64,000 bases of DNA, from the IMG/VR virus record IMGVR_UViG_3300020721_000006. One strand, 5' to 3'. Shown here piece after piece: positions 1 through 64,000 of the stretch. This DNA comes from a virus (lineage: Duplodnaviria > Heunggongvirae > Uroviricota > Caudoviricetes). A program made the translations under genes and the position numbers. Positions within the stretch are counted from its first letter, which is position 1. Every line of letters begins with the position of its first letter. Under the pieces are notes generated by a model. It worked only from the letters and a program-made list of their open reading frames with translations, had not been told where the DNA came from and did no database searches.

Positions 1-76
1 TTCTTACTTAGGTGGTTATAAAGAACCAATTGATATTGAAAAATAGGTAAATACACTATTAGTATTGGAACCTATA

Positions 77-208
77 ATGAAAATAAAAGAAATATTAAGT
101 GAAGCCCCGATTGTTGATTATGAACCATTGGGTAATTTAGAAAACATTTTGGAAATTATGTTTAGCGATGTATTAAATGCTTGTGTTGGCAAAATTTTTG
201 TAATGTAG
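77..208 (+). CDS. short ORF (43 aa) with CTS-like N-terminus MKIKEILSEAP; probable truncated paralog of the protein starting at 1512
   Basis: ATG at 77, TAG at 206-208; N-terminus nearly identical to MKIMEILSEAP of ORF 1512; below ORF-track size cutoff. Confidence 0.25.
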   Translation: MKIKEILSEAPIVDYEPLGNLENILEIMFSDVLNACVGKIFVM

Positions 209-216
209 GATTACCA

Positions 217-1515
217 ATGAAATTAAGAGAATTATTTGAAAGTTCAGTACTACTTGAATACGATAGAAACAAAACCGCATCCGTTTTTGGTAACAAATTA
301 GTTAATGCATTAATTAATGATAATGGTAGAAATAATAAAAATCTAATTGATTTACGTAATGAACTTACATCAGCAGAACAACTACAACCAAATGCGATAT
401 TAAAATCTGCTAATATTATATTAGCATTTATTGAAGATATTGATCCAACTACCCATAAAGAATATACTAGATGGTTATCTACTGTTTATGCCAATCAAGG
501 TATTAAATTTGAAGACCTTAACAGTAAAGGTAAAGATTGGTTGATAACATATACTAACTTAAAAAAGCATCGTATACTACCACCCGAATATAAAGACATT
601 GGAAGAATTACTTTTGATCAATTGGGTGATATTGCATTAAACAAAGAATTCCAAGAAAAGTTATCAGGTGCACAAACACCAACTGATAAAGGTAAATCTA
701 AAGAAATATATAATGATAAACAACTAACAATCATACAACCAGAAGATAAAACAAGTGCTTGTTATTATGGTCAAGGAACCAAATGGTGCACTGCTGCTAC
801 TAATAATAATATGTTTGATCAATATGCTGACGAGGGTCCATTATATATTATTATACCTAAACATCCACAATATGTTGGAGAGAAATACCAGTTACATTTC
901 GAAGCATCACAATTCATGGATGAACGTGATGAAGAAATTGATATTCAAGAATTGTTTTCTAGGTTCCCACAATTAAAAAAAGTGTTTAATCAATACAGAT
1001 ATATATTCAGTGTATATGACTGGTATGGGCACGAATTTATAGGTAAATATCAAAAAGAAAATCTTAGCAAATTTCAAGAAGCTATAAATGAAAAATATAA
1101 AGAACTTGGACAGAAATCAGTTGAAGAACTATTGAATATAACTCCAGAAGTGGTTGCACAAATACCCCATATCGAAACATATATTCATAGGTTATTGACA
1201 GAAGGGTTTTTAGCAAGAAAAATTTCAGCTATTGTTACTAACTTTTCGTTAGTGGCCGACAGCAACAACATGGAACATGCAGTTGATACAATGACACAAC
1301 GTGATGAAAAAATTGAACTTGGACATACCAATGATGATTATGAATTAGAAAAAAGTATATGGACTAACTTTAAAGATAATGTAGCTGCTATGTTATGGGA
1401 TCAATGGCAAGCAATGATTAAATTAAAGGTCCCATCAGTTAGTTTAAAAAATCATCAATTTTCAAAATTATTACTAAAAACAGCATTAGAAGCTATTGAA
1501 GGAATCAAGAAATGA
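217..1515 (+). CDS. hypothetical protein (~432 aa)
   Basis: long ORF; start taken at Met (MKLRELFESS) after upstream short ORF stop; stop overlaps next start as ATGA (1512-1515). Confidence 0.55.
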   Translation: MKLRELFESSVLLEYDRNKTASVFGNKLVNALINDNGRNNKNLIDLRNELTSAEQLQPNAILKSANIILAFIEDIDPTTHKEYTRWLSTVYANQGIKFEDLNSKGKDWLITYTNLKKHRILPPEYKDIGRITFDQLGDIALNKEFQEKLSGAQTPTDKGKSKEIYNDKQLTIIQPEDKTSACYYGQGTKWCTAATNNNMFDQYADEGPLYIIIPKHPQYVGEKYQLHFEASQFMDERDEEIDIQELFSRFPQLKKVFNQYRYIFSVYDWYGHEFIGKYQKENLSKFQEAINEKYKELGQKSVEELLNITPEVVAQIPHIETYIHRLLTEGFLARKISAIVTNFSLVADSNNMEHAVDTMTQRDEKIELGHTNDDYELEKSIWTNFKDNVAAMLWDQWQAMIKLKVPSVSLKNHQFSKLLLKTALEAIEGIKK

Positions 1516-3482
1516 AAATAATGGAAATATTAAGTGAAGCACCACTACCACCTGAATGGGATAAACAAGTTTATACACCAAATACTTCATATAAAAAACG
1601 TATAGAATACGCAGTAGCACGAGCTCAAAAACTTGGTAAAGGTAGCAGTAGAACTGTAGTTGAAATACCATATCAAGGAAGACAAACTGTTCTAAAAGTA
1701 GCACACAATGGTAAAGGCATGGCACAAAATGAAGCCGAAGCTGGAATACTAGATGATTGGTATGTGAAACAAAGTGGCTTAGTCATACCCATTATTGATT
1801 ATGATGAAGACCATTCCCAACCAGTATGGCTACATACCGAAAAAGCAGAAAAAGTAAATGCAAAACAATTGTGTCAACTATTAAGAACCAACGATCTATC
1901 TACACTAATTCGATATGCCAATATGATGGTTGGTAAAATTAGATATGAACAAACTTATATGGATAGAGTTATACAAACTATTACAGAACTATACGGTGAA
2001 GATGGTGCTGAGATATTTTCAGAATATGCTGGTAGTTTGGGTGACCTAGCAACAAATAATGATGTTGATCTTAGAGATTTTAATACACATAAAAATTGGG
2101 GTGTTTATAAAGGTGAGCCAGTTGTAATTGATATTGGTTTTACTAAAGACGTTGCAGCACAATATTATTCAGAAGAAATTGATGAAAGTGAACTAACAGA
2201 ATTATTTGATAATCCATTGCCATTTGAGTGGACAACTAAACTACCAAATGATAGATACGTAGCAAAATTTATGGTAGGGCATCATGAATATAGATTTTCT
2301 GCACATATGTTTCCATATGATGACTTGATGGGTGCTGAAATTGCATTCTGTATGATGGACAACGGTAAGTGTAGAACTGATAATACCGGAACAGGTAATG
2401 CCAACCAGATATATGCTACCGTAATTGAATTGATAAAACAAGTAGCAGATGCTGCAAATTTATCTAGAATAGCATATGATGCTGCTGATGATAAACGTAA
2501 GAGTATATACCCTACCTTAATTAAGAAAGCATTACCAGGATGGGAGTTATCAGAACACGAAGATGACTACTACTATTACGATAAACCAATTAAAGAAGAA
2601 CTTAATGAAGGTATAAGTTCAGTATTATACCATTATACTAGATTACATACTGCTGTTAAAATATTAAATGAAAATCGGTTTATATTGACTTCTAGTATTG
2701 GTAATAGATCTGAAGAAAAATTGATGCCAAAAGGTTACCCATATTACCTAAGCACTACAAGAACAAAAATGGGTGGATATCATCATACACCATATAATGG
2801 TGAGGTTATATTTAATTTAGATGGTGATTGGTATAACAAACGATATAAAGGTAATTCTGTTGATTATTGGGGTGATAGACATAATGACTACGGTAGAGTA
2901 AGTGAAGCTGAAGATAGAATTTTTAGTAAAACACCAACTATTCCAACAACTGGTATTACATCTATTCATGTATACTTAACACTAGATAAACAGTTACAGT
3001 TTTATACTGAAGACGTAAGACTATTATTCAGACTAGCAAAAACAAAAGGTATTCCAATATCATTATATAATGATCCTAAAGCATGGTTATTACAAGATCC
3101 AAAACGTGTTATTAGTATTTCTTCTATATTGTCATCATTAAAAACTAATGATAAAAAACCAAAACCTTATAGAGGTCAAAGTAGATTTCAACCAATGAAA
3201 GAAATACTAGAATTGATATATAAAAATTCTACTAGTCAATTAAGTAAAAATGCTGACAAATTAGTCTACAATCTACGATATTACAATGACACTATAAGTG
3301 GGTTAGAAACTGATATGTTTAATGCACGTAAACCATCGGATAGTGAACGTCCTTTTTTGGATAACTTAATCAAAGCTATGCGTGCTAATGGTTGGAATAC
3401 CACTGCTGATATGGGTAATGCATTAAAAGATAAATGGACAGAAATTCAGAAAAAAGAATATGAAATAAACAAGAAGGTATAA
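1512..3482 (+). CDS. large hypothetical protein (656 aa) with capsid-targeting-sequence-like N-terminus MKIMEILSEAP
   Basis: uninterrupted 1.97 kb ORF, ATGA coupling to upstream gene; no recognisable catalytic motif. Confidence 0.65.
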   Translation: MKIMEILSEAPLPPEWDKQVYTPNTSYKKRIEYAVARAQKLGKGSSRTVVEIPYQGRQTVLKVAHNGKGMAQNEAEAGILDDWYVKQSGLVIPIIDYDEDHSQPVWLHTEKAEKVNAKQLCQLLRTNDLSTLIRYANMMVGKIRYEQTYMDRVIQTITELYGEDGAEIFSEYAGSLGDLATNNDVDLRDFNTHKNWGVYKGEPVVIDIGFTKDVAAQYYSEEIDESELTELFDNPLPFEWTTKLPNDRYVAKFMVGHHEYRFSAHMFPYDDLMGAEIAFCMMDNGKCRTDNTGTGNANQIYATVIELIKQVADAANLSRIAYDAADDKRKSIYPTLIKKALPGWELSEHEDDYYYYDKPIKEELNEGISSVLYHYTRLHTAVKILNENRFILTSSIGNRSEEKLMPKGYPYYLSTTRTKMGGYHHTPYNGEVIFNLDGDWYNKRYKGNSVDYWGDRHNDYGRVSEAEDRIFSKTPTIPTTGITSIHVYLTLDKQLQFYTEDVRLLFRLAKTKGIPISLYNDPKAWLLQDPKRVISISSILSSLKTNDKKPKPYRGQSRFQPMKEILELIYKNSTSQLSKNADKLVYNLRYYNDTISGLETDMFNARKPSDSERPFLDNLIKAMRANGWNTTADMGNALKDKWTEIQKKEYEINKKV

Positions 3483-3503
3483 TGAATAAAATTGAAATCT
3501 ATT

Positions 3504-3560
3504 GATAAATAGATATAGGTCGCGGGATTGCAGTCCCCACCTATTCTAAAGCCTTGGAGG
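3504..3560 (+). promoter_or_regulatory. late-promoter-like GATAAATA box (3504-3511) plus conserved hairpin ATAGGT-CGCGGGATTGCAGTCCCC-ACCTAT (3515-3544) and GGAGG RBS (3556-3560) preceding GIY-YIG gene
   Basis: same architecture found upstream of the other four GIY-YIG genes, with compensatory stem changes. Confidence 0.45.
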
Positions 3561-3568
3561 TCATCAGC

Positions 3569-4237
3569 ATGAATATTTATCAACCTTATACGTATCTATT
3601 AAAATTTAAACCAACTGGGCAAGTTTATTATGGAGTTTCGTATATTAATCATTATAGAGGAAAAGCACATCCATCTCAATTATGGAATACCTACTTTTCA
3701 TCATCTAAATATGTTAAAGAATTAATAAAAATTTATGGACAGGAAATGTTTGATGTGCAAGTTAGAAAAGTATTTGTATGTAGAGAAGATGCAATTAAAT
3801 GGGAACATAAAGTTTTAAAAAATTTGATGCAAAAAACAATCCAATGTGGCTCAATAAAAGTAATGGTGGAAAACAATTTATATCTCAATTTGGTAGAATT
3901 GTCACAGATGAAACCCGAAAGAAAATAGGACTTGCAAATACCGGAAAACTAAACAAAAAGAAGGGAACAACACTTTCAGACGAAACTAGGAAAAAGATGT
4001 CAATAGCATCTACCGGAAGAAAACATTCAGATGAAACAAAGAGAAAGATATCTGAGTTCAATAAAGGAAAACATCAGGGTGATAAAAATCCATTTTATGG
4101 TAAAAAATCATACACCCGAATCAATTGCAAAAATGTCAGAATCTCACAAAGGACACATTCCATGGAATAAAGGAAAGCCTGCACCACTAATTTGTCGTGT
4201 TATAGATAAAAAAGAGATGTCTGTGTTAAAGGTGTAA
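3569..4237 (+). pseudogene. GIY-YIG / NUMOD3 homing endonuclease (Seg/I-TevI-like) split over three frames
   Basis: N-terminal IYQPYTY...YYG nuclease motif; C-terminal repeats of SDETRKKxSxAxTG and NPFYGKK (NUMOD3); needs -1 shift at A AAA AAT (3817-3823) and +1 shift in A6 run (4102-4107); true start ATG 3569 (ORF-track start 3554 is a TTG). Confidence 0.7.
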
Positions 4238-4331
4238 AAGACATCCAGAAAATTAAAAAAATGTCCTCATTGTAATTTTTCAAGTAGAGGGTTACGATGG
4301 GGAAATAACTGTGATAATTGTGTATATAAAA

Positions 4332-4859
4332 ATGGCGAAACTTATGAGTAAAATAGAAAATAGAATAGAAATATATGTAGATTTAGATGAAGTAGTAGCA
4401 AACTTTATGGGATATGCTCGCAAGTTCTTTGACAAACAACTTAAAGACGGTGATAAACTACTAGTGGATGAATGGAACAAATTAAGTAGTAATCCACACC
4501 TATTTAGAGATCTTGAAGTTAAAGATAACGCATACGAATTAATCGATTGGTTGAAAAAGTATCAACAAGAAACTGGATCAGAACTATATTTTCTAACTGC
4601 TATTCCATCAAAGAACACAGTGAAATTTGCTGCACAAGATAAAGTGTATTGGTGTAATAAATATTTTCCAGATATTCCAGTTATAATTGGTCCGTATAGC
4701 CATGATAAACATTTACAATGCAGTGGCAATCATTGTATACTGTTAGATGATAGATTAGATAACTGTACACAATGGCGCGAAGTCGGTGGCCGTGCTCATC
4801 AATATAAAACTTGGGAACAATGTAAAATTTGGTTAGAGCAAGAACTATTGAATAAATAG
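4332..4859 (+). CDS. 5'(3')-deoxyribonucleotidase-like HAD-family phosphatase
   Basis: motif I YVDLDEVVANF (DxDxV) near N-terminus and ILLDDR motif, as in NT5C-type nucleotidases; start could be 4311, 4332 or 4344. Confidence 0.55.
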   Translation: MAKLMSKIENRIEIYVDLDEVVANFMGYARKFFDKQLKDGDKLLVDEWNKLSSNPHLFRDLEVKDNAYELIDWLKKYQQETGSELYFLTAIPSKNTVKFAAQDKVYWCNKYFPDIPVIIGPYSHDKHLQCSGNHCILLDDRLDNCTQWREVGGRAHQYKTWEQCKIWLEQELLNK

Positions 4860-4867
4860 AATTTAAA

Positions 4868-4973
4868 ATTGCTTATTAATTAATTTATATGATAAATAAG
4901 TAATATTAAAGGAATAAAAAATTGCTTATTAATTAATTTATATGATAAATAAGTAATATTAAAGGAATAAAAA
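4868..4973 (+). repeat. perfect 2 x 53-bp tandem duplication carrying late-promoter-like GATAAATA box and AAAGGAATAAAAA RBS immediately upstream of the tail-fibre module
   Basis: copy 1 4868-4920, copy 2 4921-4973, identical; GATAAATA at 4891-4898 and 4944-4951; ATG at 4974. Confidence 0.9.
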
Positions 4974-5210
4974 ATGGCAACACAGATAGGAAATGGAAAC
5001 GTTCTTTTTGGTGATGGTAGTTCACAAACTTCGGCAACACCTACCGGAAATCCAGCAACTGGGCTTGGATTTGTCTATGAAAATTCACAATCTGTAACAC
5101 AAAATTACACAATGACTAGTGGTAAATCAGGTATGTCAACTGGTCCAATTACTTTTGGACCGGGAATAACAGTTACGATTCCTAGTGGCTCAAGATGGAT
5201 AGTATTATAA
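4974..5210 (+). CDS. small fibre-module protein (78 aa), Gly/Ser/Thr-rich
   Basis: ORF directly after late promoter/RBS; motif GNVLFGDGSSQTSATPTG typical of fibre N-termini. Confidence 0.45.
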   Translation: MATQIGNGNVLFGDGSSQTSATPTGNPATGLGFVYENSQSVTQNYTMTSGKSGMSTGPITFGPGITVTIPSGSRWIVL

Positions 5211-5220
5211 AGGATAACAT

Positions 5221-6489
5221 ATGGCAATTATAAACGCAAGTAATACTAGTGGATTAGTTCAAACTGGTGATGCTAGTGGAGTACTTGCCCTTCAAACTGG
5301 CGGAACTACTGCGGTCACTATAGATGCTTCAGGCAACGTGGGGATTGGGACGAGTAGTCCTACACAAAAGCTAGATGTCACAGGAAACATCAACACTTCA
5401 GGTTCATTAAATAGCATCAACACTTTTGGATTCAAAAACAGAATTATCAATGGTGGCATGGCTATAGACCAGCGTAATGCTGGGGCGCAGATAACAGCAG
5501 CTAACTTGGCTCCCAGCGCATACATGGTTGACCGTTGGTCATACTCTGCTTCACAGGCCGCAAAATTTACGGCGCAGCAAAATGCTGGGGCTGTAACAAC
5601 TCCAGTTGGGTTCCCAAATTATCTTGGCATGACAGTTGCTTCGGCATTTACCGTTGGCGCGGGTGATTGGTTTTGTATTGGTCAATCAGTAGAAGGGTTT
5701 AATTTTGCAGACTTGGCATGGGGGACGGCAAGCGCAAAAACCGTAACTCTTTCATTTGTTGTTTATAGCTCTTTAACAGGTACATTCGGGGGCGCACTTC
5801 GCAACAACGCAACGAACCGTTCATATCCATTTACATATTCAATACCGACAGCAAACACTTGGACCACAATATCGGTGACCATTGCTGGCGATACAAGCGG
5901 AACTTGGGTTGGGGCGACAAACGGACTTGGTGTTTCTCTCTTTTTCGGTCTTGGCGTAGGTACTACTTACAGTGGCACGGCAGGAGCTTGGGCGGCAACA
6001 AACTATATATCAGTTACTGGCGCAGTTTCCGTAGTCGGCACATCAGGTGCTACGTTCTACATCACAGGTGTTCAACTTGAGAAAGGATCAACCGCCACGA
6101 GCTTTGACTATAGGCCGTATGGGACTGAGTTGGCGTTGTGTCAGAGATATTTTGAAAAGTCTTTTAATGTAAGTGTAGCCCCCGCCAACGGTACAACGGC
6201 TACGACTTTAATTGATAATGCTGGTTGTTTTGCTAGCATGGCAATAAATGGCCAAGTTGATGGTGGGTTTATATCGTTTAAAGTATCAAAGAGGGCAGTC
6301 CCTACTTTAACTATTTATGGAAATAATAGTGGGTATTGGAACTATTATAGTGGTGGAGCATCTTTATGGGGGGCAAATGCGTATTCCCCTGGTACTTTGG
6401 GTGAAAATGGACATGCTTTTTCGCAACAAGTTGTAAATGCCATAGCTATTGCTGTTAGAGGGCATTGGACTGCTTCAGCGGAGCTATAA
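5221..6489 (+). CDS. tail fibre protein
   Basis: N-terminal [22 protein letters not shown] motif shared with ORFs 6858 and 9798; G/S/T/A-rich beta-rich composition. Confidence 0.7.
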   Translation: MAIINASNTSGLVQTGDASGVLALQTGGTTAVTIDASGNVGIGTSSPTQKLDVTGNINTSGSLNSINTFGFKNRIINGGMAIDQRNAGAQITAANLAPSAYMVDRWSYSASQAAKFTAQQNAGAVTTPVGFPNYLGMTVASAFTVGAGDWFCIGQSVEGFNFADLAWGTASAKTVTLSFVVYSSLTGTFGGALRNNATNRSYPFTYSIPTANTWTTISVTIAGDTSGTWVGATNGLGVSLFFGLGVGTTYSGTAGAWAATNYISVTGAVSVVGTSGATFYITGVQLEKGSTATSFDYRPYGTELALCQRYFEKSFNVSVAPANGTTATTLIDNAGCFASMAINGQVDGGFISFKVSKRAVPTLTIYGNNSGYWNYYSGGASLWGANAYSPGTLGENGHAFSQQVVNAIAIAVRGHWTASAEL

Positions 6490-6492
6490 AAA

Positions 6493-6861
6493 ATGTACAA
6501 ACTAACTAACAACACATCAATAATCCGCATAGAAGATAACGCTTGTATCCCAAACGATCCAACCAACACCGATTACCAAGCCTACCTAGCGTGGCTAGAA
6601 GAGGGCAACACACCCGAACCTGCTGATATACCACCTGTAGTTATACCCAACATCTCAATGCGACAAGCGAGATTAGCACTATTAGCTGATGGCTTACTTG
6701 ATGATATTGAAGCTGCTATGTCTACACCTGAGTATAAAATTTGGTGGGAATATTCAACGGTTGTTGAGCGTAATAATCCGCTTGTTGAGCAAGTGCTAGC
6801 AATCCTCGGCAAAAGTGATGCTGAGATAGATCAAATGTTTATAGGAGCATCACAGTTATGA
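6493..6861 (+). CDS. hypothetical protein in fibre module (122 aa)
   Basis: ORF tightly packed between fibre genes (overlaps next by 4 nt). Confidence 0.45.
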
Positions 6862-8471
6862 GTTCTATCGTAGTTGCTGGAGATACCAGCGGTTCAATCA
6901 CATTACAAGCGCCTGCAGTAGCAGGGAGTACGGTTTTAACTTTGCCCACAACTTCAGCAACTTTAATCACGGACAGCTCGGGAATATTGAACATAGGCTC
7001 AGGTCAAGTCTATAAAGATGCTTCAGGCAACGTGGGGATTGGGGTTATACCTAGCCCAGCCCAGGGAGGGTTATTACAATTAGGTAACACATCACAATAT
7101 GGTTTTCAAGGGCCAATAGGTTATTTAAACGCAAATATATACTTTGGAACTGGGGCTTTTAGGTACTCAATAACAGGCGCAGCTTCGTCATATCAACAAA
7201 ATTCAGGGTATCATATTTGGAGTTACGCGGCTTCAGGTACAGCCAATGCAGCGGTTTCTTTAACAGAAGCTATGCGCATCGACTCCTCCGGCAACGTGGG
7301 GATTGGGACGAGTAGTCCTAGCACTTACGCTGGAAAAGTAGTTTCTTACAATAATACAAATGGTTTAGCGTCATTTACAGCGTTGTCTGGTTTAGCGGCT
7401 ACCAGTGTTATAGAAATACAAGATGGTGCAGCAACTCCAAACAGATGGTGGTTATTATCTGGATTAGGAACAACAACAGATGGAACTTTTTCTATTTATG
7501 ATAAAAGGCAAAGTGTTTCAAGATTAGCCATCGACTCCAGCGGCAACGTGGGGATTGGGACTACACCATCAGGAACATACAAACTTGAAGTAACAGGAGC
7601 TATAGGTAGTTCAACCACCATAAATGCAACAACCGGATATAAGGTTGCAGGTGCAGCTACATCAGGACAATATCTACGAGGTAATGGCACTAACTTTGTA
7701 TCTTCTGCCATACAAGCAGCTGATGTACCCACACTTAATCAAAATACTACAGGCAATGCCGCCAATGTGACGGGAACTGTTGCCGTAGGTAACGGTGGAA
7801 CTGGGTCAACAACATTGCCCACTAATAACGTGCTACTAGGTAACGGCACATCAGCATTACAAGCGGTCGCCCCAAGTACATCGGGCAACGTATTAACATC
7901 AAATGGGACAACATGGCAATCAATCGCGCCAAGTGGTGGCGGTGGCGGTTTCACCAGTATGGTCGTCTTCACAGCATCAGGTACATGGACTATTCCTGCT
8001 GGCATTACTAAGGCGAAAGTGACTATCCAAGGGGCTGGCGGTGGTGGTGGTGGTGGTTTTGGTTATGAAAACGGCGGCGGCGGCGGTGCGACTATAAAAT
8101 ATGTAACTGGATTGACTCCAGGTGGAACTGTTGTTTGTACGATTGGCGCTGGTGGCTCTGGTGCCGTCGCTTGTGGTGCGAATGGTGGTGCGGGCGGGAC
8201 TACATCTTTTGGCGCTTATTGCTCTGTAACTGGCGGAGGAGCAGGGCTTTCGTCAGGAGTCACAGGGTCAGGAGGCGTAGGAACAGGCGGGAATTGGAAC
8301 CTTACTGGATCAGGTTTATTTTCAGGTTATTATATCAACACACCGCCCTCTTTATCCTATATTTCTGATGGCACTGTGGCACGAGGTAGTGGTGGCGTTG
8401 CTGGTAATTATTGTGGAGTACCTACACCAGCTACTGCTGGAATGTCAGGTTTTATCATGATTGAATATTAA
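6858..8471 (+). CDS. tail fibre protein with four SGNVGIGT repeats and glycine-rich C-terminal region
   Basis: repeats DASGNVGIG / DSSGNVGIG x4; poly-Gly tracts [17 protein letters not shown] near C-terminus. Confidence 0.7.
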
Positions 8472-8484
8472 GGAGAAAATATAA

Positions 8485-8736
8485 ATGAAAGCATTAATAA
8501 GCCCTATTGAACCTGTAAACAATTCTGACGGCACAACGGGCTATCGAGTTGCACAAGTTGAAGAAATAACTTTTGATGTAGCTGAACCATTATATTGGCT
8601 TGACTGCGATGCCAACGTGATAGCAGATATTTACTATTTTGATACTACATCTAATAATATATTAATTAAGCCTGTTATTGCTCATACTAATGTATCAAAC
8701 ACACAACCAATATCAACTGGAACACAAGCATTCTAA
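8485..8736 (+). CDS. hypothetical protein (83 aa)
   Basis: RBS AAGGAGAAAAT upstream; TAATG coupling to next gene. Confidence 0.45.
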   Translation: MKALISPIEPVNNSDGTTGYRVAQVEEITFDVAEPLYWLDCDANVIADIYYFDTTSNNILIKPVIAHTNVSNTQPISTGTQAF

Positions 8737-9020
8737 TGGATATTTTGATACTGCCCCCAGCGCATAGCCTAACTTATGACGGTGCAACACTAAACATTTA
8801 TCACGCCAACAAGGGTGAGGGATTGCCGCATCATGTTCACACGTTTAGTCACGCAACCATGTGTCATTCAGGGTCAATCATTGTCCGTAAGGAGGGCAAA
8901 GAAATGATAGTTACTAAAGAAACTCAACCTATAAATCTTACTGCTAATGAATGGCATGAAATTGAAGCATTAGAAGATAATACAGTGTTCTGTAATATGT
9001 TCTCTGAAGGAAAATATTAA
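8736..9020 (+). CDS. small cupin-fold protein
   Basis: His-rich metal-site-like motif GLPHHVHTFSHATMCHSGSII within a ~90 aa beta-rich protein. Confidence 0.4.
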   Translation: MDILILPPAHSLTYDGATLNIYHANKGEGLPHHVHTFSHATMCHSGSIIVRKEGKEMIVTKETQPINLTANEWHEIEALEDNTVFCNMFSEGKY

Positions 9021-9036
9021 GGGCATGGTGATGAGT

Positions 9037-9201
9037 ATGCTAGATAAACTTGAAGCTTCAGCTAGAGCCGCGTCATGTATTTCATATTTAACTAGCGTGG
9101 GGTTAGTGACTGGAAGTCTCTGGGAGTTTTTAAACACTAACGCCGCTGGCTTTGGTGCAGAAAAACTAAAAGAGTTACTTGCTCTTGTGAAGAGTAAATA
9201 A
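9037..9201 (+). CDS. small protein (~54 aa), one hydrophobic segment
   Basis: ORF below track cutoff; stop TAA 9199-9201 overlaps ATG of next gene. Confidence 0.3.
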   Translation: MLDKLEASARAASCISYLTSVGLVTGSLWEFLNTNAAGFGAEKLKELLALVKSK

Positions 9202-9614
9202 TGACTAACGAAAAAATGAAATTAGCTTTTGAGAGAATGGCTGGCATACCTGATGCTTGGACTAACCCAACACTTATGCAATCTCGTAATGGATTTTTTG
9301 CTACATCTGATAAAATATTTAAAGAAAATATTCAAAATATTAACAATGCATTAGAAATTGTTTCTAACATAGGTGGTAAAACATTTGATTGGACCGATGA
9401 CTATATTACCGAAAAAGGCGGTGTAGATGGTTATTTTGTTAATAAATCAGACTTTGGAGTAATAGCGCAAGATGTTCAATCAGTATTTCCACTAGCAGTA
9501 AGAACAAGAACTGATGGAACATTAGCAGTAGATTATATAAAGCTTTGTGCATTAGCATTTGCTGCAATTAGAGAATTAAAAAATGAAGTTGATAATTTAA
9601 GGAAAACAATATGA
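9201..9614 (+). CDS. stand-alone peptidase-S74-like intramolecular chaperone domain protein
   Basis: SDKIFKENIQNI ... GKTFDW ... GVIAQDVQSVFPLAV ... VDYIKL ... ELKNEVDNL pattern matching C-terminal auto-chaperone domain of fibre 9798. Confidence 0.5.
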   Translation: MTNEKMKLAFERMAGIPDAWTNPTLMQSRNGFFATSDKIFKENIQNINNALEIVSNIGGKTFDWTDDYITEKGGVDGYFVNKSDFGVIAQDVQSVFPLAVRTRTDGTLAVDYIKLCALAFAAIRELKNEVDNLRKTI

Positions 9615-9672
9615 TATTAAATGGATCTAATGGAATAAGTGGATTACCAGTCCCATTAGCACTTAGTCAAGG

Positions 9673-9798
9673 TGGAACAGGATGTTGACTATCACTGGTT
9701 GGAGCAAAACTGAAGCAAGATTAGTAAAAGCAATCCAAGAACTCAAAGCCATCATCGACACGCAAAACGCTCGTATAGAAGCACTGGAGGCTAAATAA
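9673..9798 (+). CDS. small coiled-coil protein (41 aa)
   Basis: ORF with TAATG overlap to fibre gene 9798; heptad-like KAIQELKAIIDTQNARIEALEAK. Confidence 0.3.
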   Translation, partial: WNRMLTITGWSKTEARLVKAIQELKAIIDTQNARIEALEAK

Positions 9799-10970
9799 TG
9801 GCTATCACGCTAAATGGAACAACTGGAATCACAACTCCAGGTTTATTAAATACAGGTACAGAAACTATTGTTGACCTTACAACATCGGGCAATACAATAC
9901 TAGGTGATGCTTCAACAGATACTCTCAATGTAGGTAATGGTGGTATTGTCAAAGATGCGTCAGGCAACGTGGGGATTGGGACGAGTTCGCCAACAACAAA
10001 ACTTACAGTCGCAGGTGCAATAACTATCACGGGTGGATTTGCGCTCAGAGGCTCATATAGTGCTGGTGCAATAAACTCAAACTTTGCGGCTGGAGATGGA
10101 GCTTTAACATCAAACACCACAGGCTACTCCAACACAGCTAGTGGGTTGGGCGCACTCCAGTACAACACCACAGGCTACTTCAACACAGCTAGTGGGGTGG
10201 GCGCACTCAACAACAACACCACAGGCATCTCCAACACAGCTAGTGGGTTGGGCGCACTCCAGTTCAACACCACGGGCAACTACAACACAGCTAGTGGGCA
10301 GAACGCACTCAACGCCAACACCACAGGCTACTCCAACACAGCTAGTGGGTTGGGCACACTCCAGTACAACACCACAGGCTACAACAACACAGCTAGTGGG
10401 CAGAACGCACTCTATACCAACACCACAGGCAGCTACAACACAGCCAGTGGGTGGAATGCGCTCCTATCAAACACCACAGGCAACTACAACACAGCTAGTG
10501 GGGCGGGCGCACTCAACAGCAACACCACGGGGTCAGGGAACTCAGCGTTTAATCCAATAAATTCAGCAGGTACTTATGCACCTGTGTTTAACCCAACCGT
10601 AGAAAACAATCGGTTCTGTATGGGTTCAACTGGGGTGACTAATGCCTATATTCAAGTCGCTTGGACAGTCGTATCTGACGCACGTGATAAAACGAATTTT
10701 GCTCCAGTCCCCCACGGCTTAGAGTTTGTTAATCAACTTAAACCTACTGCCTATCAGTTTAAGGAAAATAGAGAAACTGATATACCAACTGGTATTGTTA
10801 GATATGGTTTTAAGGCACAGGATATACTTGCTTTGGAAGGTGACACTCCTGTCATCATTGACAATGAGGATTTAGATAAACTTAGATTCAACTCTGATAG
10901 TCTTATCCCTGTATTGGTCAATGCAATCAAAGAACTCACTGCTCGTCTTGAGCTTTTGGAAGGAAAATAA
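9798..10970 (+). CDS. tail fibre protein with ~10 tandem NTTGxxNTASGxGAL repeats and C-terminal S74-type auto-chaperone domain
   Basis: N-terminal [17 protein letters not shown]; C-terminal SDARDKTNF ... VPHGLEFVNQLKP ... KAQDILALEG ... ELTARLELLE. Confidence 0.75.
   Translation: MAITLNGTTGITTPGLLNTGTETIVDLTTSGNTILGDASTDTLNVGNGGIVKDASGNVGIGTSSPTTKLTVAGAITITGGFALRGSYSAGAINSNFAAGDGALTSNTTGYSNTASGLGALQYNTTGYFNTASGVGALNNNTTGISNTASGLGALQFNTTGNYNTASGQNALNANTTGYSNTASGLGTLQYNTTGYNNTASGQNALYTNTTGSYNTASGWNALLSNTTGNYNTASGAGALNSNTTGSGNSAFNPINSAGTYAPVFNPTVENNRFCMGSTGVTNAYIQVAWTVVSDARDKTNFAPVPHGLEFVNQLKPTAYQFKENRETDIPTGIVRYGFKAQDILALEGDTPVIIDNEDLDKLRFNSDSLIPVLVNAIKELTARLELLEGK
10110..10535 (+). repeat. 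intragenic tandem repeats (~57-nt period, ~7-8 copies) inside fibre gene 9798
   Basis: repeated acaccacaggctac(t/a)(c/a)caacacagctagtggg...gcactc units visible directly. Confidence 0.7.
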
Positions 10971-10971
10971 A

Positions 10972-11172
10972 ATGAATGAAATCACACCAGCACAACAATA
11001 TACATCAACTATGGACTCAGTAAACCTAATTAATGGTGTTAAGCCTGCGATGATGACTGATGTGGAATGGGCAGATTGTATCAAAAGAAACAAAGAACAC
11101 ATTGAAATTATGTTAGCTAAAGATTTCTGGACAACTGAAGATTTAACTCCTTTCAAGGACGCTGTGAAATGA
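10972..11172 (+). CDS. hypothetical protein (66 aa)
   Basis: start at ATG 10972 just after fibre stop; ATGA overlap with next gene at 11169. Confidence 0.45.
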   Translation: MNEITPAQQYTSTMDSVNLINGVKPAMMTDVEWADCIKRNKEHIEIMLAKDFWTTEDLTPFKDAVK

Positions 11173-11498
11173 TTACAAACACTTGGAACATCACAGCACT
11201 AAATTGCAACCCTGATGTAAATGGTATGCTTGATTATGTTGTGACGGCTCATTGGACTCTCAGCGCAACTGATGGTACTTACACAGGCTCAGTTTACGGT
11301 ACAGCATCTTTTGAAGTTGATCCTGATAAGCCTGACTATACACCTTATGCTGACTTAACTTTAGATGAAGTTATTGCTTGGACCAAAGCAGCATTGGGTG
11401 AAGAACAAGTAGCATCATATGAAGCAAACGTAGCAAGTCAAATTGAATCTCAAATAAATCCAACAATCGTAACTCCACCATTACCTTGGACTGTATAA
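11169..11498 (+). CDS. hypothetical protein (109 aa)
   Basis: coupled ORF. Confidence 0.5.
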   Translation: MITNTWNITALNCNPDVNGMLDYVVTAHWTLSATDGTYTGSVYGTASFEVDPDKPDYTPYADLTLDEVIAWTKAALGEEQVASYEANVASQIESQINPTIVTPPLPWTV

Positions 11499-11653
11499 TG
11501 ATAAACTTAAATTTAACAGTACAAGAAATAAACTTAATCCTACAAGCACTAGGTCAAGCACCATATATTCAAGTAGCAGAGTTAGTGGAAAAAATAAAAG
11601 CACAAGCTGTGCCTCAAGTCAAGGCGTTGCCAAAAGAAGAAACTCCAGAATGA
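11498..11653 (+). CDS. small protein (51 aa)
   Basis: TAATG overlap upstream and ATGA overlap downstream; below track cutoff. Confidence 0.4.
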   Translation: MINLNLTVQEINLILQALGQAPYIQVAELVEKIKAQAVPQVKALPKEETPE

Positions 11654-11868
11654 AAATCGACTGGACTTCAGCATCAACTAAAGGTATAGATGAGACTGAG
11701 TCTGACGCTATTGACGGTTGGTGGGAAACACCTACTGGTGCTGAGTTTGGTGCAGAATATCCAGATTTTAGACTATACTTAGATGGGGTTGTTAAAAATG
11801 ATCAACAACAAATCCAAGATTATATCGATGCTTGTCTAGCAGTTAAAGCAAAATATCCAAAGACATAA
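11650..11868 (+). CDS. hypothetical acidic protein (72 aa)
   Basis: last gene of fibre operon, followed by terminator. Confidence 0.5.
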   Translation: MKIDWTSASTKGIDETESDAIDGWWETPTGAEFGAEYPDFRLYLDGVVKNDQQQIQDYIDACLAVKAKYPKT

Positions 11869-11870
11869 AT

Positions 11871-11911
11871 AAAAAACCCCTGAAGTAGATTAGGCTACTA
11901 TAGGGGTTTTA
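11871..11911. terminator. rho-independent terminator (bidirectional-looking)
   Basis: AAAAAACCCCT-loop-AGGGGTTTT hairpin with A-run upstream and T-run downstream, between convergent transcription units. Confidence 0.55.
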
Positions 11912-11913
11912 AT

Positions 11914-12036
11914 TTATAATACATTCCACCAAATCGGAACTGAACCAGTCCCAACTATCATGAAATAACATAATGTTACAAATAATGATAATCCAATAAA
12001 TGCAGTTAAATTTTCAAAGGTTATCAAATCTTTCAT
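11914..12036 (-). CDS. small hydrophobic peptide (40 aa)
   Basis: AAGGAGGA RBS 5 nt upstream of ATG; single predicted TM. Confidence 0.35.
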   Translation of the reverse strand: MKDLITFENLTAFIGLSLFVTLCYFMIVGTGSVPIWWNVL

Positions 12037-12048
12037 AGGCATCCTCCT

Positions 12049-12147
12049 TCAAATAATTGTAAATAAAAATATGGTTACTGATGATACAAATACTACACTA
12101 CAAATCGCTACAACTAAGGTGTTTACATCTATATGTGGATATTTCAT
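12049..12147 (-). CDS. small hydrophobic peptide (32 aa)
   Basis: GGGAGGA RBS; single TM. Confidence 0.3.
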   Translation of the reverse strand: MKYPHIDVNTLVVAICSVVFVSSVTIFLFTII

Positions 12148-12179
12148 TTTTTCCTCCCATACATATAATATATAGCTTT

Positions 12180-12208
12180 ATTATACACCAGTTTATACAA
12201 AAAATCAA
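12180..12208 (-). promoter_or_regulatory. sigma70-like promoter TTGATT-N17-TATAAT (minus strand)
   Basis: -35 at 12203-12208, -10 at 12180-12185. Confidence 0.45.
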
Positions 12209-12298
12209 TTAAAAACACATACTTATAAGGAAAAACACTATCAATAAATAGTAAACAATTATAGATATAATACTTCTATTGTAGTTTAATATAAAACA

Positions 12299-12327
12299 TT
12301 GACATATAATTTCAATAATGGTATAAT
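12299..12327 (+). promoter_or_regulatory. consensus sigma70-like promoter TTGACA-N17-TATAAT
   Basis: -35 12299-12304, -10 12322-12327, perfect consensus with 17-nt spacer. Confidence 0.6.
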
Positions 12328-12360
12328 AATATACATAATGTTATAACTGTGAGTGAATTA

Positions 12361-14181
12361 ATGAAAAAGAAGAAAAATAAAATAGCAAAACCAAAACAAA
12401 TTGATGCTAATCAATTAAGAAACACTGCTGTAGCAATGCATCAACAAAACAAATTAATAGAAGCAGAAAAATTATACAAACAGCTATTAACTATATTACC
12501 AAATGATACTACTTGTTGGACTAATTTAGGAACACTAGAATACCAACGTGGCAACTTTAAAAATGCAATTCAATTCATTGATAAATCATTAAAGATAGAT
12601 CCAAACCAACCATTTGCACATAACAATCGTGGCAACATTCTTAAAGATCTTAATCTAGTCAATGAAGCATTAGAAAGTTATAGCAATGGTATAGCAATCA
12701 ATGATAAACTTCCAGAACTCTTATACAACCGTGCTATTACATTACATGAATTAGGCAGAGTTGATGAAGCATTGGAATCATACACCAAAACTATAGAAAT
12801 TGATAATAATAATATCAAAGCATATATAAATCTTGGTAACATTCTTCATGAATTAAACAGATCACACGAAGCTATAGCAAACTATAATAAAGTAAAAGAA
12901 CTACAACCAGATTTTGCATTAGCTTATGCAAATTGTGGCATTGTTTACCAACATATCAATGATGACGAAAAAGCATTAGAGAACTATACCAAAGCTACCG
13001 CAATTGAACCTATGTCATCAGTATATTCTAATCGTGGTAATATCTATCAAAATCAACATAAACTATTAGAAGCAATAGAAGAATATGAAAAAGCAATCAA
13101 AATAGATCCAACATTTCATACTGCACACGGTAACAAAGCTAATGCCCTATTATCAGTAAGAAGACTAGAAGAAGCTGAGAAATCATATAATACAGCATTA
13201 ACTATTGAACCAGACTTTGCTGATGCACTTTGGAATAAATCTATACTTCTATTATTATATGGACAATATGAAGAAGGTTTCAAATTGTTTGAAAATAGAT
13301 GGCGTTCTGCACTTAAGAACTATTATCGTAGATATGATAAACCATTGTGGAACGGACAATCATTACAAGATAAAACTATTTACATATACCCAGAACAAGG
13401 ATTTGGTGACTTTATACAATTTTGTAGATACCTACCAATGTTTGATAACATGAATTGTAAAGTAATAGTAGAAGTTCCAATACTGCTTCGAGATCTAGTG
13501 AAAACAATAAAATGCAATGCAACATTTCTAGATTCTGAAACATTTGACAAAACTATACCATTTGATTATCATTGTCCTATAATGAGTCTACCAGGTGGAT
13601 TTAAAACCACATTAGATACTATACCAGCTGATATGCCATACTTATATCCAGTTGAATCTAAACAAAAGTACTGGGCAGATAAATTAGGACCAAAAACAAA
13701 AACAAGAGTGGGATTAGTATGGTCTGGTGGATTTAGACCAGAACAACCAGAAACCTGGGCAGCTAACAGTAGAAGAAATATTAAATTAGCAAATCTAGAA
13801 TGCTTTAAAGATATAGATGTAGAATTCTATAGTATTCAAAAGGGCGCAACACCTGAAAAAGAATTAACAGATTTGGTTGCACAGAATTGGGATGGTCCAG
13901 TTATTACTAGTTATACCGATGAATTAATAGACTTTGCTGATACCGCTGCTTTCATAAGCAACTTGGATTTAGTAATATCAGTTGACACATCTACTGCCCA
14001 TGTAGCAGCTGCTATCGGTAAACCAGTATGGATATTTAATAGATTTGATGCTTGTTGGCGATGGTTACTTAACAGAACTGATAGTCCATGGTATCCAACT
14101 GTTACCTTGTTCAATCAAAAAGTTACCAATGAATGGGATGAAGTTATACAAGAAATACACGAGAAACTTAAAACATTATGA
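12361..14181 (+). CDS. TPR-repeat protein fused to glycosyltransferase-family-9-like (heptosyltransferase-fold) C-terminal domain
   Basis: N-terminal half consists of ~34-aa TPR repeats; C-terminal VDTSTAHVAAAIGKPVWIF motif typical of GT9 transferases; start more likely ATG 12361 than GTG 12349. Confidence 0.75.
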   Translation: MKKKKNKIAKPKQIDANQLRNTAVAMHQQNKLIEAEKLYKQLLTILPNDTTCWTNLGTLEYQRGNFKNAIQFIDKSLKIDPNQPFAHNNRGNILKDLNLVNEALESYSNGIAINDKLPELLYNRAITLHELGRVDEALESYTKTIEIDNNNIKAYINLGNILHELNRSHEAIANYNKVKELQPDFALAYANCGIVYQHINDDEKALENYTKATAIEPMSSVYSNRGNIYQNQHKLLEAIEEYEKAIKIDPTFHTAHGNKANALLSVRRLEEAEKSYNTALTIEPDFADALWNKSILLLLYGQYEEGFKLFENRWRSALKNYYRRYDKPLWNGQSLQDKTIYIYPEQGFGDFIQFCRYLPMFDNMNCKVIVEVPILLRDLVKTIKCNATFLDSETFDKTIPFDYHCPIMSLPGGFKTTLDTIPADMPYLYPVESKQKYWADKLGPKTKTRVGLVWSGGFRPEQPETWAANSRRNIKLANLECFKDIDVEFYSIQKGATPEKELTDLVAQNWDGPVITSYTDELIDFADTAAFISNLDLVISVDTSTAHVAAAIGKPVWIFNRFDACWRWLLNRTDSPWYPTVTLFNQKVTNEWDEVIQEIHEKLKTL

Positions 14182-14426
14182 CACAGAATACATTACCAGA
14201 TTTATATAACATATCAGTTGAAGAACTTCCAGAAGACATTAAAGAAAAGTTATATGATATGCTATTTGATAATGAATATAACAATTATGAGGAATTCGAT
14301 GATTTAATAAAAAAGGAACTTGATGAATATTTGTATAGCTTTACGTCTGCTTTATATTTAGAAGGGTACCAATTAACATTTAAATCTGAAGCTCATTATA
14401 CCTTTTTCCTACTCAAATGGATGTAA
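14178..14426 (+). CDS. WF-family small protein (C-terminal YTFFLLKWM)
   Basis: member of expanded family with C-terminal FxxExxxxWFxLRWS signature. Confidence 0.5.
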   Translation: MTQNTLPDLYNISVEELPEDIKEKLYDMLFDNEYNNYEEFDDLIKKELDEYLYSFTSALYLEGYQLTFKSEAHYTFFLLKWM

Positions 14427-14427
14427 T

Positions 14428-14664
14428 ATGTATAAAGTAATGATACCAGAAACAAACAAAATTGGTTACGAATGGACTAAGTTACATTTAATGAAGGCGT
14501 GGTGCAAAGAAACATATGGATATGCTAAGGTAGATAACAAATATATATGGCGTAGTAGAATGGAATATCATGTTGATTGGGGGAAGAATTCGGTTGATAA
14601 AATTGCGTGCTTCTATTTCCAAAAAGAAGAACACGCTACATGGTTTGTTTTACGATGGACTTGA
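14428..14664 (+). CDS. WF-family small protein (AWCKETYG ... ATWFVLRWT)
   Basis: both family motifs present. Confidence 0.6.
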   Translation: MYKVMIPETNKIGYEWTKLHLMKAWCKETYGYAKVDNKYIWRSRMEYHVDWGKNSVDKIACFYFQKEEHATWFVLRWT

Positions 14665-14870
14665 ATACTGCCGTAGTTGATTTAGAAAAATATGATAAGT
14701 TTAGATATAGAGATATCAATTCATATAATGGATTTGCCAGATTAAATGCTACCTATATTTTTAAAAAGAAGTTCAAGATTACCGGTGAACGATTTGTAGC
14801 ATTTAATGAATTAGAACTAACATTTGAAACTGAACAAGCCAAAACTTGGTTCTTATTAAACTTGCATTAA
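14655..14870 (+). CDS. WF-family-like small protein (KTWFLLNLH)
   Basis: start moved to internal ATG 14655 overlapping previous stop. Confidence 0.4.
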   Translation: MDLNTAVVDLEKYDKFRYRDINSYNGFARLNATYIFKKKFKITGERFVAFNELELTFETEQAKTWFLLNLH

Positions 14871-15301
14871 TGTTTTGATACTTTATAAAAAGCAAGATTA
14901 CCAGTCACATCATGATGCATTTTCCAAGTTGGTAATAATATTTTGGCTAATCTGCTATATAACGATTGTCTATTTGAATCTTCGGCAGAAAAAATAACAC
15001 TGTTGACTTCATGTGTATTTAAAAAATCTTTCATTATAGATACAACAGTTGAGAATACAGATTTTTCACTACCAGTACCAGTTTTGCTATAAACCTTTTT
15101 ACCTTTTACTATTTGATAAAATGCAATCTTCCACGATTCACCATAATTAAATGCATCAAAACCATATTTAAGTTTCTTTGAAAAGAATCTGCCAGGTTGA
15201 ACTATTACAAATTCCGCTACTGCTGATTTATTATCATTAACAATCCATTTATATGGAACAGTTGAATCAAATGATTCACTTAGTATTTCAATTATCTTCA
15301 T
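14867..15301 (-). CDS. hypothetical protein with CTS-like N-terminus MKIIEILSES
   Basis: 144-aa ORF on opposite strand inside the rightward array; GGAG RBS. Confidence 0.55.
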   Translation of the reverse strand: MKIIEILSESFDSTVPYKWIVNDNKSAVAEFVIVQPGRFFSKKLKYGFDAFNYGESWKIAFYQIVKGKKVYSKTGTGSEKSVFSTVVSIMKDFLNTHEVNSVIFSAEDSNRQSLYSRLAKILLPTWKMHHDVTGNLAFYKVSKH

Positions 15302-15332
15302 TAATATTTCTCCGATAGTGTATTTATTGGTC

Positions 15333-15361
15333 TTGACAAATATTAGTAATTAACATATAAT
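15333..15361 (+). promoter_or_regulatory. consensus promoter TTGACA-N17-TATAAT
   Basis: -35 15333-15338, -10 15356-15361; ATG 15369 lies at predicted TSS (leaderless-type). Confidence 0.55.
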
Positions 15362-15368
15362 AAAGAAT

Positions 15369-15575
15369 ATGAATACTATAACATTAAACCAAAAACAAAC
15401 TAGAATTTTCTGGAGTGACATTGTTTTTAACAAACAAGTAACTATACACTCTATTGACAAATACATTTATGACACATATAATATCACTAAACGTAGATGG
15501 ACAACCCATAGAACGTTAGAACTAACTTTTGAAGATGAAAAATATATATCCCTCTTTCTTGTGAGGTGGTCATGA
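15369..15575 (+). CDS. WF-family small protein (ISLFLVRWS)
   Basis: family C-terminal motif. Confidence 0.55.
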   Translation: MNTITLNQKQTRIFWSDIVFNKQVTIHSIDKYIYDTYNITKRRWTTHRTLELTFEDEKYISLFLVRWS

Positions 15576-15778
15576 ACGAAAAAGAAAATACATTTAATAT
15601 ATTAGCTAATAAACCATTATTAATTACTAGTTCATTATGCTACGTTGGTATACATAGTTGGAGTAAATGGAACGACCCACACACACGAGCAGTTGCCGGA
15701 TATCAAACTATATTTGAGACAATTCAAGAAAAAACTTGTAGACATTGTAATTTAAGAAAATATAAGAAGTTTAAGTAG
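15566..15778 (+). CDS. hypothetical small protein (70 aa), Cys-containing
   Basis: ORF only. Confidence 0.4.
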   Translation: MVMNEKENTFNILANKPLLITSSLCYVGIHSWSKWNDPHTRAVAGYQTIFETIQEKTCRHCNLRKYKKFK

Positions 15779-15848
15779 AGGGTTTAATGAAAATAGTTCA
15801 AATTCTAGAAGAAGATGATATACTACACCAACTGATTATTGTAGACCA

Positions 15849-16229
15849 TTGATTTTAACTACATTTTCACCACAAAGTGATGTTTATTCATTTTATAATA
15901 CCTATTCTGGTACACCAGAGAACAATGCAAAATGGATAAGAGTAGACCAAAAGTTTGGTGACTTCTGGTTTGGTAAGCCGGTAAAAGAATTAGTTATGGT
16001 GAACCCATATGAATTTATTCGTGGTGAAATACCTAAAAGCCATTTCTATGGTAAAACACGTAAAGATATAGAAAACGAGTATGATGAATATTTAAGTTCT
16101 AATGCAATGCCATACGGAAAATACCAAGAATATACTTTTGCAGAAATAAAAGCGTATGATATATCTTATTTTTCATGGGCTACTGATAAAGAAATAATAA
16201 AGGTTATTGATTATGATAATAAAGACTAA
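15849..16229 (+). CDS. hypothetical protein (126 aa)
   Basis: ORF only. Confidence 0.45.
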   Translation: MILTTFSPQSDVYSFYNTYSGTPENNAKWIRVDQKFGDFWFGKPVKELVMVNPYEFIRGEIPKSHFYGKTRKDIENEYDEYLSSNAMPYGKYQEYTFAEIKAYDISYFSWATDKEIIKVIDYDNKD

Positions 16230-16452
16230 GGTTATTAATGGTTCATACTTCCCTTTCTTAGCAGAAATGCGTGAGATCGAAGATAACGATTATATTGTTA
16301 TCAGACAATGGTGTATAGACCAATTTGGAATACCATCTAAAGCTGGCAGAGGGTTAGATACAACTGCAAGATGGTTGGAACCAATTTTTAGTAATGGTTT
16401 TAGATTTAAGAACGAAGCAGACCGTGTTTGGTTTGTAATGAGGTGGACATGA
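16207..16452 (+). CDS. WF-family small protein (QWCIDQFG ... RVWFVMRWT)
   Basis: both motifs. Confidence 0.55.
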   Translation: MIMIIKTKVINGSYFPFLAEMREIEDNDYIVIRQWCIDQFGIPSKAGRGLDTTARWLEPIFSNGFRFKNEADRVWFVMRWT

Positions 16453-16673
16453 AAATAGAGAAACTTGATAACAATCCTTACCCATATATTATTAGATTTA
16501 GAACCAACTGTGCTCTGACACAATGGGAAGAAATGTATAATTGGTGCACAGAAACGTTTGGCACCGCATACGCAACAGAAGGTATCTGGATTAAACAATT
16601 GAATGGCATACGATTCAAACATAAAGAACATGCTACCTGGTTTGTTTTACGATGGTCTGGTAATGACATATAA
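16449..16673 (+). CDS. WF-family small protein (NWCTETFG ... ATWFVLRWS)
   Basis: start at ATG 16449 (ATGA overlap); ORF-track N-terminal extension MVCNEVD is overlap artefact. Confidence 0.6.
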   Translation: MKIEKLDNNPYPYIIRFRTNCALTQWEEMYNWCTETFGTAYATEGIWIKQLNGIRFKHKEHATWFVLRWSGNDI

Positions 16674-16869
16674 TATAATATTAAATTCAGAACAAACTAA
16701 AAAGTTTTGGAAAGAAGTCTGTGAGAAAGTAAATTGGGAAATGAGTGAGCTTGACCAGTACTTATATGACAAGTATACTATTGTAAAACGAACATGGCAA
16801 TCTAATCGAACTTTACGTCTAACATTAGAAGATGAGAAATATATAACTTGGTTTAGCTTATACTTATGA
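16663..16869 (+). CDS. WF-family-like small protein (ITWFSLYL)
   Basis: internal start chosen to avoid long overlap. Confidence 0.45.
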   Translation: MTYNIILNSEQTKKFWKEVCEKVNWEMSELDQYLYDKYTIVKRTWQSNRTLRLTLEDEKYITWFSLYL

Positions 16870-17138
16870 ATGATTGTGAATTATATTTAAATGAAGAAAT
16901 GTGGGAAAGATTAAGAACATATCTTAATTACCTTGATCCTACTGATGAAATTATGTATTCTAACGGAAATCATAGACAACAATGGAAACGAGAAATTAAG
17001 AAACATTTTAAAGGAAAATACTATGAACATACTAAGGCATCAAGTCGTAAATTTTGGGGTTATATAATGTTTGATAAACCAGAACATAAAACATGGTTTA
17101 TTATCAAAATATCAGCAGAGGAAATGTATGATCATTGA
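16866..17138 (+). CDS. WF-family variant (FDKPEHKTWFIIKIS)
   Basis: ATGA overlap with previous gene; same subtype as minus-strand member ending KPEHKTWFIFKWS. Confidence 0.5.
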   Translation: MNDCELYLNEEMWERLRTYLNYLDPTDEIMYSNGNHRQQWKREIKKHFKGKYYEHTKASSRKFWGYIMFDKPEHKTWFIIKISAEEMYDH

Positions 17139-17367
17139 AAAACCAGGATATGTATTTACTTATAGTATTCAATTTGATTGGTTGTATCCTCATTTAGGGG
17201 AAATTTATGAATGGTGTGAAGATACTTTTGGTGAAGCATTTAATAACTCAGTTCATCAAGCAGTACATAATCCAGCAAAATGGACTAAACAAAGGGGTGG
17301 TGTAAGGTTTACAAAATTAGAACACGCTGAATGGTTTGTGTTACGGTGGAGTGGTATTGACATATAA
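17128..17367 (+). CDS. WF-family small protein (EWCEDTFG ... AEWFVLRWS)
   Basis: both motifs. Confidence 0.55.
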   Translation: MIIEKPGYVFTYSIQFDWLYPHLGEIYEWCEDTFGEAFNNSVHQAVHNPAKWTKQRGGVRFTKLEHAEWFVLRWSGIDI

Positions 17368-17413
17368 TACAAAACACTGTATAATACAGAATAATTAAAA
17401 TATAAGGAATATT

Positions 17414-17923
17414 ATGAATAAAGAAAAATACGTATTTTTTTGGGGCGGAGTTTTCAGCCAATGGTACAAATCTAACTTTACTTTAGATGGAATTACATTT
17501 AATACTGCTGAGCAGTTCATGATGTATCAAAGGGCCATGCTTTTTGAAGATACCGACATTGCTAAACAAATTTTAAAATGCAATGATCCTAAGAAACAGA
17601 AAGAATTAGGAAGAAAAGTAAAGAACTTTGAAATGTCAAAATGGAATGAACATTGTCTTCAATATGTATTCCGTGGTAATCATGCCAAATTTGACCAAAA
17701 CAAACGATTATATGATATGCTAATGAATACTGCTCCTGCACTATTAGTTGAAGCATCACCATTTGATCGGGTATGGGGGATAGGATTAGATGAGAAAGCT
17801 GCCAGTAAAACACCTGAAAGTGAATGGCCAGGCACAAATTGGTTGGGTAAAACATTGACAAATCTTCGTGATCACTTTGAGCATGAGGAATTAATTGAAC
17901 AATGGGAAAAAACTAATGAATAA
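17414..17923 (+). CDS. NADAR-domain protein (YbiA-like, DUF1768)
   Basis: FSQWY ... FNTAEQFMMYQRAMLF ... KELGRKVKNF ... LLVEASPFDRVWGIGL pattern characteristic of NADAR family. Confidence 0.65.
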   Translation: MNKEKYVFFWGGVFSQWYKSNFTLDGITFNTAEQFMMYQRAMLFEDTDIAKQILKCNDPKKQKELGRKVKNFEMSKWNEHCLQYVFRGNHAKFDQNKRLYDMLMNTAPALLVEASPFDRVWGIGLDEKAASKTPESEWPGTNWLGKTLTNLRDHFEHEELIEQWEKTNE

Positions 17924-18167
17924 ACTAATGCTACCATGTGGTGGAACTGCATACTTTGATTATGATAGTGGGTGTAGTTATATATGTTCAACTTGTTATG
18001 CTACTATTGGTAGTATCGGTCAATCACAATCATGTAAAGATGCTGCTCAAATGTATGAGAATTGGCAAGCACTCGGTGGTGGTGGATGGGATTACAAGTT
18101 AGGTAAGCCAGAAAAATCATTAGATGGTGTTGAATATGATTTCAATCCAGATGATTATTTAAGTTGA
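17916..18167 (+). CDS. Cys-rich small protein (84 aa)
   Basis: CGG ... CSYICSTC motif; start at internal ATG overlapping NADAR stop. Confidence 0.4.
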   Translation: MNKLMLPCGGTAYFDYDSGCSYICSTCYATIGSIGQSQSCKDAAQMYENWQALGGGGWDYKLGKPEKSLDGVEYDFNPDDYLS

Positions 18168-18728
18168 TTAATAGAAATTTGGATTACCAATATATAAAAT
18201 CATAGGCATTAATGTATTCTGGTGTTCTTTTAAATAAGTTTCATTGGATTCCATAATAGTAATAGATGTTGGTCCAGCATGACCAGCATCGCTACTAGCA
18301 TATATCCATTCTGCTCTAATTTTGTCTATATCTGGATAATCTCCATTTTGATCCACCACAGTAAATCTTTTAGAATTACGTTGTAAAAATCGTAATAGCC
18401 ACTGTAATCCTTCACTGGTCAATTGCTCATTTGATGAAAATATTACTTTTTTACCTAATACCCCAGTAATAAATGCAATTAGTGCAGTAATTCCACCAAC
18501 TATATTAGCCCGATTACGCATTCCATGTAAAAAATCACCAGACATTAAAATGTAAACTGTGATTTTATCTCCTTTACTAAAGAAGTATAATGTAGCTTCA
18601 CCTGATATGAACTTGTGAACATCTTCACCATCAATGGTACCAATCTTTTTGCTATGTAATAGAATTTGGTCATCTGGCATGGTTAAATCTAATGCAGAAT
18701 GTGCGTAATCAATTTCAAAAATTTTCAT
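18168..18728 (-). CDS. hypothetical protein (186 aa) with CTS-like N-terminus MKIFEIDYAHS
   Basis: isolated minus-strand ORF. Confidence 0.55.
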   Translation of the reverse strand: MKIFEIDYAHSALDLTMPDDQILLHSKKIGTIDGEDVHKFISGEATLYFFSKGDKITVYILMSGDFLHGMRNRANIVGGITALIAFITGVLGKKVIFSSNEQLTSEGLQWLLRFLQRNSKRFTVVDQNGDYPDIDKIRAEWIYASSDAGHAGPTSITIMESNETYLKEHQNTLMPMILYIGNPNFY

Positions 18729-18743
18729 ATATGTATTTAGTAG

Positions 18744-18772
18744 TTGACAGTCTCAAAAAAATATACTATAAT
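18744..18772 (+). promoter_or_regulatory. consensus promoter TTGACA-N17-TATAAT
   Basis: -35 18744-18749, -10 18767-18772. Confidence 0.55.
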
Positions 18773-18803
18773 ATAATCTCAATAACAAACTTAGGAAATA
18801 TAA

Positions 18804-18932
18804 ATGGTTATCGGTGTAATTGATATAATTGGTGATGTAATTGGAACTTTGATATTAGCAGGAACTATTTGGTTCTTCTATCCAACGCTAAAAAATATGT
18901 TTAACGAAATTAGAAACTCATATAAGGATTAA
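18804..18932 (+). CDS. small membrane peptide (42 aa)
   Basis: AGGAAATATAA RBS; one TM (VIGTLILAGTIWFFY). Confidence 0.4.
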   Translation: MVIGVIDIIGDVIGTLILAGTIWFFYPTLKNMFNEIRNSYKD

Positions 18933-18934
18933 AA

Positions 18935-19201
18935 ATGAAAAGATATAATGGTGCACACGGATACCCAGATATGGTTGAGGCAAATGACGGACATTGGGTA
19001 ACGTATGAATCATATTCGTTAGCATTACTAGATGCTAATAAAAGTTCTGAAAGATATTGGGCATCAACTTGTACTAGTGATGATAAGATTAGGGCAGAAT
19101 ATGAAAATCAATTAGCAAAACAACAAACTATTATAACAGTATTATCTGCTATACTGTTTGTATTGGGTATGGGTGCTATATTTACATTTATAGGTGGTTA
19201 A
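18935..19201 (+). CDS. hypothetical protein with C-terminal TM anchor (88 aa)
   Basis: ORF; C-terminal IITVLSAILFVLGMGAIFTFIGG. Confidence 0.5.
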   Translation: MKRYNGAHGYPDMVEANDGHWVTYESYSLALLDANKSSERYWASTCTSDDKIRAEYENQLAKQQTIITVLSAILFVLGMGAIFTFIGG

Positions 19202-19372
19202 ATGAAAAAGTTATATGTTGGTATGTTTGATGTTGTATTAGCAGTAATGGTTATCTCATTCTTTGTATTTGTTGATTCAATTATAATTTTAATTGGATTT
19301 GCTGCTATTATGTACTTAGTTGTAGAACACTATTTAATTATGCGTAGTTGCTACTTATCTAGCAGCAAGTAG
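19202..19372 (+). CDS. small two-TM membrane peptide (56 aa)
   Basis: ATG one nt after previous stop; below track cutoff. Confidence 0.35.
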   Translation: MKKLYVGMFDVVLAVMVISFFVFVDSIIILIGFAAIMYLVVEHYLIMRSCYLSSSK

Positions 19373-19380
19373 GTAGTAAA

Positions 19381-19614
19381 ATGATAGAATATAAAGTAAA
19401 AGTTTGTGATGATAGAACGGAATGGTATTTAAATGACCAATTACATCGAGAAGATGGCCCTGCTACTGAATGGGCTAATGGTCGTAAAAGATGGTTTTTA
19501 AATGACAAAGAATATACCGAAGAAGAATTCCTCAAATCGACTCAACCAGCTAAAGAACTAACTATTGCTGAAATTGAAACATTACTTGGACATCGTGTTA
19601 AGGTAGTAAAATAA
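19381..19614 (+). CDS. MORN-variant-like repeat protein (W-LND-LHREDGPA repeats)
   Basis: repeat WYLNDQLHREDGPATEWANG... Confidence 0.55.
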   Translation: MIEYKVKVCDDRTEWYLNDQLHREDGPATEWANGRKRWFLNDKEYTEEEFLKSTQPAKELTIAEIETLLGHRVKVVK

Positions 19615-19973
19615 TGGATAAAGTATACCTAATAGAAACAGATAAACCATTTTCATGTATACCAGGAAACATTACTAGAACTATGTATTCTGTAGATGGC
19701 AAATACCACAGAGAAGATGGCCCTGCTATAGAATGGGTTTATGGTAATGGTGAATGGTATGGTGAAGAATGGTATTTAAATGGCCAAAAACATCGACTAG
19801 ATGGTCCAGCTATATTGTGGTATAATGGTGAAAAACAGTGGTGGGTAAATGGCGATTTACATCGAGAAGATGGACCTGCTATTATATGGGAAGATGGTTC
19901 TAAAGAATGGTGGTTAAATGATAAAGAATACACCGAAAAAAAGTTTAATAAAATAATAAATGCGAAAGTTTGA
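19614..19973 (+). CDS. MORN-variant-like repeat protein, four ~23-aa repeats
   Basis: repeats EWY(L)NG(Q/D)(K/L)HR(L/E)DGPAI(L/I)W. Confidence 0.6.
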   Translation: MDKVYLIETDKPFSCIPGNITRTMYSVDGKYHREDGPAIEWVYGNGEWYGEEWYLNGQKHRLDGPAILWYNGEKQWWVNGDLHREDGPAIIWEDGSKEWWLNDKEYTEKKFNKIINAKV

Positions 19974-19998
19974 CATTTGATAAAACCGATAGTATAAT
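19970..19998 (+). promoter_or_regulatory. consensus promoter TTGACA-N17-TATAAT
   Basis: -35 19970-19975, -10 19993-19998; shares ACCGATAGTATAATATACACATA with promoter at 26982. Confidence 0.6.
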
Positions 19999-20026
19999 AT
20001 ACACATACTAACAAAGAGGGTAGACA

Positions 20027-20356
20027 ATGAATACTAAAATATATTTTTTATGGGAATATGAGTGGCATTACGGAACACTTTTGAAAGAAAATGCAAAAAG
20101 TTATAAGATTTTCTTTCCAGGTAGCGGTATGCTTTCTGCACATGAAAGACATGTACCTAAAGAAAATTGTGCATTACCAGGTGAGAGTGTTTGTGTAGTA
20201 TGGCAAAAATGGACATCTGCTCGTGGTAGTTATCGGGTTGAACGTGAGTTATATCCACATCGTCGTATCTTAGCAGAGAACGTTGCTAGTGCTGGCCATT
20301 TTAGAGGCGAGCGTGGTCGTGTATGGGAAACCGCACATGGTGTCGAACAAGTTTAA
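20027..20356 (+). CDS. hypothetical protein (109 aa); 3' half noticeably more GC-rich than surroundings
   Basis: ORF with AAAGAGGGTAGACA RBS. Confidence 0.5.
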   Translation: MNTKIYFLWEYEWHYGTLLKENAKSYKIFFPGSGMLSAHERHVPKENCALPGESVCVVWQKWTSARGSYRVERELYPHRRILAENVASAGHFRGERGRVWETAHGVEQV

Positions 20357-20369
20357 CCATCTTATTAAA

Positions 20370-20423
20370 CAACTGAGGAATAAAACAATGACAAAACAAC
20401 TGAGGAATAAAACAATGACAAAA
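20370..20423 (+). repeat. 2 x 27-bp perfect tandem repeat (caactgaggaataaaacaatgacaaaa) duplicating an RBS+ATG+MTKQ start
   Basis: direct inspection. Confidence 0.8.
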
Positions 20424-20442
20424 CAATGGCCAACAAGCTACC

Positions 20443-20538
20443 GAAGAAGAATTTTTAGAAGCCACACAACCAGCCAAAGAACTAACCATAGCTGAAATAG
20501 AAGCATTGTTAGGGCATCGTGTAAAGGTAGTGAAATAA
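20443..20538 (+). pseudogene. start-less duplicated 3' fragment of MORN-like gene 19381 (EEEFLEATQPAKELTIAEIEALLGHRVKVVK*)
   Basis: ~80 percent nucleotide identity to 19518-19614; no in-frame start. Confidence 0.45.
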
Positions 20539-20541
20539 GAT

Positions 20542-20570
20542 TTGACAATTATTGAAACCATTGCTATAAT
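20542..20570 (+). promoter_or_regulatory. consensus promoter TTGACA-N17-TATAAT
   Basis: -35 20542-20547, -10 20565-20570. Confidence 0.6.
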
Positions 20571-20591
20571 CTAATCTTACTAAACGATAAT

Positions 20592-20843
20592 ATGAAACTT
20601 GAAGAAAGATATCCAGATTTAGATACTAGAATTACGAAAATATGTAAAATGCTTTTTGAAAATGGTTATACGGATTTTGCAAAAGTGATGTGGAGAATGT
20701 CTAGTGGAACTAGGAGTAAAGCATTTGATATTGCTAATCAAATGGTAGCTCGTTATGGGTATGAACCAATGTCAATAGAAGATTTTGACGATGCCTGTGC
20801 AGAAATTACAGGTGGTTGCGAAGTAGAATGGGATAACGAATGA
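20592..20843 (+). CDS. hypothetical protein (83 aa)
   Basis: ORF. Confidence 0.5.
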   Translation: MKLEERYPDLDTRITKICKMLFENGYTDFAKVMWRMSSGTRSKAFDIANQMVARYGYEPMSIEDFDDACAEITGGCEVEWDNE

Positions 20844-21016
20844 ACACACTATTAGATGATGAAACATATACAATTGAAGCACGTCTTGAGGCTGCTAAGA
20901 TATTATTGGAAATGAAAGATAAACAAATTAAACAACTTGAAGATATGTTAGCTGAAAACAGATCTACACAATCTTGGATTGATCAAGCCACTTATAACAC
21001 AACGAGTTTACTATGA
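20840..21016 (+). CDS. small helical protein (58 aa)
   Basis: ATGA overlaps on both sides; below cutoff. Confidence 0.4.
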   Translation: MNTLLDDETYTIEARLEAAKILLEMKDKQIKQLEDMLAENRSTQSWIDQATYNTTSLL

Positions 21017-21246
21017 ACGTAAAAATGATAAGAGAACTGGCATTTGATTGTTATACTGGTAAACATCATGAATTTGATGAGATACTATTTGCCGAGATGA
21101 TTGTTAAAGAATTCATTACAATTTGTAAATCAACAGTAAACGATGAGCAAGACTATGAAGATATGGATGAGTATGAAAAGGGTTGGGCTGATTCTGCTGA
21201 TCGTATTATTGAGCTATCAATAAAACATTTTGGAGTCGAAGAATGA
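21013..21246 (+). CDS. FAEL-HFGV family small protein
   Basis: LFAEMIVKEFITICK ... KHFGVEE. Confidence 0.5.
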   Translation: MNVKMIRELAFDCYTGKHHEFDEILFAEMIVKEFITICKSTVNDEQDYEDMDEYEKGWADSADRIIELSIKHFGVEE

Positions 21247-21509
21247 ACGAGAAAATTAGAGAACTTGCTGAACAGTCTGGTTTCTTTCCAGTTCCTGATG
21301 AAATGGAATGGGATTGGGACTATAGAGCAGAAAATGCTCGTTATGAAAGGTTTGCCGAGATGATTGTAAAACAATGTATGAAAATTTGTGAGGATCAAGC
21401 TAGTCTACAATATGATGCATATAGGTTTGATTTTGTAGAACATGATACAAGTGAAACTGCAAGTCAGTGTGCAACACAGATTAAAGAACACTTTGGAGTA
21501 AACGAATGA
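21243..21509 (+). CDS. FAEL-HFGV family small protein
   Basis: MNEKIRELAEQSG ... FAEMIVKQCMKIC ... EHFGVNE. Confidence 0.55.
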   Translation: MNEKIRELAEQSGFFPVPDEMEWDWDYRAENARYERFAEMIVKQCMKICEDQASLQYDAYRFDFVEHDTSETASQCATQIKEHFGVNE

Positions 21510-21736
21510 ATGAAAGAATTAAAGAAATTGCATTAGAATCTTGGGCATATGTATCCTATAATGATGCTCCTAAAGGTATATTAAAAAGAGATTGGTATGA
21601 CCAGAAATTTGCTGAGTTGATTGTAAATGAATGTGTAGCAGAAGCAAAAGATGATTGTGCTGGTTGGTCAGAACGCGACCAGTGTCTTGTGATGCAGGTC
21701 ATGGACAGGATTAAACAACATTTTGGAATAAGATAA
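21506..21736 (+). CDS. FAEL-HFGV family small protein
   Basis: MNERIKEIALES ... FAELIVNECVAEA ... QHFGIR. Confidence 0.55.
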   Translation: MNERIKEIALESWAYVSYNDAPKGILKRDWYDQKFAELIVNECVAEAKDDCAGWSERDQCLVMQVMDRIKQHFGIR

Positions 21737-21927
21737 TGGTAAAAGTAATTTCAACAGAACCACATCCTAGTGTTGTTAAACAAACAGTTTGTAAAAATTG
21801 TGGAGCTATGTTAGAATACGTTCCAGCAGATATACAAACGCGAAAAGAAAGCGACTATACTGGTGGCGTAGATACTATAAGATTTATTAGTTGTCCTCCT
21901 TGTGGTCATAAAAATACAGTAAAATAG
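21736..21927 (+). CDS. zinc-ribbon small protein
   Basis: CKNC ... CPPCGH pairs. Confidence 0.45.
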   Translation: MVKVISTEPHPSVVKQTVCKNCGAMLEYVPADIQTRKESDYTGGVDTIRFISCPPCGHKNTVK

Positions 21928-21934
21928 GATTAAA

Positions 21935-22135
21935 ATGATTAATAAAATGTGTGCATGTCTGGGTCCGATGTATAACGAACCATATTGTCCATGTAAAATG
22001 GTAGATCAAAATTTAGAACGAAGTGATGAATATAAAGAATACATGCTACCTGAAAATGTAGAAAAACGTAATGCAGAATTAAAAATTCAACTTGAAAACT
22101 GCATGGAGATAATGAAAAATTCACGAAAAGATTAA
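21935..22135 (+). CDS. Cys-containing small protein (66 aa)
   Basis: CAC ... CPC motif. Confidence 0.4.
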   Translation: MINKMCACLGPMYNEPYCPCKMVDQNLERSDEYKEYMLPENVEKRNAELKIQLENCMEIMKNSRKD

Positions 22136-22159
22136 AGAAAATCTGAAAAATGACTATAA

Positions 22160-22345
22160 TTGAACAACATAACGAAAACGATAATGATTAAAATTTTACA
22201 ATTCTTATGGCACGGATGCTGGCACAACTGGGAACTCAGTAGCACTGGCGCAAAATCTATTGATGGTAGACCTAACGGATTATACTATATTTATAAATGC
22301 TCTAAATGTAGTAGAATAGAAGAACGCGGAAAAAACAGTTGGTGA
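22160..22345 (+). CDS. small protein with C-terminal CSKCS zinc-finger-like motif
   Basis: ORF. Confidence 0.4.
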   Translation: MNNITKTIMIKILQFLWHGCWHNWELSSTGAKSIDGRPNGLYYIYKCSKCSRIEERGKNSW

Positions 22346-22346
22346 T

Positions 22347-22685
22347 ATGAATCTTAAACAACTTTATGATATTATAGAACGGCAGATGATTCTTTGTGAG
22401 CAAAGACATCAAGATCCAGCTGAAATTAGAGTTTGCATTCCAATTCAAACGGCAAAAGCAATCGGTGGTACACCATGTGCAAATGTCAAACAAGCTAATA
22501 AAGGGTTTGATTGGGATGATAATAAATTTATGTTATATCCAGAAATAGATTTGAGCTTGACAGATCACGATTATCTTGCTATAATGCGTAAAGAAGCTGA
22601 AGAAATCGGCTGGACATCATACGAAGTCGGCAATCTTAAACGTGAAGTTAAACGGTTAACGAAACTATTGGAGGATAAAGAATGA
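22347..22685 (+). CDS. hypothetical protein (112 aa)
   Basis: ORF. Confidence 0.5.
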   Translation: MNLKQLYDIIERQMILCEQRHQDPAEIRVCIPIQTAKAIGGTPCANVKQANKGFDWDDNKFMLYPEIDLSLTDHDYLAIMRKEAEEIGWTSYEVGNLKREVKRLTKLLEDKE

Positions 22686-22906
22686 AAAAAGCAGAACAAA
22701 CAGAAATCATAAAGACAATTAGAGATAGAGATATCGTTCTTGCAATCGAAAATGCATTAAACTACGGTCCTCCACACGATACCTTATTTTTAGCAGCTTT
22801 AACTGAAATAACAGAGTTGCGTCAACAGATTATTGAATTGGGTGGGACATTACCAATGGCACAAACATTGGATGGACGTCCAAATTATCAGAAATTATAT
22901 TTATGA
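22682..22906 (+). CDS. hypothetical protein (74 aa)
   Basis: ORF, ATGA overlap. Confidence 0.45.
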   Translation: MKKAEQTEIIKTIRDRDIVLAIENALNYGPPHDTLFLAALTEITELRQQIIELGGTLPMAQTLDGRPNYQKLYL

Positions 22907-22948
22907 ACAATTTTTTATTATTAAGTAAACCAACAAGAGGAAACTAAT

Positions 22949-23112
22949 ATGACGATTTATTAGTAATTGGTACATTTTTGGTTGGAGTTTTTATTGGTGG
23001 ATTTTTATTCCATATGTTAATAATACGTACTTATGAACTTGAACGAAAATTTGTTATAGAGGTATATGATAAAGCTACTGGACAACTTACTATGGATGAA
23101 CATCCAATTTAG
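22949..23112 (+). pseudogene. frameshifted paralog of the N-terminal TM region of ORF 39045-39392
   Basis: good RBS AAGAGGAAA before ATG 22949; after inserting one T in TTTATT run (about 22958-22963) reads MTIYLVIGTFLVGVFIGGFLFHMLIIRTYELERKF..., cf. MMILLVIGAFLFGMFIGGFLWNKIIMRAYARD. Confidence 0.45.
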
Positions 23113-23150
23113 ATTTATGATAATAGTTAAAAATTATTAAAGGATAAAGA

Positions 23151-23357
23151 ATGACTAAAACAAGAATAGATAATAATGTTAATCATGGGTATAAAAATAC
23201 TCCAAATGAAGTTAGCAGATTAAGTTCAAACAATCCAATTTTAGAAAATAATAAAGAAATTACAGAAGAAACTATGCAATCATTGATTGATAGATGTACT
23301 GCACTGACTGAAAAAACAATGCAATATTTTGCTGATAGTAAGTATGAAAATAAGTGA
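23151..23357 (+). CDS. hypothetical protein (68 aa)
   Basis: ORF. Confidence 0.4.
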   Translation: MTKTRIDNNVNHGYKNTPNEVSRLSSNNPILENNKEITEETMQSLIDRCTALTEKTMQYFADSKYENK

Positions 23358-23631
23358 AGTAGTAATACATCAACATAAAAAAACTTGGGAGATTTTGAAG
23401 AACGAACAATTAGTTAATCAAATGTATGAACTGTATGAAATATTTTTGCATAATACTAAAAATTTTTCAATACAAGCAACTGAAATCTTTGATGAATATA
23501 AAATAACTGATCTCATAATTGACTATAACAGTTATAAAAAAGAATTATTAGAAATATTTACTACAAAAGACCAAGTAATTAAACTTATTGATAGAATAAT
23601 TAGCTATTTGGAATATAATGAATTAAATTAA
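23344..23631 (+). CDS. hypothetical protein; paralog of 33382-33669
   Basis: shared C-terminal ITDLIIDY ... DQVIKLIDRIISYLEYNEL. Confidence 0.5.
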   Translation: MKISEVVIHQHKKTWEILKNEQLVNQMYELYEIFLHNTKNFSIQATEIFDEYKITDLIIDYNSYKKELLEIFTTKDQVIKLIDRIISYLEYNELN

Positions 23632-23660
23632 AGAAACTATTAGAGAATAGAGAATAAAGA

Positions 23661-23831
23661 ATGAATAAAGAATTAGTTTTACTAGTGAGTGGTATTGTTT
23701 TAATTGTGTTTGGAAGCGTGTTCGGTGCAATTGTATATCATAATCATACAAAATATGAATGTGTTAAATTCGCCATAGAAAAAAATATTTCATCAACAGA
23801 AGCCAAATCGTTGTGTGATATAATAAGATGA
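23661..23831 (+). CDS. small membrane protein (56 aa)
   Basis: N-terminal TM; below cutoff. Confidence 0.35.
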   Translation: MNKELVLLVSGIVLIVFGSVFGAIVYHNHTKYECVKFAIEKNISSTEAKSLCDIIR

Positions 23832-23977
23832 TCGATATGACACCAATCTACTTTACAATGCTAGATTATAGTAATAATCCAGAAAATCATTTATCAGGTC
23901 AATTGATATTTATTTTTGGTCTAGTACTAGTCGTAGGAATTTTATGGATGATGAAAATAATAAAAGATCTAAAATGA
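23828..23977 (+). CDS. small membrane protein (49 aa)
   Basis: ATGA overlap; C-terminal TM. Confidence 0.35.
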   Translation: MIDMTPIYFTMLDYSNNPENHLSGQLIFIFGLVLVVGILWMMKIIKDLK

Positions 23978-24029
23978 AATGAAAAAATACCTAAACATAT
24001 TTAGTTTACGAAAATAAAGAAGGATGAAG

Positions 24030-24185
24030 ATGAATGAGTATAAAGCGTATTATATAGCATACGAAAACCGTATAGTTGCTGGGCCGTTTCAGTCAGTTGA
24101 AGCTGCTGTCGATGGTAAGAAAAAACTTAATCCTAATCCTGCGTTAATAGTAGTAAAATCAACAATATTGTGTGAGGAAGTATGA
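24030..24185 (+). CDS. small protein (51 aa)
   Basis: AAGAAGGA RBS; TGA overlaps ATG of 24182. Confidence 0.35.
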   Translation: MNEYKAYYIAYENRIVAGPFQSVEAAVDGKKKLNPNPALIVVKSTILCEEV

Positions 24186-24409
24186 ACGAAAACATTGAAA
24201 ACTTGAAGAAACAATGTTATATTAGTATTGTTGACAGAGATGGCGATATGGAATATAATATGCAAAAATTTGCTGAGTTGATTGTAAAAGAATGTTATCA
24301 AATCTGTAAGGATAATCTTATAGCTGGTGATGACTATGGCGAATTAAATTATAATGATGGTGTTATGGATTGTGGTATTATGATTATGCATCATTTTGGA
24401 GTCAAATAA
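24182..24409 (+). CDS. FAEL-HFGV family small protein
   Basis: FAELIVKECYQICKD ... HHFGVK. Confidence 0.55.
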   Translation: MNENIENLKKQCYISIVDRDGDMEYNMQKFAELIVKECYQICKDNLIAGDDYGELNYNDGVMDCGIMIMHHFGVK

Positions 24410-24606
24410 TGAGCAACATGATTGGTAATTTGTTATATGTGGCGATTTGTGTGCTATTTCTATATTCAATAGTAATATTAATGCTTCAAATGTCACCATT
24501 TATTTCAATTAAAACATTTGTTAGTTATGAATCAATTATTTTTGGAATACTTAAGGTATTGTTAACTATAGTTGGAATGTTGAGTTTATTGTGGGTATGG
24601 AAATAG
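24409..24606 (+). CDS. two-TM membrane protein (65 aa)
   Basis: TAATG start; hydrophobic. Confidence 0.45.
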   Translation: MSNMIGNLLYVAICVLFLYSIVILMLQMSPFISIKTFVSYESIIFGILKVLLTIVGMLSLLWVWK

Positions 24607-24614
24607 GAGCCAAA

Positions 24615-24896
24615 ATGCCGGAAGATAATTCATCAGAATACTATAATAAAAGAGTTCCAGAGTTAGACAAATTAATAAAGAAAATACAACGTGAGATAAA
24701 GAATAAAACAGCAGGTGTTAACAGACCATCGATACAGTATTGGGCAACAATTGATCCAAAAACAAGATTACCTATTATAAATTTTAAGGGTGAGATTGAT
24801 ACAACATTGCCAAATAGTAGCATTGATGAATTAACGATTTTACATGATTTGATATTAAAATACGGAAAGGATATAACACGTGAACGAACTAATTAA
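24615..24896 (+). CDS. hypothetical protein
   Basis: TAGGAG RBS before ATG 24615. Confidence 0.45.
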   Translation: MPEDNSSEYYNKRVPELDKLIKKIQREIKNKTAGVNRPSIQYWATIDPKTRLPIINFKGEIDTTLPNSSIDELTILHDLILKYGKDITRERTN

Positions 24897-25161
24897 CGAT
24901 ATAATGCAACAAGCTAAAATGTATCATGCCGATAGCAATGGCAATTTAGATGTTGTATATGAACATATTATAAGAGCAACCATCAAAAAATGTATTCATG
25001 AAGTATCACAATATAATTCTTTTTCCTTACACGATGGCATCACACCTGACCTAACAGTAGAACAACGTGAGGAAATTGCTTATATAAAAGGAATAGATCA
25101 AGGGTACAATGATGCTGTTCAACAAATTGCAGATGGACTTAGAAACATAATTGGTGTATAA
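24880..25161 (+). CDS. hypothetical protein (distant FAEL-family-like)
   Basis: ORF. Confidence 0.45.
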   Translation: MNELINDIMQQAKMYHADSNGNLDVVYEHIIRATIKKCIHEVSQYNSFSLHDGITPDLTVEQREEIAYIKGIDQGYNDAVQQIADGLRNIIGV

Positions 25162-25355
25162 TGAACAACCAAGATTTAGAATTTATACAAGCAGTTTCTG
25201 ACTGGCGTCTTAATAAACCAAAAAAAGAAATAGCTGCCTGGTGGTGGGAAGAACTTACCAGTGATGGATGGGTTGAATGTGCTGATACAGATAAACCACC
25301 AGAAAATGAATATAGAAGAAATATAACTCCATTAATTAAATTGATAAAAGAATAA
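25161..25355 (+). CDS. hypothetical protein (64 aa)
   Basis: ORF. Confidence 0.45.
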   Translation: MNNQDLEFIQAVSDWRLNKPKKEIAAWWWEELTSDGWVECADTDKPPENEYRRNITPLIKLIKE

Positions 25356-25359
25356 CAAA

Positions 25360-25677
25360 ATGAATGATATTATTATAGAACGACCAACACAATTGGTACA
25401 AGAACCGGTTGCTTGGATGTATGATTGGGATGATGAACATGGCCGAACCCGTATTAATCTATTAACTACAGATCCAGAGCATAGTCATTTACAAACGGCT
25501 TTTAATATTACACCACTCTATTCATCACCACAAACACCAAAACAAGAGCCTTTGAGTGATCGTGAAATTCTTAAAAATACGCCACATTTGGCAAATTTTG
25601 AAAGAACTGGTGTATATGGCTGTTTAATGTTCGAATATGGAGTTAGATTTGCTGAAAAACATCACGATATTAAATGA
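25360..25677 (+). CDS. hypothetical protein (105 aa)
   Basis: ORF. Confidence 0.5.
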   Translation: MNDIIIERPTQLVQEPVAWMYDWDDEHGRTRINLLTTDPEHSHLQTAFNITPLYSSPQTPKQEPLSDREILKNTPHLANFERTGVYGCLMFEYGVRFAEKHHDIK

Positions 25678-25678
25678 G

Positions 25679-25921
25679 ATGAGTGCAGAACGAGAACTAT
25701 TAAGAAAAATTATGGATTCAGGTTTGTTAAATATGGATTTAAGCATAGAAGTAGAAAAACTACTTGACCAACCTGAACCAGAACCTGTTGTTAGAGTTCA
25801 TAGCATACACGCGGACGGTGAAACATTACCTGTATATATTCTGGGTGAGGTATTATCTAATGAACCTAATATTTGGGATTTACCTATAAAATATGATGAT
25901 CTTCTCTACTTAAAAGGATAA
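25679..25921 (+). CDS. hypothetical acidic protein
   Basis: internal ATG 25679 just after previous stop. Confidence 0.45.
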   Translation: MSAERELLRKIMDSGLLNMDLSIEVEKLLDQPEPEPVVRVHSIHADGETLPVYILGEVLSNEPNIWDLPIKYDDLLYLKG

Positions 25922-25924
25922 CAC

Positions 25925-26326
25925 ATGAAAATTAAAAGAAATTCACTGATATATAAAATTGCAGAATTTGGAGATCCATCTGTTGGAATGTACGGAAATA
26001 CATGTGATTTTATAAACAGCCTTATTACTGGAATTGCAAGTTTTAGTATTATGTCCTTTGCTGTAGGGTGTATGATATTTTCAATTTATCATACAATTTG
26101 CTATTTTATAGATCCATCTATTGGATTTCGACCATCAACAGACATATCTAGTGTGATTATGGTTATGGGTTTGTTATTTAATGGAATTGTTCTATTATTT
26201 GGATCTTTTGGATTGTATATGGAGTATAGATGGAACCATCGGGCACTAACAAAATCACCATCTAAGATTACTTTACTTTGGCGTTCATTTCGTGATAAGA
26301 TATGCGTAAAAATTGAATATGAATAA
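25925..26326 (+). CDS. multi-pass membrane protein (133 aa)
   Basis: three hydrophobic segments. Confidence 0.5.
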   Translation: MKIKRNSLIYKIAEFGDPSVGMYGNTCDFINSLITGIASFSIMSFAVGCMIFSIYHTICYFIDPSIGFRPSTDISSVIMVMGLLFNGIVLLFGSFGLYMEYRWNHRALTKSPSKITLLWRSFRDKICVKIEYE

Positions 26327-26359
26327 CCAAACTCATTTTTAAGAAATTTAGGAATTAAT

Positions 26360-26593
26360 ATGACAACATCATTATGTAATTGGTTTTTCTTATTTGTAAT
26401 GTTTATTGGTCCAGTATTATGTATTGTTGCAATGCTTATAATTGGACTAATTGATTCGTTTAAACGCAAAGATACTGAAAACATAGAACAACGTTCAGTA
26501 AAACAATGGCGTGAAAATAATTTAAGAGCTCAACACGAAATGAGAAAAGATTCTGGATGGTATGTATACGATGACAAACAAAGAAAAAGATGA
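26360..26593 (+). CDS. N-terminal TM protein (77 aa)
   Basis: ORF. Confidence 0.45.
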   Translation: MTTSLCNWFFLFVMFIGPVLCIVAMLIIGLIDSFKRKDTENIEQRSVKQWRENNLRAQHEMRKDSGWYVYDDKQRKR

Positions 26594-26759
26594 AAGAATT
26601 GAAGAACTAGAAGATTGGAAAATGAGATTTAATTGGAACCTACACGGTGAAGTTGAATCATGGGGAGATTGGGAAACAGCATATCCTATTGATGCTGCTG
26701 AATTAGAAGAATTAAAAAGGTTGACAAACCGAAATAATGGTAGTATACTACACACATAA
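26571..26759 (+). CDS. hypothetical acidic protein
   Basis: ORF, start uncertain (26562 or 26571). Confidence 0.4.
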   Translation: MTNKEKDERIEELEDWKMRFNWNLHGEVESWGDWETAYPIDAAELEELKRLTNRNNGSILHT

Positions 26760-26782
26760 ACTAAACTATTGAGGAATTTAAA

Positions 26783-26977
26783 ATGTATATGAGAGAATAT
26801 TACCTTGTTGTAACACCGGACGAACAATACGCCCACTTAGAATATGTTGAAGGACCAATGTCTAAAGAACTTGCCATGGAAAAGGCTTTTAATAAAAACA
26901 CATATGATCGTTACGAGGGTGGGAGATATGATGTTGTTGTAAAAATTATTCAAGGGCTTGAATATATCGAAGAATAA
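26783..26977 (+). CDS. hypothetical protein (64 aa)
   Basis: GAGGAATTTAAA RBS. Confidence 0.45.
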   Translation: MYMREYYLVVTPDEQYAHLEYVEGPMSKELAMEKAFNKNTYDRYEGGRYDVVVKIIQGLEYIEE

Positions 26978-26981
26978 GGGG

Positions 26982-27010
26982 TTGACAAAAGGTAAGACCG
27001 ATAGTATAAT
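26982..27010 (+). promoter_or_regulatory. consensus promoter TTGACA-N17-TATAAT
   Basis: -35 26982-26987, -10 27005-27010. Confidence 0.6.
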
Positions 27011-27044
27011 ATACACATAATTTAAAACAACTAGGAGCAACTCA

Positions 27045-27299
27045 ATGAGTTCACATAAAATAGAATATGTCAAATATATTAAAATTTCATATACTATTCC
27101 TTTACATTCAAGTAAAGGAAATTTTATAGCTGATGTAACCGATTCAAAAGAATTCAAAACTGCACATCACGCCGCAAGATGGTATGCCCAAAAATGGTCA
27201 AATAAGAGATGGAGACATTTGCCATATAATCCCGATGATGGTAAACAAGCTGTTGTCGAACGCAGAGTTAAAAAGATTTTTAAAAAATACTTACCATAG
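27045..27299 (+). CDS. hypothetical basic protein (84 aa)
   Basis: AGGAGCAACTCA RBS. Confidence 0.5.
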   Translation: MSSHKIEYVKYIKISYTIPLHSSKGNFIADVTDSKEFKTAHHAARWYAQKWSNKRWRHLPYNPDDGKQAVVERRVKKIFKKYLP

Positions 27300-27310
27300 G
27301 AAATATCATA

Positions 27311-27703
27311 ATGACTTATACAACAACACCATTAGCATCTTATGATACTCTTAATAACCATGTCGGGTTTTATGTTACAATAGGTGTAGCTTTTGTGATA
27401 TTAGCGGTATATAGAAAAGATGATTTCGCATGGATTTCAATAAGTATTTGGGTTATAATTACTGCTATAGTTAGTTGGAATTCTGGTGAAATTAGAGTAT
27501 ATAAAAACAATCCAGTTATTGGGCATTTGGTTAGATTTGAACCAGAAGTATGGGATGAAGAACACCATGGACCAAAAAATCAGGTGTCTCATACTACTGA
27601 AAGAAAAATGTATGTGGTATACCAAGTAGATGGCAATGAAGTAATATTCGATGCCAATAAAGGTGAACCATATCCACAAACAGCAACACTTTATCAAAAT
27701 TAA
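27311..27703 (+). CDS. two-TM membrane protein with soluble C-terminal domain
   Basis: ORF. Confidence 0.5.
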   Translation: MTYTTTPLASYDTLNNHVGFYVTIGVAFVILAVYRKDDFAWISISIWVIITAIVSWNSGEIRVYKNNPVIGHLVRFEPEVWDEEHHGPKNQVSHTTERKMYVVYQVDGNEVIFDANKGEPYPQTATLYQN

Positions 27704-27718
27704 ACAATAGAGATTAAA

Positions 27719-28783
27719 ATGACATATTATATTAAGCAAGGCGACATCTTTAAACCTAGTTCAGAAGCATCTTTAGACATTCGTAATGAATTACCAGTTG
27801 GTAATTATACAATTGGTAAAGATATGTATGATAACTTCTTTTTTCAAACAGTTGATTCATTTACATTACCTAATAAACGCTATGGTGATAATACCAAATA
27901 TAGTGAACGTATCTTTAATACTTTCGTAAAAAGAGAAAATGCAACTGGTGTTCTATTAACTGGTGAAAAAGGATCTGGTAAAAGTCTATTAGCTAAATGC
28001 CTTTCTAGCAAAGCAGCTGAGAATAATATTCCAACTATTATTATCAATGCACCTTGGCATGGTGATGGATTTAATAACCTAATTCAAAGCATCCAACAAC
28101 CATGTGTTATATTGTTTGATGAGTTTGAAAAAGTATATGATTCACAACAACAAGAAGCAGTTCTTACACTATTAGATGGTACATTCCCATCTAAGAAATT
28201 GTTTGTGCTAACTTGTAATGATCAGTGGCGTATTGATAGCAATATGCGTAATCGTCCAGGTCGTATTTTTTATTCTATTGAATTTAAAGGTCTATCTGTG
28301 GAATTCATTAAAGAATACTGTGAAGATAAGTTAGAGAATAAAACACATATCGAAACTTTATGTAAAGTATCAACACTTTACGAGCAATTTAACTTTGATA
28401 TGCTTCAAGGAATTGTGGAAGATATGAATCGATATGATGAAAGTCCACAAGAGGCATTGCAATTATTAAATGCTAAACCAGAGTACAGTAATAAAATGTC
28501 ATTTACTTGTGCTATGTCATTAAATGGTAGATGGTTGGAACAAAAAGAATTCTACTCTAATGGCTGGCAGGGCAATCCATTGTCTTCTCGTAAAAGCATT
28601 GAATATCTTAGAGTTGACGAAGATGGTGATGAATTCTGGGATAATTATGAACAGTTTGAACATAATGATTTAATTAATGTTGATGCAACCGCTGGTACTT
28701 TTACATTTAAAAATAACAACGGTAATGTTTTAATCTTGACTAAAAAAACTTATGCGAAACATAATTTCTTTGATGCATTCTAA
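27719..28783 (+). CDS. AAA+ ATPase (classical AAA domain)
   Basis: Walker A GEKGSGKS, Walker B ILFDEFEK, sensor-1 TCND, arginine-finger/sensor-2-like NMRNRPGRIF. Confidence 0.65.
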   Translation: MTYYIKQGDIFKPSSEASLDIRNELPVGNYTIGKDMYDNFFFQTVDSFTLPNKRYGDNTKYSERIFNTFVKRENATGVLLTGEKGSGKSLLAKCLSSKAAENNIPTIIINAPWHGDGFNNLIQSIQQPCVILFDEFEKVYDSQQQEAVLTLLDGTFPSKKLFVLTCNDQWRIDSNMRNRPGRIFYSIEFKGLSVEFIKEYCEDKLENKTHIETLCKVSTLYEQFNFDMLQGIVEDMNRYDESPQEALQLLNAKPEYSNKMSFTCAMSLNGRWLEQKEFYSNGWQGNPLSSRKSIEYLRVDEDGDEFWDNYEQFEHNDLINVDATAGTFTFKNNNGNVLILTKKTYAKHNFFDAF

Positions 28784-29021
28784 GTTAATGAACAACGATA
28801 ATTCTTGGGGATGGTTAGTTGTATTACTACTAGTATTTACTGGCCATCCATTAGCATTGGTGATATTATGACCGCATTATTTATGTTTAGATGTTTTTAT
28901 ACTTAATATTTGGAATGATATTACATGATATTGACTTAAAACTATTTCTTGCTGCACTTGGAATCCTTATGCTAATTTCAGTTGTAACATATGTTGAAGG
29001 ATATATTGAAGGGTATAGCTC

Positions 29022-29468
29022 ATGAAAATATTTGAAATAATTGCAGACAAACTCTCAAAGTCATATATTTTTGAAATGGCATTTGATAGGAAAGATGTTG
29101 AAGCGAGGATTACATCAATTGCTGATCCAATTGTTGAACACTTAGTTAAAGCTTTAAAATGGGAGGATCCAGTTAATTATGAAAAACATTTAGGTGATAT
29201 AAACAATTGGTTATTTCAAATTCAACGATTGAAAATGAAAAACAATAAAAAACCAACTCAACATGATTATTATACTTGGATGTTTACTGATGTAGCACAA
29301 GACGAATTAACAATTAGTAGATTTGTCAAAGGATTACATAGATATCACCATCTACCAATAATTAAAACTGATGATGAAGTTTTTAATATAATTAAGAATA
29401 TTTTATACCAATTAAGTTATGATTTGGCATTGAATAAATTTGATGATATAAATCATTATTTGAAATAG
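29022..29468 (+). CDS. hypothetical protein with CTS-like N-terminus MKIFEIIADK (possibly DUF29-like)
   Basis: ORF; HLVKALKWEDP motif. Confidence 0.5.
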   Translation: MKIFEIIADKLSKSYIFEMAFDRKDVEARITSIADPIVEHLVKALKWEDPVNYEKHLGDINNWLFQIQRLKMKNNKKPTQHDYYTWMFTDVAQDELTISRFVKGLHRYHHLPIIKTDDEVFNIIKNILYQLSYDLALNKFDDINHYLK

Positions 29469-29476
29469 AAAACAAA

Positions 29477-29662
29477 ATGAAAATTTGTAAACGAAATGAA
29501 AAATGGAAATCCTTCAGCGACTACATCTACAAAACTGTTGCATGGAGTGATGATGAATTACCATATTGTCCGATATGTGGAATGTGTTCATATGATTCAG
29601 ATTATAGTAAAACACACGATTATTTTAAATTAAATGAAGGAATTGAAAAATATGAATTTTAA
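29477..29662 (+). CDS. zinc-finger-like small protein
   Basis: CPICGMC motif. Confidence 0.4.
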   Translation: MKICKRNEKWKSFSDYIYKTVAWSDDELPYCPICGMCSYDSDYSKTHDYFKLNEGIEKYEF

Positions 29663-29816
29663 TATATACACAGTACTAAGACTAATTTTATGTGGTGCCT
29701 TTGGGTTCCTAAGTGGATTTTGGTTAACATTACCACATGCAATAATTTTAATTTTGTTGGCAATAGTGATTTCTGCAATAGCAATGTATGAAGGGGAAGC
29801 AAGTGTCAGAAGGTAA
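29652..29816 (+). CDS. small two-TM membrane protein
   Basis: hydrophobic ORF. Confidence 0.35.
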   Translation: MNFNIYTVLRLILCGAFGFLSGFWLTLPHAIILILLAIVISAIAMYEGEASVRR

Positions 29817-29817
29817 T

Positions 29818-29982
29818 ATGTCTACAATTACAATAGATTTACCAGATGAAATACTATTTCAACTAATGTTGTTAGCTCACGAACGTGATATCACATTGAA
29901 TAAATTAATAGAAAGCATTCTGCGTGAATATATTGATAGAATAGAACCATCTGAAGCAGATAATCAATTGACAGGTTGTTAA
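29818..29982 (+). CDS. ribbon-helix-helix (CopG/Arc-like) DNA-binding protein
   Basis: MSTITIDLPDEILFQLMLLAHERDITLNKLIESILREY = beta-strand + two helices typical of RHH. Confidence 0.5.
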   Translation: MSTITIDLPDEILFQLMLLAHERDITLNKLIESILREYIDRIEPSEADNQLTGC

Positions 29983-29996
29983 CAACCTGTTATAAT
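29968..29996 (+). promoter_or_regulatory. consensus promoter whose spacer is a perfect 20-bp palindrome ACAGGTTGTTAACAACCTGT (candidate operator)
   Basis: -35 29968-29973, -10 29991-29996, palindrome 29971-29990. Confidence 0.6.
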
Positions 29997-30024
29997 AGAA
30001 TTTTTAATTTAAACAGAGAATAAT

Positions 30025-30303
30025 ATGAAAATCAAAACTAGAGTTAAATTTTCGGACAAAGGCCATTTATTAGTTGATGTACCATATAAACATGGTAATG
30101 TAACTTGGGCATTGAACTTCCATAGAAATCATTTTGACTGGATCCTTTTTAATAAACCAGACAAGTATAGTCCAACTAGAGTTACATTGGATCATCACAG
30201 TATTTTGAATGGTAAGAAATTACGTTCACAAATGATTTCAAAGGCAGCTGCCTCTCATCAATATGGTGTTTTAGACAAAATCAAGGCTACCATTAAGGGG
30301 TAA
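30025..30303 (+). CDS. hypothetical protein (92 aa)
   Basis: ORF. Confidence 0.5.
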   Translation: MKIKTRVKFSDKGHLLVDVPYKHGNVTWALNFHRNHFDWILFNKPDKYSPTRVTLDHHSILNGKKLRSQMISKAAASHQYGVLDKIKATIKG

Positions 30304-30305
30304 CT

Positions 30306-30428
30306 ATGAAAAAAATAAAAGATACAATCATTGCCATTACATTGGTAGTGGTTGGATTGACCTTTGCATTTTTAATAGGTATCGGTGCATATGAAACCCT
30401 TACCAAAATAAGATTATTATTACAATGA
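30306..30428 (+). CDS. small membrane peptide (40 aa)
   Basis: one TM; followed by another 31-aa TM peptide 30426-30521. Confidence 0.3.
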   Translation: MKKIKDTIIAITLVVVGLTFAFLIGIGAYETLTKIRLLLQ

Positions 30429-30548
30429 ACATAATATTATATACCATTTTAACGTGCTTGGCTGCTGCAATAATTCATTACGATTTGTATGTAGTATTTG
30501 CAATGCCAATAATATTATAAAAGTTATATCATTTTAAACGGAGAGAAG

Positions 30549-30770
30549 ATGAAAGAGAAAATTAAGGAAATAGCTCAACAAGCTGGATTAGTAGCAGATA
30601 ACAATATATTTAGATTAGAACACTTTGCTGAATTAATTGCAATGGATGTTATATCCATTATCACAAGTCAGCAAAGTGATACCGAATTCTTAGATGATTG
30701 GGATTATGGATATGATGCAGCCTTGGATAAAACTGAAAATGACTTAAGAAAATATTTTGGAGTTGATTAA
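30549..30770 (+). CDS. FAEL-HFGV family small protein
   Basis: MKEKIKEIAQQAG ... FAELIAMDV ... KYFGVD. Confidence 0.5.
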   Translation: MKEKIKEIAQQAGLVADNNIFRLEHFAELIAMDVISIITSQQSDTEFLDDWDYGYDAALDKTENDLRKYFGVD

Positions 30771-30822
30771 TGCGAAAACCTAACAGTAATTATAATTACT
30801 GTTAGGGAATTATATAAGTTTA

Positions 30823-31410
30823 TTATAATTTTAATTTTTTAAGATTAAATGGGAGGCGTCCTGGAACACATTCTTCTGGACAGGATGAGCTTAAGAAAGA
30901 ACGTTGTCCATTATTATACCATTTATAATTTTCTCGTGACTTAGTTCTTTGGGCAATTGCATCAGCCGGTTGTTGTTTTCCACGTTTTACTGCTGCATTA
31001 TTTTCTTTATGTTCCGCAGTTTGTGGTCCATAACGTTGCCCTTTCTTAACAGATGCCATATGCTGTTTGTATTCTGCAGTGCGAACTTTTCCAGAATTAG
31101 CAATTGATAATTTTTTAATAGTTTCAATAGAATGCTTACCACTATGACCAGCTTCTTCTTTAAGATTAGCCCATTCAGTGCTTTCAACTACATTCCATAA
31201 ATTACTATAATATAAACCCCATTCTTCAATTTCGCTCATGCTTTGACATTCTTTGAGAATTATTGTTTCAACATCATATCCATGTTTTTTGATGTGTAAT
31301 TTCCATTTAACTCCAGAACCTTTATAATTGTATGGGTCTGGTTTAGTTGTCATTCCTAAATATTTAAGGCCGGTTTTTCTATGTGTTTTTTGGTATAGAT
31401 AAATAATCAT
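30823..31410 (-). CDS. GIY-YIG homing endonuclease with NUMOD3 repeats
   Basis: IYLYQKTH ... KYLGMT nuclease motif; HSIETIKKLS and KHSxE-type repeats. Confidence 0.8.
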   Translation of the reverse strand: MIIYLYQKTHRKTGLKYLGMTTKPDPYNYKGSGVKWKLHIKKHGYDVETIILKECQSMSEIEEWGLYYSNLWNVVESTEWANLKEEAGHSGKHSIETIKKLSIANSGKVRTAEYKQHMASVKKGQRYGPQTAEHKENNAAVKRGKQQPADAIAQRTKSRENYKWYNNGQRSFLSSSCPEECVPGRLPFNLKKLKL

Positions 31411-31475
31411 GTTGATACTCCATATAGTATTAAAGTAGATGGGAAGTCCAATTCCGCGATCTACACTTATTTATC
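31411..31475 (-). promoter_or_regulatory. HEG leader module: GATAAATAAG late-type box + hairpin GTAGAT-CGCGGAATTGGACTTCCC-ATCTAC + GGAG RBS
   Basis: conserved with 3504-3560, 35563-35665, 47809-47876, 49943-50010. Confidence 0.5.
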
Positions 31476-31484
31476 ATTTTCTTC

Positions 31485-31513
31485 TTGACATTTATACTTC
31501 ATTATAATATAAT
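31485..31513 (+). promoter_or_regulatory. consensus promoter TTGACA-N17-TATAAT
   Basis: -35 31485-31490, -10 31508-31513. Confidence 0.55.
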
Positions 31514-31544
31514 ATACTCTTATAAACTATAAAATATTAAAAAT

Positions 31545-32048
31545 ATGAATGATAAACCATTATGCATAATGCTTGTAGGTATTCCAGGTAGTGGAAAATC
31601 CTATTTTAACCAATATTCATTATATGAAATGTTCCCGCAATTATCACATGATAATACTGTATTTGTGAGCACAGACAAGTATATTGAACAATACGCAACT
31701 CAACACAATAAAACTTATAATGAGGTGTTTCAAGAACAAATTAAACCAGCCACTAAAAATATGTATGACATGGTAGAAGATGCAGTTAATAATAATAAAA
31801 ACATATCATGGGACCAAACAAATACCAGTGTTAAAACAAGATCATTTAAAATTAAAGCAGTTCCTGATACCTATGAGAAAATTGCTGTCATGTTTATGAC
31901 ACCAGAAGATAAAGAACACGCTAGACGATTAGCATCACGACCTGGTAAGAATATACCAGATGAAATAATGGCTAATATGAAAGCACAATTAGAAATTCCA
32001 ACCGAAAAGGAAGGATTTGATAATATTATTTTTGTAGATAACAAATAG
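31545..32048 (+). CDS. P-loop kinase (AAA_33-like; polynucleotide/nucleotide kinase candidate)
   Basis: Walker A MLVGIPGSGKSY at N-terminus, 167 aa. Confidence 0.5.
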   Translation: MNDKPLCIMLVGIPGSGKSYFNQYSLYEMFPQLSHDNTVFVSTDKYIEQYATQHNKTYNEVFQEQIKPATKNMYDMVEDAVNNNKNISWDQTNTSVKTRSFKIKAVPDTYEKIAVMFMTPEDKEHARRLASRPGKNIPDEIMANMKAQLEIPTEKEGFDNIIFVDNK

Positions 32049-32059
32049 AAGGAATAAAA

Positions 32060-32290
32060 ATGCCAAAGAAAATCGAAGCGTTAACAGTACCAACTTTTGC
32101 TGATGTGGAAAAAGATGGGGATTGGTATCATATACTAATACCAGATCATGAAGTGTGTGAAGCACAACTTATAAGATGGGATTTTAATTATGATCTATGG
32201 CAATCGTTAATAATCCCAAATGATAGCAGAGATGAGGCATTTTGTTATTTTATGTATGAAGATGGTATAAGATTTTCTGATACATTTTAA
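32060..32290 (+). CDS. hypothetical protein
   Basis: AGGAATAAAA RBS. Confidence 0.45.
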   Translation: MPKKIEALTVPTFADVEKDGDWYHILIPDHEVCEAQLIRWDFNYDLWQSLIIPNDSRDEAFCYFMYEDGIRFSDTF

Positions 32291-32298
32291 GGAATATA

Positions 32299-32562
32299 AT
32301 GAGCAATCATATTTATTGGGTTGAAGTCCTTGAAAGAGAACCAGGTACCTTAGATAGCAAACAAGTTTTAAATGAATATCCATTCCCAGAGGTACCATTT
32401 GAACCATTTGGGTTTGACTTGGAACTGTTCAAAGAACAACTTAACAAAATTGAAAATAGGCACCAACGGCTTGCTTCACAGAACAGATTTAACTTTATTA
32501 CTGAACGATGGCATCCAAATAATTTTCTTAGAGTTGTAAGAAAACCTTGGAAATATGCTTGA
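32299..32562 (+). CDS. hypothetical protein
   Basis: ORF. Confidence 0.45.
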   Translation: MSNHIYWVEVLEREPGTLDSKQVLNEYPFPEVPFEPFGFDLELFKEQLNKIENRHQRLASQNRFNFITERWHPNNFLRVVRKPWKYA

Positions 32563-32587
32563 CAAACTATACAATAACCAGTATAAT
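32559..32587 (+). promoter_or_regulatory. consensus promoter TTGACA-N17-TATAAT inside 3' end of previous gene
   Basis: -35 32559-32564, -10 32582-32587. Confidence 0.5.
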
Positions 32588-32614
32588 ATAATCTTTAATT
32601 ACACAGGAACATGC

Positions 32615-32806
32615 ATGAGCACATTTTATAAAATAGTTTTATCAATAGTTGTAATTTTTATACAACTATTCTTTATAGCACCTTGGTTGGTTTCACAACC
32701 ATCTGATACTACTGTAATAACTGGTTTTGTTGATTTAATTTTATTGATTCCACAAGGATGGCTATTGGGTAAATGGATTGGTTTAACATTCGATAAGGAA
32801 CAATAA
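32615..32806 (+). CDS. two-TM membrane protein
   Basis: start placed downstream of promoter. Confidence 0.4.
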   Translation: MSTFYKIVLSIVVIFIQLFFIAPWLVSQPSDTTVITGFVDLILLIPQGWLLGKWIGLTFDKEQ

Positions 32807-33186
32807 TGGACTTTACGATAGAACAATATTTAGACACCATTGATTACAAAATTGGTGATGGATCTAAATTTATGTGGTCTTGTTTTGGACCAAAAGCATA
32901 TCAATATACATATGCCGCAATAAACTTTACAAGCTATGTCTTCGAATTAAATATGATTTTTGATACAGAAACTAGAATTGTATATGTAGTTGAGTTTTGT
33001 GTTGTTGAAGGCGATAAAGTATACAAATGTTTCAATCCAGAATTTAAAGAAGCATACGATACAGAAGAAAAAATCAAGAATGAAAGCCTTGGGTTTGAGC
33101 CTATTGAATATGAAGATTATACTGATAGAACACATGAGTTTAAAAATTTAGTAAACAGTTATTTTAACAAAATAGAGATTGTGTAA
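32806..33186 (+). CDS. hypothetical protein (126 aa)
   Basis: ORF. Confidence 0.5.
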   Translation: MDFTIEQYLDTIDYKIGDGSKFMWSCFGPKAYQYTYAAINFTSYVFELNMIFDTETRIVYVVEFCVVEGDKVYKCFNPEFKEAYDTEEKIKNESLGFEPIEYEDYTDRTHEFKNLVNSYFNKIEIV

Positions 33187-33407
33187 TGTGTACACCCAAA
33201 GAAAAAGCAGAAATTGACAAAGAAGTCCACGAATGGTGGTCTAGAAATCAAGATGTTGTAGAAAAAATCAATAATTCAATGAACATGGTTGAAATCAATT
33301 CTGATATAACAATTGACAATTTTTCAGACACTATAGATAAGTTAATTCAAAAATCAGAGAGATACCATAAGGAATTTTTAGATGAAATTAAAGGAAATAA
33401 TACTTAA
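33186..33407 (+). CDS. hypothetical protein (73 aa)
   Basis: ORF. Confidence 0.45.
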   Translation: MCTPKEKAEIDKEVHEWWSRNQDVVEKINNSMNMVEINSDITIDNFSDTIDKLIQKSERYHKEFLDEIKGNNT

Positions 33408-33669
33408 GCCAGAATTAATAAATTGGGACATATTGAAGAACCCAGAAATTGCAAAACCGGTATATAAATTATTTAAATATTACAAAGATATTTCTCATAA
33501 GTTTTCAATTCCATCTACCGATTTATATAACAACTATCAAATAACAGATATAATAATTGATTTACATAAAATTAAACATGATGCATTATTTATATTTTCA
33601 AATACAGATCAAATTATTAAAGTGATAGATAGACTAATTAGTTATTTTGAATATAATGAATTATCATAA
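33382..33669 (+). CDS. hypothetical protein; paralog of 23344-23631
   Basis: shared C-terminal motif. Confidence 0.5.
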   Translation: MKLKEIILKPELINWDILKNPEIAKPVYKLFKYYKDISHKFSIPSTDLYNNYQITDIIIDLHKIKHDALFIFSNTDQIIKVIDRLISYFEYNELS

Positions 33670-33694
33670 TTTTTAACAAAACAGAGAGTAAAAC

Positions 33695-34549
33695 ATGAAG
33701 AAAATTTTAGCAGTATTAGCATTTGCATTTTTAATAACCGGTTGCAGTGATGTTCCGTCTGGATACGTTGGTATTAAGGTAAATCTTCTTGGTTCTGAAA
33801 AAGGGGTAGATCTACAAGAGTTAGGGACCGGTCGATATTGGATTGGTATTAATGAAAAATTATATACATTTCCGGTATTTTCACAGAACCAAGTTTGGAC
33901 AAAAGATAGTAATGAAGGAAGTCCAAACGATGACAGTGTGACCTTTAATACTGAAGAAGGGCTTTCTGTTAACACCGACATTGGTATATCTTATAGTATA
34001 GATCCAAAGCGGGTATCTCTAATCTTTCAAAAATATAGAAAAGGTATAGATGAAATTACTTCTATATACATGAGAAGCATGGTGCGTGATGCATTAGTAG
34101 CAGAAGCATCTTCTAGGTCAATGGAAAGTATTTATGGTAGAGGAAAAACTGATTTTATAGCTGCTGTCCAACACCGGGTTATATCACAAACAGAACCACT
34201 TGGTATAATTGTAGAGAAGATTTATTTAATTGGTGAGTTAAGATTGCCACAAAGTGTTATTTCTTCGATAAATGCAAAAATTGAAGCCACACAGAAGACA
34301 GCACAAAGAGAAAATGAGGTTGCCCAGTCGAAAGCAGAGGCCGATAAATTAGAGCAAACCGCTAGAGGGGAAGCAAATTCAAAATTGCTTTTAGCAGAAG
34401 CGGAAGCCAAAGCTATTAAAATAAAAGGTGATGCTCTATCAGCTAATCCAAAATTGGTAGAATTATCAGCAGTAGAAAAATGGAACGGGGTTTTACCACA
34501 ATATATGATGGGTTCGACAACACCATTTATAAATATGTCTTCAAAATAG
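33695..34549 (+). CDS. SPFH/band-7 (stomatin/HflC-like) lipoprotein
   Basis: signal peptide + lipobox LITGC; SPFH core followed by Ala/Glu/Lys-rich coiled coil. Confidence 0.7.
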   Translation: MKKILAVLAFAFLITGCSDVPSGYVGIKVNLLGSEKGVDLQELGTGRYWIGINEKLYTFPVFSQNQVWTKDSNEGSPNDDSVTFNTEEGLSVNTDIGISYSIDPKRVSLIFQKYRKGIDEITSIYMRSMVRDALVAEASSRSMESIYGRGKTDFIAAVQHRVISQTEPLGIIVEKIYLIGELRLPQSVISSINAKIEATQKTAQRENEVAQSKAEADKLEQTARGEANSKLLLAEAEAKAIKIKGDALSANPKLVELSAVEKWNGVLPQYMMGSTTPFINMSSK

Positions 34550-34557
34550 GTTTAACT

Positions 34558-34584
34558 ACATCCAGACGGTTACCGTCTGGATGT
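34558..34584. terminator. 12-bp perfect hairpin ACATCCAGACGG-tta-CCGTCTGGATGT between convergent genes
   Basis: strong stem, weak U-tract. Confidence 0.45.
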
Positions 34585-34596
34585 ACTATCAAAAAA

Positions 34597-35562
34597 TTAT
34601 TTTGGATGATTGCGATTATAAGTTTCTTTATATTTTAATCTTGACTGCAGTTTTTGTTCGGCGGTCCTACCACTTTTTGTTTGTTTTTCTTTCCGTTTTC
34701 GTTCATTCTCCTGTTCAGGAGTTCTAGCAGCATGAGAATTTTTTAGTTTTAGTGTTATTACTAATTTTTCTTCTGGTGTTTTAGCATCAAATGTAGCTTT
34801 GCGCTTTGCTATAATATCTAATTTTTCTTCTAACGGTTTTGCCTCGATGGTTGCTTTAAGTGTTGTTTTTTGTTTTTCTATTTGAGTTTGTTTTTCTTCA
34901 GGTGACCTAGCATTCTTTGTTTTCCATTCTTTTTGTTTAGTTTCCAATTTTTCTTCTGATGTTCTATTAATTTTAGCTAATCTTTGTTTTTCTTTCGTTG
35001 CTAATTTTTCCTCTGGAGATTTTGCATCTTCTGTAGCTTTTTTCTTTGCATTGACCAATAATCTTTCTGCTGGGGTTCTTGAAGTTTTTGCTAGTCGTTG
35101 CTTTTCTTTAATTGTATAGTTTTCTTCTGCACTTCTAGCTGCTTCTGTAGCTTTTTTCTTTTCTGCAATTAATGTTTTTTCATACAAACATTTAGCCTTT
35201 CTAGTTATTGCAGTTTTTGCAATAGAATCTTCAGTAGCATGAAATTTATTACCACCGTTATTTTTATTAAGCCAATATGGACTTTTCGCTGCATTAATTC
35301 TTGTTAAGAACTTATGTTCCCAAGCGACTGTATCTTTTCTAGTTTTAAATATTTTTCGTATTTGAACAGAAAATAATTCCTTGCCATGTAGAGCAATTAG
35401 ATTTTTTATTTCTTTTGATGATGTAAAATATGTCACCCAAAACTCAGTTGGATTTGCCACATTTTTTCTACTATTTGCATACCTACATCCGTAATAACGT
35501 TGGCCGGTTATTAGAAATGTTATGCAATATGTATACGGGACATAAATAAGTTTGTTGGTCAT
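34597..35562 (-). CDS. GIY-YIG-like endonuclease N-domain fused to long array of ~25-aa RTPEEKL/KEKQRLAK repeats
   Basis: N-terminus homologous to ORF 3569 (PYTY ... TGQ.YYG ... WEHK ... WLNKNNGG). Confidence 0.65.
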   Translation of the reverse strand: MTNKLIYVPYTYCITFLITGQRYYGCRYANSRKNVANPTEFWVTYFTSSKEIKNLIALHGKELFSVQIRKIFKTRKDTVAWEHKFLTRINAAKSPYWLNKNNGGNKFHATEDSIAKTAITRKAKCLYEKTLIAEKKKATEAARSAEENYTIKEKQRLAKTSRTPAERLLVNAKKKATEDAKSPEEKLATKEKQRLAKINRTSEEKLETKQKEWKTKNARSPEEKQTQIEKQKTTLKATIEAKPLEEKLDIIAKRKATFDAKTPEEKLVITLKLKNSHAARTPEQENERKRKEKQTKSGRTAEQKLQSRLKYKETYNRNHPK

Positions 35563-35665
35563 AATTGTTTCCTTAAATAATTGTTAGAATGATTAATGCT
35601 TATGGGAATTTGCCGTTCCGCGATAAGCAACCGATTTTCTCAATCGATGTATTTATTTATATAAA
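35563..35665 (-). promoter_or_regulatory. HEG leader module: TATAAATAAATA late box + hairpin GCTTAT-CGCGGAACGGCAAATTCCC-ATAAGC
   Basis: same architecture as other HEG leaders. Confidence 0.45.
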
Positions 35666-35689
35666 AAACTAATTTACGTCGTTTCTTTC

Positions 35690-35718
35690 TTGTAATAGCA
35701 CAAAAAATGTGTTATAAT
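35690..35718 (+). promoter_or_regulatory. near-consensus promoter TTGTAA-N17-TATAAT
   Basis: -35 35690-35695, -10 35713-35718. Confidence 0.5.
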
Positions 35719-35742
35719 ATTTCAAATAATTTAATTTTTATA

Positions 35743-35763
35743 CCCTCTTCGGAGGGCTTTTCT
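35743..35763 (+). promoter_or_regulatory. leader hairpin CCCTC-TTCG-GAGGG followed by CUUUUCU (attenuator/stabiliser candidate)
   Basis: tetraloop hairpin 17 nt downstream of predicted TSS. Confidence 0.4.
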
Positions 35764-35776
35764 GCGTGGTGAAGAA

Positions 35777-36083
35777 ATGATAGACATAAATGAATACGTA
35801 ATACATACAAAAAAAATCTATATTTGGTAATAACCAAGCAGTCTTCAAATTCCCAAATGGATACGGCGCATCATTAATCCAAGGACCAACAACATATGGT
35901 GGTGATGAAGGATTATTTGAACTAGGTGTGTTGATATTTAGTGATGCCGGATGGGAGTTATGCTATACCACATCAATAGCAGATGATGTTATTGGTAATT
36001 TAAATGAAGATGATGTAGTAGAAATATTAAATAAGATTTATAAATTAAACAAGAGAATAACAAATGAAAATATCCAGGACTGA
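35777..36083 (+). pseudogene. hypothetical protein interrupted by frameshift in A8 run (35809-35816)
   Basis: ATG 35777 reads 17 codons then stops; removing one A joins a clean 100-aa ORF ending at 36081-36083. Confidence 0.45.
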
Positions 36084-36255
36084 ATTAAACAAGATACAAG
36101 AAACATTAAACAAATTTCCAGATGTACAGGAATTTAAAATTATTAAAGAAGGTAGTAGTGGTATTGGGAACATATTAAGTATTATGTTTAACCAAGAAGT
36201 AAACGGTGTAATGGCAGCAGTGCAAATAGAAATATCTGGTGTGGAGGATTGGTAG
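36064..36255 (+). CDS. hypothetical protein (63 aa)
   Basis: ORF; followed in frame, after TAG, by ORF 36256-36438. Confidence 0.4.
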   Translation: MKISRTELNKIQETLNKFPDVQEFKIIKEGSSGIGNILSIMFNQEVNGVMAAVQIEISGVEDW

Positions 36256-36438
36256 TTGTTTATATTGATCTTGATTACCTCACTTAAAGCACAGTTCCAT
36301 CATCAGATTGAATTACACACTATACAAGGCTTGAAAACTGAAAACCAATGCCAGACCATAGGTAAGAAATTATCAGACGAATTTAAGCATTTAAATGCCG
36401 ATATGGATGTAAAAATAATGTGTGAAGAAGGTAAATAG
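36256..36438 (+). CDS. hypothetical small protein (TTG start) or continuation of 36064 past in-frame TAG
   Basis: same frame as 36064. Confidence 0.3.
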   Translation: MFILILITSLKAQFHHQIELHTIQGLKTENQCQTIGKKLSDEFKHLNADMDVKIMCEEGK

Positions 36439-36445
36439 CCAGACA

Positions 36446-36476
36446 AAAGAAAGCCCGCATTTAGCGGGCTTTTTAT
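36446..36476. terminator. bidirectional rho-independent terminator AAAGCCCGC-attta-GCGGGCTTTTT
   Basis: perfect 8-bp GC stem flanked by A-run and T-run; ends both the rightward cluster and the leftward array. Confidence 0.7.
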
Positions 36477-36487
36477 TGCTTAAAATA

Positions 36488-36781
36488 TTAATTCATCTCA
36501 ATTGACAACAATGCCATTGAAAGTAAAGCTTCATTCTTAACACAGATCCAATAAATTCTTTTAGAGTAATGACCTTTACTCTCTACAGTTTCCCATTTAC
36601 CGGCATATTTAATATGACTAGCCATGCACCAAATATACCTAGTAGGACGTGGGTACCGTTCTTCTAAATAATTTTTAATGTTCATGTAATTAGAAATTCC
36701 TTCACCTGCACCAAATCTTACAGCGTGGGTAAATCCATGCTTAAATGCCCTATTTCTTCTATCTAACTTTACTATCTTCAT
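36488..36781 (-). CDS. hypothetical protein (97 aa), last gene of leftward array
   Basis: ATGA overlap with upstream gene. Confidence 0.5.
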   Translation of the reverse strand: MKIVKLDRRNRAFKHGFTHAVRFGAGEGISNYMNIKNYLEERYPRPTRYIWCMASHIKYAGKWETVESKGHYSKRIYWICVKNEALLSMALLSIEMN

Positions 36782-36954
36782 TTACTCCACCTCATTAAGA
36801 ACCAATTACGATCTTCTTCATTTTCAAACCAAAATACGCCAGATTTGTGTGTCCAACGTGTACCACGATTACCAAATGATGATTTCATCCACGCTGCTTG
36901 TTCTTTGACAATAGACGACAAACAGCAATGTTTAATCCAATAATTATACTTCAT
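36778..36954 (-). CDS. WF-family small protein (RNWFLMRWSK)
   Basis: start at second Met (ATGA overlap). Confidence 0.55.
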   Translation of the reverse strand: MKYNYWIKHCCLSSIVKEQAAWMKSSFGNRGTRWTHKSGVFWFENEEDRNWFLMRWSK

Positions 36955-37208
36955 CCCCATCTCAATAAAAACCAATTCATATCTTCTCTATTTTTAAAAT
37001 GAAAATGAGTTCCTGCTACGAGCACACGGTCTCTTCCAAAATTATGACACCAGTCATGAATTGGTGGCAAATAGGTTTCATGCCAACCAGAACCTGGTTG
37101 ATATAAATCATACCAATTAATGCTATAGATATCACACAATGAAAAAATAAGCCCATATTCATACTCTCTATCTAAAAAAGAAAATCTGTGAAACGTATAT
37201 TCTTTCAT
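36951..37208 (-). CDS. WF-family small protein (MNWFLLRWG)
   Basis: start corrected to MKEYTF. Confidence 0.55.
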   Translation of the reverse strand: MKEYTFHRFSFLDREYEYGLIFSLCDIYSINWYDLYQPGSGWHETYLPPIHDWCHNFGRDRVLVAGTHFHFKNREDMNWFLLRWG

Positions 37209-37432
37209 GACCACCTCAATACAAACCAATTATAATGCGCTTCACTTTCAAATGTAAGATATGTTTTTTCTAATGTTGCGTGAAATGGTTCTAACTCTTT
37301 ATTGATATTATCAATTCTAGCAATTCTATCAACATGTAATAATCCAACTAAACTCTTACTCTTAAGAACAGTCTCTTGGTAAAAGTTCAACCACCCTGGA
37401 ACAGTTATATAATTCTTTCTAATCTTTTTCAT
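37205..37432 (-). CDS. WF-family small protein (YNWFVLRWS)
   Basis: family motif. Confidence 0.55.
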   Translation of the reverse strand: MKKIRKNYITVPGWLNFYQETVLKSKSLVGLLHVDRIARIDNINKELEPFHATLEKTYLTFESEAHYNWFVLRWS

Positions 37433-37637
37433 GTCCCCACCTTAAAATAAACCAAGTATAATCTGCATCACTTAATGAATATTGATATGTCCCAGGCACC
37501 CATTTTGCCGACTTGTATCCAATACTATGTAAAAACATCTCGCCACCTTCTCTGGATGTATTTCCAATTCTACTAGAGAAGTGATTACTAAATAATTTTC
37601 GAAGTTCTGGATATGAAACTATTCGTATTGTTTTCAT
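37419..37637 (-). CDS. WF-family small protein (YTWFILRWG)
   Basis: start corrected to MKTIRI. Confidence 0.55.
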   Translation of the reverse strand: MKTIRIVSYPELRKLFSNHFSSRIGNTSREGGEMFLHSIGYKSAKWVPGTYQYSLSDADYTWFILRWGHEKD

Positions 37638-37852
37638 GAAAACCTCAATATAAACCAATTACGGTCTGCTTCATTTTTAAATTTAAATACATTACCGTAA
37701 TTGGTGCTAGTATAAATCCAACTACTGGATTTATTCAAGTTTTGTGGTTTACCCCATTGTTCTTCACACCATTTATACATTTCTTTACGTTTCTTAAAAT
37801 CTTCATCCGTTAAGACAATATGAAATGTATATAATTCTTCATCAATATACAT
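37634..37852 (-). CDS. WF-family small protein (KWCEEQWG ... RNWFILRFS)
   Basis: both motifs. Confidence 0.55.
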   Translation of the reverse strand: MYIDEELYTFHIVLTDEDFKKRKEMYKWCEEQWGKPQNLNKSSSWIYTSTNYGNVFKFKNEADRNWFILRFS

Positions 37853-37857
37853 TATGA

Positions 37858-38127
37858 TTATTTCCTATAAATATTATTACCATTCATGAATTGGACCATA
37901 ACAAATTCTTCTTCTGTATATTGTTTGCCATTTAAAAACCATGCTTTATACCCATTTGGGTATTCAACAGCAGGGCCATCCAGTCTATGTCTTTTGCCAT
38001 TTAACCACCATTCTTTATGACCAGTTATACCTTCATATGCTGGACCATCTTCTCGGTGTAATCGGCCATTTAATCGCCATGATTTAGTACCGTCTGGATA
38101 TTCATATTGTTTTGGTTGTGTTTTCAT
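37858..38127 (-). CDS. MORN-variant-like repeat protein (W-LNG-LHREDGPA x3)
   Basis: same repeat type as 19381/19614 but on opposite strand; start corrected to MKTQPK. Confidence 0.55.
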   Translation of the reverse strand: MKTQPKQYEYPDGTKSWRLNGRLHREDGPAYEGITGHKEWWLNGKRHRLDGPAVEYPNGYKAWFLNGKQYTEEEFVMVQFMNGNNIYRK

Positions 38128-38372
38128 GACCACCTCAATAAAAACCAATTTGCATATGCTTCGTTTCTAAATTTAACTTGAATTGTGCCAATAGTTGTTA
38201 GATAGAATGCCCATTCCTGGTCTTTAAGATAATAAGAATATCCACCGTTCTCTAAACCACCAAAACTTTCAACCAGCCAGTTGTATACCTGATTGGCATT
38301 TGATGGAACTTTTATTTCAATACAATAAAGTTTTTGACCAAGTAAGTCTGTGCTGCATCTAATATTGTTCAT
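38124..38372 (-). CDS. WF-family small protein (NWLVESFG ... ANWFLLRWS)
   Basis: both motifs. Confidence 0.55.
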   Translation of the reverse strand: MNNIRCSTDLLGQKLYCIEIKVPSNANQVYNWLVESFGGLENGGYSYYLKDQEWAFYLTTIGTIQVKFRNEAYANWFLLRWS

Positions 38373-38577
38373 TTGACCACCTTAACATAAACCAATTACG
38401 ATCTTCCTCCGTTAAAAATCTAATGCTAGGATAATCAAATTCTGTATTTACTACATGCCATTTTATTCCATGTTCACCAAATGTATCAGTACACCAATCA
38501 ATATATTCACTTAATAAGAAACGTTCGTTATTTTCTAAATCTATAAGATATATAAAAACTTCATTAAATGCTTTCAC
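38359..38577 (-). CDS. WF-family small protein (DWCTDTFG ... RNWFMLRWS), probable GTG start
   Basis: GTGA overlap analogous to ATGA overlaps elsewhere. Confidence 0.45.
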   Translation of the reverse strand: MKAFNEVFIYLIDLENNERFLLSEYIDWCTDTFGEHGIKWHVVNTEFDYPSIRFLTEEDRNWFMLRWSNEQY

Positions 38578-38816
38578 GACCACCTCAATACAAACCAATT
38601 ACGATCTTCTTCACGTAAGAAACAAAACAAATCACAATCATAGGATTCACGATAATCATGAACCCATCGTTCATATTGTTCACCAAAAGTTTCTTCACAC
38701 CATTCCCATAATGCTTCTGCCCAATCTACATTTTCTTGCAATGTAGATTCTATTTTCAATCTATCATCATAGTATAAATTAACCTGCCAGACAAATTCTT
38801 CTTTATAAAGTTCCAT
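38574..38816 (-). CDS. WF-family small protein (EWCEETFG ... RNWFVLRWS)
   Basis: start at MELYKEEF one nt after upstream stop. Confidence 0.55.
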   Translation of the reverse strand: MELYKEEFVWQVNLYYDDRLKIESTLQENVDWAEALWEWCEETFGEQYERWVHDYRESYDCDLFCFLREEDRNWFVLRWS

Positions 38817-38817
38817 T

Positions 38818-39045
38818 TTAACTCCACTTAAAAATAAACCAGGTCTTGTGTTCTGGTTTTTTAAATGTAATTTTAAATCCATCATACAAATTACCACCAA
38901 TAGTTGCATTAAATTCTGAATTTAACATAGTATCTAACTCTACACTATTGACAATTTTATAATGTTTAACATAATGTTTAATAAAATTTATCCAATATAA
39001 CGGACACCTGTGTAGTTCGCCTGGTAATTGAATTACATTATCCAT
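38818..39045 (-). CDS. WF-family variant (FKKPEHKTWFIFKWS)
   Basis: family motif. Confidence 0.5.
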   Translation of the reverse strand: MDNVIQLPGELHRCPLYWINFIKHYVKHYKIVNSVELDTMLNSEFNATIGGNLYDGFKITFKKPEHKTWFIFKWS

Positions 39046-39392
39046 TATGCTACCGTATATTCAATATCATCTGGTAATTCAAAATGAAAATTAAACTTTG
39101 GAAAACGTTCATGTGCAACCTCTAATGCTTCGTCTACTGATTCACCTTGTGATACAAATGTCCCACATTCTTTAAACCACATCATAATTTGATTACCATG
39201 TTTCTCAACTTCTAATTCTACATACTCATATCCCTCATCACTTTCAACAGTATATGATCTAGTAGCGTTGTCAAATAACTCTATAACTGATTTTGGATCT
39301 CGTGCATAAGCACGCATTATTATTTTATTCCATAAAAATCCACCAATAAACATGCCAAACAAAAATGCACCAATTACTAATAAAATCATCAT
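39045..39392 (-). CDS. N-terminal TM protein (115 aa); paralog of frameshifted 22949
   Basis: ORF. Confidence 0.5.
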   Translation of the reverse strand: MMILLVIGAFLFGMFIGGFLWNKIIMRAYARDPKSVIELFDNATRSYTVESDEGYEYVELEVEKHGNQIMMWFKECGTFVSQGESVDEALEVAHERFPKFNFHFELPDDIEYTVA

Positions 39393-39393
39393 A

Positions 39394-39843
39394 TTATTTT
39401 CCTCTTGTTAGTTTACTTAATAATAAAAAATTGTCATAACTTTGTTGTAAAGCTGGGTTCTCTAATATTTCTTCAGCTTCTTTAATCATTTCTGAAACAC
39501 CAGCTCTCACAGCTTCCATTATAGTAGAAGTTTTCAATCTACACAAGTCTTCCCCATAGACTTCTCTCATACGGTCCCATGCTTCTTTTTGTTCTTGTGT
39601 ATATGGTGGTATTTCTGGAGTATAAGTCAACTTATCTACAATAATAGCAGCAATGCGGTCTTCTGCATAACTTCCAGCAGCAATCATTGGTGCAAATGCT
39701 GGTTCAATGTTATATCGTCTAGATCTAGACCCTGGTTTGCATACTGTTAGATGAGTGCCTTCTGGCCAAGAATCGTTAAATTCATTGTCATATTCACGTG
39801 CAGGAATATATTTTCTGCCTTTTTTGATAAAATAAGTAGTCAT
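39394..39843 (-). CDS. hypothetical protein (149 aa)
   Basis: ORF. Confidence 0.5.
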   Translation of the reverse strand: MTTYFIKKGRKYIPAREYDNEFNDSWPEGTHLTVCKPGSRSRRYNIEPAFAPMIAAGSYAEDRIAAIIVDKLTYTPEIPPYTQEQKEAWDRMREVYGEDLCRLKTSTIMEAVRAGVSEMIKEAEEILENPALQQSYDNFLLLSKLTRGK

Positions 39844-39896
39844 TGATGGTTCCTGTAATCGTTAAAGTTCTATTATAACAATTACAGGAATAGATG

Positions 39897-40160
39897 TCAA
39901 GTAGAAAACTTGATTGTGTAGAATGTGTAATCTGATGGTTTAATATAAGCTGTTATATAATATTCGTATCCAAGGGTATATGGATGGTAATGTTTAACTA
40001 CCTCTATATGTATACAATGATTACTAACCCATTGTCCTTCTTCAGAATTTAGCCAAATATCTAATATTTCATTCTGTGTCGGTGATGTCATATATATTAC
40101 CACTCTATGAAATATTTTTCTTTCATACACGGAGTCGTTAAATATCTTAAAATTATCCAT
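39897..40160 (-). CDS. degenerate WF-family-like protein (YTFYTIKFST)
   Basis: ORF. Confidence 0.4.
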   Translation of the reverse strand: MDNFKIFNDSVYERKIFHRVVIYMTSPTQNEILDIWLNSEEGQWVSNHCIHIEVVKHYHPYTLGYEYYITAYIKPSDYTFYTIKFST

Positions 40161-40163
40161 GTA

Positions 40164-40349
40164 TTATCCCCACTTTAACAAATACCAAGTAAAATCTGAT
40201 TCATTTCTAAAGTAGATATAGTTTTGAAACTGAAACCATCGGTTGGTATCAACTTTAAATTGTTCAGTACACCAGGTAACTTGGTCCCATCGTGTACTAT
40301 TACAACTAGATAGCAGTACACCATAATAATCGTGTAATTCTTCAGACAT
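40164..40349 (-). CDS. WF-family small protein (FTWYLLKWG)
   Basis: family motif. Confidence 0.5.
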   Translation of the reverse strand: MSEELHDYYGVLLSSCNSTRWDQVTWCTEQFKVDTNRWFQFQNYIYFRNESDFTWYLLKWG

Positions 40350-40623
40350 TTTTATAATTGGTACTAGTTTCTTCTTTGTCCCACTTTAAAACAGCCCATG
40401 TATATTTTGCTTTTGCTTCTTCTTCATTGTCATATTTCCAACCAAACTTATTGATTCTATTTTGACTATTCAATATAGAATCATATTCTGTCATCTTATC
40501 TGCCGCTGTCCAAAACCGGTGTCTTAAATTTAAATCTATTTGATAATATTTTTGTTTTCTTACAGAATGTTCAGATAGCGAAAATTTATCAGATTTGTTT
40601 AATAATTTATGGCTATTTCTCAT
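40342..40623 (-). CDS. WF-family-like protein (YTWAVLKWD + tail)
   Basis: family motif with C-terminal extension. Confidence 0.45.
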   Translation of the reverse strand: MRNSHKLLNKSDKFSLSEHSVRKQKYYQIDLNLRHRFWTAADKMTEYDSILNSQNRINKFGWKYDNEEEAKAKYTWAVLKWDKEETSTNYKNV

Positions 40624-40630
40624 TATTCTC

Positions 40631-40861
40631 TTATTTTTCTTCTTTTTTAGGAACTCTTTCAGACCATCTTAATAAAAAGAAATCACGATGGCCTTCATTT
40701 TTAAATGACCATAACCTATCAGTCATAAAAATTCCACAATTAGAGCTTTCACTCCAATCAATCATTTCATCGCGTAAATCATCATTCATTTCATCACGGT
40801 CAAATGATAGACCTGGTAGTTTGAACATTCCCACGGATACGTGCTTCATATAACTCTCCAC
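40631..40861 (-). CDS. WF-family small protein (RDFFLLRWS + basic tail)
   Basis: family motif. Confidence 0.5.
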   Translation of the reverse strand: MESYMKHVSVGMFKLPGLSFDRDEMNDDLRDEMIDWSESSNCGIFMTDRLWSFKNEGHRDFFLLRWSERVPKKEEK

Positions 40862-40878
40862 ATAAAATTAAAAATAAT

Positions 40879-40907
40879 ATTGTATAATAAAACTGGTTAA
40901 ATGTCAA
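40879..40907 (-). promoter_or_regulatory. internal promoter TTGACA-N17-TACAAT (minus strand)
   Basis: -35 40902-40907, -10 40879-40884. Confidence 0.4.
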
Positions 40908-41218
40908 CTCAAAAATTCACTATACTTTAATAAGAAAAAAGTTCTCTTTGGCTCACTATAAAAATCTAAGTGTATCATATTGGAATAATACCCTCTAGAT
41001 GGTTGAATCATATAAGTTTCATCTACAATTTTATTAGCATATTGTTTCATGAATTCATCGTACATTGGATTTTCTATCCATGTACGATGCGACCTTGATG
41101 TAAATCCCAAAACTTTCTTAGTTTTTTCTCTTATGGCTAGAACACTTTTTGGATAATCTTTATACATTTCTATTAATAAATTATGCCATTGCATCTCTGA
41201 TATTATTACTGGTTTCAT
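40904..41218 (-). CDS. WF-family-like protein (RTFFLLKYS)
   Basis: start corrected to MKPVII. Confidence 0.45.
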   Translation of the reverse strand: MKPVIISEMQWHNLLIEMYKDYPKSVLAIREKTKKVLGFTSRSHRTWIENPMYDEFMKQYANKIVDETYMIQPSRGYYSNMIHLDFYSEPKRTFFLLKYSEFLS

Positions 41219-41427
41219 TGCCACCTCATTAAGAACCATTGATAATGCGCTGTACTTTCAAATGTGAGAACACGATCTTGATATATTGCATTAAATTTTT
41301 GTAATTCAGCATTACGAATTTCCAACCACAGTTCTTCATCATTCCCAGACATGCTATCACAATGATCACGAAGATTCAATATTACGGTGTCTGGCATATA
41401 ACTGATACTTATTTTTACTTCATCCAT
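41215..41427 (-). CDS. WF-family small protein (YQWFLMRWQ)
   Basis: family motif. Confidence 0.5.
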   Translation of the reverse strand: MDEVKISISYMPDTVILNLRDHCDSMSGNDEELWLEIRNAELQKFNAIYQDRVLTFESTAHYQWFLMRWQ

Positions 41428-41678
41428 TTTAATCTAAACCATGTCATTTGGGCACGTTTTAATTTCCTAGCATCAAATTCTACATACCATTCTGTCTCAC
41501 GACCGTAATCATTCCAGTGATACCGTTTAATCATTGCCCAACCTTTGCCAGTTATATAGTCGGTAGACCAAAATTTGTGGTCATCTATTGGTCCAAAATG
41601 TTTTATTAACCATTCTTGAAGTTCTGTGTATTCAGGACTATCATATTCTATTAAATCTTTAACTTGTTTTCTAAGCAC
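41415..41678 (-). CDS. WF-family small protein (EWLIKHFG ... MTWFRLKWMK)
   Basis: both motifs. Confidence 0.5.
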   Translation of the reverse strand: MLRKQVKDLIEYDSPEYTELQEWLIKHFGPIDDHKFWSTDYITGKGWAMIKRYHWNDYGRETEWYVEFDARKLKRAQMTWFRLKWMK

Positions 41679-42015
41679 TGTGTTTTATCAAATAAAATGT
41701 TAAATATTCATTATCCAAAATAGCCATATCAGTTGGATATCTATTGTGTTCGCCTTTGTACCATGTATTGGTATTCGCATTTAAGATTTGTATCTTAACC
41801 ATCTTTGGATTGAGTTTTATAACTTTTGCTACTTCTAATCTATTATAGACACTAACAGCTACAAAATCACCAACTTTGATCTTACGACCGATTATATCAA
41901 AATGAACTAGTTCCTTTTTAGGGGTTCTCTTCTTCTCTGTCATATACTTCCCATGTATTATTTTCATAGTCCCAATGTCTTGTATCATAAACTGTATATT
42001 CCAGAGTATAACCAA
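41671..42015 (-). CDS. hypothetical protein (start uncertain)
   Basis: ORF. Confidence 0.4.
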   Translation of the reverse strand: MVILWNIQFMIQDIGTMKIIHGKYMTEKKRTPKKELVHFDIIGRKIKVGDFVAVSVYNRLEVAKVIKLNPKMVKIQILNANTNTWYKGEHNRYPTDMAILDNEYLTFYLIKHSA

Positions 42016-42208
42016 ACAACCCTAATTTAGTATTCAACCCTGCGTGGTCACAGTTAATACTTAAACAAAACTCGATATTAATAATTTGATCTGTGCGATA
42101 TAGATTAAGTTCCCATGCTTTATGGGTTGTAAGTAACCCATTTGTCCCCCAAATCAAATTCCAAGTATTAGACCAAGGATTTGAAATTAAAAAATTAAAA
42201 GTTATCAT
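41918..42208 (-). CDS. hypothetical protein (96 aa)
   Basis: ORF. Confidence 0.45.
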   Translation of the reverse strand: MITFNFLISNPWSNTWNLIWGTNGLLTTHKAWELNLYRTDQIINIEFCLSINCDHAGLNTKLGLFGYTLEYTVYDTRHWDYENNTWEVYDREEENP

Positions 42209-42565
42209 TTATATCACCAAACAAAATGCAAGATAGCCAATATAACACAAATGATGAAAAAGCTGGTCAAGACCGATATGACACCAAAATTGTTTATCAT
42301 TCATATCACGATTACCATAATTCATTTTAATCCAATCGATATGGTAATGTAAAATTATATCAATTATACCAATAAATAATGCTTGGTTGAATGGAACTAT
42401 GAATAAGAAAATAGCATAAGTTAAAAGACCATGTTTAACACTATGCCCTACACCAATCATATTACCATATATGCCTTTTGTCTGAACTTCATCTTGCGAT
42501 TGATTCATGAAATCCACATGGTAATGTTTTAATTGTAAAAATACAAGGACTAATAATATGTCCAT
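42209..42565 (-). CDS. small polytopic membrane protein with His-rich motifs (HYHIDW ... LFHHLCY)
   Basis: three hydrophobic segments, paired His boxes. Confidence 0.45.
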   Translation of the reverse strand: MDILLVLVFLQLKHYHVDFMNQSQDEVQTKGIYGNMIGVGHSVKHGLLTYAIFLFIVPFNQALFIGIIDIILHYHIDWIKMNYGNRDMNDKQFWCHIGLDQLFHHLCYIGYLAFCLVI

Positions 42566-42601
42566 AAAAATCTCCGAATTTAAATTATTAGTATACTACA
42601 G

Positions 42602-42937
42602 TTATTTGTTATTGTCAAGGTTTTCTTCAGCTTGACATATTTGTTTAACCATATTGTAATTGTTCTTGGCATTTAATAATGCTGGATACTTTTCAAGTAT
42701 ATCCTTTTCATTCATCTCTTCTATCATCTTTTGTTTAGCCCATTCTAATATTTGTACTGCTTCAAATGATAAATCTACCGCAGCATCTCCTTGTAATTCG
42801 TACCACGCGGTACCAGAATTATATTCTACTCTACCATTTTTATACCTCATTTGACCACATTCTGCTAATGGGTCTAAATTGGATGAGTTAAAATTATAAG
42901 ATGTTAGATATCGCCCTGTTGTTATTTTATTGATCAT
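42602..42937 (-). CDS. hypothetical protein (111 aa)
   Basis: ORF. Confidence 0.45.
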   Translation of the reverse strand: MINKITTGRYLTSYNFNSSNLDPLAECGQMRYKNGRVEYNSGTAWYELQGDAAVDLSFEAVQILEWAKQKMIEEMNEKDILEKYPALLNAKNNYNMVKQICQAEENLDNNK

Positions 42938-43110
42938 AGTTCTTTCACGTTAAATTTTAATAGTAAAAATGTTAAATCTGAATCATTTGTCAGTCTAAGA
43001 TCCACTAAATTTTTTAAATCCCACCGAGTGCCATAGCCACCCCAATTATTATTGATATACCAAATTACTTCCATTGGGTCTTCAAATTTCCAAATTGGTA
43101 TTGATATCAT
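42934..43110 (-). CDS. WF-family-like small protein (58 aa; TFLLLKFNVKEL)
   Basis: below track cutoff; ATGA overlap with downstream gene. Confidence 0.4.
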   Translation of the reverse strand: MISIPIWKFEDPMEVIWYINNNWGGYGTRWDLKNLVDLRLTNDSDLTFLLLKFNVKEL

Positions 43111-43328
43111 ATTCCAAACTTAATCCTAAATAACATATACTTTTGTTCATTTACAATTATGTAGTTTGCAGTAATATACCCATCTATTGTTATAGATATT
43201 CCATATGTTTTTTCAATATATTCAGACAAATCTGCAAATTTCTTATGACATTCTGTAGATGCAATAGTTCTAATTATTTGATAAAACTTATCACGTTTTA
43301 TACGTTCTTCGGCTAATTTTGGATCCAT
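43107..43328 (-). CDS. degenerate WF-family-like protein (YMLFRIKFGI)
   Basis: start corrected to MDPKLA. Confidence 0.4.
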   Translation of the reverse strand: MDPKLAEERIKRDKFYQIIRTIASTECHKKFADLSEYIEKTYGISITIDGYITANYIIVNEQKYMLFRIKFGI

Positions 43329-43561
43329 TATTTCCACCTTAATATAAACCAAGTGTACACATCTTCTCTAAGATCATAGCAATTTTCTTCCTGCCAATAA
43401 TCCTTAAATCTACGGTTTGCAGTATACCGCCATCCATCTGATTGGTTAATAATCCAATCGTTTATCTCTGGTCTATTAGATCTAATCGTATACCATTTTT
43501 CATTTAAATCTTGGACAACCCGAACATTTTCATATGGTTTTGTAAATGCAGATGGAACCAA
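43328..43561 (-). CDS. WF-family small protein (YTWFILRWK)
   Basis: family motif. Confidence 0.5.
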   Translation of the reverse strand: MVPSAFTKPYENVRVVQDLNEKWYTIRSNRPEINDWIINQSDGWRYTANRRFKDYWQEENCYDLREDVYTWFILRWK

Positions 43562-43597
43562 AATATGATTAAAAAAAGATTTCAGAACACAAATTTT

Positions 43598-43798
43598 TCA
43601 TTCTGAACACCATCTTAATGCAAACATTGTTGAATCAATATCACGATATAACGTTAAAACACCACCTTGCATATTAAATTTCATTTTACGTTCTCGAAGC
43701 CATTCTGCTACATTATTCCATTCTACTGTTGTTAGACCTTTTTCGTTATTACTTAATAAAAAGCTATTATTTTCAAATGGCATTTTACGTATTCTCAT
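43598..43798 (-). CDS. WF-family-like small protein (TMFALRWCSE)
   Basis: start corrected to MRIRKM. Confidence 0.45.
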   Translation of the reverse strand: MRIRKMPFENNSFLLSNNEKGLTTVEWNNVAEWLRERKMKFNMQGGVLTLYRDIDSTMFALRWCSE

Positions 43799-44076
43799 CC
43801 CCACCTCAATGCAAACCAATTACGGTCTGCTTCATCCTTTATTAAAATTCTTTCAGATCCAAGCCAACACCATTTAGGATTTACTTCACCCATACATGCT
43901 ATTTCCTCATATTCATAGTATTCACAACTTGGTCCAAACTGTTCCCAACACCATTGGCGGATATCACGTACTCTAGCCATATTTTCTGATTTATTATAAT
44001 GATACATTAACGCCATATAGGTAAAATATGAATTACCATTGTGTCTACCATCCATCTTTTGTATTTTTATTTTCAT
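43795..44076 (-). CDS. WF-family protein (QWCWEQFG ... RNWFALRWG), first gene of leftward array
   Basis: both motifs. Confidence 0.55.
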   Translation of the reverse strand: MKIKIQKMDGRHNGNSYFTYMALMYHYNKSENMARVRDIRQWCWEQFGPSCEYYEYEEIACMGEVNPKWCWLGSERILIKDEADRNWFALRWG

Positions 44077-44103
44077 AATTTAATCTAAATTTAGTAAATG
44101 TCC

Positions 44104-44132
44104 ATTATATTACAAATGATGTTGAATGTCAA
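44104..44132 (-). promoter_or_regulatory. consensus promoter TTGACA-N17-TATAAT (minus strand) driving the leftward small-gene array
   Basis: -35 44127-44132, -10 44104-44109. Confidence 0.6.
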
Positions 44133-44139
44133 TAAATAA

Positions 44140-44958
44140 ATGATGAGAATACTAGTTACCGGCGCCAACGGGTTCATTGGACGAAATATGCTTGAATGGT
44201 TAGCACAAGAAGAATTCTGGGATGTTGAAATCTGGAACTGGGATCCAAATAACTATCCTGATGTACGACGATATAAATGGGTTATCCACTTAGGAGCGGT
44301 TACCGATACTAGTGATAAAGATGTTGATACCATTATACACAAAAACTATGAGTTTAGTCAATGGCTTTTTCAAGAATGCAATAAAAATAAAGTTCATTTG
44401 CAATATGCGAGTACACATGATGTATATGGAACTAATAAGAATTTTAGTGAATTTGCACCTTGTCATCCACATACCCCATATGCTTGGTCAAAATACTTAT
44501 TTGATAGATGGGTTTTTCAACAAGAACACAGTGTTTATGTCCAAGGATTCAGGTACTTCAATGTATATGGAAAATATATGTATACCAAGGGAAGTCGTGC
44601 AGATATTATGTATAAATGGAGAGAAGAAGCAAAGTCAACTGGAACTATAAAAGTATGGAATAATGCAGAACACATAAAACGCGATTGGGTATGGGTTGGT
44701 GATGTTTGTAGATTACATATTGATTTTATTAAACAAGTCAATGGATCTGGAATCTGGAATGTTGGGACTGGGTTATCACACTCGTATTTTGACATCGCTA
44801 CTGAAATAGCAGAACAAGAAGATGCTGTTATAGAATTTGTAGAAGCTGGTACTACAGAAAGATATGATGTAAAGGCAGATTTGAAACATCTTAAAGCAAC
44901 TATTGGAAAACGTAAATGGTTGAATATATATGAATGGATTGATAGACGAAATGGATAA
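44140..44958 (+). CDS. NAD-dependent epimerase/dehydratase (SDR family; ADP-heptose 6-epimerase-like)
   Basis: N-terminal TGANGFIGRN Rossmann motif, YAWSK (YxxxK) catalytic motif. Confidence 0.75.
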   Translation: MMRILVTGANGFIGRNMLEWLAQEEFWDVEIWNWDPNNYPDVRRYKWVIHLGAVTDTSDKDVDTIIHKNYEFSQWLFQECNKNKVHLQYASTHDVYGTNKNFSEFAPCHPHTPYAWSKYLFDRWVFQQEHSVYVQGFRYFNVYGKYMYTKGSRADIMYKWREEAKSTGTIKVWNNAEHIKRDWVWVGDVCRLHIDFIKQVNGSGIWNVGTGLSHSYFDIATEIAEQEDAVIEFVEAGTTERYDVKADLKHLKATIGKRKWLNIYEWIDRRNG

Positions 44959-44982
44959 ATATATGATTAGAAGGATTAAATC

Positions 44983-45336
44983 ATGAGAGCAAATGAATTT
45001 TTAAAAGAAGCAAAACTTGGTGTAGAAGCTAAACGAGCAATGCGTGAGGGAAGTCGTCCAGGACGTGGGCACAAACCGGAAGCATGTTATAATATGGATG
45101 AAGAATTTGAATTGGATGAAGCTGGAAAAACACCAAAATCAGTTTGCTTAAGTAAAAAAACTGACAAAGAATTAGGTGCTAGTCAACTTTCATCTTGTAA
45201 AGCACAAGGTTTAAGAAAACGTGATACAAAACGTAAGTTTAAAACTGGTGGAAGTGATGTACCAAAAAGTATTAAAGGGAAGAAAGTACGTAGCTCAGAT
45301 TATGGTGGCCCGTTGCCAAAATGGAAAGGTAACTAA
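44983..45336 (+). CDS. highly basic small protein (internal-protein-like), N-terminus MRANEFLKEA
   Basis: Lys/Arg-rich 117 aa; CTS-like start. Confidence 0.5.
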   Translation: MRANEFLKEAKLGVEAKRAMREGSRPGRGHKPEACYNMDEEFELDEAGKTPKSVCLSKKTDKELGASQLSSCKAQGLRKRDTKRKFKTGGSDVPKSIKGKKVRSSDYGGPLPKWKGN

Positions 45337-45914
45337 TGAGATTCCAAGAATTCAAGGTATTAAAAGAATTAGCAAGTCCACTGAGTATTATATCACAGGC
45401 TGCTGATCTCGCTACTAAATATTCAAACCCATTTTCTGCATTAGGGATTAGTAGTGGAAATGATACTAGTGGTAATACTGCTAGTAATCTTCCAGGTGAC
45501 CAAAATATTAAAATTGGGTCAGGTGGTACAGGGTCTATAAATAAAAATGAAGTATCATCATATTTAAAATCAAAAATGGATGATAACCATAGATTAGGTA
45601 TTTTAGCCAATATAGAAGGTGAGTCACATTTTCAACCAGGAGTATTAGGTGATAAAAATACAAGTGGTGGATTATTTCAACATCATAATGAGAGATTTAC
45701 TAATATGGTAAATTACGTTGGAAGTGATTGGGCTACTGATTGGAAAAATCAAATTGATTTTGCATTATCAGAACCAGAAGGTAAACAATATTTGGCAACT
45801 AGATTTAGGACACCAGAACAGGCAACTGAATGGTGGGTTAGAAATTTTGAAAGACCAAAATATGCAACATCTGATACAAATAAACGTATTGGTTATTTAA
45901 AAAATTTTGGATAA
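45336..45914 (+). CDS. putative virion-associated lysozyme-like (tail/ejection lysozyme-type) protein, N-terminus MRFQEFKVLKE
   Basis: C-terminal block ILANIEGESHFQPGVLGD ... SGGLFQHHNERF ... WKNQIDFALSE ... WWVRNFERP resembles phage tail-lysozyme domain. Confidence 0.45.
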   Translation: MRFQEFKVLKELASPLSIISQAADLATKYSNPFSALGISSGNDTSGNTASNLPGDQNIKIGSGGTGSINKNEVSSYLKSKMDDNHRLGILANIEGESHFQPGVLGDKNTSGGLFQHHNERFTNMVNYVGSDWATDWKNQIDFALSEPEGKQYLATRFRTPEQATEWWVRNFERPKYATSDTNKRIGYLKNFG

Positions 45915-45937
45915 CATTATACTAAGTTAAATACCTA

Positions 45938-46507
45938 ATGAATTTAGGTAATATAGTAGGTAATTTAATAATAGCACCACCATCAGTCAAAGGCAACTTT
46001 TGGTATAAAACAGTTATAATGATAGTTGAACATTATAATTATGGAAGTATAGGTCTAGTCCTTAATAAACGTAGTAATCTAACTATTAATGAGTTGGGTG
46101 AAAAAGTAGGACTAGACTTTGATATACCAGGATTTGTTTATAATGGTGGACCAATTAGTCCCAATAGTCTTTCATTGATACATTCAAATGAATGGGAGTG
46201 TAAAAATACATTAAGAATCAATGATAACTTTTCATTAAGTTCATCAGATAAGATTCTGCCAAGACTTGCCAATGGTGACTTTCCAAATAAATGGAGATTG
46301 ATGTTTGGGATGTGTGGATGGGCCAATGACCAACTGCGCTCAGAAATATCGGGAACTCCACCGTATAATCATACCAATAGTTGGTGTACAGCTTCAAGCG
46401 ACATTGATTTGGTATTTGACCAAGATCAAAAAACACAATGGCAAAATGCGTTAGAAAAATCCGCAGAAGATTTTGCAAAATCAATTGAATTTAAAAGTAA
46501 AATATAA
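45938..46507 (+). CDS. AlgH/YqgE-family protein (UPF0301, DUF179)
   Basis: N-terminal LIIAPPSVKGNFWYKTVIMIVEHYNYGSIGLVLNKRSNL closely parallels E. coli YqgE. Confidence 0.7.
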   Translation: MNLGNIVGNLIIAPPSVKGNFWYKTVIMIVEHYNYGSIGLVLNKRSNLTINELGEKVGLDFDIPGFVYNGGPISPNSLSLIHSNEWECKNTLRINDNFSLSSSDKILPRLANGDFPNKWRLMFGMCGWANDQLRSEISGTPPYNHTNSWCTASSDIDLVFDQDQKTQWQNALEKSAEDFAKSIEFKSKI

Positions 46508-46518
46508 GATTACAGATT

Positions 46519-47031
46519 ATGGATTGTTTATTACTAAATGCATCAGGAATGCCTGTTAGTATAATGCCACTCAGCACTATATCATGGCAGGATTCAATAA
46601 AATATATGGTTTTAGAAAAAGCCGATGTTGTGCTGTGGCACGACAATTGGACCATTCGCTCTGCAAATTGGAAAACTAATGTCCCAGCTGTTCTAATGCT
46701 CCGTGAATATTTAAAACCAAAAACTACAGTAAAATTTAGTCGGGCAAGTTTACTGGTAAGAGATGATGGAATATGTCAATACTGCGGAACTACACTTAAT
46801 TTAAAAACTGCTACAATAGATCACGTTATCCCATCATCAAAAGGTGGAAGAACTAGTTGGAATAATTGTGCACTGTCATGTTCAAAATGTAATTCGGAAA
46901 AGGGAAATTCCTATCCATGGAAGAGCCCATATAATACTCCTTATAAACCTGATTATTTTGAATTAGTAAACAAACGTAAGAAATTTGGTTTTGAAGTTAA
47001 ACATAAGGAATGGTTACATTATATTTTTTAA
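46519..47031 (+). CDS. HNH endonuclease
   Basis: CQYCG ... IDHVIP ... [17 protein letters not shown]. Confidence 0.75.
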
Positions 47032-47808
47032 CGTATCTGATACAGTTTCTGGTGTCCTAAGCCAGAAAGTATATCCAGCAAACTTTCCTTTTTGTATAAT
47101 TTCCCCATCATACTTGTTAATAAGACAATAAATATTTCGTGCTTTAGCACCTATATTTGATGCAAAATCTGGTAGTGATATAAAAACATTAATATTTCCT
47201 TTTGGATCTTTTACAATTAATTTTTTACATTGTTCTCTAGTTTTTTCGTTTCCAATTTTACCGTGTAGTGCCAATTTATTTCTTTCATCGGAATTTAAAA
47301 ACCGTTTGGATTGTGCATTAGAGCAAGTAGCTTTATATATATCCGACATAAATTTTCCTTTATTTTTTGATGGTCTTCCTTTCATAGCTAATGATAATTT
47401 TAGATTTTTTCTGCCTGTATTAGCAAGTCTTGTTTTTTCCACTGCTTCTCTAGGCATTATTCTTCCTGTACATATTTTGGACATATGTATTTTATATTCT
47501 TCGGTATGTTTATATCCATGAGCACCTTCACCACCATCAGTTAGATTTCTTAAAATACCAGTTCCATTATTTTTCCTACCATACCATCGAATTACTCTAC
47601 GTTCAATTGCAAATGCTCCAATACTACTTAAATTTGATTCAATAATAACTATTCGTTTTTTATCAGTTGGGACTTTTACAGTATGGTCATTTGAGAAAGC
47701 TCGATAACCAGTTCCCTTGCCAATATAGTAAGGGGTTCCATCTTTTTTACGAAGATATGCGTATACATAAAATCTAAAAATAGGATCGTTGTTTGTATAA
47801 ATATTCAT
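47014..47808 (-). CDS. GIY-YIG homing endonuclease with NUMOD3 repeats
   Basis: FRFYVYAY ... PYYIGKGTG; [11 protein letters not shown] etc. Confidence 0.8.
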
Positions 47809-47876
47809 GTTGATACTCCTTCAAAGTATTAAAGTAGTTAGATGTTGACGCATCGTGAACTACATCTTTATTTATT
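47809..47876 (-). promoter_or_regulatory. HEG leader module: AATAAATAAAG late box + hairpin GTAGTT ... AACTAC + GAAGGAG RBS
   Basis: conserved architecture. Confidence 0.5.
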
Positions 47877-47891
47877 AAAATTATTAAAATT

Positions 47892-48302
47892 ATGAAAAAT
47901 ATACTTTGGAAAATAGCAGGATTTATCTTACTAGGATTGGCATATATCGGAGTAATCACCCCAGGGGTCCCCTTTAGCATTTTTATCGTGGGTGCTGCAT
48001 ATTGCTTTTCTAAAAGCAGTCCTAATATGCATAATTGGATTTATAATCATAAATTATTTGGTCCATTTATTACTAATTGGACACATTATAAGGTATTTCC
48101 AATCAAAGCAAAATACCTCATGGTAGGAATGATGGCTAGTAGTCTAATAATAATGTGGTTTACTACACATAATGAAAAAGCAGTGTTATATGCTGGCATT
48201 ACAATGTTTCTAGTCGTGATATGGGGATGGCGATATCCAGGAAGTATAAAAGAATATGATAATAGAATAGAATTACACAAAAAGATAGGGTGGTTTGTTT
48301 AA
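47892..48302 (+). CDS. YbaN-family inner-membrane protein (DUF454)
   Basis: PGVPFSIFIVGAAYCFSKSSP ... HNWIYNHKLFGPFITNW pattern parallels E. coli YbaN. Confidence 0.7.
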   Translation: MKNILWKIAGFILLGLAYIGVITPGVPFSIFIVGAAYCFSKSSPNMHNWIYNHKLFGPFITNWTHYKVFPIKAKYLMVGMMASSLIIMWFTTHNEKAVLYAGITMFLVVIWGWRYPGSIKEYDNRIELHKKIGWFV

Positions 48303-48337
48303 ATAACATAAATATTCAATAACCTCAAAGGATTTTT

Positions 48338-49051
48338 ATGAAATATATTTTATTACTATTACTAATGGTAGTTGCACCAGTACACGCTGGGGTAATCAAT
48401 GACCAATGTCCACAACTAACTGTAAATGGAACACCATTATATCAACCACATCCAGGTGACCAAGAAATTTGTCATTTGAACTATGCAGTGATTCATAGAT
48501 GTGATGTCAAAGCACCAGTAGCAGTGTTCGAACATCTATCTATGGATGATATGACAGGTCCAGCTAAAAGGAAAGACAACTTCCATCCAGATCCATCTGT
48601 TGCGCCACAATGTTCTGCAACATTAGCTGATTATGCTACTGTTGGTAACAAGTATGATCGAGGACATATGTCCCCAGCTAAGAATAATACACAAAATGAT
48701 GCTGTTATGAGTGAAAGTTTTAATTTGTCTAATATGGTTCCACAAGTTGCCAATAATAATAGAGGAATTTGGAAATCACTTGAAACTATTGAACGGCAAT
48801 GGGCTATGACACCAGGTACTGATTTTTATATTATATCAGGTGGAATTTATGACCCAGGACATTTTGTAACTGGGAATGGATTAGGAATTCCAACTCGATT
48901 ATATAAGATCATAGTTGAAAAGAATAGTAGAACAGTTAAAGCATATTTAATGCCAAATGCGCCATTACCAGTAGCAGATTTACCAAAATACGAAGTACCA
49001 ATGGCTGCAGTTGAAGAAGCAACTCAAATGAAATTTGAGTTGGGTCAGTAA
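48338..49051 (+). CDS. secreted DNA/RNA non-specific endonuclease (NucA/Serratia nuclease family)
   Basis: signal peptide MKYILLLLLMVVAPVHA; catalytic DRGHMSPA and NMVPQ motifs. Confidence 0.8.
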   Translation: MKYILLLLLMVVAPVHAGVINDQCPQLTVNGTPLYQPHPGDQEICHLNYAVIHRCDVKAPVAVFEHLSMDDMTGPAKRKDNFHPDPSVAPQCSATLADYATVGNKYDRGHMSPAKNNTQNDAVMSESFNLSNMVPQVANNNRGIWKSLETIERQWAMTPGTDFYIISGGIYDPGHFVTGNGLGIPTRLYKIIVEKNSRTVKAYLMPNAPLPVADLPKYEVPMAAVEEATQMKFELGQ

Positions 49052-49086
49052 CTCTGATAAATATTAGATATTCCAGGAGAATTAAA

Positions 49087-49455
49087 ATGAAAAGAATGTT
49101 AGTGTTAGTAGCAGTGATATCATTAGTAGGTTGTGCGTATATTCCAAGCAAATGGGATGGAAATGAAGCAAAAGCTATAATTGATATTGAAATGTCAGCA
49201 AAGTATTTTGATTGTGCTAATGTAAAAAGCCAAATCAATGACTTAAATAAACAAGTTGAATGGTTTAATACCTATTCAGTATCACGTGGTTCAAATGATA
49301 TAGTAGCATTATTTGAAGAACTACACAAGACAGTTGCAGAATTTAAAGAACGTAGTGACCGTGGTAAGGTTAGTCCTATGTATTGCTCTTTAAAAAAGAA
49401 AATTATAGAGCAACAAAGCGACATCATTGCCCGCGCAGTGCAAAAAAGATTTTAA
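49087..49455 (+). CDS. lipoprotein (122 aa); candidate partner/inhibitor of adjacent nuclease
   Basis: signal peptide + lipobox LVGC. Confidence 0.55.
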   Translation: MKRMLVLVAVISLVGCAYIPSKWDGNEAKAIIDIEMSAKYFDCANVKSQINDLNKQVEWFNTYSVSRGSNDIVALFEELHKTVAEFKERSDRGKVSPMYCSLKKKIIEQQSDIIARAVQKRF

Positions 49456-49465
49456 GGAGAATAAA

Positions 49466-49699
49466 ATGAGTTTATTAAGTGATATAATTAATAGTGGTCA
49501 ACAATGGGCCATCGATAGAGCTAATTATGCCGTCCAAGTTTCAGAAGCAGTTGCATCTGGTCAATTGAGTGCTGAAGAAGGAAAAGAAATTTTAGCAGAT
49601 CTAATTAGCACAGAAAAACTAGAAGAATCAGCTAATAATGCTCAACTTAGAGCAGCATTGGTAGAATTAGTTACAATCGCCGCTAAAGCTATGGCTTAA
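49466..49699 (+). CDS. hypothetical helical protein
   Basis: GGAGAATAAA RBS before ATG 49466. Confidence 0.4.
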   Translation: MSLLSDIINSGQQWAIDRANYAVQVSEAVASGQLSAEEGKEILADLISTEKLEESANNAQLRAALVELVTIAAKAMA

Positions 49700-49942
49700 T
49701 ACTGCAGTTAACGCATTTATTAAGTCTTCAATCAGTAATTCTTTATCAGTGAACGGATCAGATACCCATATAGTTTCTATAAATTCTTTGCCATGTTTTT
49801 TATAGTGTTTCTTCCAATATGTGCCGGACCCTAGATACTTATAAGGATCAGATTCTGTAGTTTTACCAAAATATTTAAGACCTGTTATTGAATGTTTTTT
49901 AATATAAAGATATGTTGGTGGTATTTCTGTATAAATACACAT
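49667..49942 (-). CDS. short free-standing GIY-YIG nuclease domain (no DNA-binding tail)
   Basis: CIYTEIPP ... LYIKKH ... KYFGKTT motif; real ATG at 49942, ORF-track start is TTG. Confidence 0.55.
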   Translation of the reverse strand: MCIYTEIPPTYLYIKKHSITGLKYFGKTTESDPYKYLGSGTYWKKHYKKHGKEFIETIWVSDPFTDKELLIEDLINALTAVLSHSFSGDCN

Positions 49943-50010
49943 GCTGATGTCCTCCATAGACGTTAGAGTAGTTGGGAACGTCAATTCCGTGAACTACATC
50001 TTTATTTATC
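49943..50010 (-). promoter_or_regulatory. HEG leader module: GATAAATAAAG late box (overlapping hemA stop codon) + hairpin GTAGTT-CACGGAATTGACGTTCCC-AACTAC + GGAGG RBS
   Basis: conserved architecture. Confidence 0.5.
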
Positions 50011-51214
50011 TCGAATACCTTTTCATTACGATAGTCAACGTTTCAACAAGATCGGAAATCATACCATCGGTGTGGTTCGGAGTAGGGGCGAACCTCAATC
50101 GTTCAGTACCAACTTCAACTGTAGGAAAATTTATGGCTTGAACGTAAATGTTATAATCATTTAACAAAATATCACTTATCTCTTTGGCTTTCTTTGCATC
50201 ACCAATTATTACTGGAACAATGTGGGTTTTTCCATCCATCACTGGTATATTGTATTCTCTCATAAGAAATCTTAATTTATTCGCACGTTCTTTAATTTTC
50301 TCTCTTATTTCATTATGATCTTTTAAATATTTCACAGCAGCCAATGCACCAGCACATATTACTGGACTTAGTGATGTTGAGAATATAAACCCAGCCGCAA
50401 TACTTCTGATTGCATCTACTACGATGGCATCAGCAGCAATATATCCACCCTGAACTCCATATGCCTTACCTAATGTTCCATTAACAATATCAACTCGATC
50501 TTGTAATCCAAGTTCTTCTAATAATCCAGCACCAGTTGGACCTATTACGCCTATGGAGTGGACTTCATCAAGATATGTTATGGCATTATACATATCAGCT
50601 AAATCACAAATTTCTTTAATATGGCTAATATCACCATCCATACTGTATACACTTTCAAACACTATACAAGGAGTATTCCCATTTTCAACTGCTTTCTTTA
50701 AACAACTTTCTAAATCTTCTAAATCATTATGTCTGAATATTTGTTTTGGTGCTCTACTATAACTCATACCAACAATTAGACTATTATGATTTTTGCTATC
50801 ACTAATAAATTCAATATTGTTAATGATCTTAGATAATGAAATCAATGATGACTCATTTGCCACATATGCTGAAGTAAATAACAATGCTTTTTCTTTCTTA
50901 TGTAATGATGCCAATTCATGTTCAAGTGCAACGTGGTAATGGCTAGTACCAGATATATTTCTAGTACCACCAGACCCAGCACCAGTCATATCTAATGCTG
51001 TTCTCATTGCATCTAATACTACTTTAGACTGACCCATGCCCAAATAATCATTTGAACACCAATTGACAATGTTCTTAATAGCATATGGGCCATACCATAT
51101 TGCATTAGGAAATTTACCTTGTTCTCGCAGTATGTCATTGAAAACACGATACTTTCCATTATCTTTTAAATTTTGTATTAAATTGTTGAAAGGAGTTTTA
51201 TTAATCATTTCCAT
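50006..51214 (-). CDS. hemA: 5-aminolevulinate synthase (alpha-oxoamine synthase family, PLP-dependent)
   Basis: ALAS-specific blocks: NDYLGMGQ, TGAGSGGTRNISGT, FESVYSMDGD (PLP lysine context), NGTLGKAYGVQGGYIAA, GFIFSTSL, YVQAINFPTV; 402 aa. Confidence 0.9.
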   Translation of the reverse strand: MEMINKTPFNNLIQNLKDNGKYRVFNDILREQGKFPNAIWYGPYAIKNIVNWCSNDYLGMGQSKVVLDAMRTALDMTGAGSGGTRNISGTSHYHVALEHELASLHKKEKALLFTSAYVANESSLISLSKIINNIEFISDSKNHNSLIVGMSYSRAPKQIFRHNDLEDLESCLKKAVENGNTPCIVFESVYSMDGDISHIKEICDLADMYNAITYLDEVHSIGVIGPTGAGLLEELGLQDRVDIVNGTLGKAYGVQGGYIAADAIVVDAIRSIAAGFIFSTSLSPVICAGALAAVKYLKDHNEIREKIKERANKLRFLMREYNIPVMDGKTHIVPVIIGDAKKAKEISDILLNDYNIYVQAINFPTVEVGTERLRFAPTPNHTDGMISDLVETLTIVMKRYSR

Positions 51215-51246
51215 ATTTACCTAAATAGATAATAGAGGAAAAATTT

Positions 51247-51504
51247 ATGGCAGCCAACGGAATTTCAACATTATCTACCAAACAAGCTAAGCAAGAACAA
51301 AAACTTGCAATTGCTGAAGCAAAGCGTCAAGGCAAAACTGTAGCAGTTGATGGAACTATTACAGGTAGTTTAGACAATACTAAAAACTATTACAGACCAT
51401 TACATACATTGGCAATAAACAATTTACCAACAAAGTATAGTGGCAACAATGTAGTAGACAACCCAAATGTTGGTGGGTTAGTTCAAGGCCGTCCCTGGAT
51501 ATAG
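51247..51504 (+). CDS. hypothetical protein (85 aa)
   Basis: AGAGGAAAAA RBS. Confidence 0.45.
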   Translation: MAANGISTLSTKQAKQEQKLAIAEAKRQGKTVAVDGTITGSLDNTKNYYRPLHTLAINNLPTKYSGNNVVDNPNVGGLVQGRPWI

Positions 51505-51514
51505 GAATTAAAAA

Positions 51515-51835
51515 ATGAAAATGAGTGATATTTTACATAGCATAGCAGATATGCTAGATCAAAAAGATGGTGGTTTAGAAGCACCGGAAAATACAGAAAA
51601 ATCAGCAGATGATTTTCAACATGATGTCGATGACGGTGCGGAAAGTGGTGATAAAGATGCCAATATTGGTAATTTTATCCCACCATTACAAACAAAGCTT
51701 GAAATTCTTAAAAAATCTGCTGGAATGGATAACGCATTTAATCAAGATGATGAATTAAATGATATTAAAAAACTTTCAGGTGTTAAACCTATTGCAATTC
51801 AATTTGCAAGTGAAGATAATGATATTGTAGGATAA
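51515..51835 (+). CDS. highly acidic hypothetical protein (106 aa)
   Basis: ORF. Confidence 0.45.
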   Translation: MKMSDILHSIADMLDQKDGGLEAPENTEKSADDFQHDVDDGAESGDKDANIGNFIPPLQTKLEILKKSAGMDNAFNQDDELNDIKKLSGVKPIAIQFASEDNDIVG

Positions 51836-51839
51836 CATA

Positions 51840-54524
51840 ATGTCAATAAGAAAAATTAGAGCAGGACGTATTCCAACTATTTCAGCAAATGAATATATTG
51901 GTGAACGTGGAACTATATTTTGGAATGAAGATACTGGTGAACTACGCTTAAGTGATGGCATTACACCAGGTGGAAATACAGTTATTGTTGGATTTGCGTC
52001 CGAGCAAATAGCAGGAAGTGTAAAACCAGGTGGTGGATTTACTGTTTCAGCCGATGCAACACTTAGTTTGAATGTTGGATCAATGTTTGAATTAGATATA
52101 AACAATGTATTTCAGCTTAAACCTGCCACTTCTTCACAATTGGGTGGCATTAAAGCAGGTCCTGGTATCGAAATTGCATCCGATGGCACGTTACTTATTG
52201 ATAGCGCTGGTCTAAGTTTTAGTTTTGGTGATTTTTATGCATCAGGAAATAATTTTTCAACTGTTAATTTAAATGAAGATGTGAACATCGTATCAAATGG
52301 TACTGGAACTGTTAACATAGTTGGTAATTTTTCAGTTTATAAAACAGACGATACGGTAGCAGGTGCTGAAGCGGTAAGTCCGATTTTTCATATTAGTGGA
52401 GATGGACAAATACAAATGTTAGTTCCATCTGCAGACCAAAATACTGGTGCATTAGAAATAGTTGGTTCATTAGATGGTGTCTATCAAATTCCAGTTAATA
52501 CAGGTGTAATGCTACATATAACAGGTATACCACCCCAAGGAGGAATAGCTACACCGAGTCGTTTATATAACGATGCCCAAGGTTCATATGCATTATATGC
52601 TGGAAGAAGATATAATGGAACAGCGGTGTCACCATTGCCTGTATTAGCAAATGAACCACTTGTAAGATATGCTGGGGTTGGCTATGCTAGTGGTGGTTGG
52701 CCAGGATTTGGGCCAGCTAGAATGGAAATTAATGCTGGTGAAAATTTAACTAATACTAATCAAGGTGGATATTTAACATTCTATGCTACACCAAATGGTC
52801 AAATTGCAAGTACAAATAATACTAAATTAGTTGCTAGAATGGATACTACCAGCGGTATTGTATCATCTAAATTAAATGTTGTAAATTATACCGTTATCAA
52901 TGGGCATTTAAATGCAGTTCCTCTGGTTATTAACGTATCTGGTGCAAGTGGAACAGCAGGAACTGCTACATTAACTTTTTCAACACAACCATTCCCACCA
53001 TTCTTGGTAGGTGGAAAAATTACTGTTTCTAGTATGAATCCAGCAGGATACAATGCGAATTCGGTGACAGTTACTGCATGTACAACGACATCAGTAAGCT
53101 ATAGTAATGCCACTACCGCAACATTTGTTGCTGGGGGAATTATAACTGGATTGGATACTATTGTTCTTAATTCTGGATTGGTTGGTGCAATTGATAATAT
53201 TAACATCGGAACATCAACTCCTGGCACTGGTGCTTTTTCTGCATTATCTGCATCAAATGTCTCATCATCTACTGGAGTAGTTTCACTAGGAACATTTGCT
53301 GGCTCATTCACCGATGGCGTAATCATCGATTATGCAAATAGCATAGGTCGTATTAGTGTAGGAGACAATGATGGAATTACATTTTATAAAAGTGCAAATA
53401 CAACTAGAGCAGCATTACTAGCAATAAATTCAAATGGAAATTTAACATTATCTGGAAATACATTAACTATATCAAATGCAACATGCTATATAGTTAATAC
53501 AACTGCAACAACTGTTAATTTTGCTGGTGCAGCTACCACATTGAACATTGGAAATTCTAGTGGCACTACTACAATATCTGGTAATTTATCTGTTTCTAAT
53601 ACCATATCTGGTAGTGTTAGTGGCAACGCTGGAACTGCGACTAAACTGGCAACAACAACTAACATAAATGGAGTTAGTTTTGATGGATCGTTGTCTTCAT
53701 ACACATTAACAGCTGCAGCAGGAACCTTAACAGGAACTACCTTAAATTCAACCATAGTAAATAGTAGTTTAACAAGTGTTGGAGCATTAACTAGTGGTAG
53801 TATAGGTTCTGGATTTACTGCAATACCTAACTCAGCGTTAGCACATAATAGTACAACTATAGGTACTACTGCGATTAGTTTAGGTAGTTCAAGTACAACA
53901 TTAAGTGGTATGTCTAGTATAACATTTGCTGGTGCAACTAGCGGAACTTCATTATTACAATCTCAAGCAATCGCTGCAACAACAACATTTACTTTACCAT
54001 CAACTACCGGTACATTAATAGGTACAGGCGATACTGGCACAGTATCTAATTCTATGCTATCACATAGCACAATTTCTGGAGTTGCTTTAGGTAATAACTT
54101 AAATTCTTTAACAACAGGATTTGGATTACAATTATCTTCAGGAACAACATATAATGGTAGTTCATCTCTTACATTAAATAAATATTACACAATAACTGGA
54201 CCAGTATCTATAGTATCTAATGCTTATGCGTTAGACTTAGGAACAGCAAATGGTGTTGTTATTTTAGATAACGCTGGTGCTGCATTTACTATTACTATTT
54301 CTAATCCGCTAGCAGGTAGAAATATTCGTGTATTAGTTACATCATTAAAAGGAAATCCAGTAATTACTATTAGTGGATTATCTGCGTCAAATAGTAGTAA
54401 TGGAACACTTACATTCACTTCAAATTATGGTCCAGGTACTACTACATTTGCATTAATTGAATTCATTTGTACCTCTAGTGCTCTGTCTGGGGTTTATATG
54501 AATATATCTGGTGGGGCTAAATAA
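51840..54524 (+). CDS. large fibre-like structural protein (894 aa)
   Basis: N-terminal IRKIRAGR ... GERGTIFWNEDTGELRLSDG domain homologous to N-terminus of fibre ORF 62664; long S/T/G/N-rich beta-rich body. Confidence 0.65.
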   Translation: MSIRKIRAGRIPTISANEYIGERGTIFWNEDTGELRLSDGITPGGNTVIVGFASEQIAGSVKPGGGFTVSADATLSLNVGSMFELDINNVFQLKPATSSQLGGIKAGPGIEIASDGTLLIDSAGLSFSFGDFYASGNNFSTVNLNEDVNIVSNGTGTVNIVGNFSVYKTDDTVAGAEAVSPIFHISGDGQIQMLVPSADQNTGALEIVGSLDGVYQIPVNTGVMLHITGIPPQGGIATPSRLYNDAQGSYALYAGRRYNGTAVSPLPVLANEPLVRYAGVGYASGGWPGFGPARMEINAGENLTNTNQGGYLTFYATPNGQIASTNNTKLVARMDTTSGIVSSKLNVVNYTVINGHLNAVPLVINVSGASGTAGTATLTFSTQPFPPFLVGGKITVSSMNPAGYNANSVTVTACTTTSVSYSNATTATFVAGGIITGLDTIVLNSGLVGAIDNINIGTSTPGTGAFSALSASNVSSSTGVVSLGTFAGSFTDGVIIDYANSIGRISVGDNDGITFYKSANTTRAALLAINSNGNLTLSGNTLTISNATCYIVNTTATTVNFAGAATTLNIGNSSGTTTISGNLSVSNTISGSVSGNAGTATKLATTTNINGVSFDGSLSSYTLTAAAGTLTGTTLNSTIVNSSLTSVGALTSGSIGSGFTAIPNSALAHNSTTIGTTAISLGSSSTTLSGMSSITFAGATSGTSLLQSQAIAATTTFTLPSTTGTLIGTGDTGTVSNSMLSHSTISGVALGNNLNSLTTGFGLQLSSGTTYNGSSSLTLNKYYTITGPVSIVSNAYALDLGTANGVVILDNAGAAFTITISNPLAGRNIRVLVTSLKGNPVITISGLSASNSSNGTLTFTSNYGPGTTTFALIEFICTSSALSGVYMNISGGAK

Positions 54525-54931
54525 TGAAAATAAGAGAAATAATTAACGAAGGGTTAGCGCAAGATAAAGCAAATTTAATAATTAAAAAATTTATACAGTT
54601 TGCACAAGACCATTTAGAGTTAGCTGAATTACCTTCTATTTCTCTAAACACTAATTCACACATAAGTATTGAACATAAATCATTTGGTGGATATAGTCCA
54701 TCTGATAAAAGTATTAATGTTATGATGTCTAATAGACATATACAAGACGTGCTTCGTACAATTGCACATGAACTTACGCATTATAAACAAGATCTAAATG
54801 GTGAATTAAATGCGGATAGTGGCAAAGATGGTAGCCCACAAGAAAATTCTGCAAATTCTACTGCAGCTATAATCCTTAGAAAGTGGGGTAAATTACACCC
54901 AGAATTATTTGGATATGAGGCTATAGAATGA
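54524..54931 (+). CDS. HExxH motif protein (metallopeptidase-like) with CTS-like N-terminus MKIREIINEG
   Basis: IAHELTHYKQ zinc-binding-like motif; TAATG coupling to fibre gene. Confidence 0.45.
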   Translation: MKIREIINEGLAQDKANLIIKKFIQFAQDHLELAELPSISLNTNSHISIEHKSFGGYSPSDKSINVMMSNRHIQDVLRTIAHELTHYKQDLNGELNADSGKDGSPQENSANSTAAIILRKWGKLHPELFGYEAIE

Positions 54932-54957
54932 AAAAAGGCCCGTTAAGGGCCTTTTAC

Positions 54958-55206
54958 TTATTTCTTACCTACAAATTCATTCATGCTATTTGCAATATCA
55001 AGAACTTTTTCAATGGTTGGAAAATCTGGTCTGTCTGGTGGAATAGTAAATCTATCTAGTTGTTCTAGCATCAAATATAGTTCATACTCTCTAAATCGTG
55101 CATTAAAATCACTTATTGCTAAATCTTTAGACATTGCTAGTATATCAGTTCTGATATCATAACCCGTTTTACCACTTGTTTTTACTTCCCTGCTTTGTAA
55201 TGACAT
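54958..55206 (-). CDS. hypothetical protein (82 aa)
   Basis: ORF, AAGGAGAATATT RBS. Confidence 0.4.
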   Translation of the reverse strand: MSLQSREVKTSGKTGYDIRTDILAMSKDLAISDFNARFREYELYLMLEQLDRFTIPPDRPDFPTIEKVLDIANSMNEFVGKK

Positions 55207-55281
55207 AATATTCTCCTTGTGTTCTTTAATTAAATAGTAAAAATGATATTATAGTATATTTTGTTATGGTTGTCAAGTCTC

Positions 55282-55289
55282 TATAAATA
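55282..55289 (+). promoter_or_regulatory. TATAAATA late-promoter box 6 nt upstream of tnpB ATG
   Basis: exact T4-type late -10 consensus. Confidence 0.4.
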
Positions 55290-55295
55290 ATTTAA

Positions 55296-56576
55296 ATGAA
55301 AACAATAATTAAATCAAGTCAACATAATATCAAATTTGCTAATATTGGTAAACAACTGATATTAAAAGAATTCATTACCGAATATGATCGGGTATTGTGG
55401 TGGTTTGTTGATTATTTATGGAATAATAAAATCATTTGGGGCAATAATAGAACTTTAGATATCAAAAATAATAAATTAGATGTTCCAAGTTTTATTTCTA
55501 CCACTGATATCGATTTAATTACCGATCTTTCAGCAAGGGCAATTAAATTAGCGTCAGGGGAAGCTCTGGCAATTATCAAAAGTAGAACAGAAAAACGAAG
55601 AAAACAATTATTTGTTCTCGCTAAACAAATGCGTGCTGGTGATAAATCTATTTCAAAATTACAATCAAAAATTGATAGTAATCCATTATCAAAACCAACA
55701 CGAAATAGCAATAATTTAGTAGCAAATTTGGATAGTAATTGCTGTAAATATATCCCAGATACCACTGGTATCTTTGATGGATGGCTGAAATTATCATCAC
55801 TTGGTAAAAGGTATGGACATATTTATATACCAATTAAAACAACAAGGCATTCAAATCAATTAGCCAAGAAAGGTTATAAAATGATTACTAGTTGGCAGAT
55901 TTCTACTAACACTTTATATTCCAGATGGGAAACTACACGAGAGAAATCAACTGGTAGTAAAATCATTGGTGCAGACCAAGGATATGTTACTTGCTTATCA
56001 TTAAGTGATGGACAAACAACTAGTGCTGATATGCATGGTCATGATTTACATAGTATAATCAATAAGTTATCATATAAAAAGAAAGGCAGTAATGGCTTTA
56101 AACGAGTACAGGAACACCGAACAAATTATATCAATTGGTCCATAAATCAATTGGATTTATCAAATATAAAAGAACTCAGATTAGAAAAGTTATTTCAAAT
56201 GAGAAAAGGTTCTAATATGGGAAGAAATTTAAGTCATTGGACTTATACACAAATCAATGCACAGATAATGAAGCGATGTGAAGAACTGGGTGTCCCAGTA
56301 ATCGAGCAATCGGCTAGTTATAGAAGTCAAAGATGTAGTGATTGTGGATGGACCCAAAAATCAAATAGGAAGGGAAAGGAGTTTATATGCAATCAATGTG
56401 GCGTATGCCATGATGCCGATATAAATGGCGCCCTAAATCATGAAGCCGACTTATATCGGCTCCCTGTTGGTTTTTGGCAGAACAAATTTAATATCAAGGG
56501 GTTCTATTGGACTTCTAGAATGGTATTAGATTTATCTGGTGCGGAGCTTATAGTCCCGCATGTACAAAATGTATGA
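55296..56576 (+). CDS. tnpB: TnpB (IS200/IS605 OrfB-type RuvC-like RNA-guided nuclease homologue), no adjacent tnpA
   Basis: RuvC-I IGADQGYVTC, Zn finger CSDCGW ... CNQCGVC, RuvC-III DADINGALN; 426 aa. Confidence 0.8.
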   Translation: MKTIIKSSQHNIKFANIGKQLILKEFITEYDRVLWWFVDYLWNNKIIWGNNRTLDIKNNKLDVPSFISTTDIDLITDLSARAIKLASGEALAIIKSRTEKRRKQLFVLAKQMRAGDKSISKLQSKIDSNPLSKPTRNSNNLVANLDSNCCKYIPDTTGIFDGWLKLSSLGKRYGHIYIPIKTTRHSNQLAKKGYKMITSWQISTNTLYSRWETTREKSTGSKIIGADQGYVTCLSLSDGQTTSADMHGHDLHSIINKLSYKKKGSNGFKRVQEHRTNYINWSINQLDLSNIKELRLEKLFQMRKGSNMGRNLSHWTYTQINAQIMKRCEELGVPVIEQSASYRSQRCSDCGWTQKSNRKGKEFICNQCGVCHDADINGALNHEADLYRLPVGFWQNKFNIKGFYWTSRMVLDLSGAELIVPHVQNV

Positions 56577-56677
56577 TTTATACAAACTGTATGTCTGTGA
56601 ATATATATTATACTAAATTATATAAAAATAGTCAAGATAATTTAATAATAAAATAAATACAGTATAAGGAACATCGG

Positions 56678-56932
56678 ATGAAAAAATCAACTCGCTCCAT
56701 ACTACAAGAATTAAGTGAAATTGGATTAAGTAGAGATACTAATCTAATAATAGAAAGTCGTGCTTCTAATATAATACAAAGTGCGATAAATCTAATTGAA
56801 CTAATTAAAGAAAACTACGATCCAGAAATCTCTGATGATTTAGAACGTAGATTCATCAATAGTATTAAATCAGGTGATACAACTAAATTCAAAAGGGGCC
56901 TTAAAAAACTACAAGAAAGTAAGAAAATTTAA
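56678..56932 (+). CDS. hypothetical protein (84 aa)
   Basis: AAGGAACATCGG RBS. Confidence 0.45.
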   Translation: MKKSTRSILQELSEIGLSRDTNLIIESRASNIIQSAINLIELIKENYDPEISDDLERRFINSIKSGDTTKFKRGLKKLQESKKI

Positions 56933-56939
56933 CTTTTTT

Positions 56940-56947
56940 GATAAATA
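56940..56947 (+). promoter_or_regulatory. GATAAATA late-promoter-like box
   Basis: 50 nt upstream of ATG 56998. Confidence 0.4.
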
Positions 56948-56997
56948 ATATTATAAACCTACAGAGTGTGGGTTGAAAAGCATATAGGAGAAAGATT

Positions 56998-57450
56998 ATG
57001 CCATCATTATTAGGAACAACAGGCATCGACGGAACAGTGAACACTGGCGTTGCTGCTAATTATTTAAAAACAAAACCAACTACACAACTTGGTACTCGTG
57101 CATTAGTATTTTTAAACATCACTTTGAGTGGTTCAGGTGCACCAGACTTAACTAAACAATCTGGTTCATCAGGTACTTATACTGACCCACAAAGTTATTT
57201 AACTACTCTAGTGCGTACAGTTCAGGGTTATGCTGAAATTTATGCAATCGGTACACCAACTGCAACTGATATTACTATTGCTATCGCTAGCAACACTGCT
57301 AATGATTCAGCTGATGGTAGTAACGTTTCTGATAGTTCTTGGGGTGATATCGAAGTAGCAGTATGGACTGCACTAGGTTCTTGGAATTCACCAATAGGAA
57401 CTAACGTTGTAGCTTCAGCTAAAAGCTTATCAGGTGCTACATTGGTTTAA
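56998..57450 (+). CDS. small S/T/G/A-rich protein (150 aa), probably abundant structural protein
   Basis: late box + strong RBS ATAGGAGAAAG + strong terminator directly downstream. Confidence 0.5.
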   Translation: MPSLLGTTGIDGTVNTGVAANYLKTKPTTQLGTRALVFLNITLSGSGAPDLTKQSGSSGTYTDPQSYLTTLVRTVQGYAEIYAIGTPTATDITIAIASNTANDSADGSNVSDSSWGDIEVAVWTALGSWNSPIGTNVVASAKSLSGATLV

Positions 57451-57470
57451 TAACTAGTTTAAATTAGATT

Positions 57471-57502
57471 AAAAAGCCTCGATTTATTCGGGGCTTTTTT
57501 TT
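57471..57502 (+). terminator. rho-independent terminator AGCCTCG-atttatt-CGGGGCT + T8
   Basis: 7-bp stem (one G.U) followed by eight T. Confidence 0.75.
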
Positions 57503-57518
57503 GTCTGCTAAATATAAG

Positions 57519-57935
57519 ATGATTTATAATTTATATACACTTGTAGATATCACACATACTGGACAATACCGTGCTGAACCTGGTAAGGAAGCTGCTCGAT
57601 GGAAAGAACAAAACTTCAATACCATCATCCAAACATTGGGTATTCGTTCTAATGTTTTCTATAGTATCAACCCAACTCTAGTAGAAGTAAAAGGAAAAGT
57701 TGTTGGGTTTAATACCAATGATATTATAAGAGTATGGAGATTTGATTTTGAATCTGAACGTGATTTTGTTTATGAAAAAGACGGTGATCCTGTTGGATTT
57801 CTTAAAGATGACTTTAATTTAGTTCCATATATCAATGGGTTAGATGAACTAATGGAACAAAAGTATGCAGTATTTGTGACTGAAGGTAAAGGTAAGAATA
57901 TAGTTTTTAACCATTTTCCGATAAATACACTATAA
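57519..57935 (+). CDS. hypothetical protein (138 aa)
   Basis: start at first ATG after terminator (ORF-track start is TTG). Confidence 0.5.
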   Translation: MIYNLYTLVDITHTGQYRAEPGKEAARWKEQNFNTIIQTLGIRSNVFYSINPTLVEVKGKVVGFNTNDIIRVWRFDFESERDFVYEKDGDPVGFLKDDFNLVPYINGLDELMEQKYAVFVTEGKGKNIVFNHFPINTL

Positions 57936-57953
57936 CCTCATTTGGGAGTCACA

Positions 57954-58202
57954 ATGGAGAACGGAATGTCACTAAAACCAACTGATATTGAAAAAGAAAA
58001 CTTAGAGAGTCACGTAGAATTATGTGCATTACGTTATCAAAATTTAGAATCAAGATTACATACAATTGAAACTAAAGTAGAAGTATTAGCTGAAAAAATA
58101 GAAGAAAGTAAAGGCAGTATGAGCAAAGTCATCATAGGTGCAACTGCTACTATTATAGCTGGTATTCTCTCAACTATTGTTACTATATTAATAAAATTCT
58201 AA
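57954..58202 (+). CDS. coiled-coil protein with C-terminal TM anchor (holin/spanin-like topology)
   Basis: GATAAATA box 57920-57927, GGGAG RBS; C-terminal IIGATATIIAGILSTIVTILIKF. Confidence 0.45.
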   Translation: MENGMSLKPTDIEKENLESHVELCALRYQNLESRLHTIETKVEVLAEKIEESKGSMSKVIIGATATIIAGILSTIVTILIKF

Positions 58203-58203
58203 T

Positions 58204-59403
58204 ATGTCAATTTCAGAAGCACCAGTTGCAGCATTTACAGTAAACAATACATTAAACCCAATTCTATGGGATAATGATGAATTACGTTTAGATATTAGAT
58301 ACAAATTGCTATCTATTGCTAAACACTTTGCAGATACTTTAAAAGTTAAACATCTTAACTTAACTGATGTAACAATCAGTGGTTCAAATGCTAGTTTTGG
58401 TTATTCTGAATATTCTGATGTTGATTTACATTTAGTAGTTGATATGCCAAATGATGAAGAATTAGAAGATTACTATAATGCAAAAAAGAATGAGTTTAAT
58501 AACAAATATGATATTAAATTAAAGAGCATACCAGTAGAAGTATATGTACAAAATAGTACACAACCACATCACTCGGCTGGTATATACAGTGTCCTAGATA
58601 ATAAATGGATACATAAACCATCTAAAGTAGTTCCAAAAGCAACTCCACAAGAAGTTAAAAATAAAGCACGAAATTATTCATCAAAAATTAATCAAGCACT
58701 TAGATCAAAAGATTTAGATGAAGCAAAAGCAGCCATGGATGATCTTAAAAGATTAAGACAAGCTGGATTAGAAATGGGGTGTGAAGAATCTGTAGAAAAC
58801 TTAGCGTTCAAGCTATTAAGATCTCGTGGAAAAATAGATAAGCTAAGAAATCACATAGACAAATTACAAAGTGCTGAACTCAGCCTTGGAGAACAAATGA
58901 AAATCAACGATATAGTAAAAGAAGATGGAACACATGCTGTTGTAACTAATTACCAACCAGGTAAATTAGTTTCGGTAACAATGCCAGATGGTACCCAAAT
59001 TCAAAAAGATTTAACAAAAGACCCTACTGCAATTGGTAAAGATGCGCAAGGTAATCCTGTATTTAACTTAACAGGTCAGCAAGGTTCTGCCGGTGCTATG
59101 CAAACAACTGAAAAACCAATTACAACTGGTTCACAGATTAGTATCAATACAAATCCATCACAAATGATGGGAATGGGTGAAACTAGTGAAGAAGAATTAG
59201 AAGATGACGATTTAGTTGATTCTAATAATGAAATTGGTGGTGATCCAACTGATAACTTTATAGATGGTATAATAGATAAAAGATTTGAAAGAGGTGCTCG
59301 TGGTAGCATGAGTAGTAAACAAACTGGTTCATTTGGGCCAGTATCTGGTTTAAAAGAGTCCGACGAACTTTATAAATGGTTAACCATTGCTGGTATAAAA
59401 TGA
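58204..59403 (+). CDS. nucleotidyltransferase-fold (Pol-beta-like) protein with long low-complexity acidic C-terminal region
   Basis: ISGSNASFGYSEYSDVDLHLVVD = GS-x9-13-DxD NTase signature. Confidence 0.55.
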   Translation: MSISEAPVAAFTVNNTLNPILWDNDELRLDIRYKLLSIAKHFADTLKVKHLNLTDVTISGSNASFGYSEYSDVDLHLVVDMPNDEELEDYYNAKKNEFNNKYDIKLKSIPVEVYVQNSTQPHHSAGIYSVLDNKWIHKPSKVVPKATPQEVKNKARNYSSKINQALRSKDLDEAKAAMDDLKRLRQAGLEMGCEESVENLAFKLLRSRGKIDKLRNHIDKLQSAELSLGEQMKINDIVKEDGTHAVVTNYQPGKLVSVTMPDGTQIQKDLTKDPTAIGKDAQGNPVFNLTGQQGSAGAMQTTEKPITTGSQISINTNPSQMMGMGETSEEELEDDDLVDSNNEIGGDPTDNFIDGIIDKRFERGARGSMSSKQTGSFGPVSGLKESDELYKWLTIAGIK

Positions 59404-59615
59404 AAATCGAAGAATTATTAGAAAATATGGAAATCTGGACAACTAATGAAGAAGCCAAGATTTTAAAAAAACTTAAATCGCCAGTAAAATTAAATACACT
59501 TAATGAACACGATAAAGTTAAAGTAGAATATATGATTAGAAAAGGTCTAGTTGAAAAAACTGGGTTTACTGACCCAACAGTGGTAGCAAATGAAAAATTC
59601 AAAAAAGACAATTAG
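59400..59615 (+). CDS. small protein with CTS-like N-terminus MKIEELLENM
   Basis: ATGA overlap with NTase gene. Confidence 0.45.
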   Translation: MKIEELLENMEIWTTNEEAKILKKLKSPVKLNTLNEHDKVKVEYMIRKGLVEKTGFTDPTVVANEKFKKDN

Positions 59616-60027
59616 AGAACTAGCTCAATATTTTGATCAAGAACTACAAACAAAATTACCAATATCAATTTTGCCTAATGGTATGTTGATATATAAAGAT
59701 TATCTGGTTAAACAACTTCCTAATAATAAATGGGGAGTGTTTAATATAAACAGTAAAGATTTAAAAGATCAGTTTCATTTGAAAAGTTGTGCCCTTATAG
59801 CTGCCAAAGCATATAATCACAGATACTTTTACAAATGTAATGAAATTAAGGACTTGGATAACAGTTATTGGGCAAATTATAGCGATGTTATAGTATATAA
59901 AAGTATTATCAACAAAGTCACAGATGACCAGTATCCAATACTATTAACTAGATTAGAAGAAAGTGATTACAGAGCCAACAAAGTTAAGAATAAGATTTCT
60001 AAGTTGTTTAAACACACTTTTGTATAA
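59590..60027 (+). CDS. hypothetical protein (145 aa)
   Basis: ORF. Confidence 0.4.
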   Translation: MKNSKKTIRELAQYFDQELQTKLPISILPNGMLIYKDYLVKQLPNNKWGVFNINSKDLKDQFHLKSCALIAAKAYNHRYFYKCNEIKDLDNSYWANYSDVIVYKSIINKVTDDQYPILLTRLEESDYRANKVKNKISKLFKHTFV

Positions 60028-60030
60028 ATA
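60023..60030 (+). promoter_or_regulatory. TATAAATA late-promoter box
   Basis: 30 nt upstream of ATG 60061 with AAGGAA RBS. Confidence 0.45.
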
Positions 60031-60060
60031 CATTATAAATTATGTTTAAGGAATATTAAC

Positions 60061-61008
60061 ATGCAACTAAAAGAATTATCACAACCAGTAACTAGCAAAC
60101 AATTGAACGAAAGTTTAGCTAAAACCTTTGGTTACAAATTAAAATTAGAACAATTTAATGACGTTCAATTGGGTGATGTGAGGAATAAATTACGTACTGA
60201 ACTTAGCCAAATGGAATTATCAGAAAGCTATGACAACATCTTAGAAAATGCAAAGTATCAAAAAACCAAAGCATTACTAGATGTAGTAAATCAAGCACTT
60301 TCTGAAAGAGCAGAAGAAGCTGAGTTAGCTGAAAATACTGTATCAACTAGACAAGTAAGTCAAGAAGCTATGATTTCTGCAATTCGTCATCGTGCTGAAA
60401 AAATGTCAGTACCAGAAAGCTGGATTAAAACTGCTATCAAAAGAATTCAATTAGGTGAATCTGATAGACAAGAATTGGCTGCTGAATTAACTTTACGTTA
60501 TGATTTATCTGAATCACAAGCAAGCTGGATGTTATTAGAAGGCGAAGAACAAAAGGCAGAAAATATTTTATCAACTAAAGATATGGTTAGTAAAGTTACT
60601 AACTGGATCGAAGATACTGCTGCAATGAAGGCTGATCAATTATTAGAATTACTTGACTCTATAAGAGCAGAACAAGGCAGTGACGTAGCAGGGCAATTTA
60701 ATGAAGTGGTTCAATCAGCATTAGATGGATTATATACAGCATTGGTATCAAGCCGTGAAGGATTGTCTAAAGGATTGGCAATTGTTTCTGGCGAACAAAT
60801 TGAAACAATGGGTGGTGCACCAGGTTCTGATGTAACAGCTGGAATGGGCGGTATGGAAGTACCAGAAATGCCAGGAGCTGAGGGTGGTGTCCCAGGTGAA
60901 GAAGGTGGTGAATTACCTCCTCCAGCATCAGAAGCAGACCGTATGAAACGTGAAAGCGTTGAATATAGTCGTCGTCTAGGAATGTTGCTTACCTCAAAAA
61001 AAAAGTAA
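60061..61008 (+). CDS. alpha-helical, highly charged protein with Gly/Glu-rich C-terminus (prohead scaffold-like)
   Basis: composition and late promoter; no catalytic motif. Confidence 0.45.
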   Translation: MQLKELSQPVTSKQLNESLAKTFGYKLKLEQFNDVQLGDVRNKLRTELSQMELSESYDNILENAKYQKTKALLDVVNQALSERAEEAELAENTVSTRQVSQEAMISAIRHRAEKMSVPESWIKTAIKRIQLGESDRQELAAELTLRYDLSESQASWMLLEGEEQKAENILSTKDMVSKVTNWIEDTAAMKADQLLELLDSIRAEQGSDVAGQFNEVVQSALDGLYTALVSSREGLSKGLAIVSGEQIETMGGAPGSDVTAGMGGMEVPEMPGAEGGVPGEEGGELPPPASEADRMKRESVEYSRRLGMLLTSKKK

Positions 61009-61013
61009 ATCTT

Positions 61014-61370
61014 TTGCGTGAGTTTGCTGATCCATTAGTAGATACTCTATCAAACTATCAAGCACAGGCAGATCATTCTGGACAAACTATAACCATACCG
61101 TGGGAAGCTATTAATAAAGTTATCACACGGTATGGATCACCAGCAATCGATGAAAAATCATTTAGTAAACAATACAATAGCGAACAAGAACAAGGTCTCT
61201 CTGTATTAAATAATATTGTTGATGGGAACAAAGACAGTTTTGACCAATATGGAATTAGATTAGTTCCAACTAATCAACCAGCAGACCAAGTAAATAATCA
61301 ACAAGTAATAGATCAATCACATAGCACAGTTAGTTCAACTGCAATGAGCCAACTTAAAAGGCAAAAATAA
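61014..61370 (+). CDS. hypothetical protein (118 aa)
   Basis: ORF. Confidence 0.45.
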   Translation: MREFADPLVDTLSNYQAQADHSGQTITIPWEAINKVITRYGSPAIDEKSFSKQYNSEQEQGLSVLNNIVDGNKDSFDQYGIRLVPTNQPADQVNNQQVIDQSHSTVSSTAMSQLKRQK

Positions 61371-61373
61371 AAC

Positions 61374-61424
61374 TTTACAAAGTCCTATTAAAGTGGTATA
61401 ATACTATTTTAATAGGACTATTTT
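61374..61424 (+). promoter_or_regulatory. TTTACA-N17-TATAAT promoter embedded in a 12-bp inverted repeat AGTCCTATTAAA / TTTAATAGGACT followed by ATTTTAT
   Basis: -35 61374-61379, -10 61397-61402; stem 61381-61392 / 61408-61419. Confidence 0.45.
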
Positions 61425-61446
61425 ATAATAGGCAACGGATAGGCAA

Positions 61447-62184
61447 ATGACATTATTAACAAATACACCACTAACTCCCCCACCATTCATTGAACGTTTT
61501 CAATATAAAAATTGTAAACAGACCAATGACCCAATATCCAAAAAACGTGTTTATCAAACACCTGATGGAGAATTATTACCAAGTGTAACAACTATTCTAA
61601 GTGCGACCAAGGATATGACTCATTTGAACGAGTGGAGATCCAGAGTTGATCATGATAAAGCACAACAAATCACAACCGAAGCAGCTGGAATTGGAACTTG
61701 TCTTCATACTAATTTAGAAAAGTTCATTTGTGGCTTACCACGACAACCTGGAAACAATCTCATCCATGTTAAAGCACACAAAATGGCTAATATTATTATT
61801 AAAGAAGGTCTTAAGAAAATAGATGAAGTATGGGCTATGGAACAGAGTCTGTATTTTCCAGGATTGTATTCCGGCACCACCGACTTAGTTGCCGTATATA
61901 ATGGAAAACCTAGTATTTGTGATTACAAACAATCAAATCGTTTAAAAAAATTAGAGCATATAGAAGATTATTTTTTACAGTTGCTGTTTTACATAACAGC
62001 ACACAATAAAGTATATGGAACTGATATTAAAGAAGGGCATATTTTTATGTGCACAAGGGGTGATGATCCATATAAAGTCGGTGGAGAAATGTACCAACAA
62101 TTTGATTTAGATAGTTCAAATTGGAATGAATACGAAGATAAAATGTGGACTAAATTAGAGAAGTATTATTTATCTGATAAATAA
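61447..62184 (+). CDS. PD-(D/E)xK-family nuclease (YqaJ/lambda-exonuclease-like)
   Basis: GTTDLV ... ICDYKQS (D ... D-x-K) core, conserved YQTPDG ... LPSVTTIL N-terminal block. Confidence 0.5.
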   Translation: MTLLTNTPLTPPPFIERFQYKNCKQTNDPISKKRVYQTPDGELLPSVTTILSATKDMTHLNEWRSRVDHDKAQQITTEAAGIGTCLHTNLEKFICGLPRQPGNNLIHVKAHKMANIIIKEGLKKIDEVWAMEQSLYFPGLYSGTTDLVAVYNGKPSICDYKQSNRLKKLEHIEDYFLQLLFYITAHNKVYGTDIKEGHIFMCTRGDDPYKVGGEMYQQFDLDSSNWNEYEDKMWTKLEKYYLSDK

Positions 62185-62202
62185 AAGAAATGGAGAGTTA
62201 AG

Positions 62203-62589
62203 ATGACACTTACAGTAACAAGAATAAATGGTTCAAAAACCTTAATTAATACAGTTTACAATAATAACTGCAATTTATATAAAATCATAGTTCAGGACGC
62301 AACACCAACTGTTGTTAATTTACAAAATGAAACAAGTGATTTAAAAATCAATGGTGCAATAGAAGCAATTGTTGATGAAATAAATCCATTAGCATATTAT
62401 GTCCCAAATGCAACCGCTGGTATTATACATGTTGTTATGGATAAATCTATTAATGATTATGCTGAACTTCAACTTAGAATTCAACGTCTAGGAACATTGA
62501 AAACTACAATAATCTCATCAGGTGCAACAGAAAATGTTACTATAAGTGGCACAACTGTTACACTAGCAACATCATTTGTAGTAGCTTAA
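62203..62589 (+). CDS. hypothetical protein (128 aa)
   Basis: GGAGAGTTAAG RBS. Confidence 0.45.
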   Translation: MTLTVTRINGSKTLINTVYNNNCNLYKIIVQDATPTVVNLQNETSDLKINGAIEAIVDEINPLAYYVPNATAGIIHVVMDKSINDYAELQLRIQRLGTLKTTIISSGATENVTISGTTVTLATSFVVA

Positions 62590-62596
62590 TCACAAT

Positions 62597-62622
62597 AAGC
62601 CCTAGTAACATAGGGCTTTTCC
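62597..62622 (+). terminator. rho-independent terminator AGCCCTA-gtaaca-TAGGGCT + TTTT
   Basis: 7-bp stem + U-tract. Confidence 0.6.
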
Positions 62623-62634
62623 TACCCACTTTTG

Positions 62635-62642
62635 CATAAATA
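62635..62642 (+). promoter_or_regulatory. CATAAATA late-promoter-like box
   Basis: 22 nt upstream of ATG 62664, AAGAGGA RBS. Confidence 0.4.
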
Positions 62643-62663
62643 AGACTATAAGAGGATTTATTT

Positions 62664-64000
62664 ATGGCAGTAGTAAGCATCAGTCGAATACAACAACGTC
62701 GCGGAAAAGCGAATAGCGGCACCGGATTACCACAATTAGCAAGTGGTGAGTTTGGTTGGGCAGTTGATACACAAGAACTTTACATTGGTAATGGTTCTGT
62801 ATCAGAAGGGGCCCCAGCAGTTGGAAATACACGAATTTTAACACAACTTGATATAGATAAAATAACTTCTCCATCTAGTATCTTTGGTCAATTAGCGTAT
62901 GTCTATAAATCAAGTGGTGCAATTAGCAATTATTCTTATTTAGAAGGTAGTGGATATACTGATAACGTATATGCAGATATCCCATTAAATTGGATATCTG
63001 GTGGTAATCAACCAATTGCAAACCCAATAGCAAATATAACTGTCACTAATGGTGTTGTTACATCTGTTGTATTATTATTTTCTGGAATCGGAACATCAAT
63101 CAATGCAATATTTGATGATAATGGTGTATTAGGACCTGGATCAGGATTTCAATTACGTGTAACAAGTGTAATTAATAGCACTGGAACATTGATAACACAA
63201 GCAGTAAAAAGAACTATTCAATCTAGATTAGATGACCAGGTTAATTCTAAAGATTTTGGAACAGTTGGTGATGGAGCAGTTGATGATACACAATTTCTTC
63301 AAAATTCTATAAATCAATTATTTTATAATTCTCCACAATCAGCAACATCATCAATAACTGGTATATTATCTATTAATAACAACGTGGTTTTATGTGCGGC
63401 AACTACCGATATGGTAGGTGCAGTAGTAACTGGAACGGGTATACCATATGGAACTTCAATAGTTAGTGTTAATGTTGGAATTAGTTTTACAATGACTGAT
63501 GTCGCGTCTGCAAATGGTTCACAAACATTAACCCTTGCATTGATCCCATCACATAATGTTGATTATAATACCGCTGATAGAGTTATATTAGAGATTCCAC
63601 CAGGAACATATCGTATTACTAATACTCTGTATATTCCAAGTTATGCTACAATAGTAGGTGCGGGAAATTCTAGCACTATATTATATTTTGATCCTAATCT
63701 GGCCGTTACTGCAACTATTACATCTGGCTCATTCATTCTTAATACTATTGCTGCTGATATTTCAATGTCTGGCGCATCAGTCACAGGACCAGGAATCCCA
63801 TTGAATACTACAGTAGTATCAGTTAACCCTGGATATTCAGTTACATTATCTGCAGCTGCAACTGCTGACGAAATTTTGCAAGTGTTTCAAATAATTTTAT
63901 CAGCATCTACCCCTGTTATTCAATATATCAATGATATATCATCAATTGGGGCACCAGGAAATATTGAACAAACTACTTATATAAACCAACCAAGATTTAT
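62664..64000 (+). CDS. tail fibre / tailspike protein with pectate-lyase-like beta-helix domain (partial, runs off window end)
   Basis: N-terminal RIQQRRG ... LPQLASGEFGWAVDTQELYIGNG motif shared with ORF 51840; DFGTVGDGAVDDTQFLQNSINQL pectate-lyase-superfamily signature. Confidence 0.7.
   Translation, partial: MAVVSISRIQQRRGKANSGTGLPQLASGEFGWAVDTQELYIGNGSVSEGAPAVGNTRILTQLDIDKITSPSSIFGQLAYVYKSSGAISNYSYLEGSGYTDNVYADIPLNWISGGNQPIANPIANITVTNGVVTSVVLLFSGIGTSINAIFDDNGVLGPGSGFQLRVTSVINSTGTLITQAVKRTIQSRLDDQVNSKDFGTVGDGAVDDTQFLQNSINQLFYNSPQSATSSITGILSINNNVVLCAATTDMVGAVVTGTGIPYGTSIVSVNVGISFTMTDVASANGSQTLTLALIPSHNVDYNTADRVILEIPPGTYRITNTLYIPSYATIVGAGNSSTILYFDPNLAVTATITSGSFILNTIAADISMSGASVTGPGIPLNTTVVSVNPGYSVTLSAAATADEILQVFQIILSASTPVIQYINDISSIGAPGNIEQTTYINQPRF

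Follow-up and report, generated by a model that had tools for sequence, protein, structure and literature searches.

Tail fibres determine which cells a phage attacks, and the swapping of fibre modules is a known way for phages to change their attachment targets. In the T-even phages, recombination takes place at conserved motifs of the adhesin genes, the His boxes of gp37 and the glycine-rich motifs of gp38 (Tetart et al. 1996, 1998, as related in passages of PMC3157838). In T4-type genomes, short conserved promoter-stem-loop cassettes act as recombination linkers, according to an excerpt of PMC2839356. The MAT fibres of Bdellovibrio bacteriovorus carry a recurring capping-loop motif on the edges of their beta-helices, with the consensus V-G-G/N-pi-x-x-P-x-x-x-L (Caulton et al. 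2024, PMC10769870), and in one of them, Bd2133, the start of the beta-helix domain has been placed at G683, within T681-SGNLG (PMC10769870). Here we describe a tail-fibre locus in a 64,000-nucleotide stretch of DNA from a Caudoviricetes virus (hereafter the window), in which a short string encoding a motif of this kind recurs in identical form and natural breakpoints between related contigs coincide with its copies.

Identical boxes in three tail-fibre genes

The repeated string, which we call the box, has an 18-nt core, GGCAACGTGGGGATTGGG, that encodes the peptide GNVGIG and is present in five exact copies, starting at 5332, 7026, 7290, 7542 and 9963. All five are on the + strand and in codon phase 0 (Table 1). 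A sequence-only reading of this DNA had reported an identical 20-nt core in five copies spread over three fibre genes. The three genes are as it described, with three of the copies in gene 6858-8471, but its positions were 1-4 nt off and the 20-mer, GGCAACGTGGGGATTGGGAC, is exact in only four copies. The copy at 7026-7045 has two mismatches to the 20-mer, and because both are confined to the final two bases (giving GIGV rather than GIGT) the 18-nt core is exact in 5/5. Within 4900-11700 there is no other dispersed repeat of note, and a shuffle control gave 0 matches in 100 shuffles.

Table 1. Coordinates of the boxes, fibre genes and exchanged blocks in the window
Feature	Position	Strand	Description
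Fibre gene 1 (422 aa)	5221-6489	+	One box between a short N-terminal anchor and a distal domain; match to phrog_4492 tail fiber, E 3e-47
Box 1	5332-5351	+	Exact 20-mer; codons 38-43 (GNVGIG) of fibre gene 5221-6489
Fibre gene 2 (537 aa)	6858-8471	+	Three boxes, glycine-rich C-terminal domain; PHROG tail-fibre families
Extended conserved block	6981-7043	+	Junction on both sides; 82-95% to many loci
Box 2	7026-7043	+	Exact 18-mer core, then GIGV; codons 57-62 of fibre gene 6858-8471
Box-to-box cassette, ~84 codons	7287-7563	+	L239: 94% overall, near 100% inside, both sides unrelated
Box 3	7290-7309	+	Exact 20-mer; gene 6858-8471, codons 145-150; bounds the exchanged cassette on the left
Box 4	7542-7561	+	Exact 20-mer; gene 6858-8471, codons 229-234; bounds the box 3-box 4 cassette on the right
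Fibre gene 3 (390 aa)	9798-10970	+	One box, tandem repeats of 17 aa and a Peptidase_S74 chaperone at the C-terminus
Box 5	9963-9982	+	Exact 20-mer; codons 56-61 of fibre gene 9798-10970

The same reading was right that this identity holds despite synonymous freedom. The codons of the box are minority choices in the fibre genes (GTG makes up 14% of Val, GGG 20% of Gly, GGC 25% and ATT 34%), five of its six third positions are G or C, and codon usage alone would make five copies agree in all six codons with a probability of only ~2e-12. Pairwise exact tracts around the copies run to 18-31 nt, and the flanks have diverged even at synonymous codons of conserved residues (Asp GAT/GAC; Ser TCA/TCC/AGC). 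One might suppose that the copies are young paralogous repeats left by a recent duplication, and the 84-88-codon spacing of the boxes in gene 6858-8471 is indeed like that of tandem modules, or that codon bias happens to favour the same string. We regard both as highly improbable: the codon-usage probability speaks against chance, the copies are essentially unalignable as DNA beyond those 18-31 nt, and duplicates of such age should have lost synonymous identity in the core too.

Short identical repeats within fibre coding sequence are also shufflon-like in outline, and the boxes could be imagined as sites at which an invertible segment, moved by a site-specific recombinase (Rci, Gin/Cin-like), switches fibre C-termini. 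We give this reading next to no weight, as all five copies are direct, no inverted copy is present even when 3 mismatches are allowed, and neither a recombinase nor an invertase was found among the scanned proteins of 3554-11498, the scan elsewhere in the window having covered selected ORFs. The mobile-element genes that come closest are a GIY-YIG endonuclease, which is split and lies upstream, and a TnpB-like gene at a distance of 45 kb.

The three fibre proteins gave only two kinds of match in a Pfam scan: a weak one to Gly_rich_2 in the product of gene 6858-8471, and one to Peptidase_S74 (PF13884) in that of gene 9798-10970 (E 5.5e-10, 39.8 bits, cut-off 22). Genes 5221 and 6858 lack the Peptidase_S74 match, as in the non-S74 subgroup. 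A tandem array found by TRF lies at 10113-10528 within gene 9798-10970, and an additional, separate S74 ORF is present at 9201-9614. The protein of gene 6858-8471 occurs in identical form on 13 contigs of up to 284 kb; megablast of 4900-11200 against the INPHARED phages gave no match. Base composition changes at the box. GC3 is 0.16 before box 1 (5221-5331) and 0.18 before box 5 (9798-9962) and is higher after each, and for genes 5221 and 9798 together it is 0.17 pre-box versus 0.40 post-box (Fisher p = 1e-5), with background genes at 0.14-0.24. The homologue of gene 5221-6489 in a close relative, L319, has no box and a different N-terminus.

The encoded motif and its coding in phages and cells

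GNVGIG is the invariant core of a longer peptide motif that trimeric beta-helix fibres of known structure also contain. Searched against the PDB, a profile built from 76 box segments matched the tips of five Bdellovibrio MAT fibres with solved structures: 8OND (E 6.5e-22, three repeats), 8OML (1e-13), 8OL4 (6.5e-11), 8ON4 (1.9e-6) and 8OJN (1.3e-5). Among the fibre tips matched by the profile, 8ONF is grouped with 8OL4. A phmmer search of the PDB with the 537-aa fibre returned nothing, only the box-segment profile giving matches there; the sequence of gene 9798 on its own matched 8OND at E 0.011, over the box region. The SGN[VL]G[IL]GT..P...L.V motif of the solved fibres is matched at the boxes, and in gene 6858 it recurs at module spacing along one fibre (codons 57, 145 and 229). 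Because the solved homologues have that fold, we infer that the fibres of the window are intertwined trimeric beta-helices with the motif at the helix edges. Literature searches on peptide strings (GNVGIG, NVGIGT, GIGTSSP and others) found nothing relevant.

Across phages, the same peptide is encoded by 156 distinct 18-mers at 219 sites, and each position makes use of all its synonymous codons. Universal conservation of the nucleotide string is thereby ruled out, and the string is therefore no universal DNA-level signal. The exact 18-mer is nevertheless widespread, with more than 120 IMG/VR contigs carrying it in 143 different contexts, and synonymous-site identity around it falls off over ~12 nt on each side, a decay such as would be expected for a short block that is kept while its flanks are exchanged. 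Among motif-bearing IMG/VR contigs, 3/120 have the exact 18-mer versus 0.18 expected, a ~17-fold excess (P = 8e-4). When bacterial and archaeal genomes were scanned for the 18-mer, 90 stretches were recovered (~17 expected by chance), in many phyla and with unrelated flanks, and these yielded no pointer to a host.

That excess, together with the retention of minority codons in 5/5 copies, could be taken to mean that the string is selected as DNA or RNA, for example as a protein-binding or cleavage site, a signal for a recombination hotspot, an RNA structure or a ribosome-pausing element. We consider such a nucleotide-level element very unlikely. The diversity of codings and the unrelated flanks in cellular genomes both weigh against it, and the excess can arise from repeat sampling of related phage lineages. 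The boxes have no Rfam match, neither an Rfam nor a tRNA scan of the window gave a hit, and the predicted RNA folds of the five box contexts were unlike one another and non-significant (z -1.2 to +0.3), which led us to drop the idea of an RNA element.

Breakpoints in related contigs

The sequence-only reading had proposed that the boxes are homology patches for the shuffling of fibre modules, and that breakpoints among related phages should be compared with them. In related and co-occurring contigs, breakpoints do fall on boxes, in support of that proposal. A sister variant, L412, is 99.95% identical to window positions 6981-18970 (12 kb) and unrelated upstream. Homology begins at 6981 and is 100% from 7011, and five of the six mismatches lie in 6983-7010; given this clustering and the unrelated upstream sequence, the switch maps to 7011-7043, which contains box 2. 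The block 6981-7043 is shared by more than 10 loci, and in these the homology (as HSPs) ends at 7039-7047, mostly exactly at 7043. In L239, the match to the window is limited to 7287-7563, with box 3 at one edge and box 4 at the other. The phages L014 and L038 are nearly identical except that a central fibre segment has been replaced: the differing segment is bounded by two boxes, its left junction ending with the box and its right junction beginning at GCATGCGCATCGACTCCTCCGG (encoding MRIDSSG). Further natural junctions at boxes are found in the pairs L075/L099 and L095/L120.

When ~320 loci were compared all against all, 48 true junctions lay at most 400 nt from a box; 15 of these are no more than 15 nt from one, and they include three box-to-box cassettes of 278-327 nt. 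In a looser test, HSP ends within 10 nt of a box made up 6.3% of the total versus 1.9% under the null (null maximum 3.4%). These figures are to be read with the caveats that BLAST extension through a conserved box pulls HSP ends toward the box edges by up to ~20 nt, and that events in this test and in the census of 48 junctions are partly non-independent. Sharp switches of identity also lie away from boxes in the closest relatives, L319 and L416, at ~6818 (near a gene start) and at ~5676. Divergent codons across phages and breakpoints away from the boxes are the two observations that the earlier reading had set against its own proposal; the codons do diverge, while the breakpoints, contrary to the second, coincide with the boxes.

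These comparisons also bear on whether the copies are kept alike within one genome. Short-patch, non-reciprocal copying among the five paralogous boxes might maintain their identity without any exchange with other phages, and in favour of such gene conversion the locus has five copies identical at all six synonymous sites and diverged flanks. Where a contig has one or more exact copies, 28% of its remaining copies are exact as well, and codon identity in the core (66-88%) is somewhat above that in the flanks (45-75%). But homogenisation of boxes within genomes is ruled out as a general rule: of the box pairs within single contigs, only 10% are identical when phage contigs are sampled in a codon-unbiased way, and several codings coexist in the majority of contigs that carry three copies or more. 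Moreover, L412 has two extra boxes, which use other codons, and the within-contig excess over GC-matched between-contig pairs is similar in the core and in the near flanks. We therefore think gene conversion an unlikely explanation, if one that keeps some weight, and the earlier statement that nucleotide identity implies ongoing conversion goes further than the data, with the 10% of identical pairs, the differing boxes of L412 and the off-box switches at ~6818 and ~5676 weighing against general homogenisation.

Probable fibre-module exchange and its relation to known systems

We think it likely that the boxes are crossover points for homologous exchange of fibre modules, and that the identity of the copies is the footprint of that history, a reading that explains this identity at least as well as gene conversion does. 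On this account, the box encodes the core of the GNVGIG motif, which, going by the solved homologues, would sit at the edges of beta-helix modules in intertwined trimeric fibres. It would be the sole stretch common to otherwise unrelated modules and has the same codon phase in every gene, so that a crossover inside it would always give an in-frame chimera at a module edge, of the type upstream flank ATCGACTCCTCC, core, downstream flank ACTACACCATCA. Crossovers at boxes between co-infecting phages could exchange single fibre modules as well as whole distal parts, and exchange might also occur between paralogous genes within one genome. In this way, resident N-terminal anchors would acquire their distal parts at the box, from a fibre-gene pool rich in the same coding variant. 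Repair of heteroduplexes formed in these exchanges may add some local homogenisation. Such swaps of fibre modules would presumably alter host range.

Our preference is for crossovers that are guided by homology rather than only selected afterwards, but selection for chimeras that can fold could by itself enrich junctions at module edges, and the data fit both. It is also conceivable, though improbable, that selection maintains the nucleotide string itself as a dedicated site at which fibre modules are spliced in frame. This might occur in two ways: matching the commonest local coding variant could give a box more exchange partners, or a phage nuclease or recombinase could recognise the string, a candidate for which would be the Seg-type homing endonuclease encoded immediately upstream of the cluster. 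If a dedicated splice site were indeed at work, fibre shuffling would be semi-programmed and more than a by-product of homology.

Under the homologous-exchange reading that we favour, the locus offers a clear natural example, with junctions at base level, of fibre-module exchange in uncultured environmental phages, and ties the exchange points to a structural motif known from crystal structures. The box marks likely folding-competent joints for chimeras and may thus be of use in engineering host range. It could also serve as a compact signature by which fibre genes and their module boundaries are found in metagenomes, with the caution that a fibre locus is a mosaic of parts that differ in history.

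How does this locus compare with the systems described so far? The MAT fibres of B. bacteriovorus and S74-type phage fibres have the same repeated peptide motif (in Bd2133, ERMRIDtSGNlGlGTaaPtsaLHV) and a shared architecture, in which the proximal end is conserved, fibre modules are repeated and the tips are diverse, some having an S74 chaperone and some lacking it. MAT proteins, however, belong to the bacterial surface, are ~1,000 aa long and have signal peptides, whereas those of the window are encoded by phage genes and are 390-537 aa long. The MAT study describes mosaicism at the protein level and does not discuss nucleotide identity of the motif or junctions at it (PMC10769870). The promoter-stem-loop cassettes of T4-type genomes, as the excerpt of PMC2839356 presents them, are alike in that exchangeable modules are flanked by short shared sequences, but those linkers are intergenic and regulatory, whereas the linker of the window is coding and in frame.

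The closest parallel remains the T-even adhesins, where, in the passages of PMC3157838 cited above, the variable segments that determine specificity are set apart by short, highly conserved motifs that the structure requires; in the window, likewise, natural breakpoints fall on a conserved box. The protein family and the motif are unrelated, the Pfam scan of the three fibre proteins containing no gp37 or gp38 family. The units exchanged also differ, being whole beta-helix modules of ~85-110 aa or entire distal or proximal parts here and loops of one domain in the T-even phages, and the case for the window is built from comparative evidence rather than from crosses. By analogy, the locus appears to work like the gp37/gp38 system without being a member of it. 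Since the principle has been known from the T-even work onwards, our findings extend this picture rather than change it.

The box and its peptide

The 18-nt string GGCAACGTGGGGATTGGG, which codes for GNVGIG and which we refer to as the box, is present in five exact copies in the window, all in + orientation (starts 5332, 7026, 7290, 7542 and 9963), where none would be expected in shuffled sequence. One copy lies in ORF 5221-6489, three in ORF 6858-8471 and one in ORF 9798-10970, always in codon phase 0; all three ORFs have tail-fibre PHROG matches, and the C-terminal end of the last is a Peptidase_S74 chaperone domain. This bears out the sequence-only reading that one string is repeated identically across three fibre genes beyond codon-usage chance, with the proviso that its 20-mer is complete in four of the five copies; at 7026 bases 19-20 differ, giving GIGV and not GIGT. 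The box codons (GGC AAC GTG GGG ATT GGG) are non-preferred in the fibre genes (GTG 14%, GGG 20%), and from codon usage alone the five copies would agree at all six codons with P of about 2e-12, which rules out chance. Exact tracts between pairs of copies span 18-31 nt with sharp limits, and immediately beyond them conserved Asp and Ser residues already differ in their synonymous codons; tracts this short between diverged flanks rule out a young duplication. No other notable dispersed repeats were found in 4900-11700, nor any inverted box copies. Site-specific inversion at the boxes is excluded, as all copies share one orientation and no recombinase was found among the proteins scanned from 3554 to 11498.

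The box codes for the invariant core of a longer peptide motif. A profile of 76 motif segments matched solved structures from one group only, the fibre tips of Bdellovibrio 'mosaic adhesive trimer' (MAT) proteins (8OND, E 6.5e-22, with three repeats; also 8OML, 8OL4/8ONF, 8ON4 and 8OJN). Their authors describe trimeric beta-helices, intertwined and akin to phage S74 fibres, in which a capping-loop motif recurs at the helix edges; in one of the proteins, Bd2133, a beta-helix domain starts at G683, within T681-SGNLG (PMC10769870). Structure thus accounts for the conservation of the peptide, with the motif marking the edges of modules. By homology, the window's own fibre proteins are predicted to adopt a MAT-type trimeric beta-helix fold.

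Homology breakpoints

The sequence-only reading had also proposed that the boxes serve as homology patches for module shuffling, and had set the coincidence of breakpoints with boxes among related loci as a test. Breakpoints do coincide with boxes, both in individual variants and in all-against-all counts. Over 11,990 nt (6981-18970), contig L412 and the window are 99.95% identical, with five of the six mismatches within 6983-7010, and upstream they are unrelated; the genomes therefore switch within 7011-7043, where the two agree at every base and where box 2 (the copy at 7026) is found, and the fibre gene of L412 codes for at least 891 aa, compared with 537 aa in the window. The match of another contig, L239, is limited to 7287-7563, from box 3 to box 4, with about 100% identity inside and no detectable homology to the window on either side. 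More than ten contigs have 6981-7043 in common with the window at 82-95% identity, and their homology ends at 7039-7047, mostly exactly at 7043, the final base of the box 2 core. Between loci L014 and L038 the flanking genes are identical or nearly so and a central fibre-gene segment has been replaced; the left junction has a box at its end, and the right junction starts at GCATGCGCATCGACTCCTCCGG, the beginning of a degenerate box.

When about 320 fetched loci were compared all against all (BLAST-aligned segments, HSPs, of at least 150 nt and 88% identity), 6.3% of HSP ends fell within 10 nt of a box, against 1.9% in a position-shuffled null (null maximum 3.4%), a comparison to be read knowing that BLAST extension across the conserved box draws HSP ends to its edges. 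Under stricter junction rules (at least 200 nt and 90% identity, with less than 50% identity past the end), 48 junctions lay within 400 nt of a box and 15 of these within 15 nt, the events not all being independent; among the 15 are cassettes of 278-327 nt that run from box to box, seen in three independent pairs. Enrichment at module edges would also be expected from selection for foldable chimeras. There are sharp switches away from boxes as well: from about 6818 (gene 6858) onward the nucleotide sequences of L319 and L416 match the window at 100%, and over 5676-6817 at about 84%; L319 has no homology upstream of 5676, and neither about 5676 nor about 6818 is at a box.

Base composition gives a further view of these junctions. 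The window is AT-rich (30-32% G+C) against 43-47% in the fibre cluster, and third-position G+C (GC3) is 0.14-0.24 in background genes against 0.31-0.43 in the fibre genes. In genes 5221 and 9798, GC3 is 0.17, the genome's own value, 5' of the box and 0.40 after it (Fisher p = 1e-5), and each of the two genes appears to consist of a resident anchor and an imported distal part that meet at the box. L319 carries a similar N-terminal anchor (…LQTGGTTA.TIDAS) and a different body, joined where the window carries the box. Thirteen metagenomic contigs, of up to 284 kb, carry the exact 537-aa fibre protein, so the window is part of a very large phage-like genome.

Coding variants and mechanism

A degenerate IMG/VR scan for GNVGIGT..P returned 219 sites on 117 new contigs. 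Every synonymous codon is used, giving 156 different 18-mers, and only 10% of box pairs inside these contigs are identical. The nucleotide string thus has no general conservation across phages, and a universal DNA or RNA function is unlikely; Rfam gave no match, and the RNA folds of the box contexts were not consistent. Though not universal, the window's coding variant is common: more than 120 IMG/VR contigs (34-62% G+C) carry its exact 18-mer, with 143 different contexts, and it appears in 3 of 120 motif-bearing contigs where codon frequencies predict 0.18. Around it, synonymous-site agreement falls off over about a dozen bases on both sides, the pattern expected for a short block retained through exchange of its flanks; part of this comes from sampling related lineages more than once. 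Bacterial and archaeal genomes of many phyla have the 18-mer at 90 places, with unrelated flanks.

Nucleotide identity had been taken to imply ongoing gene conversion among the boxes. Such conversion is possible, but the scarcity of identical within-contig pairs means that homogenisation is no general property of such loci, L412 has two further boxes with different codons, and among contigs that carry the variant, the uniformity of the core is only moderately above that of its near flanks. The reading of the boxes as homology patches is supported, with breakpoints falling on boxes; ongoing conversion is not demonstrated. The best-supported reading is homologous crossover inside the box. Crossover would take place within a box shared by fibre genes and, since every gene reads the box in one and the same codon phase, would yield an in-frame chimera joined at a module edge. 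The units exchanged could be single modules, distal tips or proximal shafts, passing between phages and possibly between paralogues, and the five identical copies would be the footprint of such exchanges within a gene pool rich in this variant.

Neighbouring elements and known systems

Features in and around the fibre cluster
Feature	Position	Description
SegE-like GIY-YIG + NUMOD3 homing-endonuclease gene	3554-4237	Just upstream of fibre cluster
26-nt direct repeat GTAATATTAAAGGAATAAAAAAT(T/G)GC	4900-4925 and 4953-4978	Two copies, 53 nt apart
Stand-alone 137-aa ORF	9201-9614	Essentially Peptidase_S74 chaperone domain without fibre body; GC3 0.14, genome-typical
Tandem array, 8.2 copies of a 51-nt unit	10113-10528	Inside fibre gene 9798-10970
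DUF7936 gene	11169-11498	Directly downstream of fibre genes
610-aa protein	12349-14181	Many TPR repeats; weak C-terminal match to glycosyltransferase family 9 (heptosyltransferase)
TnpB-like ORF	55296-56576	Cas12f1-like TNB domain and transposase PHROGs; in phage-like genome

The SegE-like gene is split across three overlapping reading frames, apparently frameshifted, and L319 has a called SegE_GIY-YIG gene at a different place. The second copy of the 26-nt repeat overlaps the ATG start of a small fibre-like gene (4974-5210), and the repeat possibly represents a promoter or ribosome-binding region that was duplicated. The stand-alone S74 ORF could be a fibre-gene remnant, or a trans-acting chaperone for the two S74-less fibres. 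The tandem unit codes for a 17-aa repeat, NTTGxxNTASGxxALxx, and its GC3, at 0.71, is much higher than elsewhere in the genome; L045 and L081 have homologous arrays in other registers. The DUF7936 gene is also carried, at 80-84% nucleotide identity, by small phage contigs that are otherwise unrelated and have a G+C of about 40% (L014, L038, L060, L107, L109, L118 and L290), lies directly 3' of a fibre gene in the two whose ORFs were read (L014 and L038), and may travel with fibre genes. The TPR protein, encoded beside the fibre cluster, has conserved counterparts in variants L412 and L413; L415 has an IS605-type pair (OrfB and Y1 transposase), related to the TnpB-like ORF, near its fibre cluster. 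L317 and L318, otherwise identical to the window, show almost no differences in the first 10.7 kb; nearly all of their 45-54 differences come after 10782, mostly after 11115, making 10782-11383 a strain-variable patch just past the third fibre gene.

The observation of identical boxes with breakpoints on them is genuine, has good documentation in natural variants, and would not surprise a specialist; we found no paper that mentions the peptide string or describes it as a junction for recombination. In the C-terminal glycine-rich domain of gene 6858 (7990-8250; L416 3633-5258), the mostly identical 541-aa fibre of L416 differs in short patches between glycine runs, at GGGGACSISGCNSGGNGGGGG and at GSGGNGGAVPGGAGG, which recall the variable segments between glycine-rich motifs in T-even gp38. 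Functionally, the exchange of fibre parts at boxes follows the same principle as that established in T-even phages. The window's fibre proteins are not members of the T-even adhesin family; structurally, the box motif belongs with MAT and S74-type trimeric fibres.

Follow-up and report, generated by a model that had tools for sequence, protein, structure and literature searches.

About 30 small genes in the window, the whole 64,000-nucleotide stretch of Caudoviricetes DNA that was analysed, encode one protein domain of approximately 65 aa, unannotated until now. We put at about even the chances that this is a phage domain family carried as early, coupled cassettes and made up of host-binding proteins diversified on one scaffold.

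The original prediction of a family of about 30 copies, nine in a rightward and about 21 in a leftward array, agrees with what we found. Leave-one-out profiles supported 28 of the 32 candidate small ORFs (E<0.01) and left two marginal (39897-40160 and 43107-43328). The ORFs 36488-36781 and 41671-42015 had no such support. Among 706 stop-to-stop ORFs, a profile from the 13 clearest members finds those 13 again at E 1e-13 to 1e-28 and adds about 12 further ORFs at E<0.1. The A3 profile, almost wholly built on sequences from outside the window, matches 21 ORFs of the window (E<0.01), none of them outside the two arrays, and profile-profile comparison (hhalign) links the divergent to the core members with 96% probability (E 4e-9). 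The two motifs thought to be shared, WCxExFG and FxNExDRNWFxLRWS, are recognisable together in 13 members only; the others mainly keep the C-terminal (T/N)WFxL(R/K)W block, chiefly the last beta-strand and helix (LTFExE...WFxLRW). Sequence and profile searches matched no known family in Pfam, PHROG or PDB.

The rightward array (14178-17367) has nine members (basis of the call in brackets):

14178-14426, plus strand, 82 aa, divergent type (…LTFKSEAHYTFFLLKWM), start overlapping the stop of the TPR/GT9 gene (leave-one-out HMM E 2e-9; A3 profile E 2.6e-4)
14428-14664, plus strand, 78 aa, core type (WCKETYG … FYFQKEEHATWFVLRWT) (profile searches, leave-one-out)
14655-14870, plus strand, 71 aa, divergent type (…LTFETEQAKTWFLLNLH) (leave-one-out E 4e-4)
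15369-15575, plus strand, 68 aa, divergent type, nearest paralogue 16663-16869 at 47% identity (leave-one-out profile)
16213-16452, plus strand, 79 aa, core type (profile searches, leave-one-out)
16449-16673, plus strand, 74 aa, core type, C-terminal extension SGNDI, AlphaFold2-modelled (leave-one-out; model)
16663-16869, plus strand, 68 aa, divergent type (leave-one-out E 7e-6)
16866-17138, plus strand, 90 aa, divergent type (…FDKPEHKTWFIIKIS…) (leave-one-out E 4e-4)
17128-17367, plus strand, 79 aa, core type (leave-one-out)

The leftward array (36778-44076) has 19-21 members, here in the order of transcription:

43795-44076, minus strand, 93 aa, core type, opening the array (profile searches, leave-one-out)
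43598-43798, minus strand, 66 aa, divergent type (leave-one-out E 2.5e-3)
43328-43561, minus strand, divergent type, N-terminus damaged: ATG start lost by a 14-nt deletion relative to the related phages L060 and L061 (leave-one-out; comparison with both phages)
43107-43328, minus strand, marginal member, 73 aa (…NEQKYMLFRIKFGI) (leave-one-out E 0.09)
42934-43110, minus strand, 58 aa, divergent type (leave-one-out E 6e-3)
41415-41678, minus strand, 87 aa, divergent type (leave-one-out E 5e-5)
41215-41427, minus strand, 70 aa, divergent type (…LTFESTAHYQWFLMRWQ) (A3 profile, leave-one-out)
40904-41218, minus strand, 104 aa, divergent type, stop overlapping a TTGACA -35 box (leave-one-out)
40631-40849, minus strand, 72 aa, of a widely conserved subfamily (leave-one-out)
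40342-40623, minus strand, 93 aa, divergent type (leave-one-out E 3e-4)
40164-40349, minus strand, 61 aa, core type (profile searches, leave-one-out)
39897-40160, minus strand, marginal member, 87 aa (leave-one-out E 0.06)
38818-39045, minus strand, 75 aa, divergent type (A3 profile, leave-one-out)
38574-38816, minus strand, 80 aa, core type (profile searches, leave-one-out)
38359-38577, minus strand, 72 aa, core type, GTG start within a GTGA overlap (leave-one-out)
38124-38372, minus strand, 82 aa, core type (profile searches, leave-one-out)
37634-37852, minus strand, 72 aa, core type (profile searches, leave-one-out)
37419-37637, minus strand, 72 aa, divergent type, cassette missing in L060 (leave-one-out; genome comparison)
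37205-37432, minus strand, 75 aa, divergent type, AlphaFold2-modelled (leave-one-out; model)
36951-37208, minus strand, 85 aa, core type (profile searches, leave-one-out)
36778-36954, minus strand, 58 aa, core type, final supported member of the array (profile searches, leave-one-out)

Unrelated genes break up the arrays at 14867-15301 (minus strand), 15572-16229 (plus strand), 37858-38127, 39045-39843 and 41671-42937.

The LRWS codons (TTG AGG TGG TCA TGA) spell a Shine-Dalgarno sequence (GAGGTGG) and so serve the gene that follows as its ribosome-binding site and ATGA start overlap. An earlier suspicion that the motif might be a ribosome-binding site was thus right for these last codons, but amino-acid conservation reaches over about 45 residues. 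AGG makes up 8% of the Arg codons in the large window genes and 13 of 19 at the motif. Across related loci it is used by 96 of the 119 members that have a start codon 1-8 nt downstream and by 2 of the 27 that do not, and these 27 keep the Arg. Where no downstream gene is coupled, the Arg of LRW is encoded by CGA, CGG or AGA; in member 14428-14664 it is CGA. Since Arg persists, with codons other than AGG, at ends that no gene follows, the motif acts as a signal at the protein and at the RNA level. Read from the sequence, the array genes are chained by translational coupling.

Two representatives, folded as the original prediction had proposed, gave confident AlphaFold2 models from shallow alignments (13 and 18 sequences): 16449-16673 (beta-beta-alpha-beta-beta-alpha, pLDDT 88.5) and 37205-37432 (beta1, extra helices, then alpha-beta-beta-alpha, pLDDT 86.7). 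The predicted family fold is a two-layer alpha/beta sandwich, beta-beta-alpha-beta-beta-alpha. In 103 diverse representatives, conservation sits at alternating inward-facing positions, mostly an aromatic core (W32, C33, F37 and G38 in helix 1; W47; FxF in strand 4; WFxLRW in helix 2). Most other positions are highly variable, with entropies near 3.5-4 bits, and insertions gather after model positions 3, 17, 41 and 47; the variable parts include three loops that accept them. The roughly 45 conserved residues, the Arg retained with CGA, CGG or AGA and the compact predicted fold bear out the view that this is a real protein domain. The resemblance to DCoH/pterin-4a-carbinolamine dehydratase-like sandwiches (1uso, 2ebb, 4low), the BMC shell protein 4olp and ACT 5v0s is one of fold only: identities are 5-11%, Foldseek comparisons with DCoH-like and other beta-beta-alpha-beta-beta-alpha sandwiches were not significant, and there was no Pfam or PDB sequence match.

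A fold resembling RRM, eIF1/YciH, ACT and ribosomal-protein sandwiches would also suit binding to RNA or DNA, by which the family could retune host or phage expression. We regard such regulators as improbable: the fold scores are generic among small alpha/beta sandwiches, no Pfam RNA-binding family was matched, the open sheet face that serves RRMs for binding is hypervariable here, and net charges range from -13 to +9 with a median pI of about 7 for the window proteins and 6.2 for the 103 representatives.

Helix 2 is kept almost end to end (E59, D61, R62, N63, W64, F65, L67, R68, W69, S70), including positions unlikely to be buried, and in about two thirds of the representatives the domain stops no more than one residue past it. 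Conservation beyond the needs of core packing may point to oligomerisation or a partner in common instead of independent binders: the C-terminal helix (NExDRNWFxLRWS) would dock one shared host partner (e.g. a protease) or phage partner while the variable face recruits differing substrates, or the paralogues would hetero-oligomerise through it. DCoH and ACT folds, the structural analogues, oligomerise or dock through helices or sheet, and ClpP genes lie near arrays, a weak sign at 2 of 139 neighbouring ORFs. However, the conservation of helix 2 is partly due to its role in the ribosome-binding site and start junction and to core packing of W, F and L, and no conserved partner gene stands beside the arrays across the loci compared. 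We rate an adaptor or hub as an unlikely, if the foremost, alternative to separate host-binding proteins.

The host-binding reading assigns the arrays to early expression. Perfect TTGACA-N17-TATAAT sites number 16 in the window against 0.19 expected; 15 of them fall within 12.3-44.1 kb, several in array gaps. The following signals, the promoters and the terminator alike called as consensus matches only, are associated with the arrays:

12299-12327, plus strand, perfect consensus promoter ahead of the TPR/GT9 gene and rightward members one to three
15333-15361, plus strand, perfect consensus promoter ahead of 15369-15575 and the rightward genes that follow it
15454-15482, plus strand, second perfect consensus promoter near the preceding one
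17357-17385, plus strand, perfect consensus promoter, partly within the last codons of 17128-17367
44104-44132, minus strand, promoter with the perfect sigma-70 consensus (TTGACA-N17-TATAAT), upstream of the leftward array
42590-42618, minus strand, 11/12 consensus promoter in an intergenic gap within the leftward array
40879-40907, minus strand, 11/12 consensus promoter that lies upstream of 40631-40849 and overlaps the 40904-41218 stop
39872-39900, minus strand, perfect consensus promoter that overlaps the 39897-40160 stop
36450-36472, minus strand, intrinsic-terminator-like hairpin with a 9-bp stem (6 GC pairs) and a T run, where the leftward transcription unit ends

The promoter at 17357-17385 would drive the NADAR gene (17414-17923) directly downstream of the rightward array; the codons of the C-terminal extension SGIDI* of 17128-17367 include its -35 TTGACA. 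Perfect promoters and one terminator bracketing the arrays mark them as early genes. They would be early transcription units read by host RNA polymerase, a timing inferred from sigma-70 consensus matches.

The expansion had been called typical of rapidly diversifying gene sets, which our comparisons do not show. With best pairwise identities of 25-53%, the paralogues are old, and orthologues in a syntenic related phage are under purifying selection (pooled pN/pS 0.33, with small per-gene counts and a few genes with a ratio near 1); for 40631-40849 against L060, dN is 0.02 and dS 1.18. Cassette 37419-37637 is precisely absent in L060, with the junction within shared CATGAAAA, and an 80-aa L060 member absent from the window has a 26-nt direct repeat, AATTGGTTTGTATTRAGGTGGKCATGA, on its two sides. 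Both family-cassette indels examined against the related phage thus fall exactly at the conserved 3' junction, and on the evidence of these two, cassettes appear to be gained and lost singly, gene by gene. Because all cassettes share the approximately 26-nt 3' end, recombination between adjacent 3' ends would delete or insert exactly one gene, which would account for growth, shrinkage and shuffling of the arrays.

These indels, the damaged start of 43328-43561 and the final codons, whose choice is driven by the next gene's Shine-Dalgarno sequence and start overlap, could also be read as selfish amplification, in which the 3' motif is a spreading ribosome-binding and recombination site and the ORFs are largely dispensable filler. 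We consider this very improbable. As a sole explanation it is largely refuted by the conservation of some 45 residues upstream, the synonymous codons that keep the motif where genes are uncoupled, the confident predicted fold, the pN/pS and dN/dS values above, and the domain's occurrence in 1,609 clusters.

These clusters, from an exhaustive profile search (E<=1e-3), are almost all metagenomic proteins of 60-160 aa in which the domain is nearly always C-terminal. When 185,579 genomes of bacteria and archaea were scanned for DRNWFxLRW-coding DNA, there were 21 pattern matches and no real member, and the domain appears to be restricted to phages. Among deposited phage genomes, a recognisable homologue was found only in the Sinorhizobium jumbo phage Phosso (XYS97803.1, which scores E 5e-11 with the family's profile and contains WCEETFG … FKMRWAS), with one scoring member in the 30-kb stretch examined and a second site elsewhere in the genome by BLAST. 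Foldseek detected BFVD proteins of "uncultured Caudovirales phage" (for example A0A6J5T1G0 and A0A6J7WGK8; E 7e-5, TM 0.83), and Agrobacterium phage Atu_ph07 gave weak structural matches. All of these, from BFVD, Phosso and Atu_ph07, are true members or near relatives and are annotated solely as hypothetical. The proposed copy-number comparison showed 10-36 copies per 20-kb locus in related large uncultivated phages, with a maximum of 36 in 11 kb; far from a one-off, expansion is thus a hallmark of that group. "Extraordinary for a phage" therefore holds against deposited genomes, where Phosso stands alone, but within this group such expansion is ordinary.

In 7 of the 103 representatives, Pfam Gp23 positions ~3-45 lie upstream of the domain. 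They are a conserved segment from the N-terminus of the T4-type major head protein, and its matches include the head and vertex genes of 815 phage records. Small capsid-associated or assembly-related proteins nevertheless seem a highly improbable identity for the family, as the segment is absent from every window member, the genes stand behind sigma-70-type early promoters distant from recognisable head genes, and Gp23-fused forms occur within the same accessory arrays (L021).

PeSL cassettes in T4-type hyperplastic regions carry an intergenic promoter and a stem-loop (Arbiol et al. 2010, PMC2839356; Comeau et al. 2014, PMC4122927). Like them, the window arrays have short conserved repeats between small non-essential early genes, sigma-70-like promoters that are strong, plus recombination between repeats that deletes, inserts and shuffles single-gene modules among close relatives. 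In contrast, the window repeat consists of a protein family's coding 3' end plus the next gene's ribosome-binding site and start, and the single terminator-like hairpin is at the array end, without a stem-loop per cassette. The early host-takeover modules of virulent phages (T4 immediate-early genes, the SPO1 host-takeover module, T5 pre-early and T7 class I genes) are made up of unrelated proteins, whereas in the window some 30 genes come from one domain family. Common to both are many tiny proteins, strong promoters of host type, genes that are tightly packed and translationally coupled, and a content that is dispensable and variable.

The setting behind early promoters and the neighbouring NADAR gene make it plausible that the family interacts with the host or counters its defences. 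The charge range, the NADAR gene and the heterogeneous accessory genes adjoining arrays in other phages are consistent with diverse targets; the purifying recent evolution counts against anti-defence, for which an arms-race signature is expected, and homology ties no member to a target or phenotype. Our best inference is a diversified early host-binding set, for takeover or anti-defence, on one conserved scaffold. Each paralogue would be a small early binder whose variable surface engages a different host component, and the arrays would act as a library of monkey-wrench proteins sharing one stable scaffold.

An ORF listing of 13.5-18 kb and 36-45 kb showed chains of 58-110 aa ORFs ending in (T/N)WFx(L/M)(R/K)W(S/G/T). 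When a profile from the 13 clearest members (A1) was searched against the 706 stop-to-stop ORFs of the window, these 13 scored E 1e-13 to 1e-28, about a dozen additional ORFs matched at E<0.1, and no convincing match was found outside the two arrays. A profile derived almost entirely from other metagenomes' proteins (A3) recovered 21 window ORFs at E<0.01, and leave-one-out profiles supported 28 of 32 candidates at E<0.01. By the latter, ORFs 39897-40160 and 43107-43328 are marginal, and 36488-36781 and 41671-42015, which lack such support, were rejected as members. Profile-profile comparison joined the divergent members (A4) to the core family at 96% probability (E 4e-9), spanning helix 1 to the C-terminus. 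Leave-one-out, A1 and A3 profiles and the profile-profile comparison together bear out the original prediction's count of nine rightward and about 21 leftward members; its two-motif signature (WCxExFG and FxNExDRNWFxLRWS) holds in part, as both blocks are clear in only 13 members.

Unrelated genes interrupt the arrays, among others those for DUF6934 (on the opposite strand), DUF3307 and a MORN-like repeat protein. The window encodes three MORN-like repeat proteins (HREDGPAxEWxNGxxxWxLNG), at 19363-19973 (+) and 37858-38127 (-), one of them lying inside the leftward array. Five small ORFs (20998-21736, 24176-24409 and 30513-30770, plus strand) form another paralogous family, unrelated to the first, with the motifs FAE(L/M)IVKEC and a C-terminal HFGV.

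Profile searches of the kind first suggested for this family gave no significant match to a family represented in Pfam, PHROGs or PDB. Ten window members had no Pfam or PHROGs match above threshold, 103 diverse representatives gave only Gp23/major-head matches, all on fused N-termini, and the family profile reached a best E of 0.34 against PDB sequences. The AlphaFold2 model of 16449-16673, made from A1, is compact (mean pLDDT 88.5, pTM 0.77); its strands span residues 3-5, 13-16, 47-50 and 53-56, and its helices 23-37 and 59-69. The model of the divergent member 37205-37432 (AlphaFold2, pLDDT 86.7) shares the first strand and the helix-strand-strand-helix core with it and contains inserted helices in addition. 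Conservation among the 103 representatives is concentrated in a few columns.

Conserved columns in 103 diverse representatives
Strand 2: Y13, V15
Helix 1: W32 (invariant), C33, F37, G38
Further conserved column: W47
Strand 4: F54, F56
Helix 2: E59, D61, W64, F65, L67, R68, W69, S70

Most remaining columns have an entropy near 3.5-4 bits, insertions cluster after model positions 3, 17, 41 and 47, and net charge across the family ranges from -13 to +9. The beta-beta-alpha-beta-beta-alpha two-layer sandwich topology of the model is also that of the DCoH/PCD-like fold, but the family lacks PF01329 homology (no Pfam match), identity to the structural matches is 9-11%, and none of its conserved columns is a histidine as in the pterin-dehydratase active site. 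RNA recognition motifs have a different topology (beta-alpha-beta-beta-alpha-beta); neither the ten window members nor the 103 representatives match RRM in Pfam, and outward-facing strand positions are hypervariable where RRM has conserved aromatic and basic RNP residues.

A word-indexed search returned 37 proteins, all metagenomic and unnamed, on contigs of up to 306-356 kb; the window's own proteins are present in freshwater lake metagenomes. An exhaustive profile search (E<=1e-3) identified 1,609 clusters at 50% identity, in which the domain nearly always terminates at the protein C-terminus. Family arrays were found in 31 IMG/VR loci, of which L024 has 36 profile matches within 11 kb.

Profile matches per locus in other IMG/VR loci
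L012: 20
L036: 18
L022: 17
L037: 16

Structural matches in BFVD are all hypothetical proteins of "uncultured Caudovirales phage", with weak ones in Agrobacterium jumbo phage Atu_ph07. In the 50,697 deposited phage records, the sole recognisable member is a hypothetical protein of the Sinorhizobium jumbo phage Phosso (E 5e-11 with the family profile); against the same records, neither the rightward array (megablast) nor an 894-aa neighbour and member 40631 (tblastn) gave a match. A degenerate DNA pattern for DRNWFxLRW had 21 matches in 185,579 bacterial and archaeal genomes, all of them chance and none a real member, the pattern covering only that form of the motif. The family appears confined to large, mostly uncultivated phages, as far as the DRNWFxLRW scan can tell. 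Within this group heavy expansion is usual, and its description as extraordinary for a phage holds only against the deposited records, among which Phosso alone has a recognisable homologue.

Near the arrays of the related loci L007-L037 we detected AmoC/PmoC (one locus), ClpP (two), an ART-PolyVal ADP-ribosyltransferase, NAD synthase, superoxide dismutase and Band 7 proteins. Freshwater lakes are known to harbour phages with pmoC (PMC7674155). No conserved partner gene adjoining the arrays was found in other phages.

A typical gene end in the arrays reads AAT TGG TTT GTA TTG AGG TGG TCA TGA; it contains a Shine-Dalgarno sequence, GAGGTGG, and its stop and the ATG of the following gene overlap in ATGA. 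Of the arginine codons in 25 large window genes, 8% are AGG, compared with 13 of 19 at the motif position, and all 13 AGG-bearing motifs have a start codon 2-5 nt past the Trp codon. Where the motif is not directly followed by a start, the arginine codon is CGA, CGG or AGA (members 14664, 17367, 40631). Across the 31 related loci, AGG is found in 96 of 119 Arg-bearing members with a start within 1-8 nt and in only 2 of the 27 members that lack one, which keep the arginine; upstream, conservation extends for about 45 more residues, up to WCxExFG. The motif is both a protein signal and a ribosome-binding signal. The codon evidence rules out a pure RBS artefact, the alternative named in the original prediction, while the RBS role that it envisaged is present as well. 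A protein helix and the next gene's Shine-Dalgarno sequence and start overlap share their codons, a clean case of dual coding.

The window paralogues, whose best pairwise identity is 25-53%, are old, and orthologues in the syntenic array of a related locus (L060) are 59-100% identical. Pooled pN/pS against L060 is 0.33 for family genes and 0.49 for the interspersed non-family genes, showing purifying selection on the orthologues; no strong positive selection was seen in this pairwise comparison. With old paralogues and a pooled ratio of 0.33, the "rapidly diversifying" character suggested for the family is not borne out. Member 40631-40849 has a dS of 1.18 and a dN of 0.02 against L060, whereas neighbouring genes have dS <=0.27, which indicates strong constraint together with mosaic ancestry and points to recombinational mosaicism within the array. 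Many contigs carry its subfamily (MKHVSVGMFKLPGLSFDRDEM…), of which some members are also in NCBI.

Two real differences in family cassettes separate the window from L060. Member 37419-37637 is missing from L060, with the junction inside the shared CATGAAAA at the stop/start overlap, and an 80-aa L060 member missing from the window lies between the copies of a 26-nt direct repeat, AATTGGTTTGTATTRAGGTGGKCATGA, and this repeat is the conserved gene end. Since both cassette indels lie at the conserved gene end/start junction, the 3' end behaves as a recombination site by which genes move singly; a coding repeat doubles as the breakpoint of single-gene gain and loss. The apparent absence of 36778, 40164 and 43328 from L060 reflects uncalled genes and not real indels; for 43328-43561, the ATG was lost via a 14-nt deletion. 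The metagenomic protein P0082 (141 aa) has two tandem domain copies in a single chain, as would result from loss of the stop/start junction separating two cassettes. The L060 array also contains a NUMOD3 homing-endonuclease gene (L060:11857-12624, minus strand; absent from the window at ~42200-42600) and an extra 88-aa non-family gene (L060:14342-14608), likewise absent from the window.

Single-gene movement at a repeat is functionally similar to that of the PeSL cassettes of T4-type phages (PMC2839356), and indel breakpoints between relatives fall in the repeated motif here too (two cassettes against L060, one with the 26-nt repeat). Unlike in PeSL cassettes, the repeat lies within coding sequence. 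For the strong sigma-70-like promoter of the PeSL unit the picture is mixed: some cassette boundaries have a consensus promoter (44132, 42618, 40907, 39900, 15333 and 17357), and most junctions are without one. Of PeSL-like stem-loop terminators we found only one credible hairpin, which closes the leftward array (36472-36450). Plastic regions in which repeated motifs shuffle small early accessory genes are already known; this protein family, on this scale and with a 3' end in triple use, is not described in the resources and literature searched, and a literature search on the family motif and on jumbo-phage paralogue arrays found nothing relevant.

The window contains 16 perfect TTGACA-N17-TATAAT sites (0.19 expected from shuffles), 15 of them between 12.3 and 44.1 kb and a further one at 55248-55276. 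Perfect sites outline a convergent, probably early region of about 32 kb, on the plus strand from 12.3 to ~33 kb and on the minus strand from 44.1 to 36.4 kb.

Promoters and terminator of the two arrays
44132-44104, minus strand: perfect consensus promoter ahead of the first leftward gene
42618, minus strand: consensus promoter (11/12) in an intergenic gap
40907, minus strand: consensus promoter (11/12) in an intergenic gap
39900, minus strand: consensus promoter (12/12) in an intergenic gap
36472-36450, minus strand: terminator-like hairpin (9-bp GC-rich stem and T run) after the last leftward gene
12299, 15333, 15454 and 17357, plus strand: perfect consensus promoters bracketing the rightward array

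The minus-strand sites at 42618, 40907 and 39900 occupy the only intergenic gaps, and in 17128-17367 the codons of the C-terminal extension SGIDI* spell the -35 box of the promoter of the NADAR gene. The arrays have host-type consensus promoters, co-oriented compact operons and an end terminator, the sequence features of early genes, and we infer that they are early genes transcribed by host RNA polymerase as polycistronic, translationally coupled messages. The gene ahead of the rightward array, 12349-14181 (+), codes for a protein of 610 aa that contains several TPR repeats and weakly matches glycosyltransferase family 9. Because the first family member begins in an overlap with the stop of this gene, co-transcription and translational coupling of the two are probable.

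Directly after the rightward array lies a gene for a NADAR-domain protein (17414-17923, plus strand; Pfam E 1.8e-49). NADAR enzymes reverse DNA ADP-ribosylation by DarT-type toxins, and the gene may therefore be an anti-defence gene. This context is suggestive of a possible anti-defence role for the family itself, for which the Pfam and PDB searches were negative. Outside the convergent region, 55296-56576 (+) is a 426-aa ORF with a Cas12f1-like TNB domain (TnpB-type, Pfam E 1.3e-14), which suggests an IS200/IS605-type element or the relic of an RNA-guided nuclease in the phage; immediately upstream, the opposite strand has a perfect consensus promoter.

In about 7% of the distant representatives the domain is preceded by the conserved N-terminal segment of T4-type major head proteins (LLPMIRKVxPxLIAxxIVGVQPM, Pfam Gp23 positions ~3-45); these fusions are P0011, P0016, P0022, P0045, P0048, P0078, P0081, P0165 and L021:1225-1605, and none was found in the window. 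In 815 phage records, head and vertex genes match this segment. According to a review (PMC3014915), the Gol peptide, an activator of the Lit protease, is located in the first quarter of gp23 and is the most conserved region of that protein. The fused segment falls in the same quarter and is a candidate for identity with the Gol region.

Our composite reading, in which the members would be small early binding proteins, has in our judgement an even chance of being correct, with most of the uncertainty in the functional step. That step draws on the conserved aromatic core combined with hypervariable surfaces and loops, on the lack of a catalytic-looking polar constellation and of a consistent charge, and on the accessory-gene neighbourhood. 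The near-complete conservation of helix 2 prompts the main rival, an adaptor or oligomer model, which we consider rather unlikely; nucleic-acid binding, selfish filler and capsid association are each less likely than that model. A more far-reaching proposal, which we regard as quite improbable, is a self-organising cassette system whose 3' segment would close the fold, supply the next RBS and start, and recombine, thereby duplicating, deleting and shuffling cassettes. Large phages would in this way assemble and rearrange libraries containing dozens of early binder proteins, which might act as adaptors whose conserved helix docks on one common partner and whose variable faces are shown to host defence or housekeeping proteins, and the Gp23-segment fusions would be candidate decoys or sponges of capsid-sensing immunity.

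Despite more than 1,600 sequence clusters and as many as 36 tandem copies in one genome, the domain is absent from Pfam, PHROGs and PDB; a name and a model for it would allow a visible part of the uncharacterised genes in large freshwater phages to be annotated. Were the members host-directed binders, every array would be a ready panel of small, stable inhibitors or probes of bacterial proteins.

Follow-up and report, generated by a model that had tools for sequence, protein, structure and literature searches.

A Promoter with a Palindromic Spacer in a Large Uncultured Phage: A Candidate PeSL-Like Promoter/Stem-Loop Cassette at a Mosaic Junction

Introduction

A consensus promoter that begins inside the last codons of a gene for a small RHH-type (CopG/Arc-type) protein, and whose spacer is taken up by a perfect palindrome, raises the question of whether the palindrome is the operator of that protein or something else. 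The locus lies in a 64,000-nt stretch of Caudoviricetes DNA (IMG/VR record IMGVR_UViG_3300020721_000006), which we refer to in its entirety as the window. We compared the locus with its relatives, with the other promoters of the window, and with known phage systems in which a promoter and an inverted repeat share the same DNA. The features at issue are as follows.

29818–29982, + strand: gene for a small RHH-fold protein, the last of the upstream transcription unit (ATG 29818, TAA 29980–29982)
29968–29973, + strand: −35 hexamer TTGACA, within the RHH coding sequence
29971–29990, + strand: perfect 20-bp palindrome ACAGGTTGTTAACAACCTGT, with the stop codon TAA central
29988–29996, + strand: extended −10 element TGTTATAAT (TGn plus TATAAT 29991–29996)

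Results

Layout of the Promoter and Palindrome

The coordinates that the first-pass annotation had given for the ORF, both hexamers, and the palindrome were all re-checked and are correct, and the stop codon does lie inside the palindrome, at its center. The description of the spacer as a palindrome needs a small amendment: the palindrome fills the whole 17-nt spacer (29974–29990), but it also takes in the last 3 nt of the −35 box. The final five RHH codons (QLTGC) and the stop are made of the −35 box and the left palindrome arm, and the TGT of the extended −10 element doubles as the outer end of the right arm. With the outer 3 bp given by the ACA of the −35 box and this TGT, and the left arm set by coding, the unexplained excess in the palindrome is its inner 7 bp (7–8 nt of the right arm).

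Shuffled windows are expected to hold 0.17 perfect palindromes with arms of at least 10 bp each, and about 16% of shuffles have one, so the palindrome by itself is just mildly unusual; by our estimate, its in-register position inside one of 16–25 promoter spacers is improbable (P < 1e-3). Neither a further copy with up to 3 mismatches nor a pair of half-sites was found in the 64-kb window, and an exact 20-mer scan of IMG/VR gave no match. The single exact match in JGI metagenomes lies inside a histidine-kinase gene (codons EQVVNNL) and was set aside as chance.

The Promoter Family and Its Phage

The window is AT-rich (about 31% G+C) and carries tail-fiber genes, homing endonucleases, a transposase-like gene, and numerous small ORFs. 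Identical or close relatives of the RHH protein were found on metagenomic contigs of up to 334–356 kb, which points to a large uncultured phage as the source. When cultured phage genomes were searched at the nucleotide and protein levels, the region, the RHH protein, the consensus of its family, and a large neighboring ORF all came back without relatives; the sole query with cultured homologs, distant ones at no more than 50% identity, was an AAA ATPase neighbor, whose closest matches include proteins of a Microbacterium phage and of jumbo phages of 350–378 kb. An Rfam scan of the whole window gave zero families.

Perfect TTGACA-N17-TATAAT promoters occur 16 times in the window against 0.08 expected by chance, and the same pattern with at most one mismatch occurs 25 times against 2.2 expected. 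Thirteen of the 16 perfect promoters are + strand promoters located between 12.3 and 32.6 kb, amid small ORFs, and at most of the consensus promoters of the window an ATG follows about 25–40 nt past the −10 box. Those at 19970 and 26982 have a 23-nt stretch in common around the −10 box (ACCGATAGTATAATATACACATA). A perfect palindromic spacer is unique to the promoter at 29968–29996 within this family. That promoter is very probably real, judging from its membership in a family of consensus early promoters, from hexamers that are kept in every relative, and from a 17-nt spacing that is mostly kept. The transcription unit that it would serve, and the nearest perfect consensus promoter upstream, are as follows.

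26982–27010, + strand: nearest upstream perfect consensus promoter, from the consensus promoter scan
29999–30024, + strand: 5′ leader of the downstream unit
30025–30303, + strand: first gene under the promoter, 92 aa, without a family match

From the spacing, transcription would start near 30003. The leader opens with AATTTTTAATTTAA (29999–30012), the stretch that in relatives flanks insertions of a lipoprotein gene on both sides, and it contains a purine-rich AGAGA (30015–30019) that makes a weak Shine-Dalgarno sequence. The ATG of the 92-aa gene stands 28 nt past the −10 box, and its protein found no match in Pfam, PHROG, or NCBIfam.

Hexamers and Palindrome among Relatives

Eighteen related loci were recovered, giving with the window a comparison set of 19 sequences. 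Both hexamers are kept in all 19, and the 17-nt spacer is kept in all types except that of L008 and L024. The palindrome itself takes four states.

Window, L006/7, L010–12, L022, L023, L027–29: perfect palindrome with a 17-nt spacer, intact
L001: TTGACAGGTTGTTAGAAGTCTGTTATAAT, right arm changed at 4/8 bases
L008/9, L024–26: TTGACAGGTTGCTAAAAACCTTATAAT, arms down to 5 bp, spacer 15 nt
L002–5 (protein 67% identical): inverted repeat absent

Genes downstream of the promoter also differ. L008–L012 and L024–L026 have an inserted lipoprotein gene, complete with a leader of its own, immediately past the −10 box and ahead of the 92-aa gene, and the insertions are bordered on both sides by a repeat of about 14 nt, AATTTTTAAYTTAA. 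In L002–L005, a different gene, of 68 aa, comes first, and the homolog of the 92-aa gene lies farther downstream.

Two further comparisons locate the boundaries more finely. L023 and L024 are identical at 610 of 611 positions up to TTGACAGGTTG in the left palindrome arm; beyond it, the next 60 nt are 78% identical and are followed by an unrelated gene, so that homology between the two breaks exactly within the palindrome. The window and L006 are 93% identical over a 60-nt stretch running from the right arm up to the ATG and 75% identical over the flanking 600 and 400 nt (binomial P = 3e-4), and a 29-nt core is 100% identical between genomes with flanks 25% diverged. By these alignments, the promoter cassette is either conserved or else exchanged as a unit, and it is shown to be a recombination junction in this clade.

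A Hairpin in Read-Through RNA

The inverted repeat lies upstream of the start site and would thus be transcribed solely by polymerases arriving from the upstream unit; the promoter at 26982 is the likely origin of the read-through transcripts that would cross the RHH gene and the hairpin. In such RNA, the palindrome extends to a 10-bp stem (29969–29992) with a UUAA loop and a predicted energy of about −12.8 kcal/mol, and the local fold around it has z = −3.1. Corresponding stem energies are −5.7 kcal/mol in L001 (weak), −4.7 in L008/L024 (weak), and −1.0 in the outgroup L002 (absent), so the hairpin is not conserved across the clade. Of the four right-arm changes in L001, three are wobble-compatible, in keeping with a stem in RNA; the proportion is not significant (P about 0.3 by our estimate). 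Being perfect, the palindrome does not by itself separate an RNA role from a DNA role.

Long stem-loops overlap two other promoters of the window.

61381–61419: stem-loop at promoter 61374, its 18-bp stem (2 G·T pairs) overlapping the −10 box
39850–39890, − strand: promoter stem-loop of 15 bp with 1 G·T pair, overlapping the spacer and −10 box of promoter 39900

Both are unrelated in sequence to the palindrome, and their G·T pairs fit the sense strand alone, which indicates structure at the RNA level. The gene downstream of the stem-loop at 61381–61419 encodes a nuclease for which homologs were found. Of the 25 promoters, three to four overlap a strong stem of 9 bp or more, where 1.2 would be expected (Poisson P = 0.03–0.12), and a stem-loop does not appear to be a general component of the promoters of this phage.

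The palindrome hairpin was also considered as a canonical terminator and rejected, there being no U-tract after the stem: the tail reads UAUAAUAG / TATAATAG, and TTTTT begins 9 nt later. A terminator scan of the window gave 11 terminator-like sites, the palindrome hairpin not among them; canonical terminators are present elsewhere in the window.

Likeness to PeSLs

PeSLs of T4-type phages combine near-perfect sigma-70 promoters with a stem-loop and are known from RB49/phi1, T4/PST, and KVP40/nt-1 (Arbiol et al. 2010, PMC2839356; Comeau et al. 2014, PMC4122927). The commonest places for the stem-loop are between −35 and −10 or overlapping the −10 box (PMC2839356). They cluster in hyperplastic regions rich in small ORFans, reporter assays show them to terminate transcription, and they are recombination sites, one RB49 crossover having been mapped within the loop (PMC2839356, PMC4122927).

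The locus studied here resembles PeSLs in several respects. It has a near-perfect TTGACA-N17-TATAAT early promoter with a stem-loop between −35 and −10; the stem-loop has the upstream stop codon in its loop and lies ahead of the downstream Shine-Dalgarno sequence and ATG; the setting is one of small ORFan genes in a region dense in such promoters; and breakpoints of indels and replacements between relatives fall inside the element, here in the stem-loop. It also departs from them. The stem is not of the Gn-loop-Cn type; there is no AT-rich tract 5′ of the −35 box, where the 60 nt are RHH coding sequence with an AT content of 68%, equal to the window average; no U-run follows the stem; and some relatives have a weak hairpin or lack it. 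Unlike in RB49/phi1, only a minority of the promoters of this phage have a stem-loop, and the phage may not be of the T4 type.

Weighing these points, we regard a composite promoter/stem-loop cassette of the PeSL kind, as in T4-type phages, as the best explanation of the feature and put its chance of being correct at about even; by analogy, the element probably works like a PeSL and would be a member of that group. The cassette would be situated in a variable early region of a large virulent phage. Host RNA polymerase of the sigma-70 type would, with high confidence, begin early transcription at the promoter, the first gene of the unit being the one from 30025 onward. RNA reading through from the upstream unit is predicted to fold into the 10-bp hairpin, the loop of which would carry the RHH stop codon. 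The analogy with PeSLs suggests, with moderate confidence, that the hairpin attenuates read-through or protects and stabilizes the 3′ end, and either effect would insulate the upstream unit from the downstream one. The conserved cassette would serve at the same time as a recombination junction for swapping downstream genes, and the RHH gene would be a mere upstream neighbor with its 3′ end overprinted by the promoter.

Another arrangement of promoter and hairpin comes from the control of T4 e (lysozyme) and soc, reportedly described by McPheeters and coworkers in 1986, where a promoter inside the hairpin is said to free the ribosome-binding site. The present stem-loop is like that one in being formable solely in read-through RNA, with the promoter start inside or after the stem, and promoter 39900 on the − strand fits the T4 e/soc type closely, with a Shine-Dalgarno sequence in its right arm. 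The hairpin at 29971–29990, unlike T4 e/soc, contains an upstream stop codon rather than a downstream Shine-Dalgarno sequence, so translational masking does not apply there.

The Palindrome as a By-Product

Among the alternatives to a PeSL-like cassette, the one that fares best, although we consider it rather unlikely, is that the palindrome has no selected function. It would be a lineage-specific by-product, arising by drift or by template-switch correction of a quasi-palindrome like that of L001; only the promoter would matter, and the by-product would persist since the cassette is conserved or exchanged as a unit. The distribution among relatives is what such a history would leave: L002–L005, the outgroup, lack the palindrome, L001 has a broken one, and L008/L024 have a decayed one, yet all keep the hexamers. 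All four differences between the window and L001 fall in the unconstrained right arm, and a rate of 4/8 is no slower than the neutral divergence of about 25%. Much of the palindrome is accounted for by other demands, its outer 3 bp by the promoter elements and its left arm by coding, and a palindrome of this size turns up somewhere in about 16% of shuffled windows. The identity between the window and L006 clades has a P of just about 0.04–0.1 under neutrality. What a by-product explains poorly is the exact fit in a promoter spacer, for which our estimate is below 1e-3, the complete identity of the 29-nt core despite a 25% difference in the flanks, and the presence of two more promoters in the window with long stem-loops.

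The RHH Protein and Its Family

An operator for the RHH protein presupposes an RHH protein. The gene encodes 54 aa, MSTITIDLPDEILFQLMLLAHERDITLNKLIESILREYIDRIEPSEADNQLTGC, and has AAGG 4–5 nt 5′ of its ATG; alternative in-frame starts are GTG 29803 and ATG 29788, and its relatives are called from the equivalent of 29803. Close relatives all end in QLTG(C). Searches of Pfam, PHROGs, NCBIfam, and PDB gave sub-threshold matches only, nearly all of them to RHH families: CopG_antitoxin (1.1e-3), RHH_1 (0.012), an Arc-like PHROG (7e-4), PDB 9kkd (4.6e-3), and ORF56. None of the curated cut-offs was reached, the scores being 20.1 bits against a cut-off of 28 for PF12441, 16.0 against 20.5 for PF01402, 11.8 against 26 for PF07878, and 15.9 against 50 for the NCBIfam ORF56 model.

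In an AlphaFold2 model (pLDDT 82), residues 1–9 are extended and residues 10–22 and 27–42 form helices. The top Foldseek matches of the model in PDB are almost all RHH proteins, the leaders having TM scores of 0.65–0.77 and rmsd of 1.1–1.7 Å, and they include StnY, ORF56, CopA_SO, the PutA DNA-binding domain, Arc, and CopG; the Arc/Mnt-type repressor structures 1par and 1bdv are also among the hits. The RHH (CopG/Arc-type) fold that the first-pass annotation had read from the pattern of strand and helices is thus borne out by the sub-threshold sequence matches together with the model and its PDB matches, and the fold assignment stands on this predicted structure.

The protein is one of a large, uncurated family marked by an invariant AH..DITLN motif; the family numbers 663 representatives when clustered at 50% identity and no fewer than 2802 clusters at 90%. 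Members were found at 417 IMG/VR viral loci, whereas 185,579 species genomes yielded just 2 contigs, both from uncultured-genome bins, and the family is essentially phage-confined. It is uniformly acidic, with a median pI of 4.4 and a median charge of −7.4; the window protein has a pI of 4.2 and a net charge of −7. In an alignment, residues T3, T5, and D7 fall at the DNA-facing strand positions of Arc and CopG, and none of them is basic. Most family members have a strand arginine, one register position or turn earlier, where the clade of the window has methionine. At the start of helix 2, T26, N28, and K29 presumably correspond to the phosphate-contact positions of Arc. In some phages, the RHH domain forms the C-terminal part of proteins of about 170 aa, whose N-terminal domain is homologous to the window ORF 32806–33186, a fusion that hints at a protein-partner role for the RHH domain.

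The best available sequence similarity is to the RHH domains of HicB/BrnA-type antitoxins (PF12441, CopG_antitoxin), although all matches, including those of 24/30 family members, are below the Pfam cut-off, and many members carry the JGI label "predicted HicB family." Unlike the HicB/BrnA type II antitoxins, the protein has no toxin-like partner, and its family is essentially restricted to phages. A type II toxin-antitoxin pair was considered and rejected: the 92-aa neighbor has no toxin match and varies among relatives, and a promoter lies between the two genes.

Protein and Palindrome in Relatives

Arc and Mnt of P22 immI are basic RHH repressors with Gln/Asn/Arg on the strand, and their arrangement at Pant is the natural model for an RHH protein bound to the palindrome as a dimer of dimers, where it would occlude the promoter and shut off or time the downstream block. 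We consider this model improbable for the present locus. [quoted passage not shown]

Against it stands a comparison in which the protein stays the same and the site does not. The identical protein P0002 is found beside a perfect site (L023, L027–L029) and beside a decayed one (L024–L026). The strand STITVD is paired with an intact palindrome in L022 and with a broken one in L001, whose right arm is changed at four of eight bases, and P0014, which retains the strand arginine, has no palindrome. Distant family members lie in overlapping gene arrays, and their genes end without a promoter or palindrome. Nor were palindromes enriched near RHH-family genes across 80 viral loci, where their density was 0.08 per kb on the 5′ flank, 0.69 on the 3′ flank, and 0.90 elsewhere. 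Across the sequences compared, protein and site neither co-occur nor co-vary, unlike in Arc/Mnt.

The protein itself is also ill matched to the model. Its pI and that of its family contrast with values of about 10 for Arc and CopG, and its strand offers T, T, and D in place of the Gln/Asn/Arg of Arc/Mnt, with no basic residue. The site is at the 3′ end of the gene and not, as in Arc/Mnt, at its own promoter; the 64-kb window holds no second site; and the fusions mentioned above hint at a protein partner. The operator-within-promoter arrangement that the first-pass annotation had proposed is therefore unsupported as a repressor-operator link, P0002 and STITVD each occurring with both kinds of site and distant members being palindrome-free. 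Nor did any comparison run back the suggestion that the RHH protein represses or times the downstream block, given an acidic family and the unrelated repeats at two other promoters.

A variant confined to this clade would have its acidic RHH protein gain an operator from its own last codons and the spacer of the next early promoter, as a self-contained, recombination-mobile cassette timing an early block, in a family that otherwise appears to have no association with DNA sites; we judge it just as improbable.

A DNA-level role without the RHH protein, in which the palindrome would be the site of another dimeric protein of phage or host or would, under negative supercoiling, extrude as a cruciform and so render the promoter supercoiling-sensitive, is very unlikely, since arms of 10 bp are short for cruciform extrusion, neither a candidate binding protein nor a second copy of the site is found in the window, and the site is not conserved in L001, L008, or L002. 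In its favor are the perfect dyad with an AT-rich center (TTAA) inside the spacer and the precedent of an engineered E. coli promoter in which extrusion of a palindrome as a cruciform brought about repression (Horwitz and Loeb 1988, as cited in PMC6060812).

Discussion

For the RHH family, which is large, uncurated, phage-specific, and acidic, the results mean that automatic annotation of its members as repressors or antitoxins is unwarranted. For the phage, if the reading of the locus as a PeSL-like cassette is true, such cassettes and recombination junctions would reach beyond cultured T4-type coliphages and vibriophages to uncultured phages of about 330–360 kb. This would come as no surprise, and it would help to annotate transcription units and mosaic boundaries in such genomes.

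RHH Family, Gene Fusion, and Gene Linkage

The ribbon-helix-helix (RHH) protein encoded at 29818-29982 is a member of an uncurated and very large family with an invariant AH..DITLN motif, comprising at least 2802 clusters (alignment A2), which is nearly restricted to phages and acidic throughout (median pI 4.4). The name "predicted HicB family RNase H-like nuclease," which some sources give to members, is not justified by their sequences. Both this family and the protein encoded by the ORF at 32806-33186 lack a Pfam or PHROG family. Fused proteins of ~170 aa in other phages (P0110, P0048, and P0073; loci L045, L058, L059, and L061) carry the RHH domain as their C-terminal part, and the N-terminal domain of these fusions is homologous to the 32806-33186 ORF (BLASTP, 3e-9). 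The fusion suggests that the RHH family and this uncharacterized protein act together.

Comparison of positions 1-2689 of the distant relative L016 (an 85-kb contig encoding a 62-aa RHH protein) with 27719-29982 of the window showed that in L016, too, the RHH gene follows an AAA ATPase gene at a distance of a few genes. Linkage of the AAA ATPase and RHH genes is kept more widely than the palindrome at 29971-29990.

Promoter-Associated Stem-Loops and Shared Promoter Sequence

Two promoters elsewhere in the window are combined with stem-loops:

39850-39900, minus strand, perfect consensus promoter with stem-loop
61374-61429, promoter TTTACA-N17-TATAAT with stem-loop
61447-62184, PD-(D/E)XK nuclease gene downstream of the 61374 promoter and stem-loop

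The stem-loop at 61381-61419 has an 18-bp stem with two G·T pairs and a loop lying within the -10 box, and is followed by ATTTTATAAT. The element resembles the subclass of promoter-early stem-loops (PeSLs) of T4-type phages whose stem-loop and -10 box overlap, and it looks like a candidate PeSL of that subclass ahead of the nuclease gene.

At 39850-39900, the upstream gene has its stop codon inside the -35 box, and a 15-bp stem-loop extends across the spacer, -10 box, and leader, its right arm containing the Shine-Dalgarno sequence (AGGA) of the gene at 39394-39843. By analogy with T4 e and soc, which this element resembles, masking of the Shine-Dalgarno sequence would be limited to read-through RNA.

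The consensus promoters at 19970-20010 and 26982-27022 have in common an identical 23-nt stretch, ACCGATAGTATAATATACACATA, covering the spacer end, -10 box, and start region, which suggests that promoter cassettes have been duplicated or exchanged.

Mobile Genes and a Second Palindrome

A perfect 28-bp palindrome, CCTAACAGTAATTATAATTACTGTTAGG (30779-30806), lies in the 52-nt gap between two convergent genes:

30549-30770, plus strand, 73-aa gene converging on the GIY-YIG gene
30823-31410, minus strand, GIY-YIG homing-endonuclease gene

In the relatives L006 and L023, the endonuclease gene is absent and the AAA_33 kinase gene directly follows the 73-aa gene; the palindrome thus lies at the edge of a mobile insertion, and it may be a bidirectional terminator. 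The minus-strand ORF at 34597-35562 is the second to match homing-endonuclease PHROG phrog_314, and therefore at least two homing-endonuclease mobile genes lie inside 5 kb of the region.

A 426-aa ORF (55296-56576) matches phage "transposase" PHROGs, and next to the nuclease gene in relatives lies a gene that encodes OrfB_IS605 and Cas12f1-like TNB domains. This large phage may carry a TnpB-like element.
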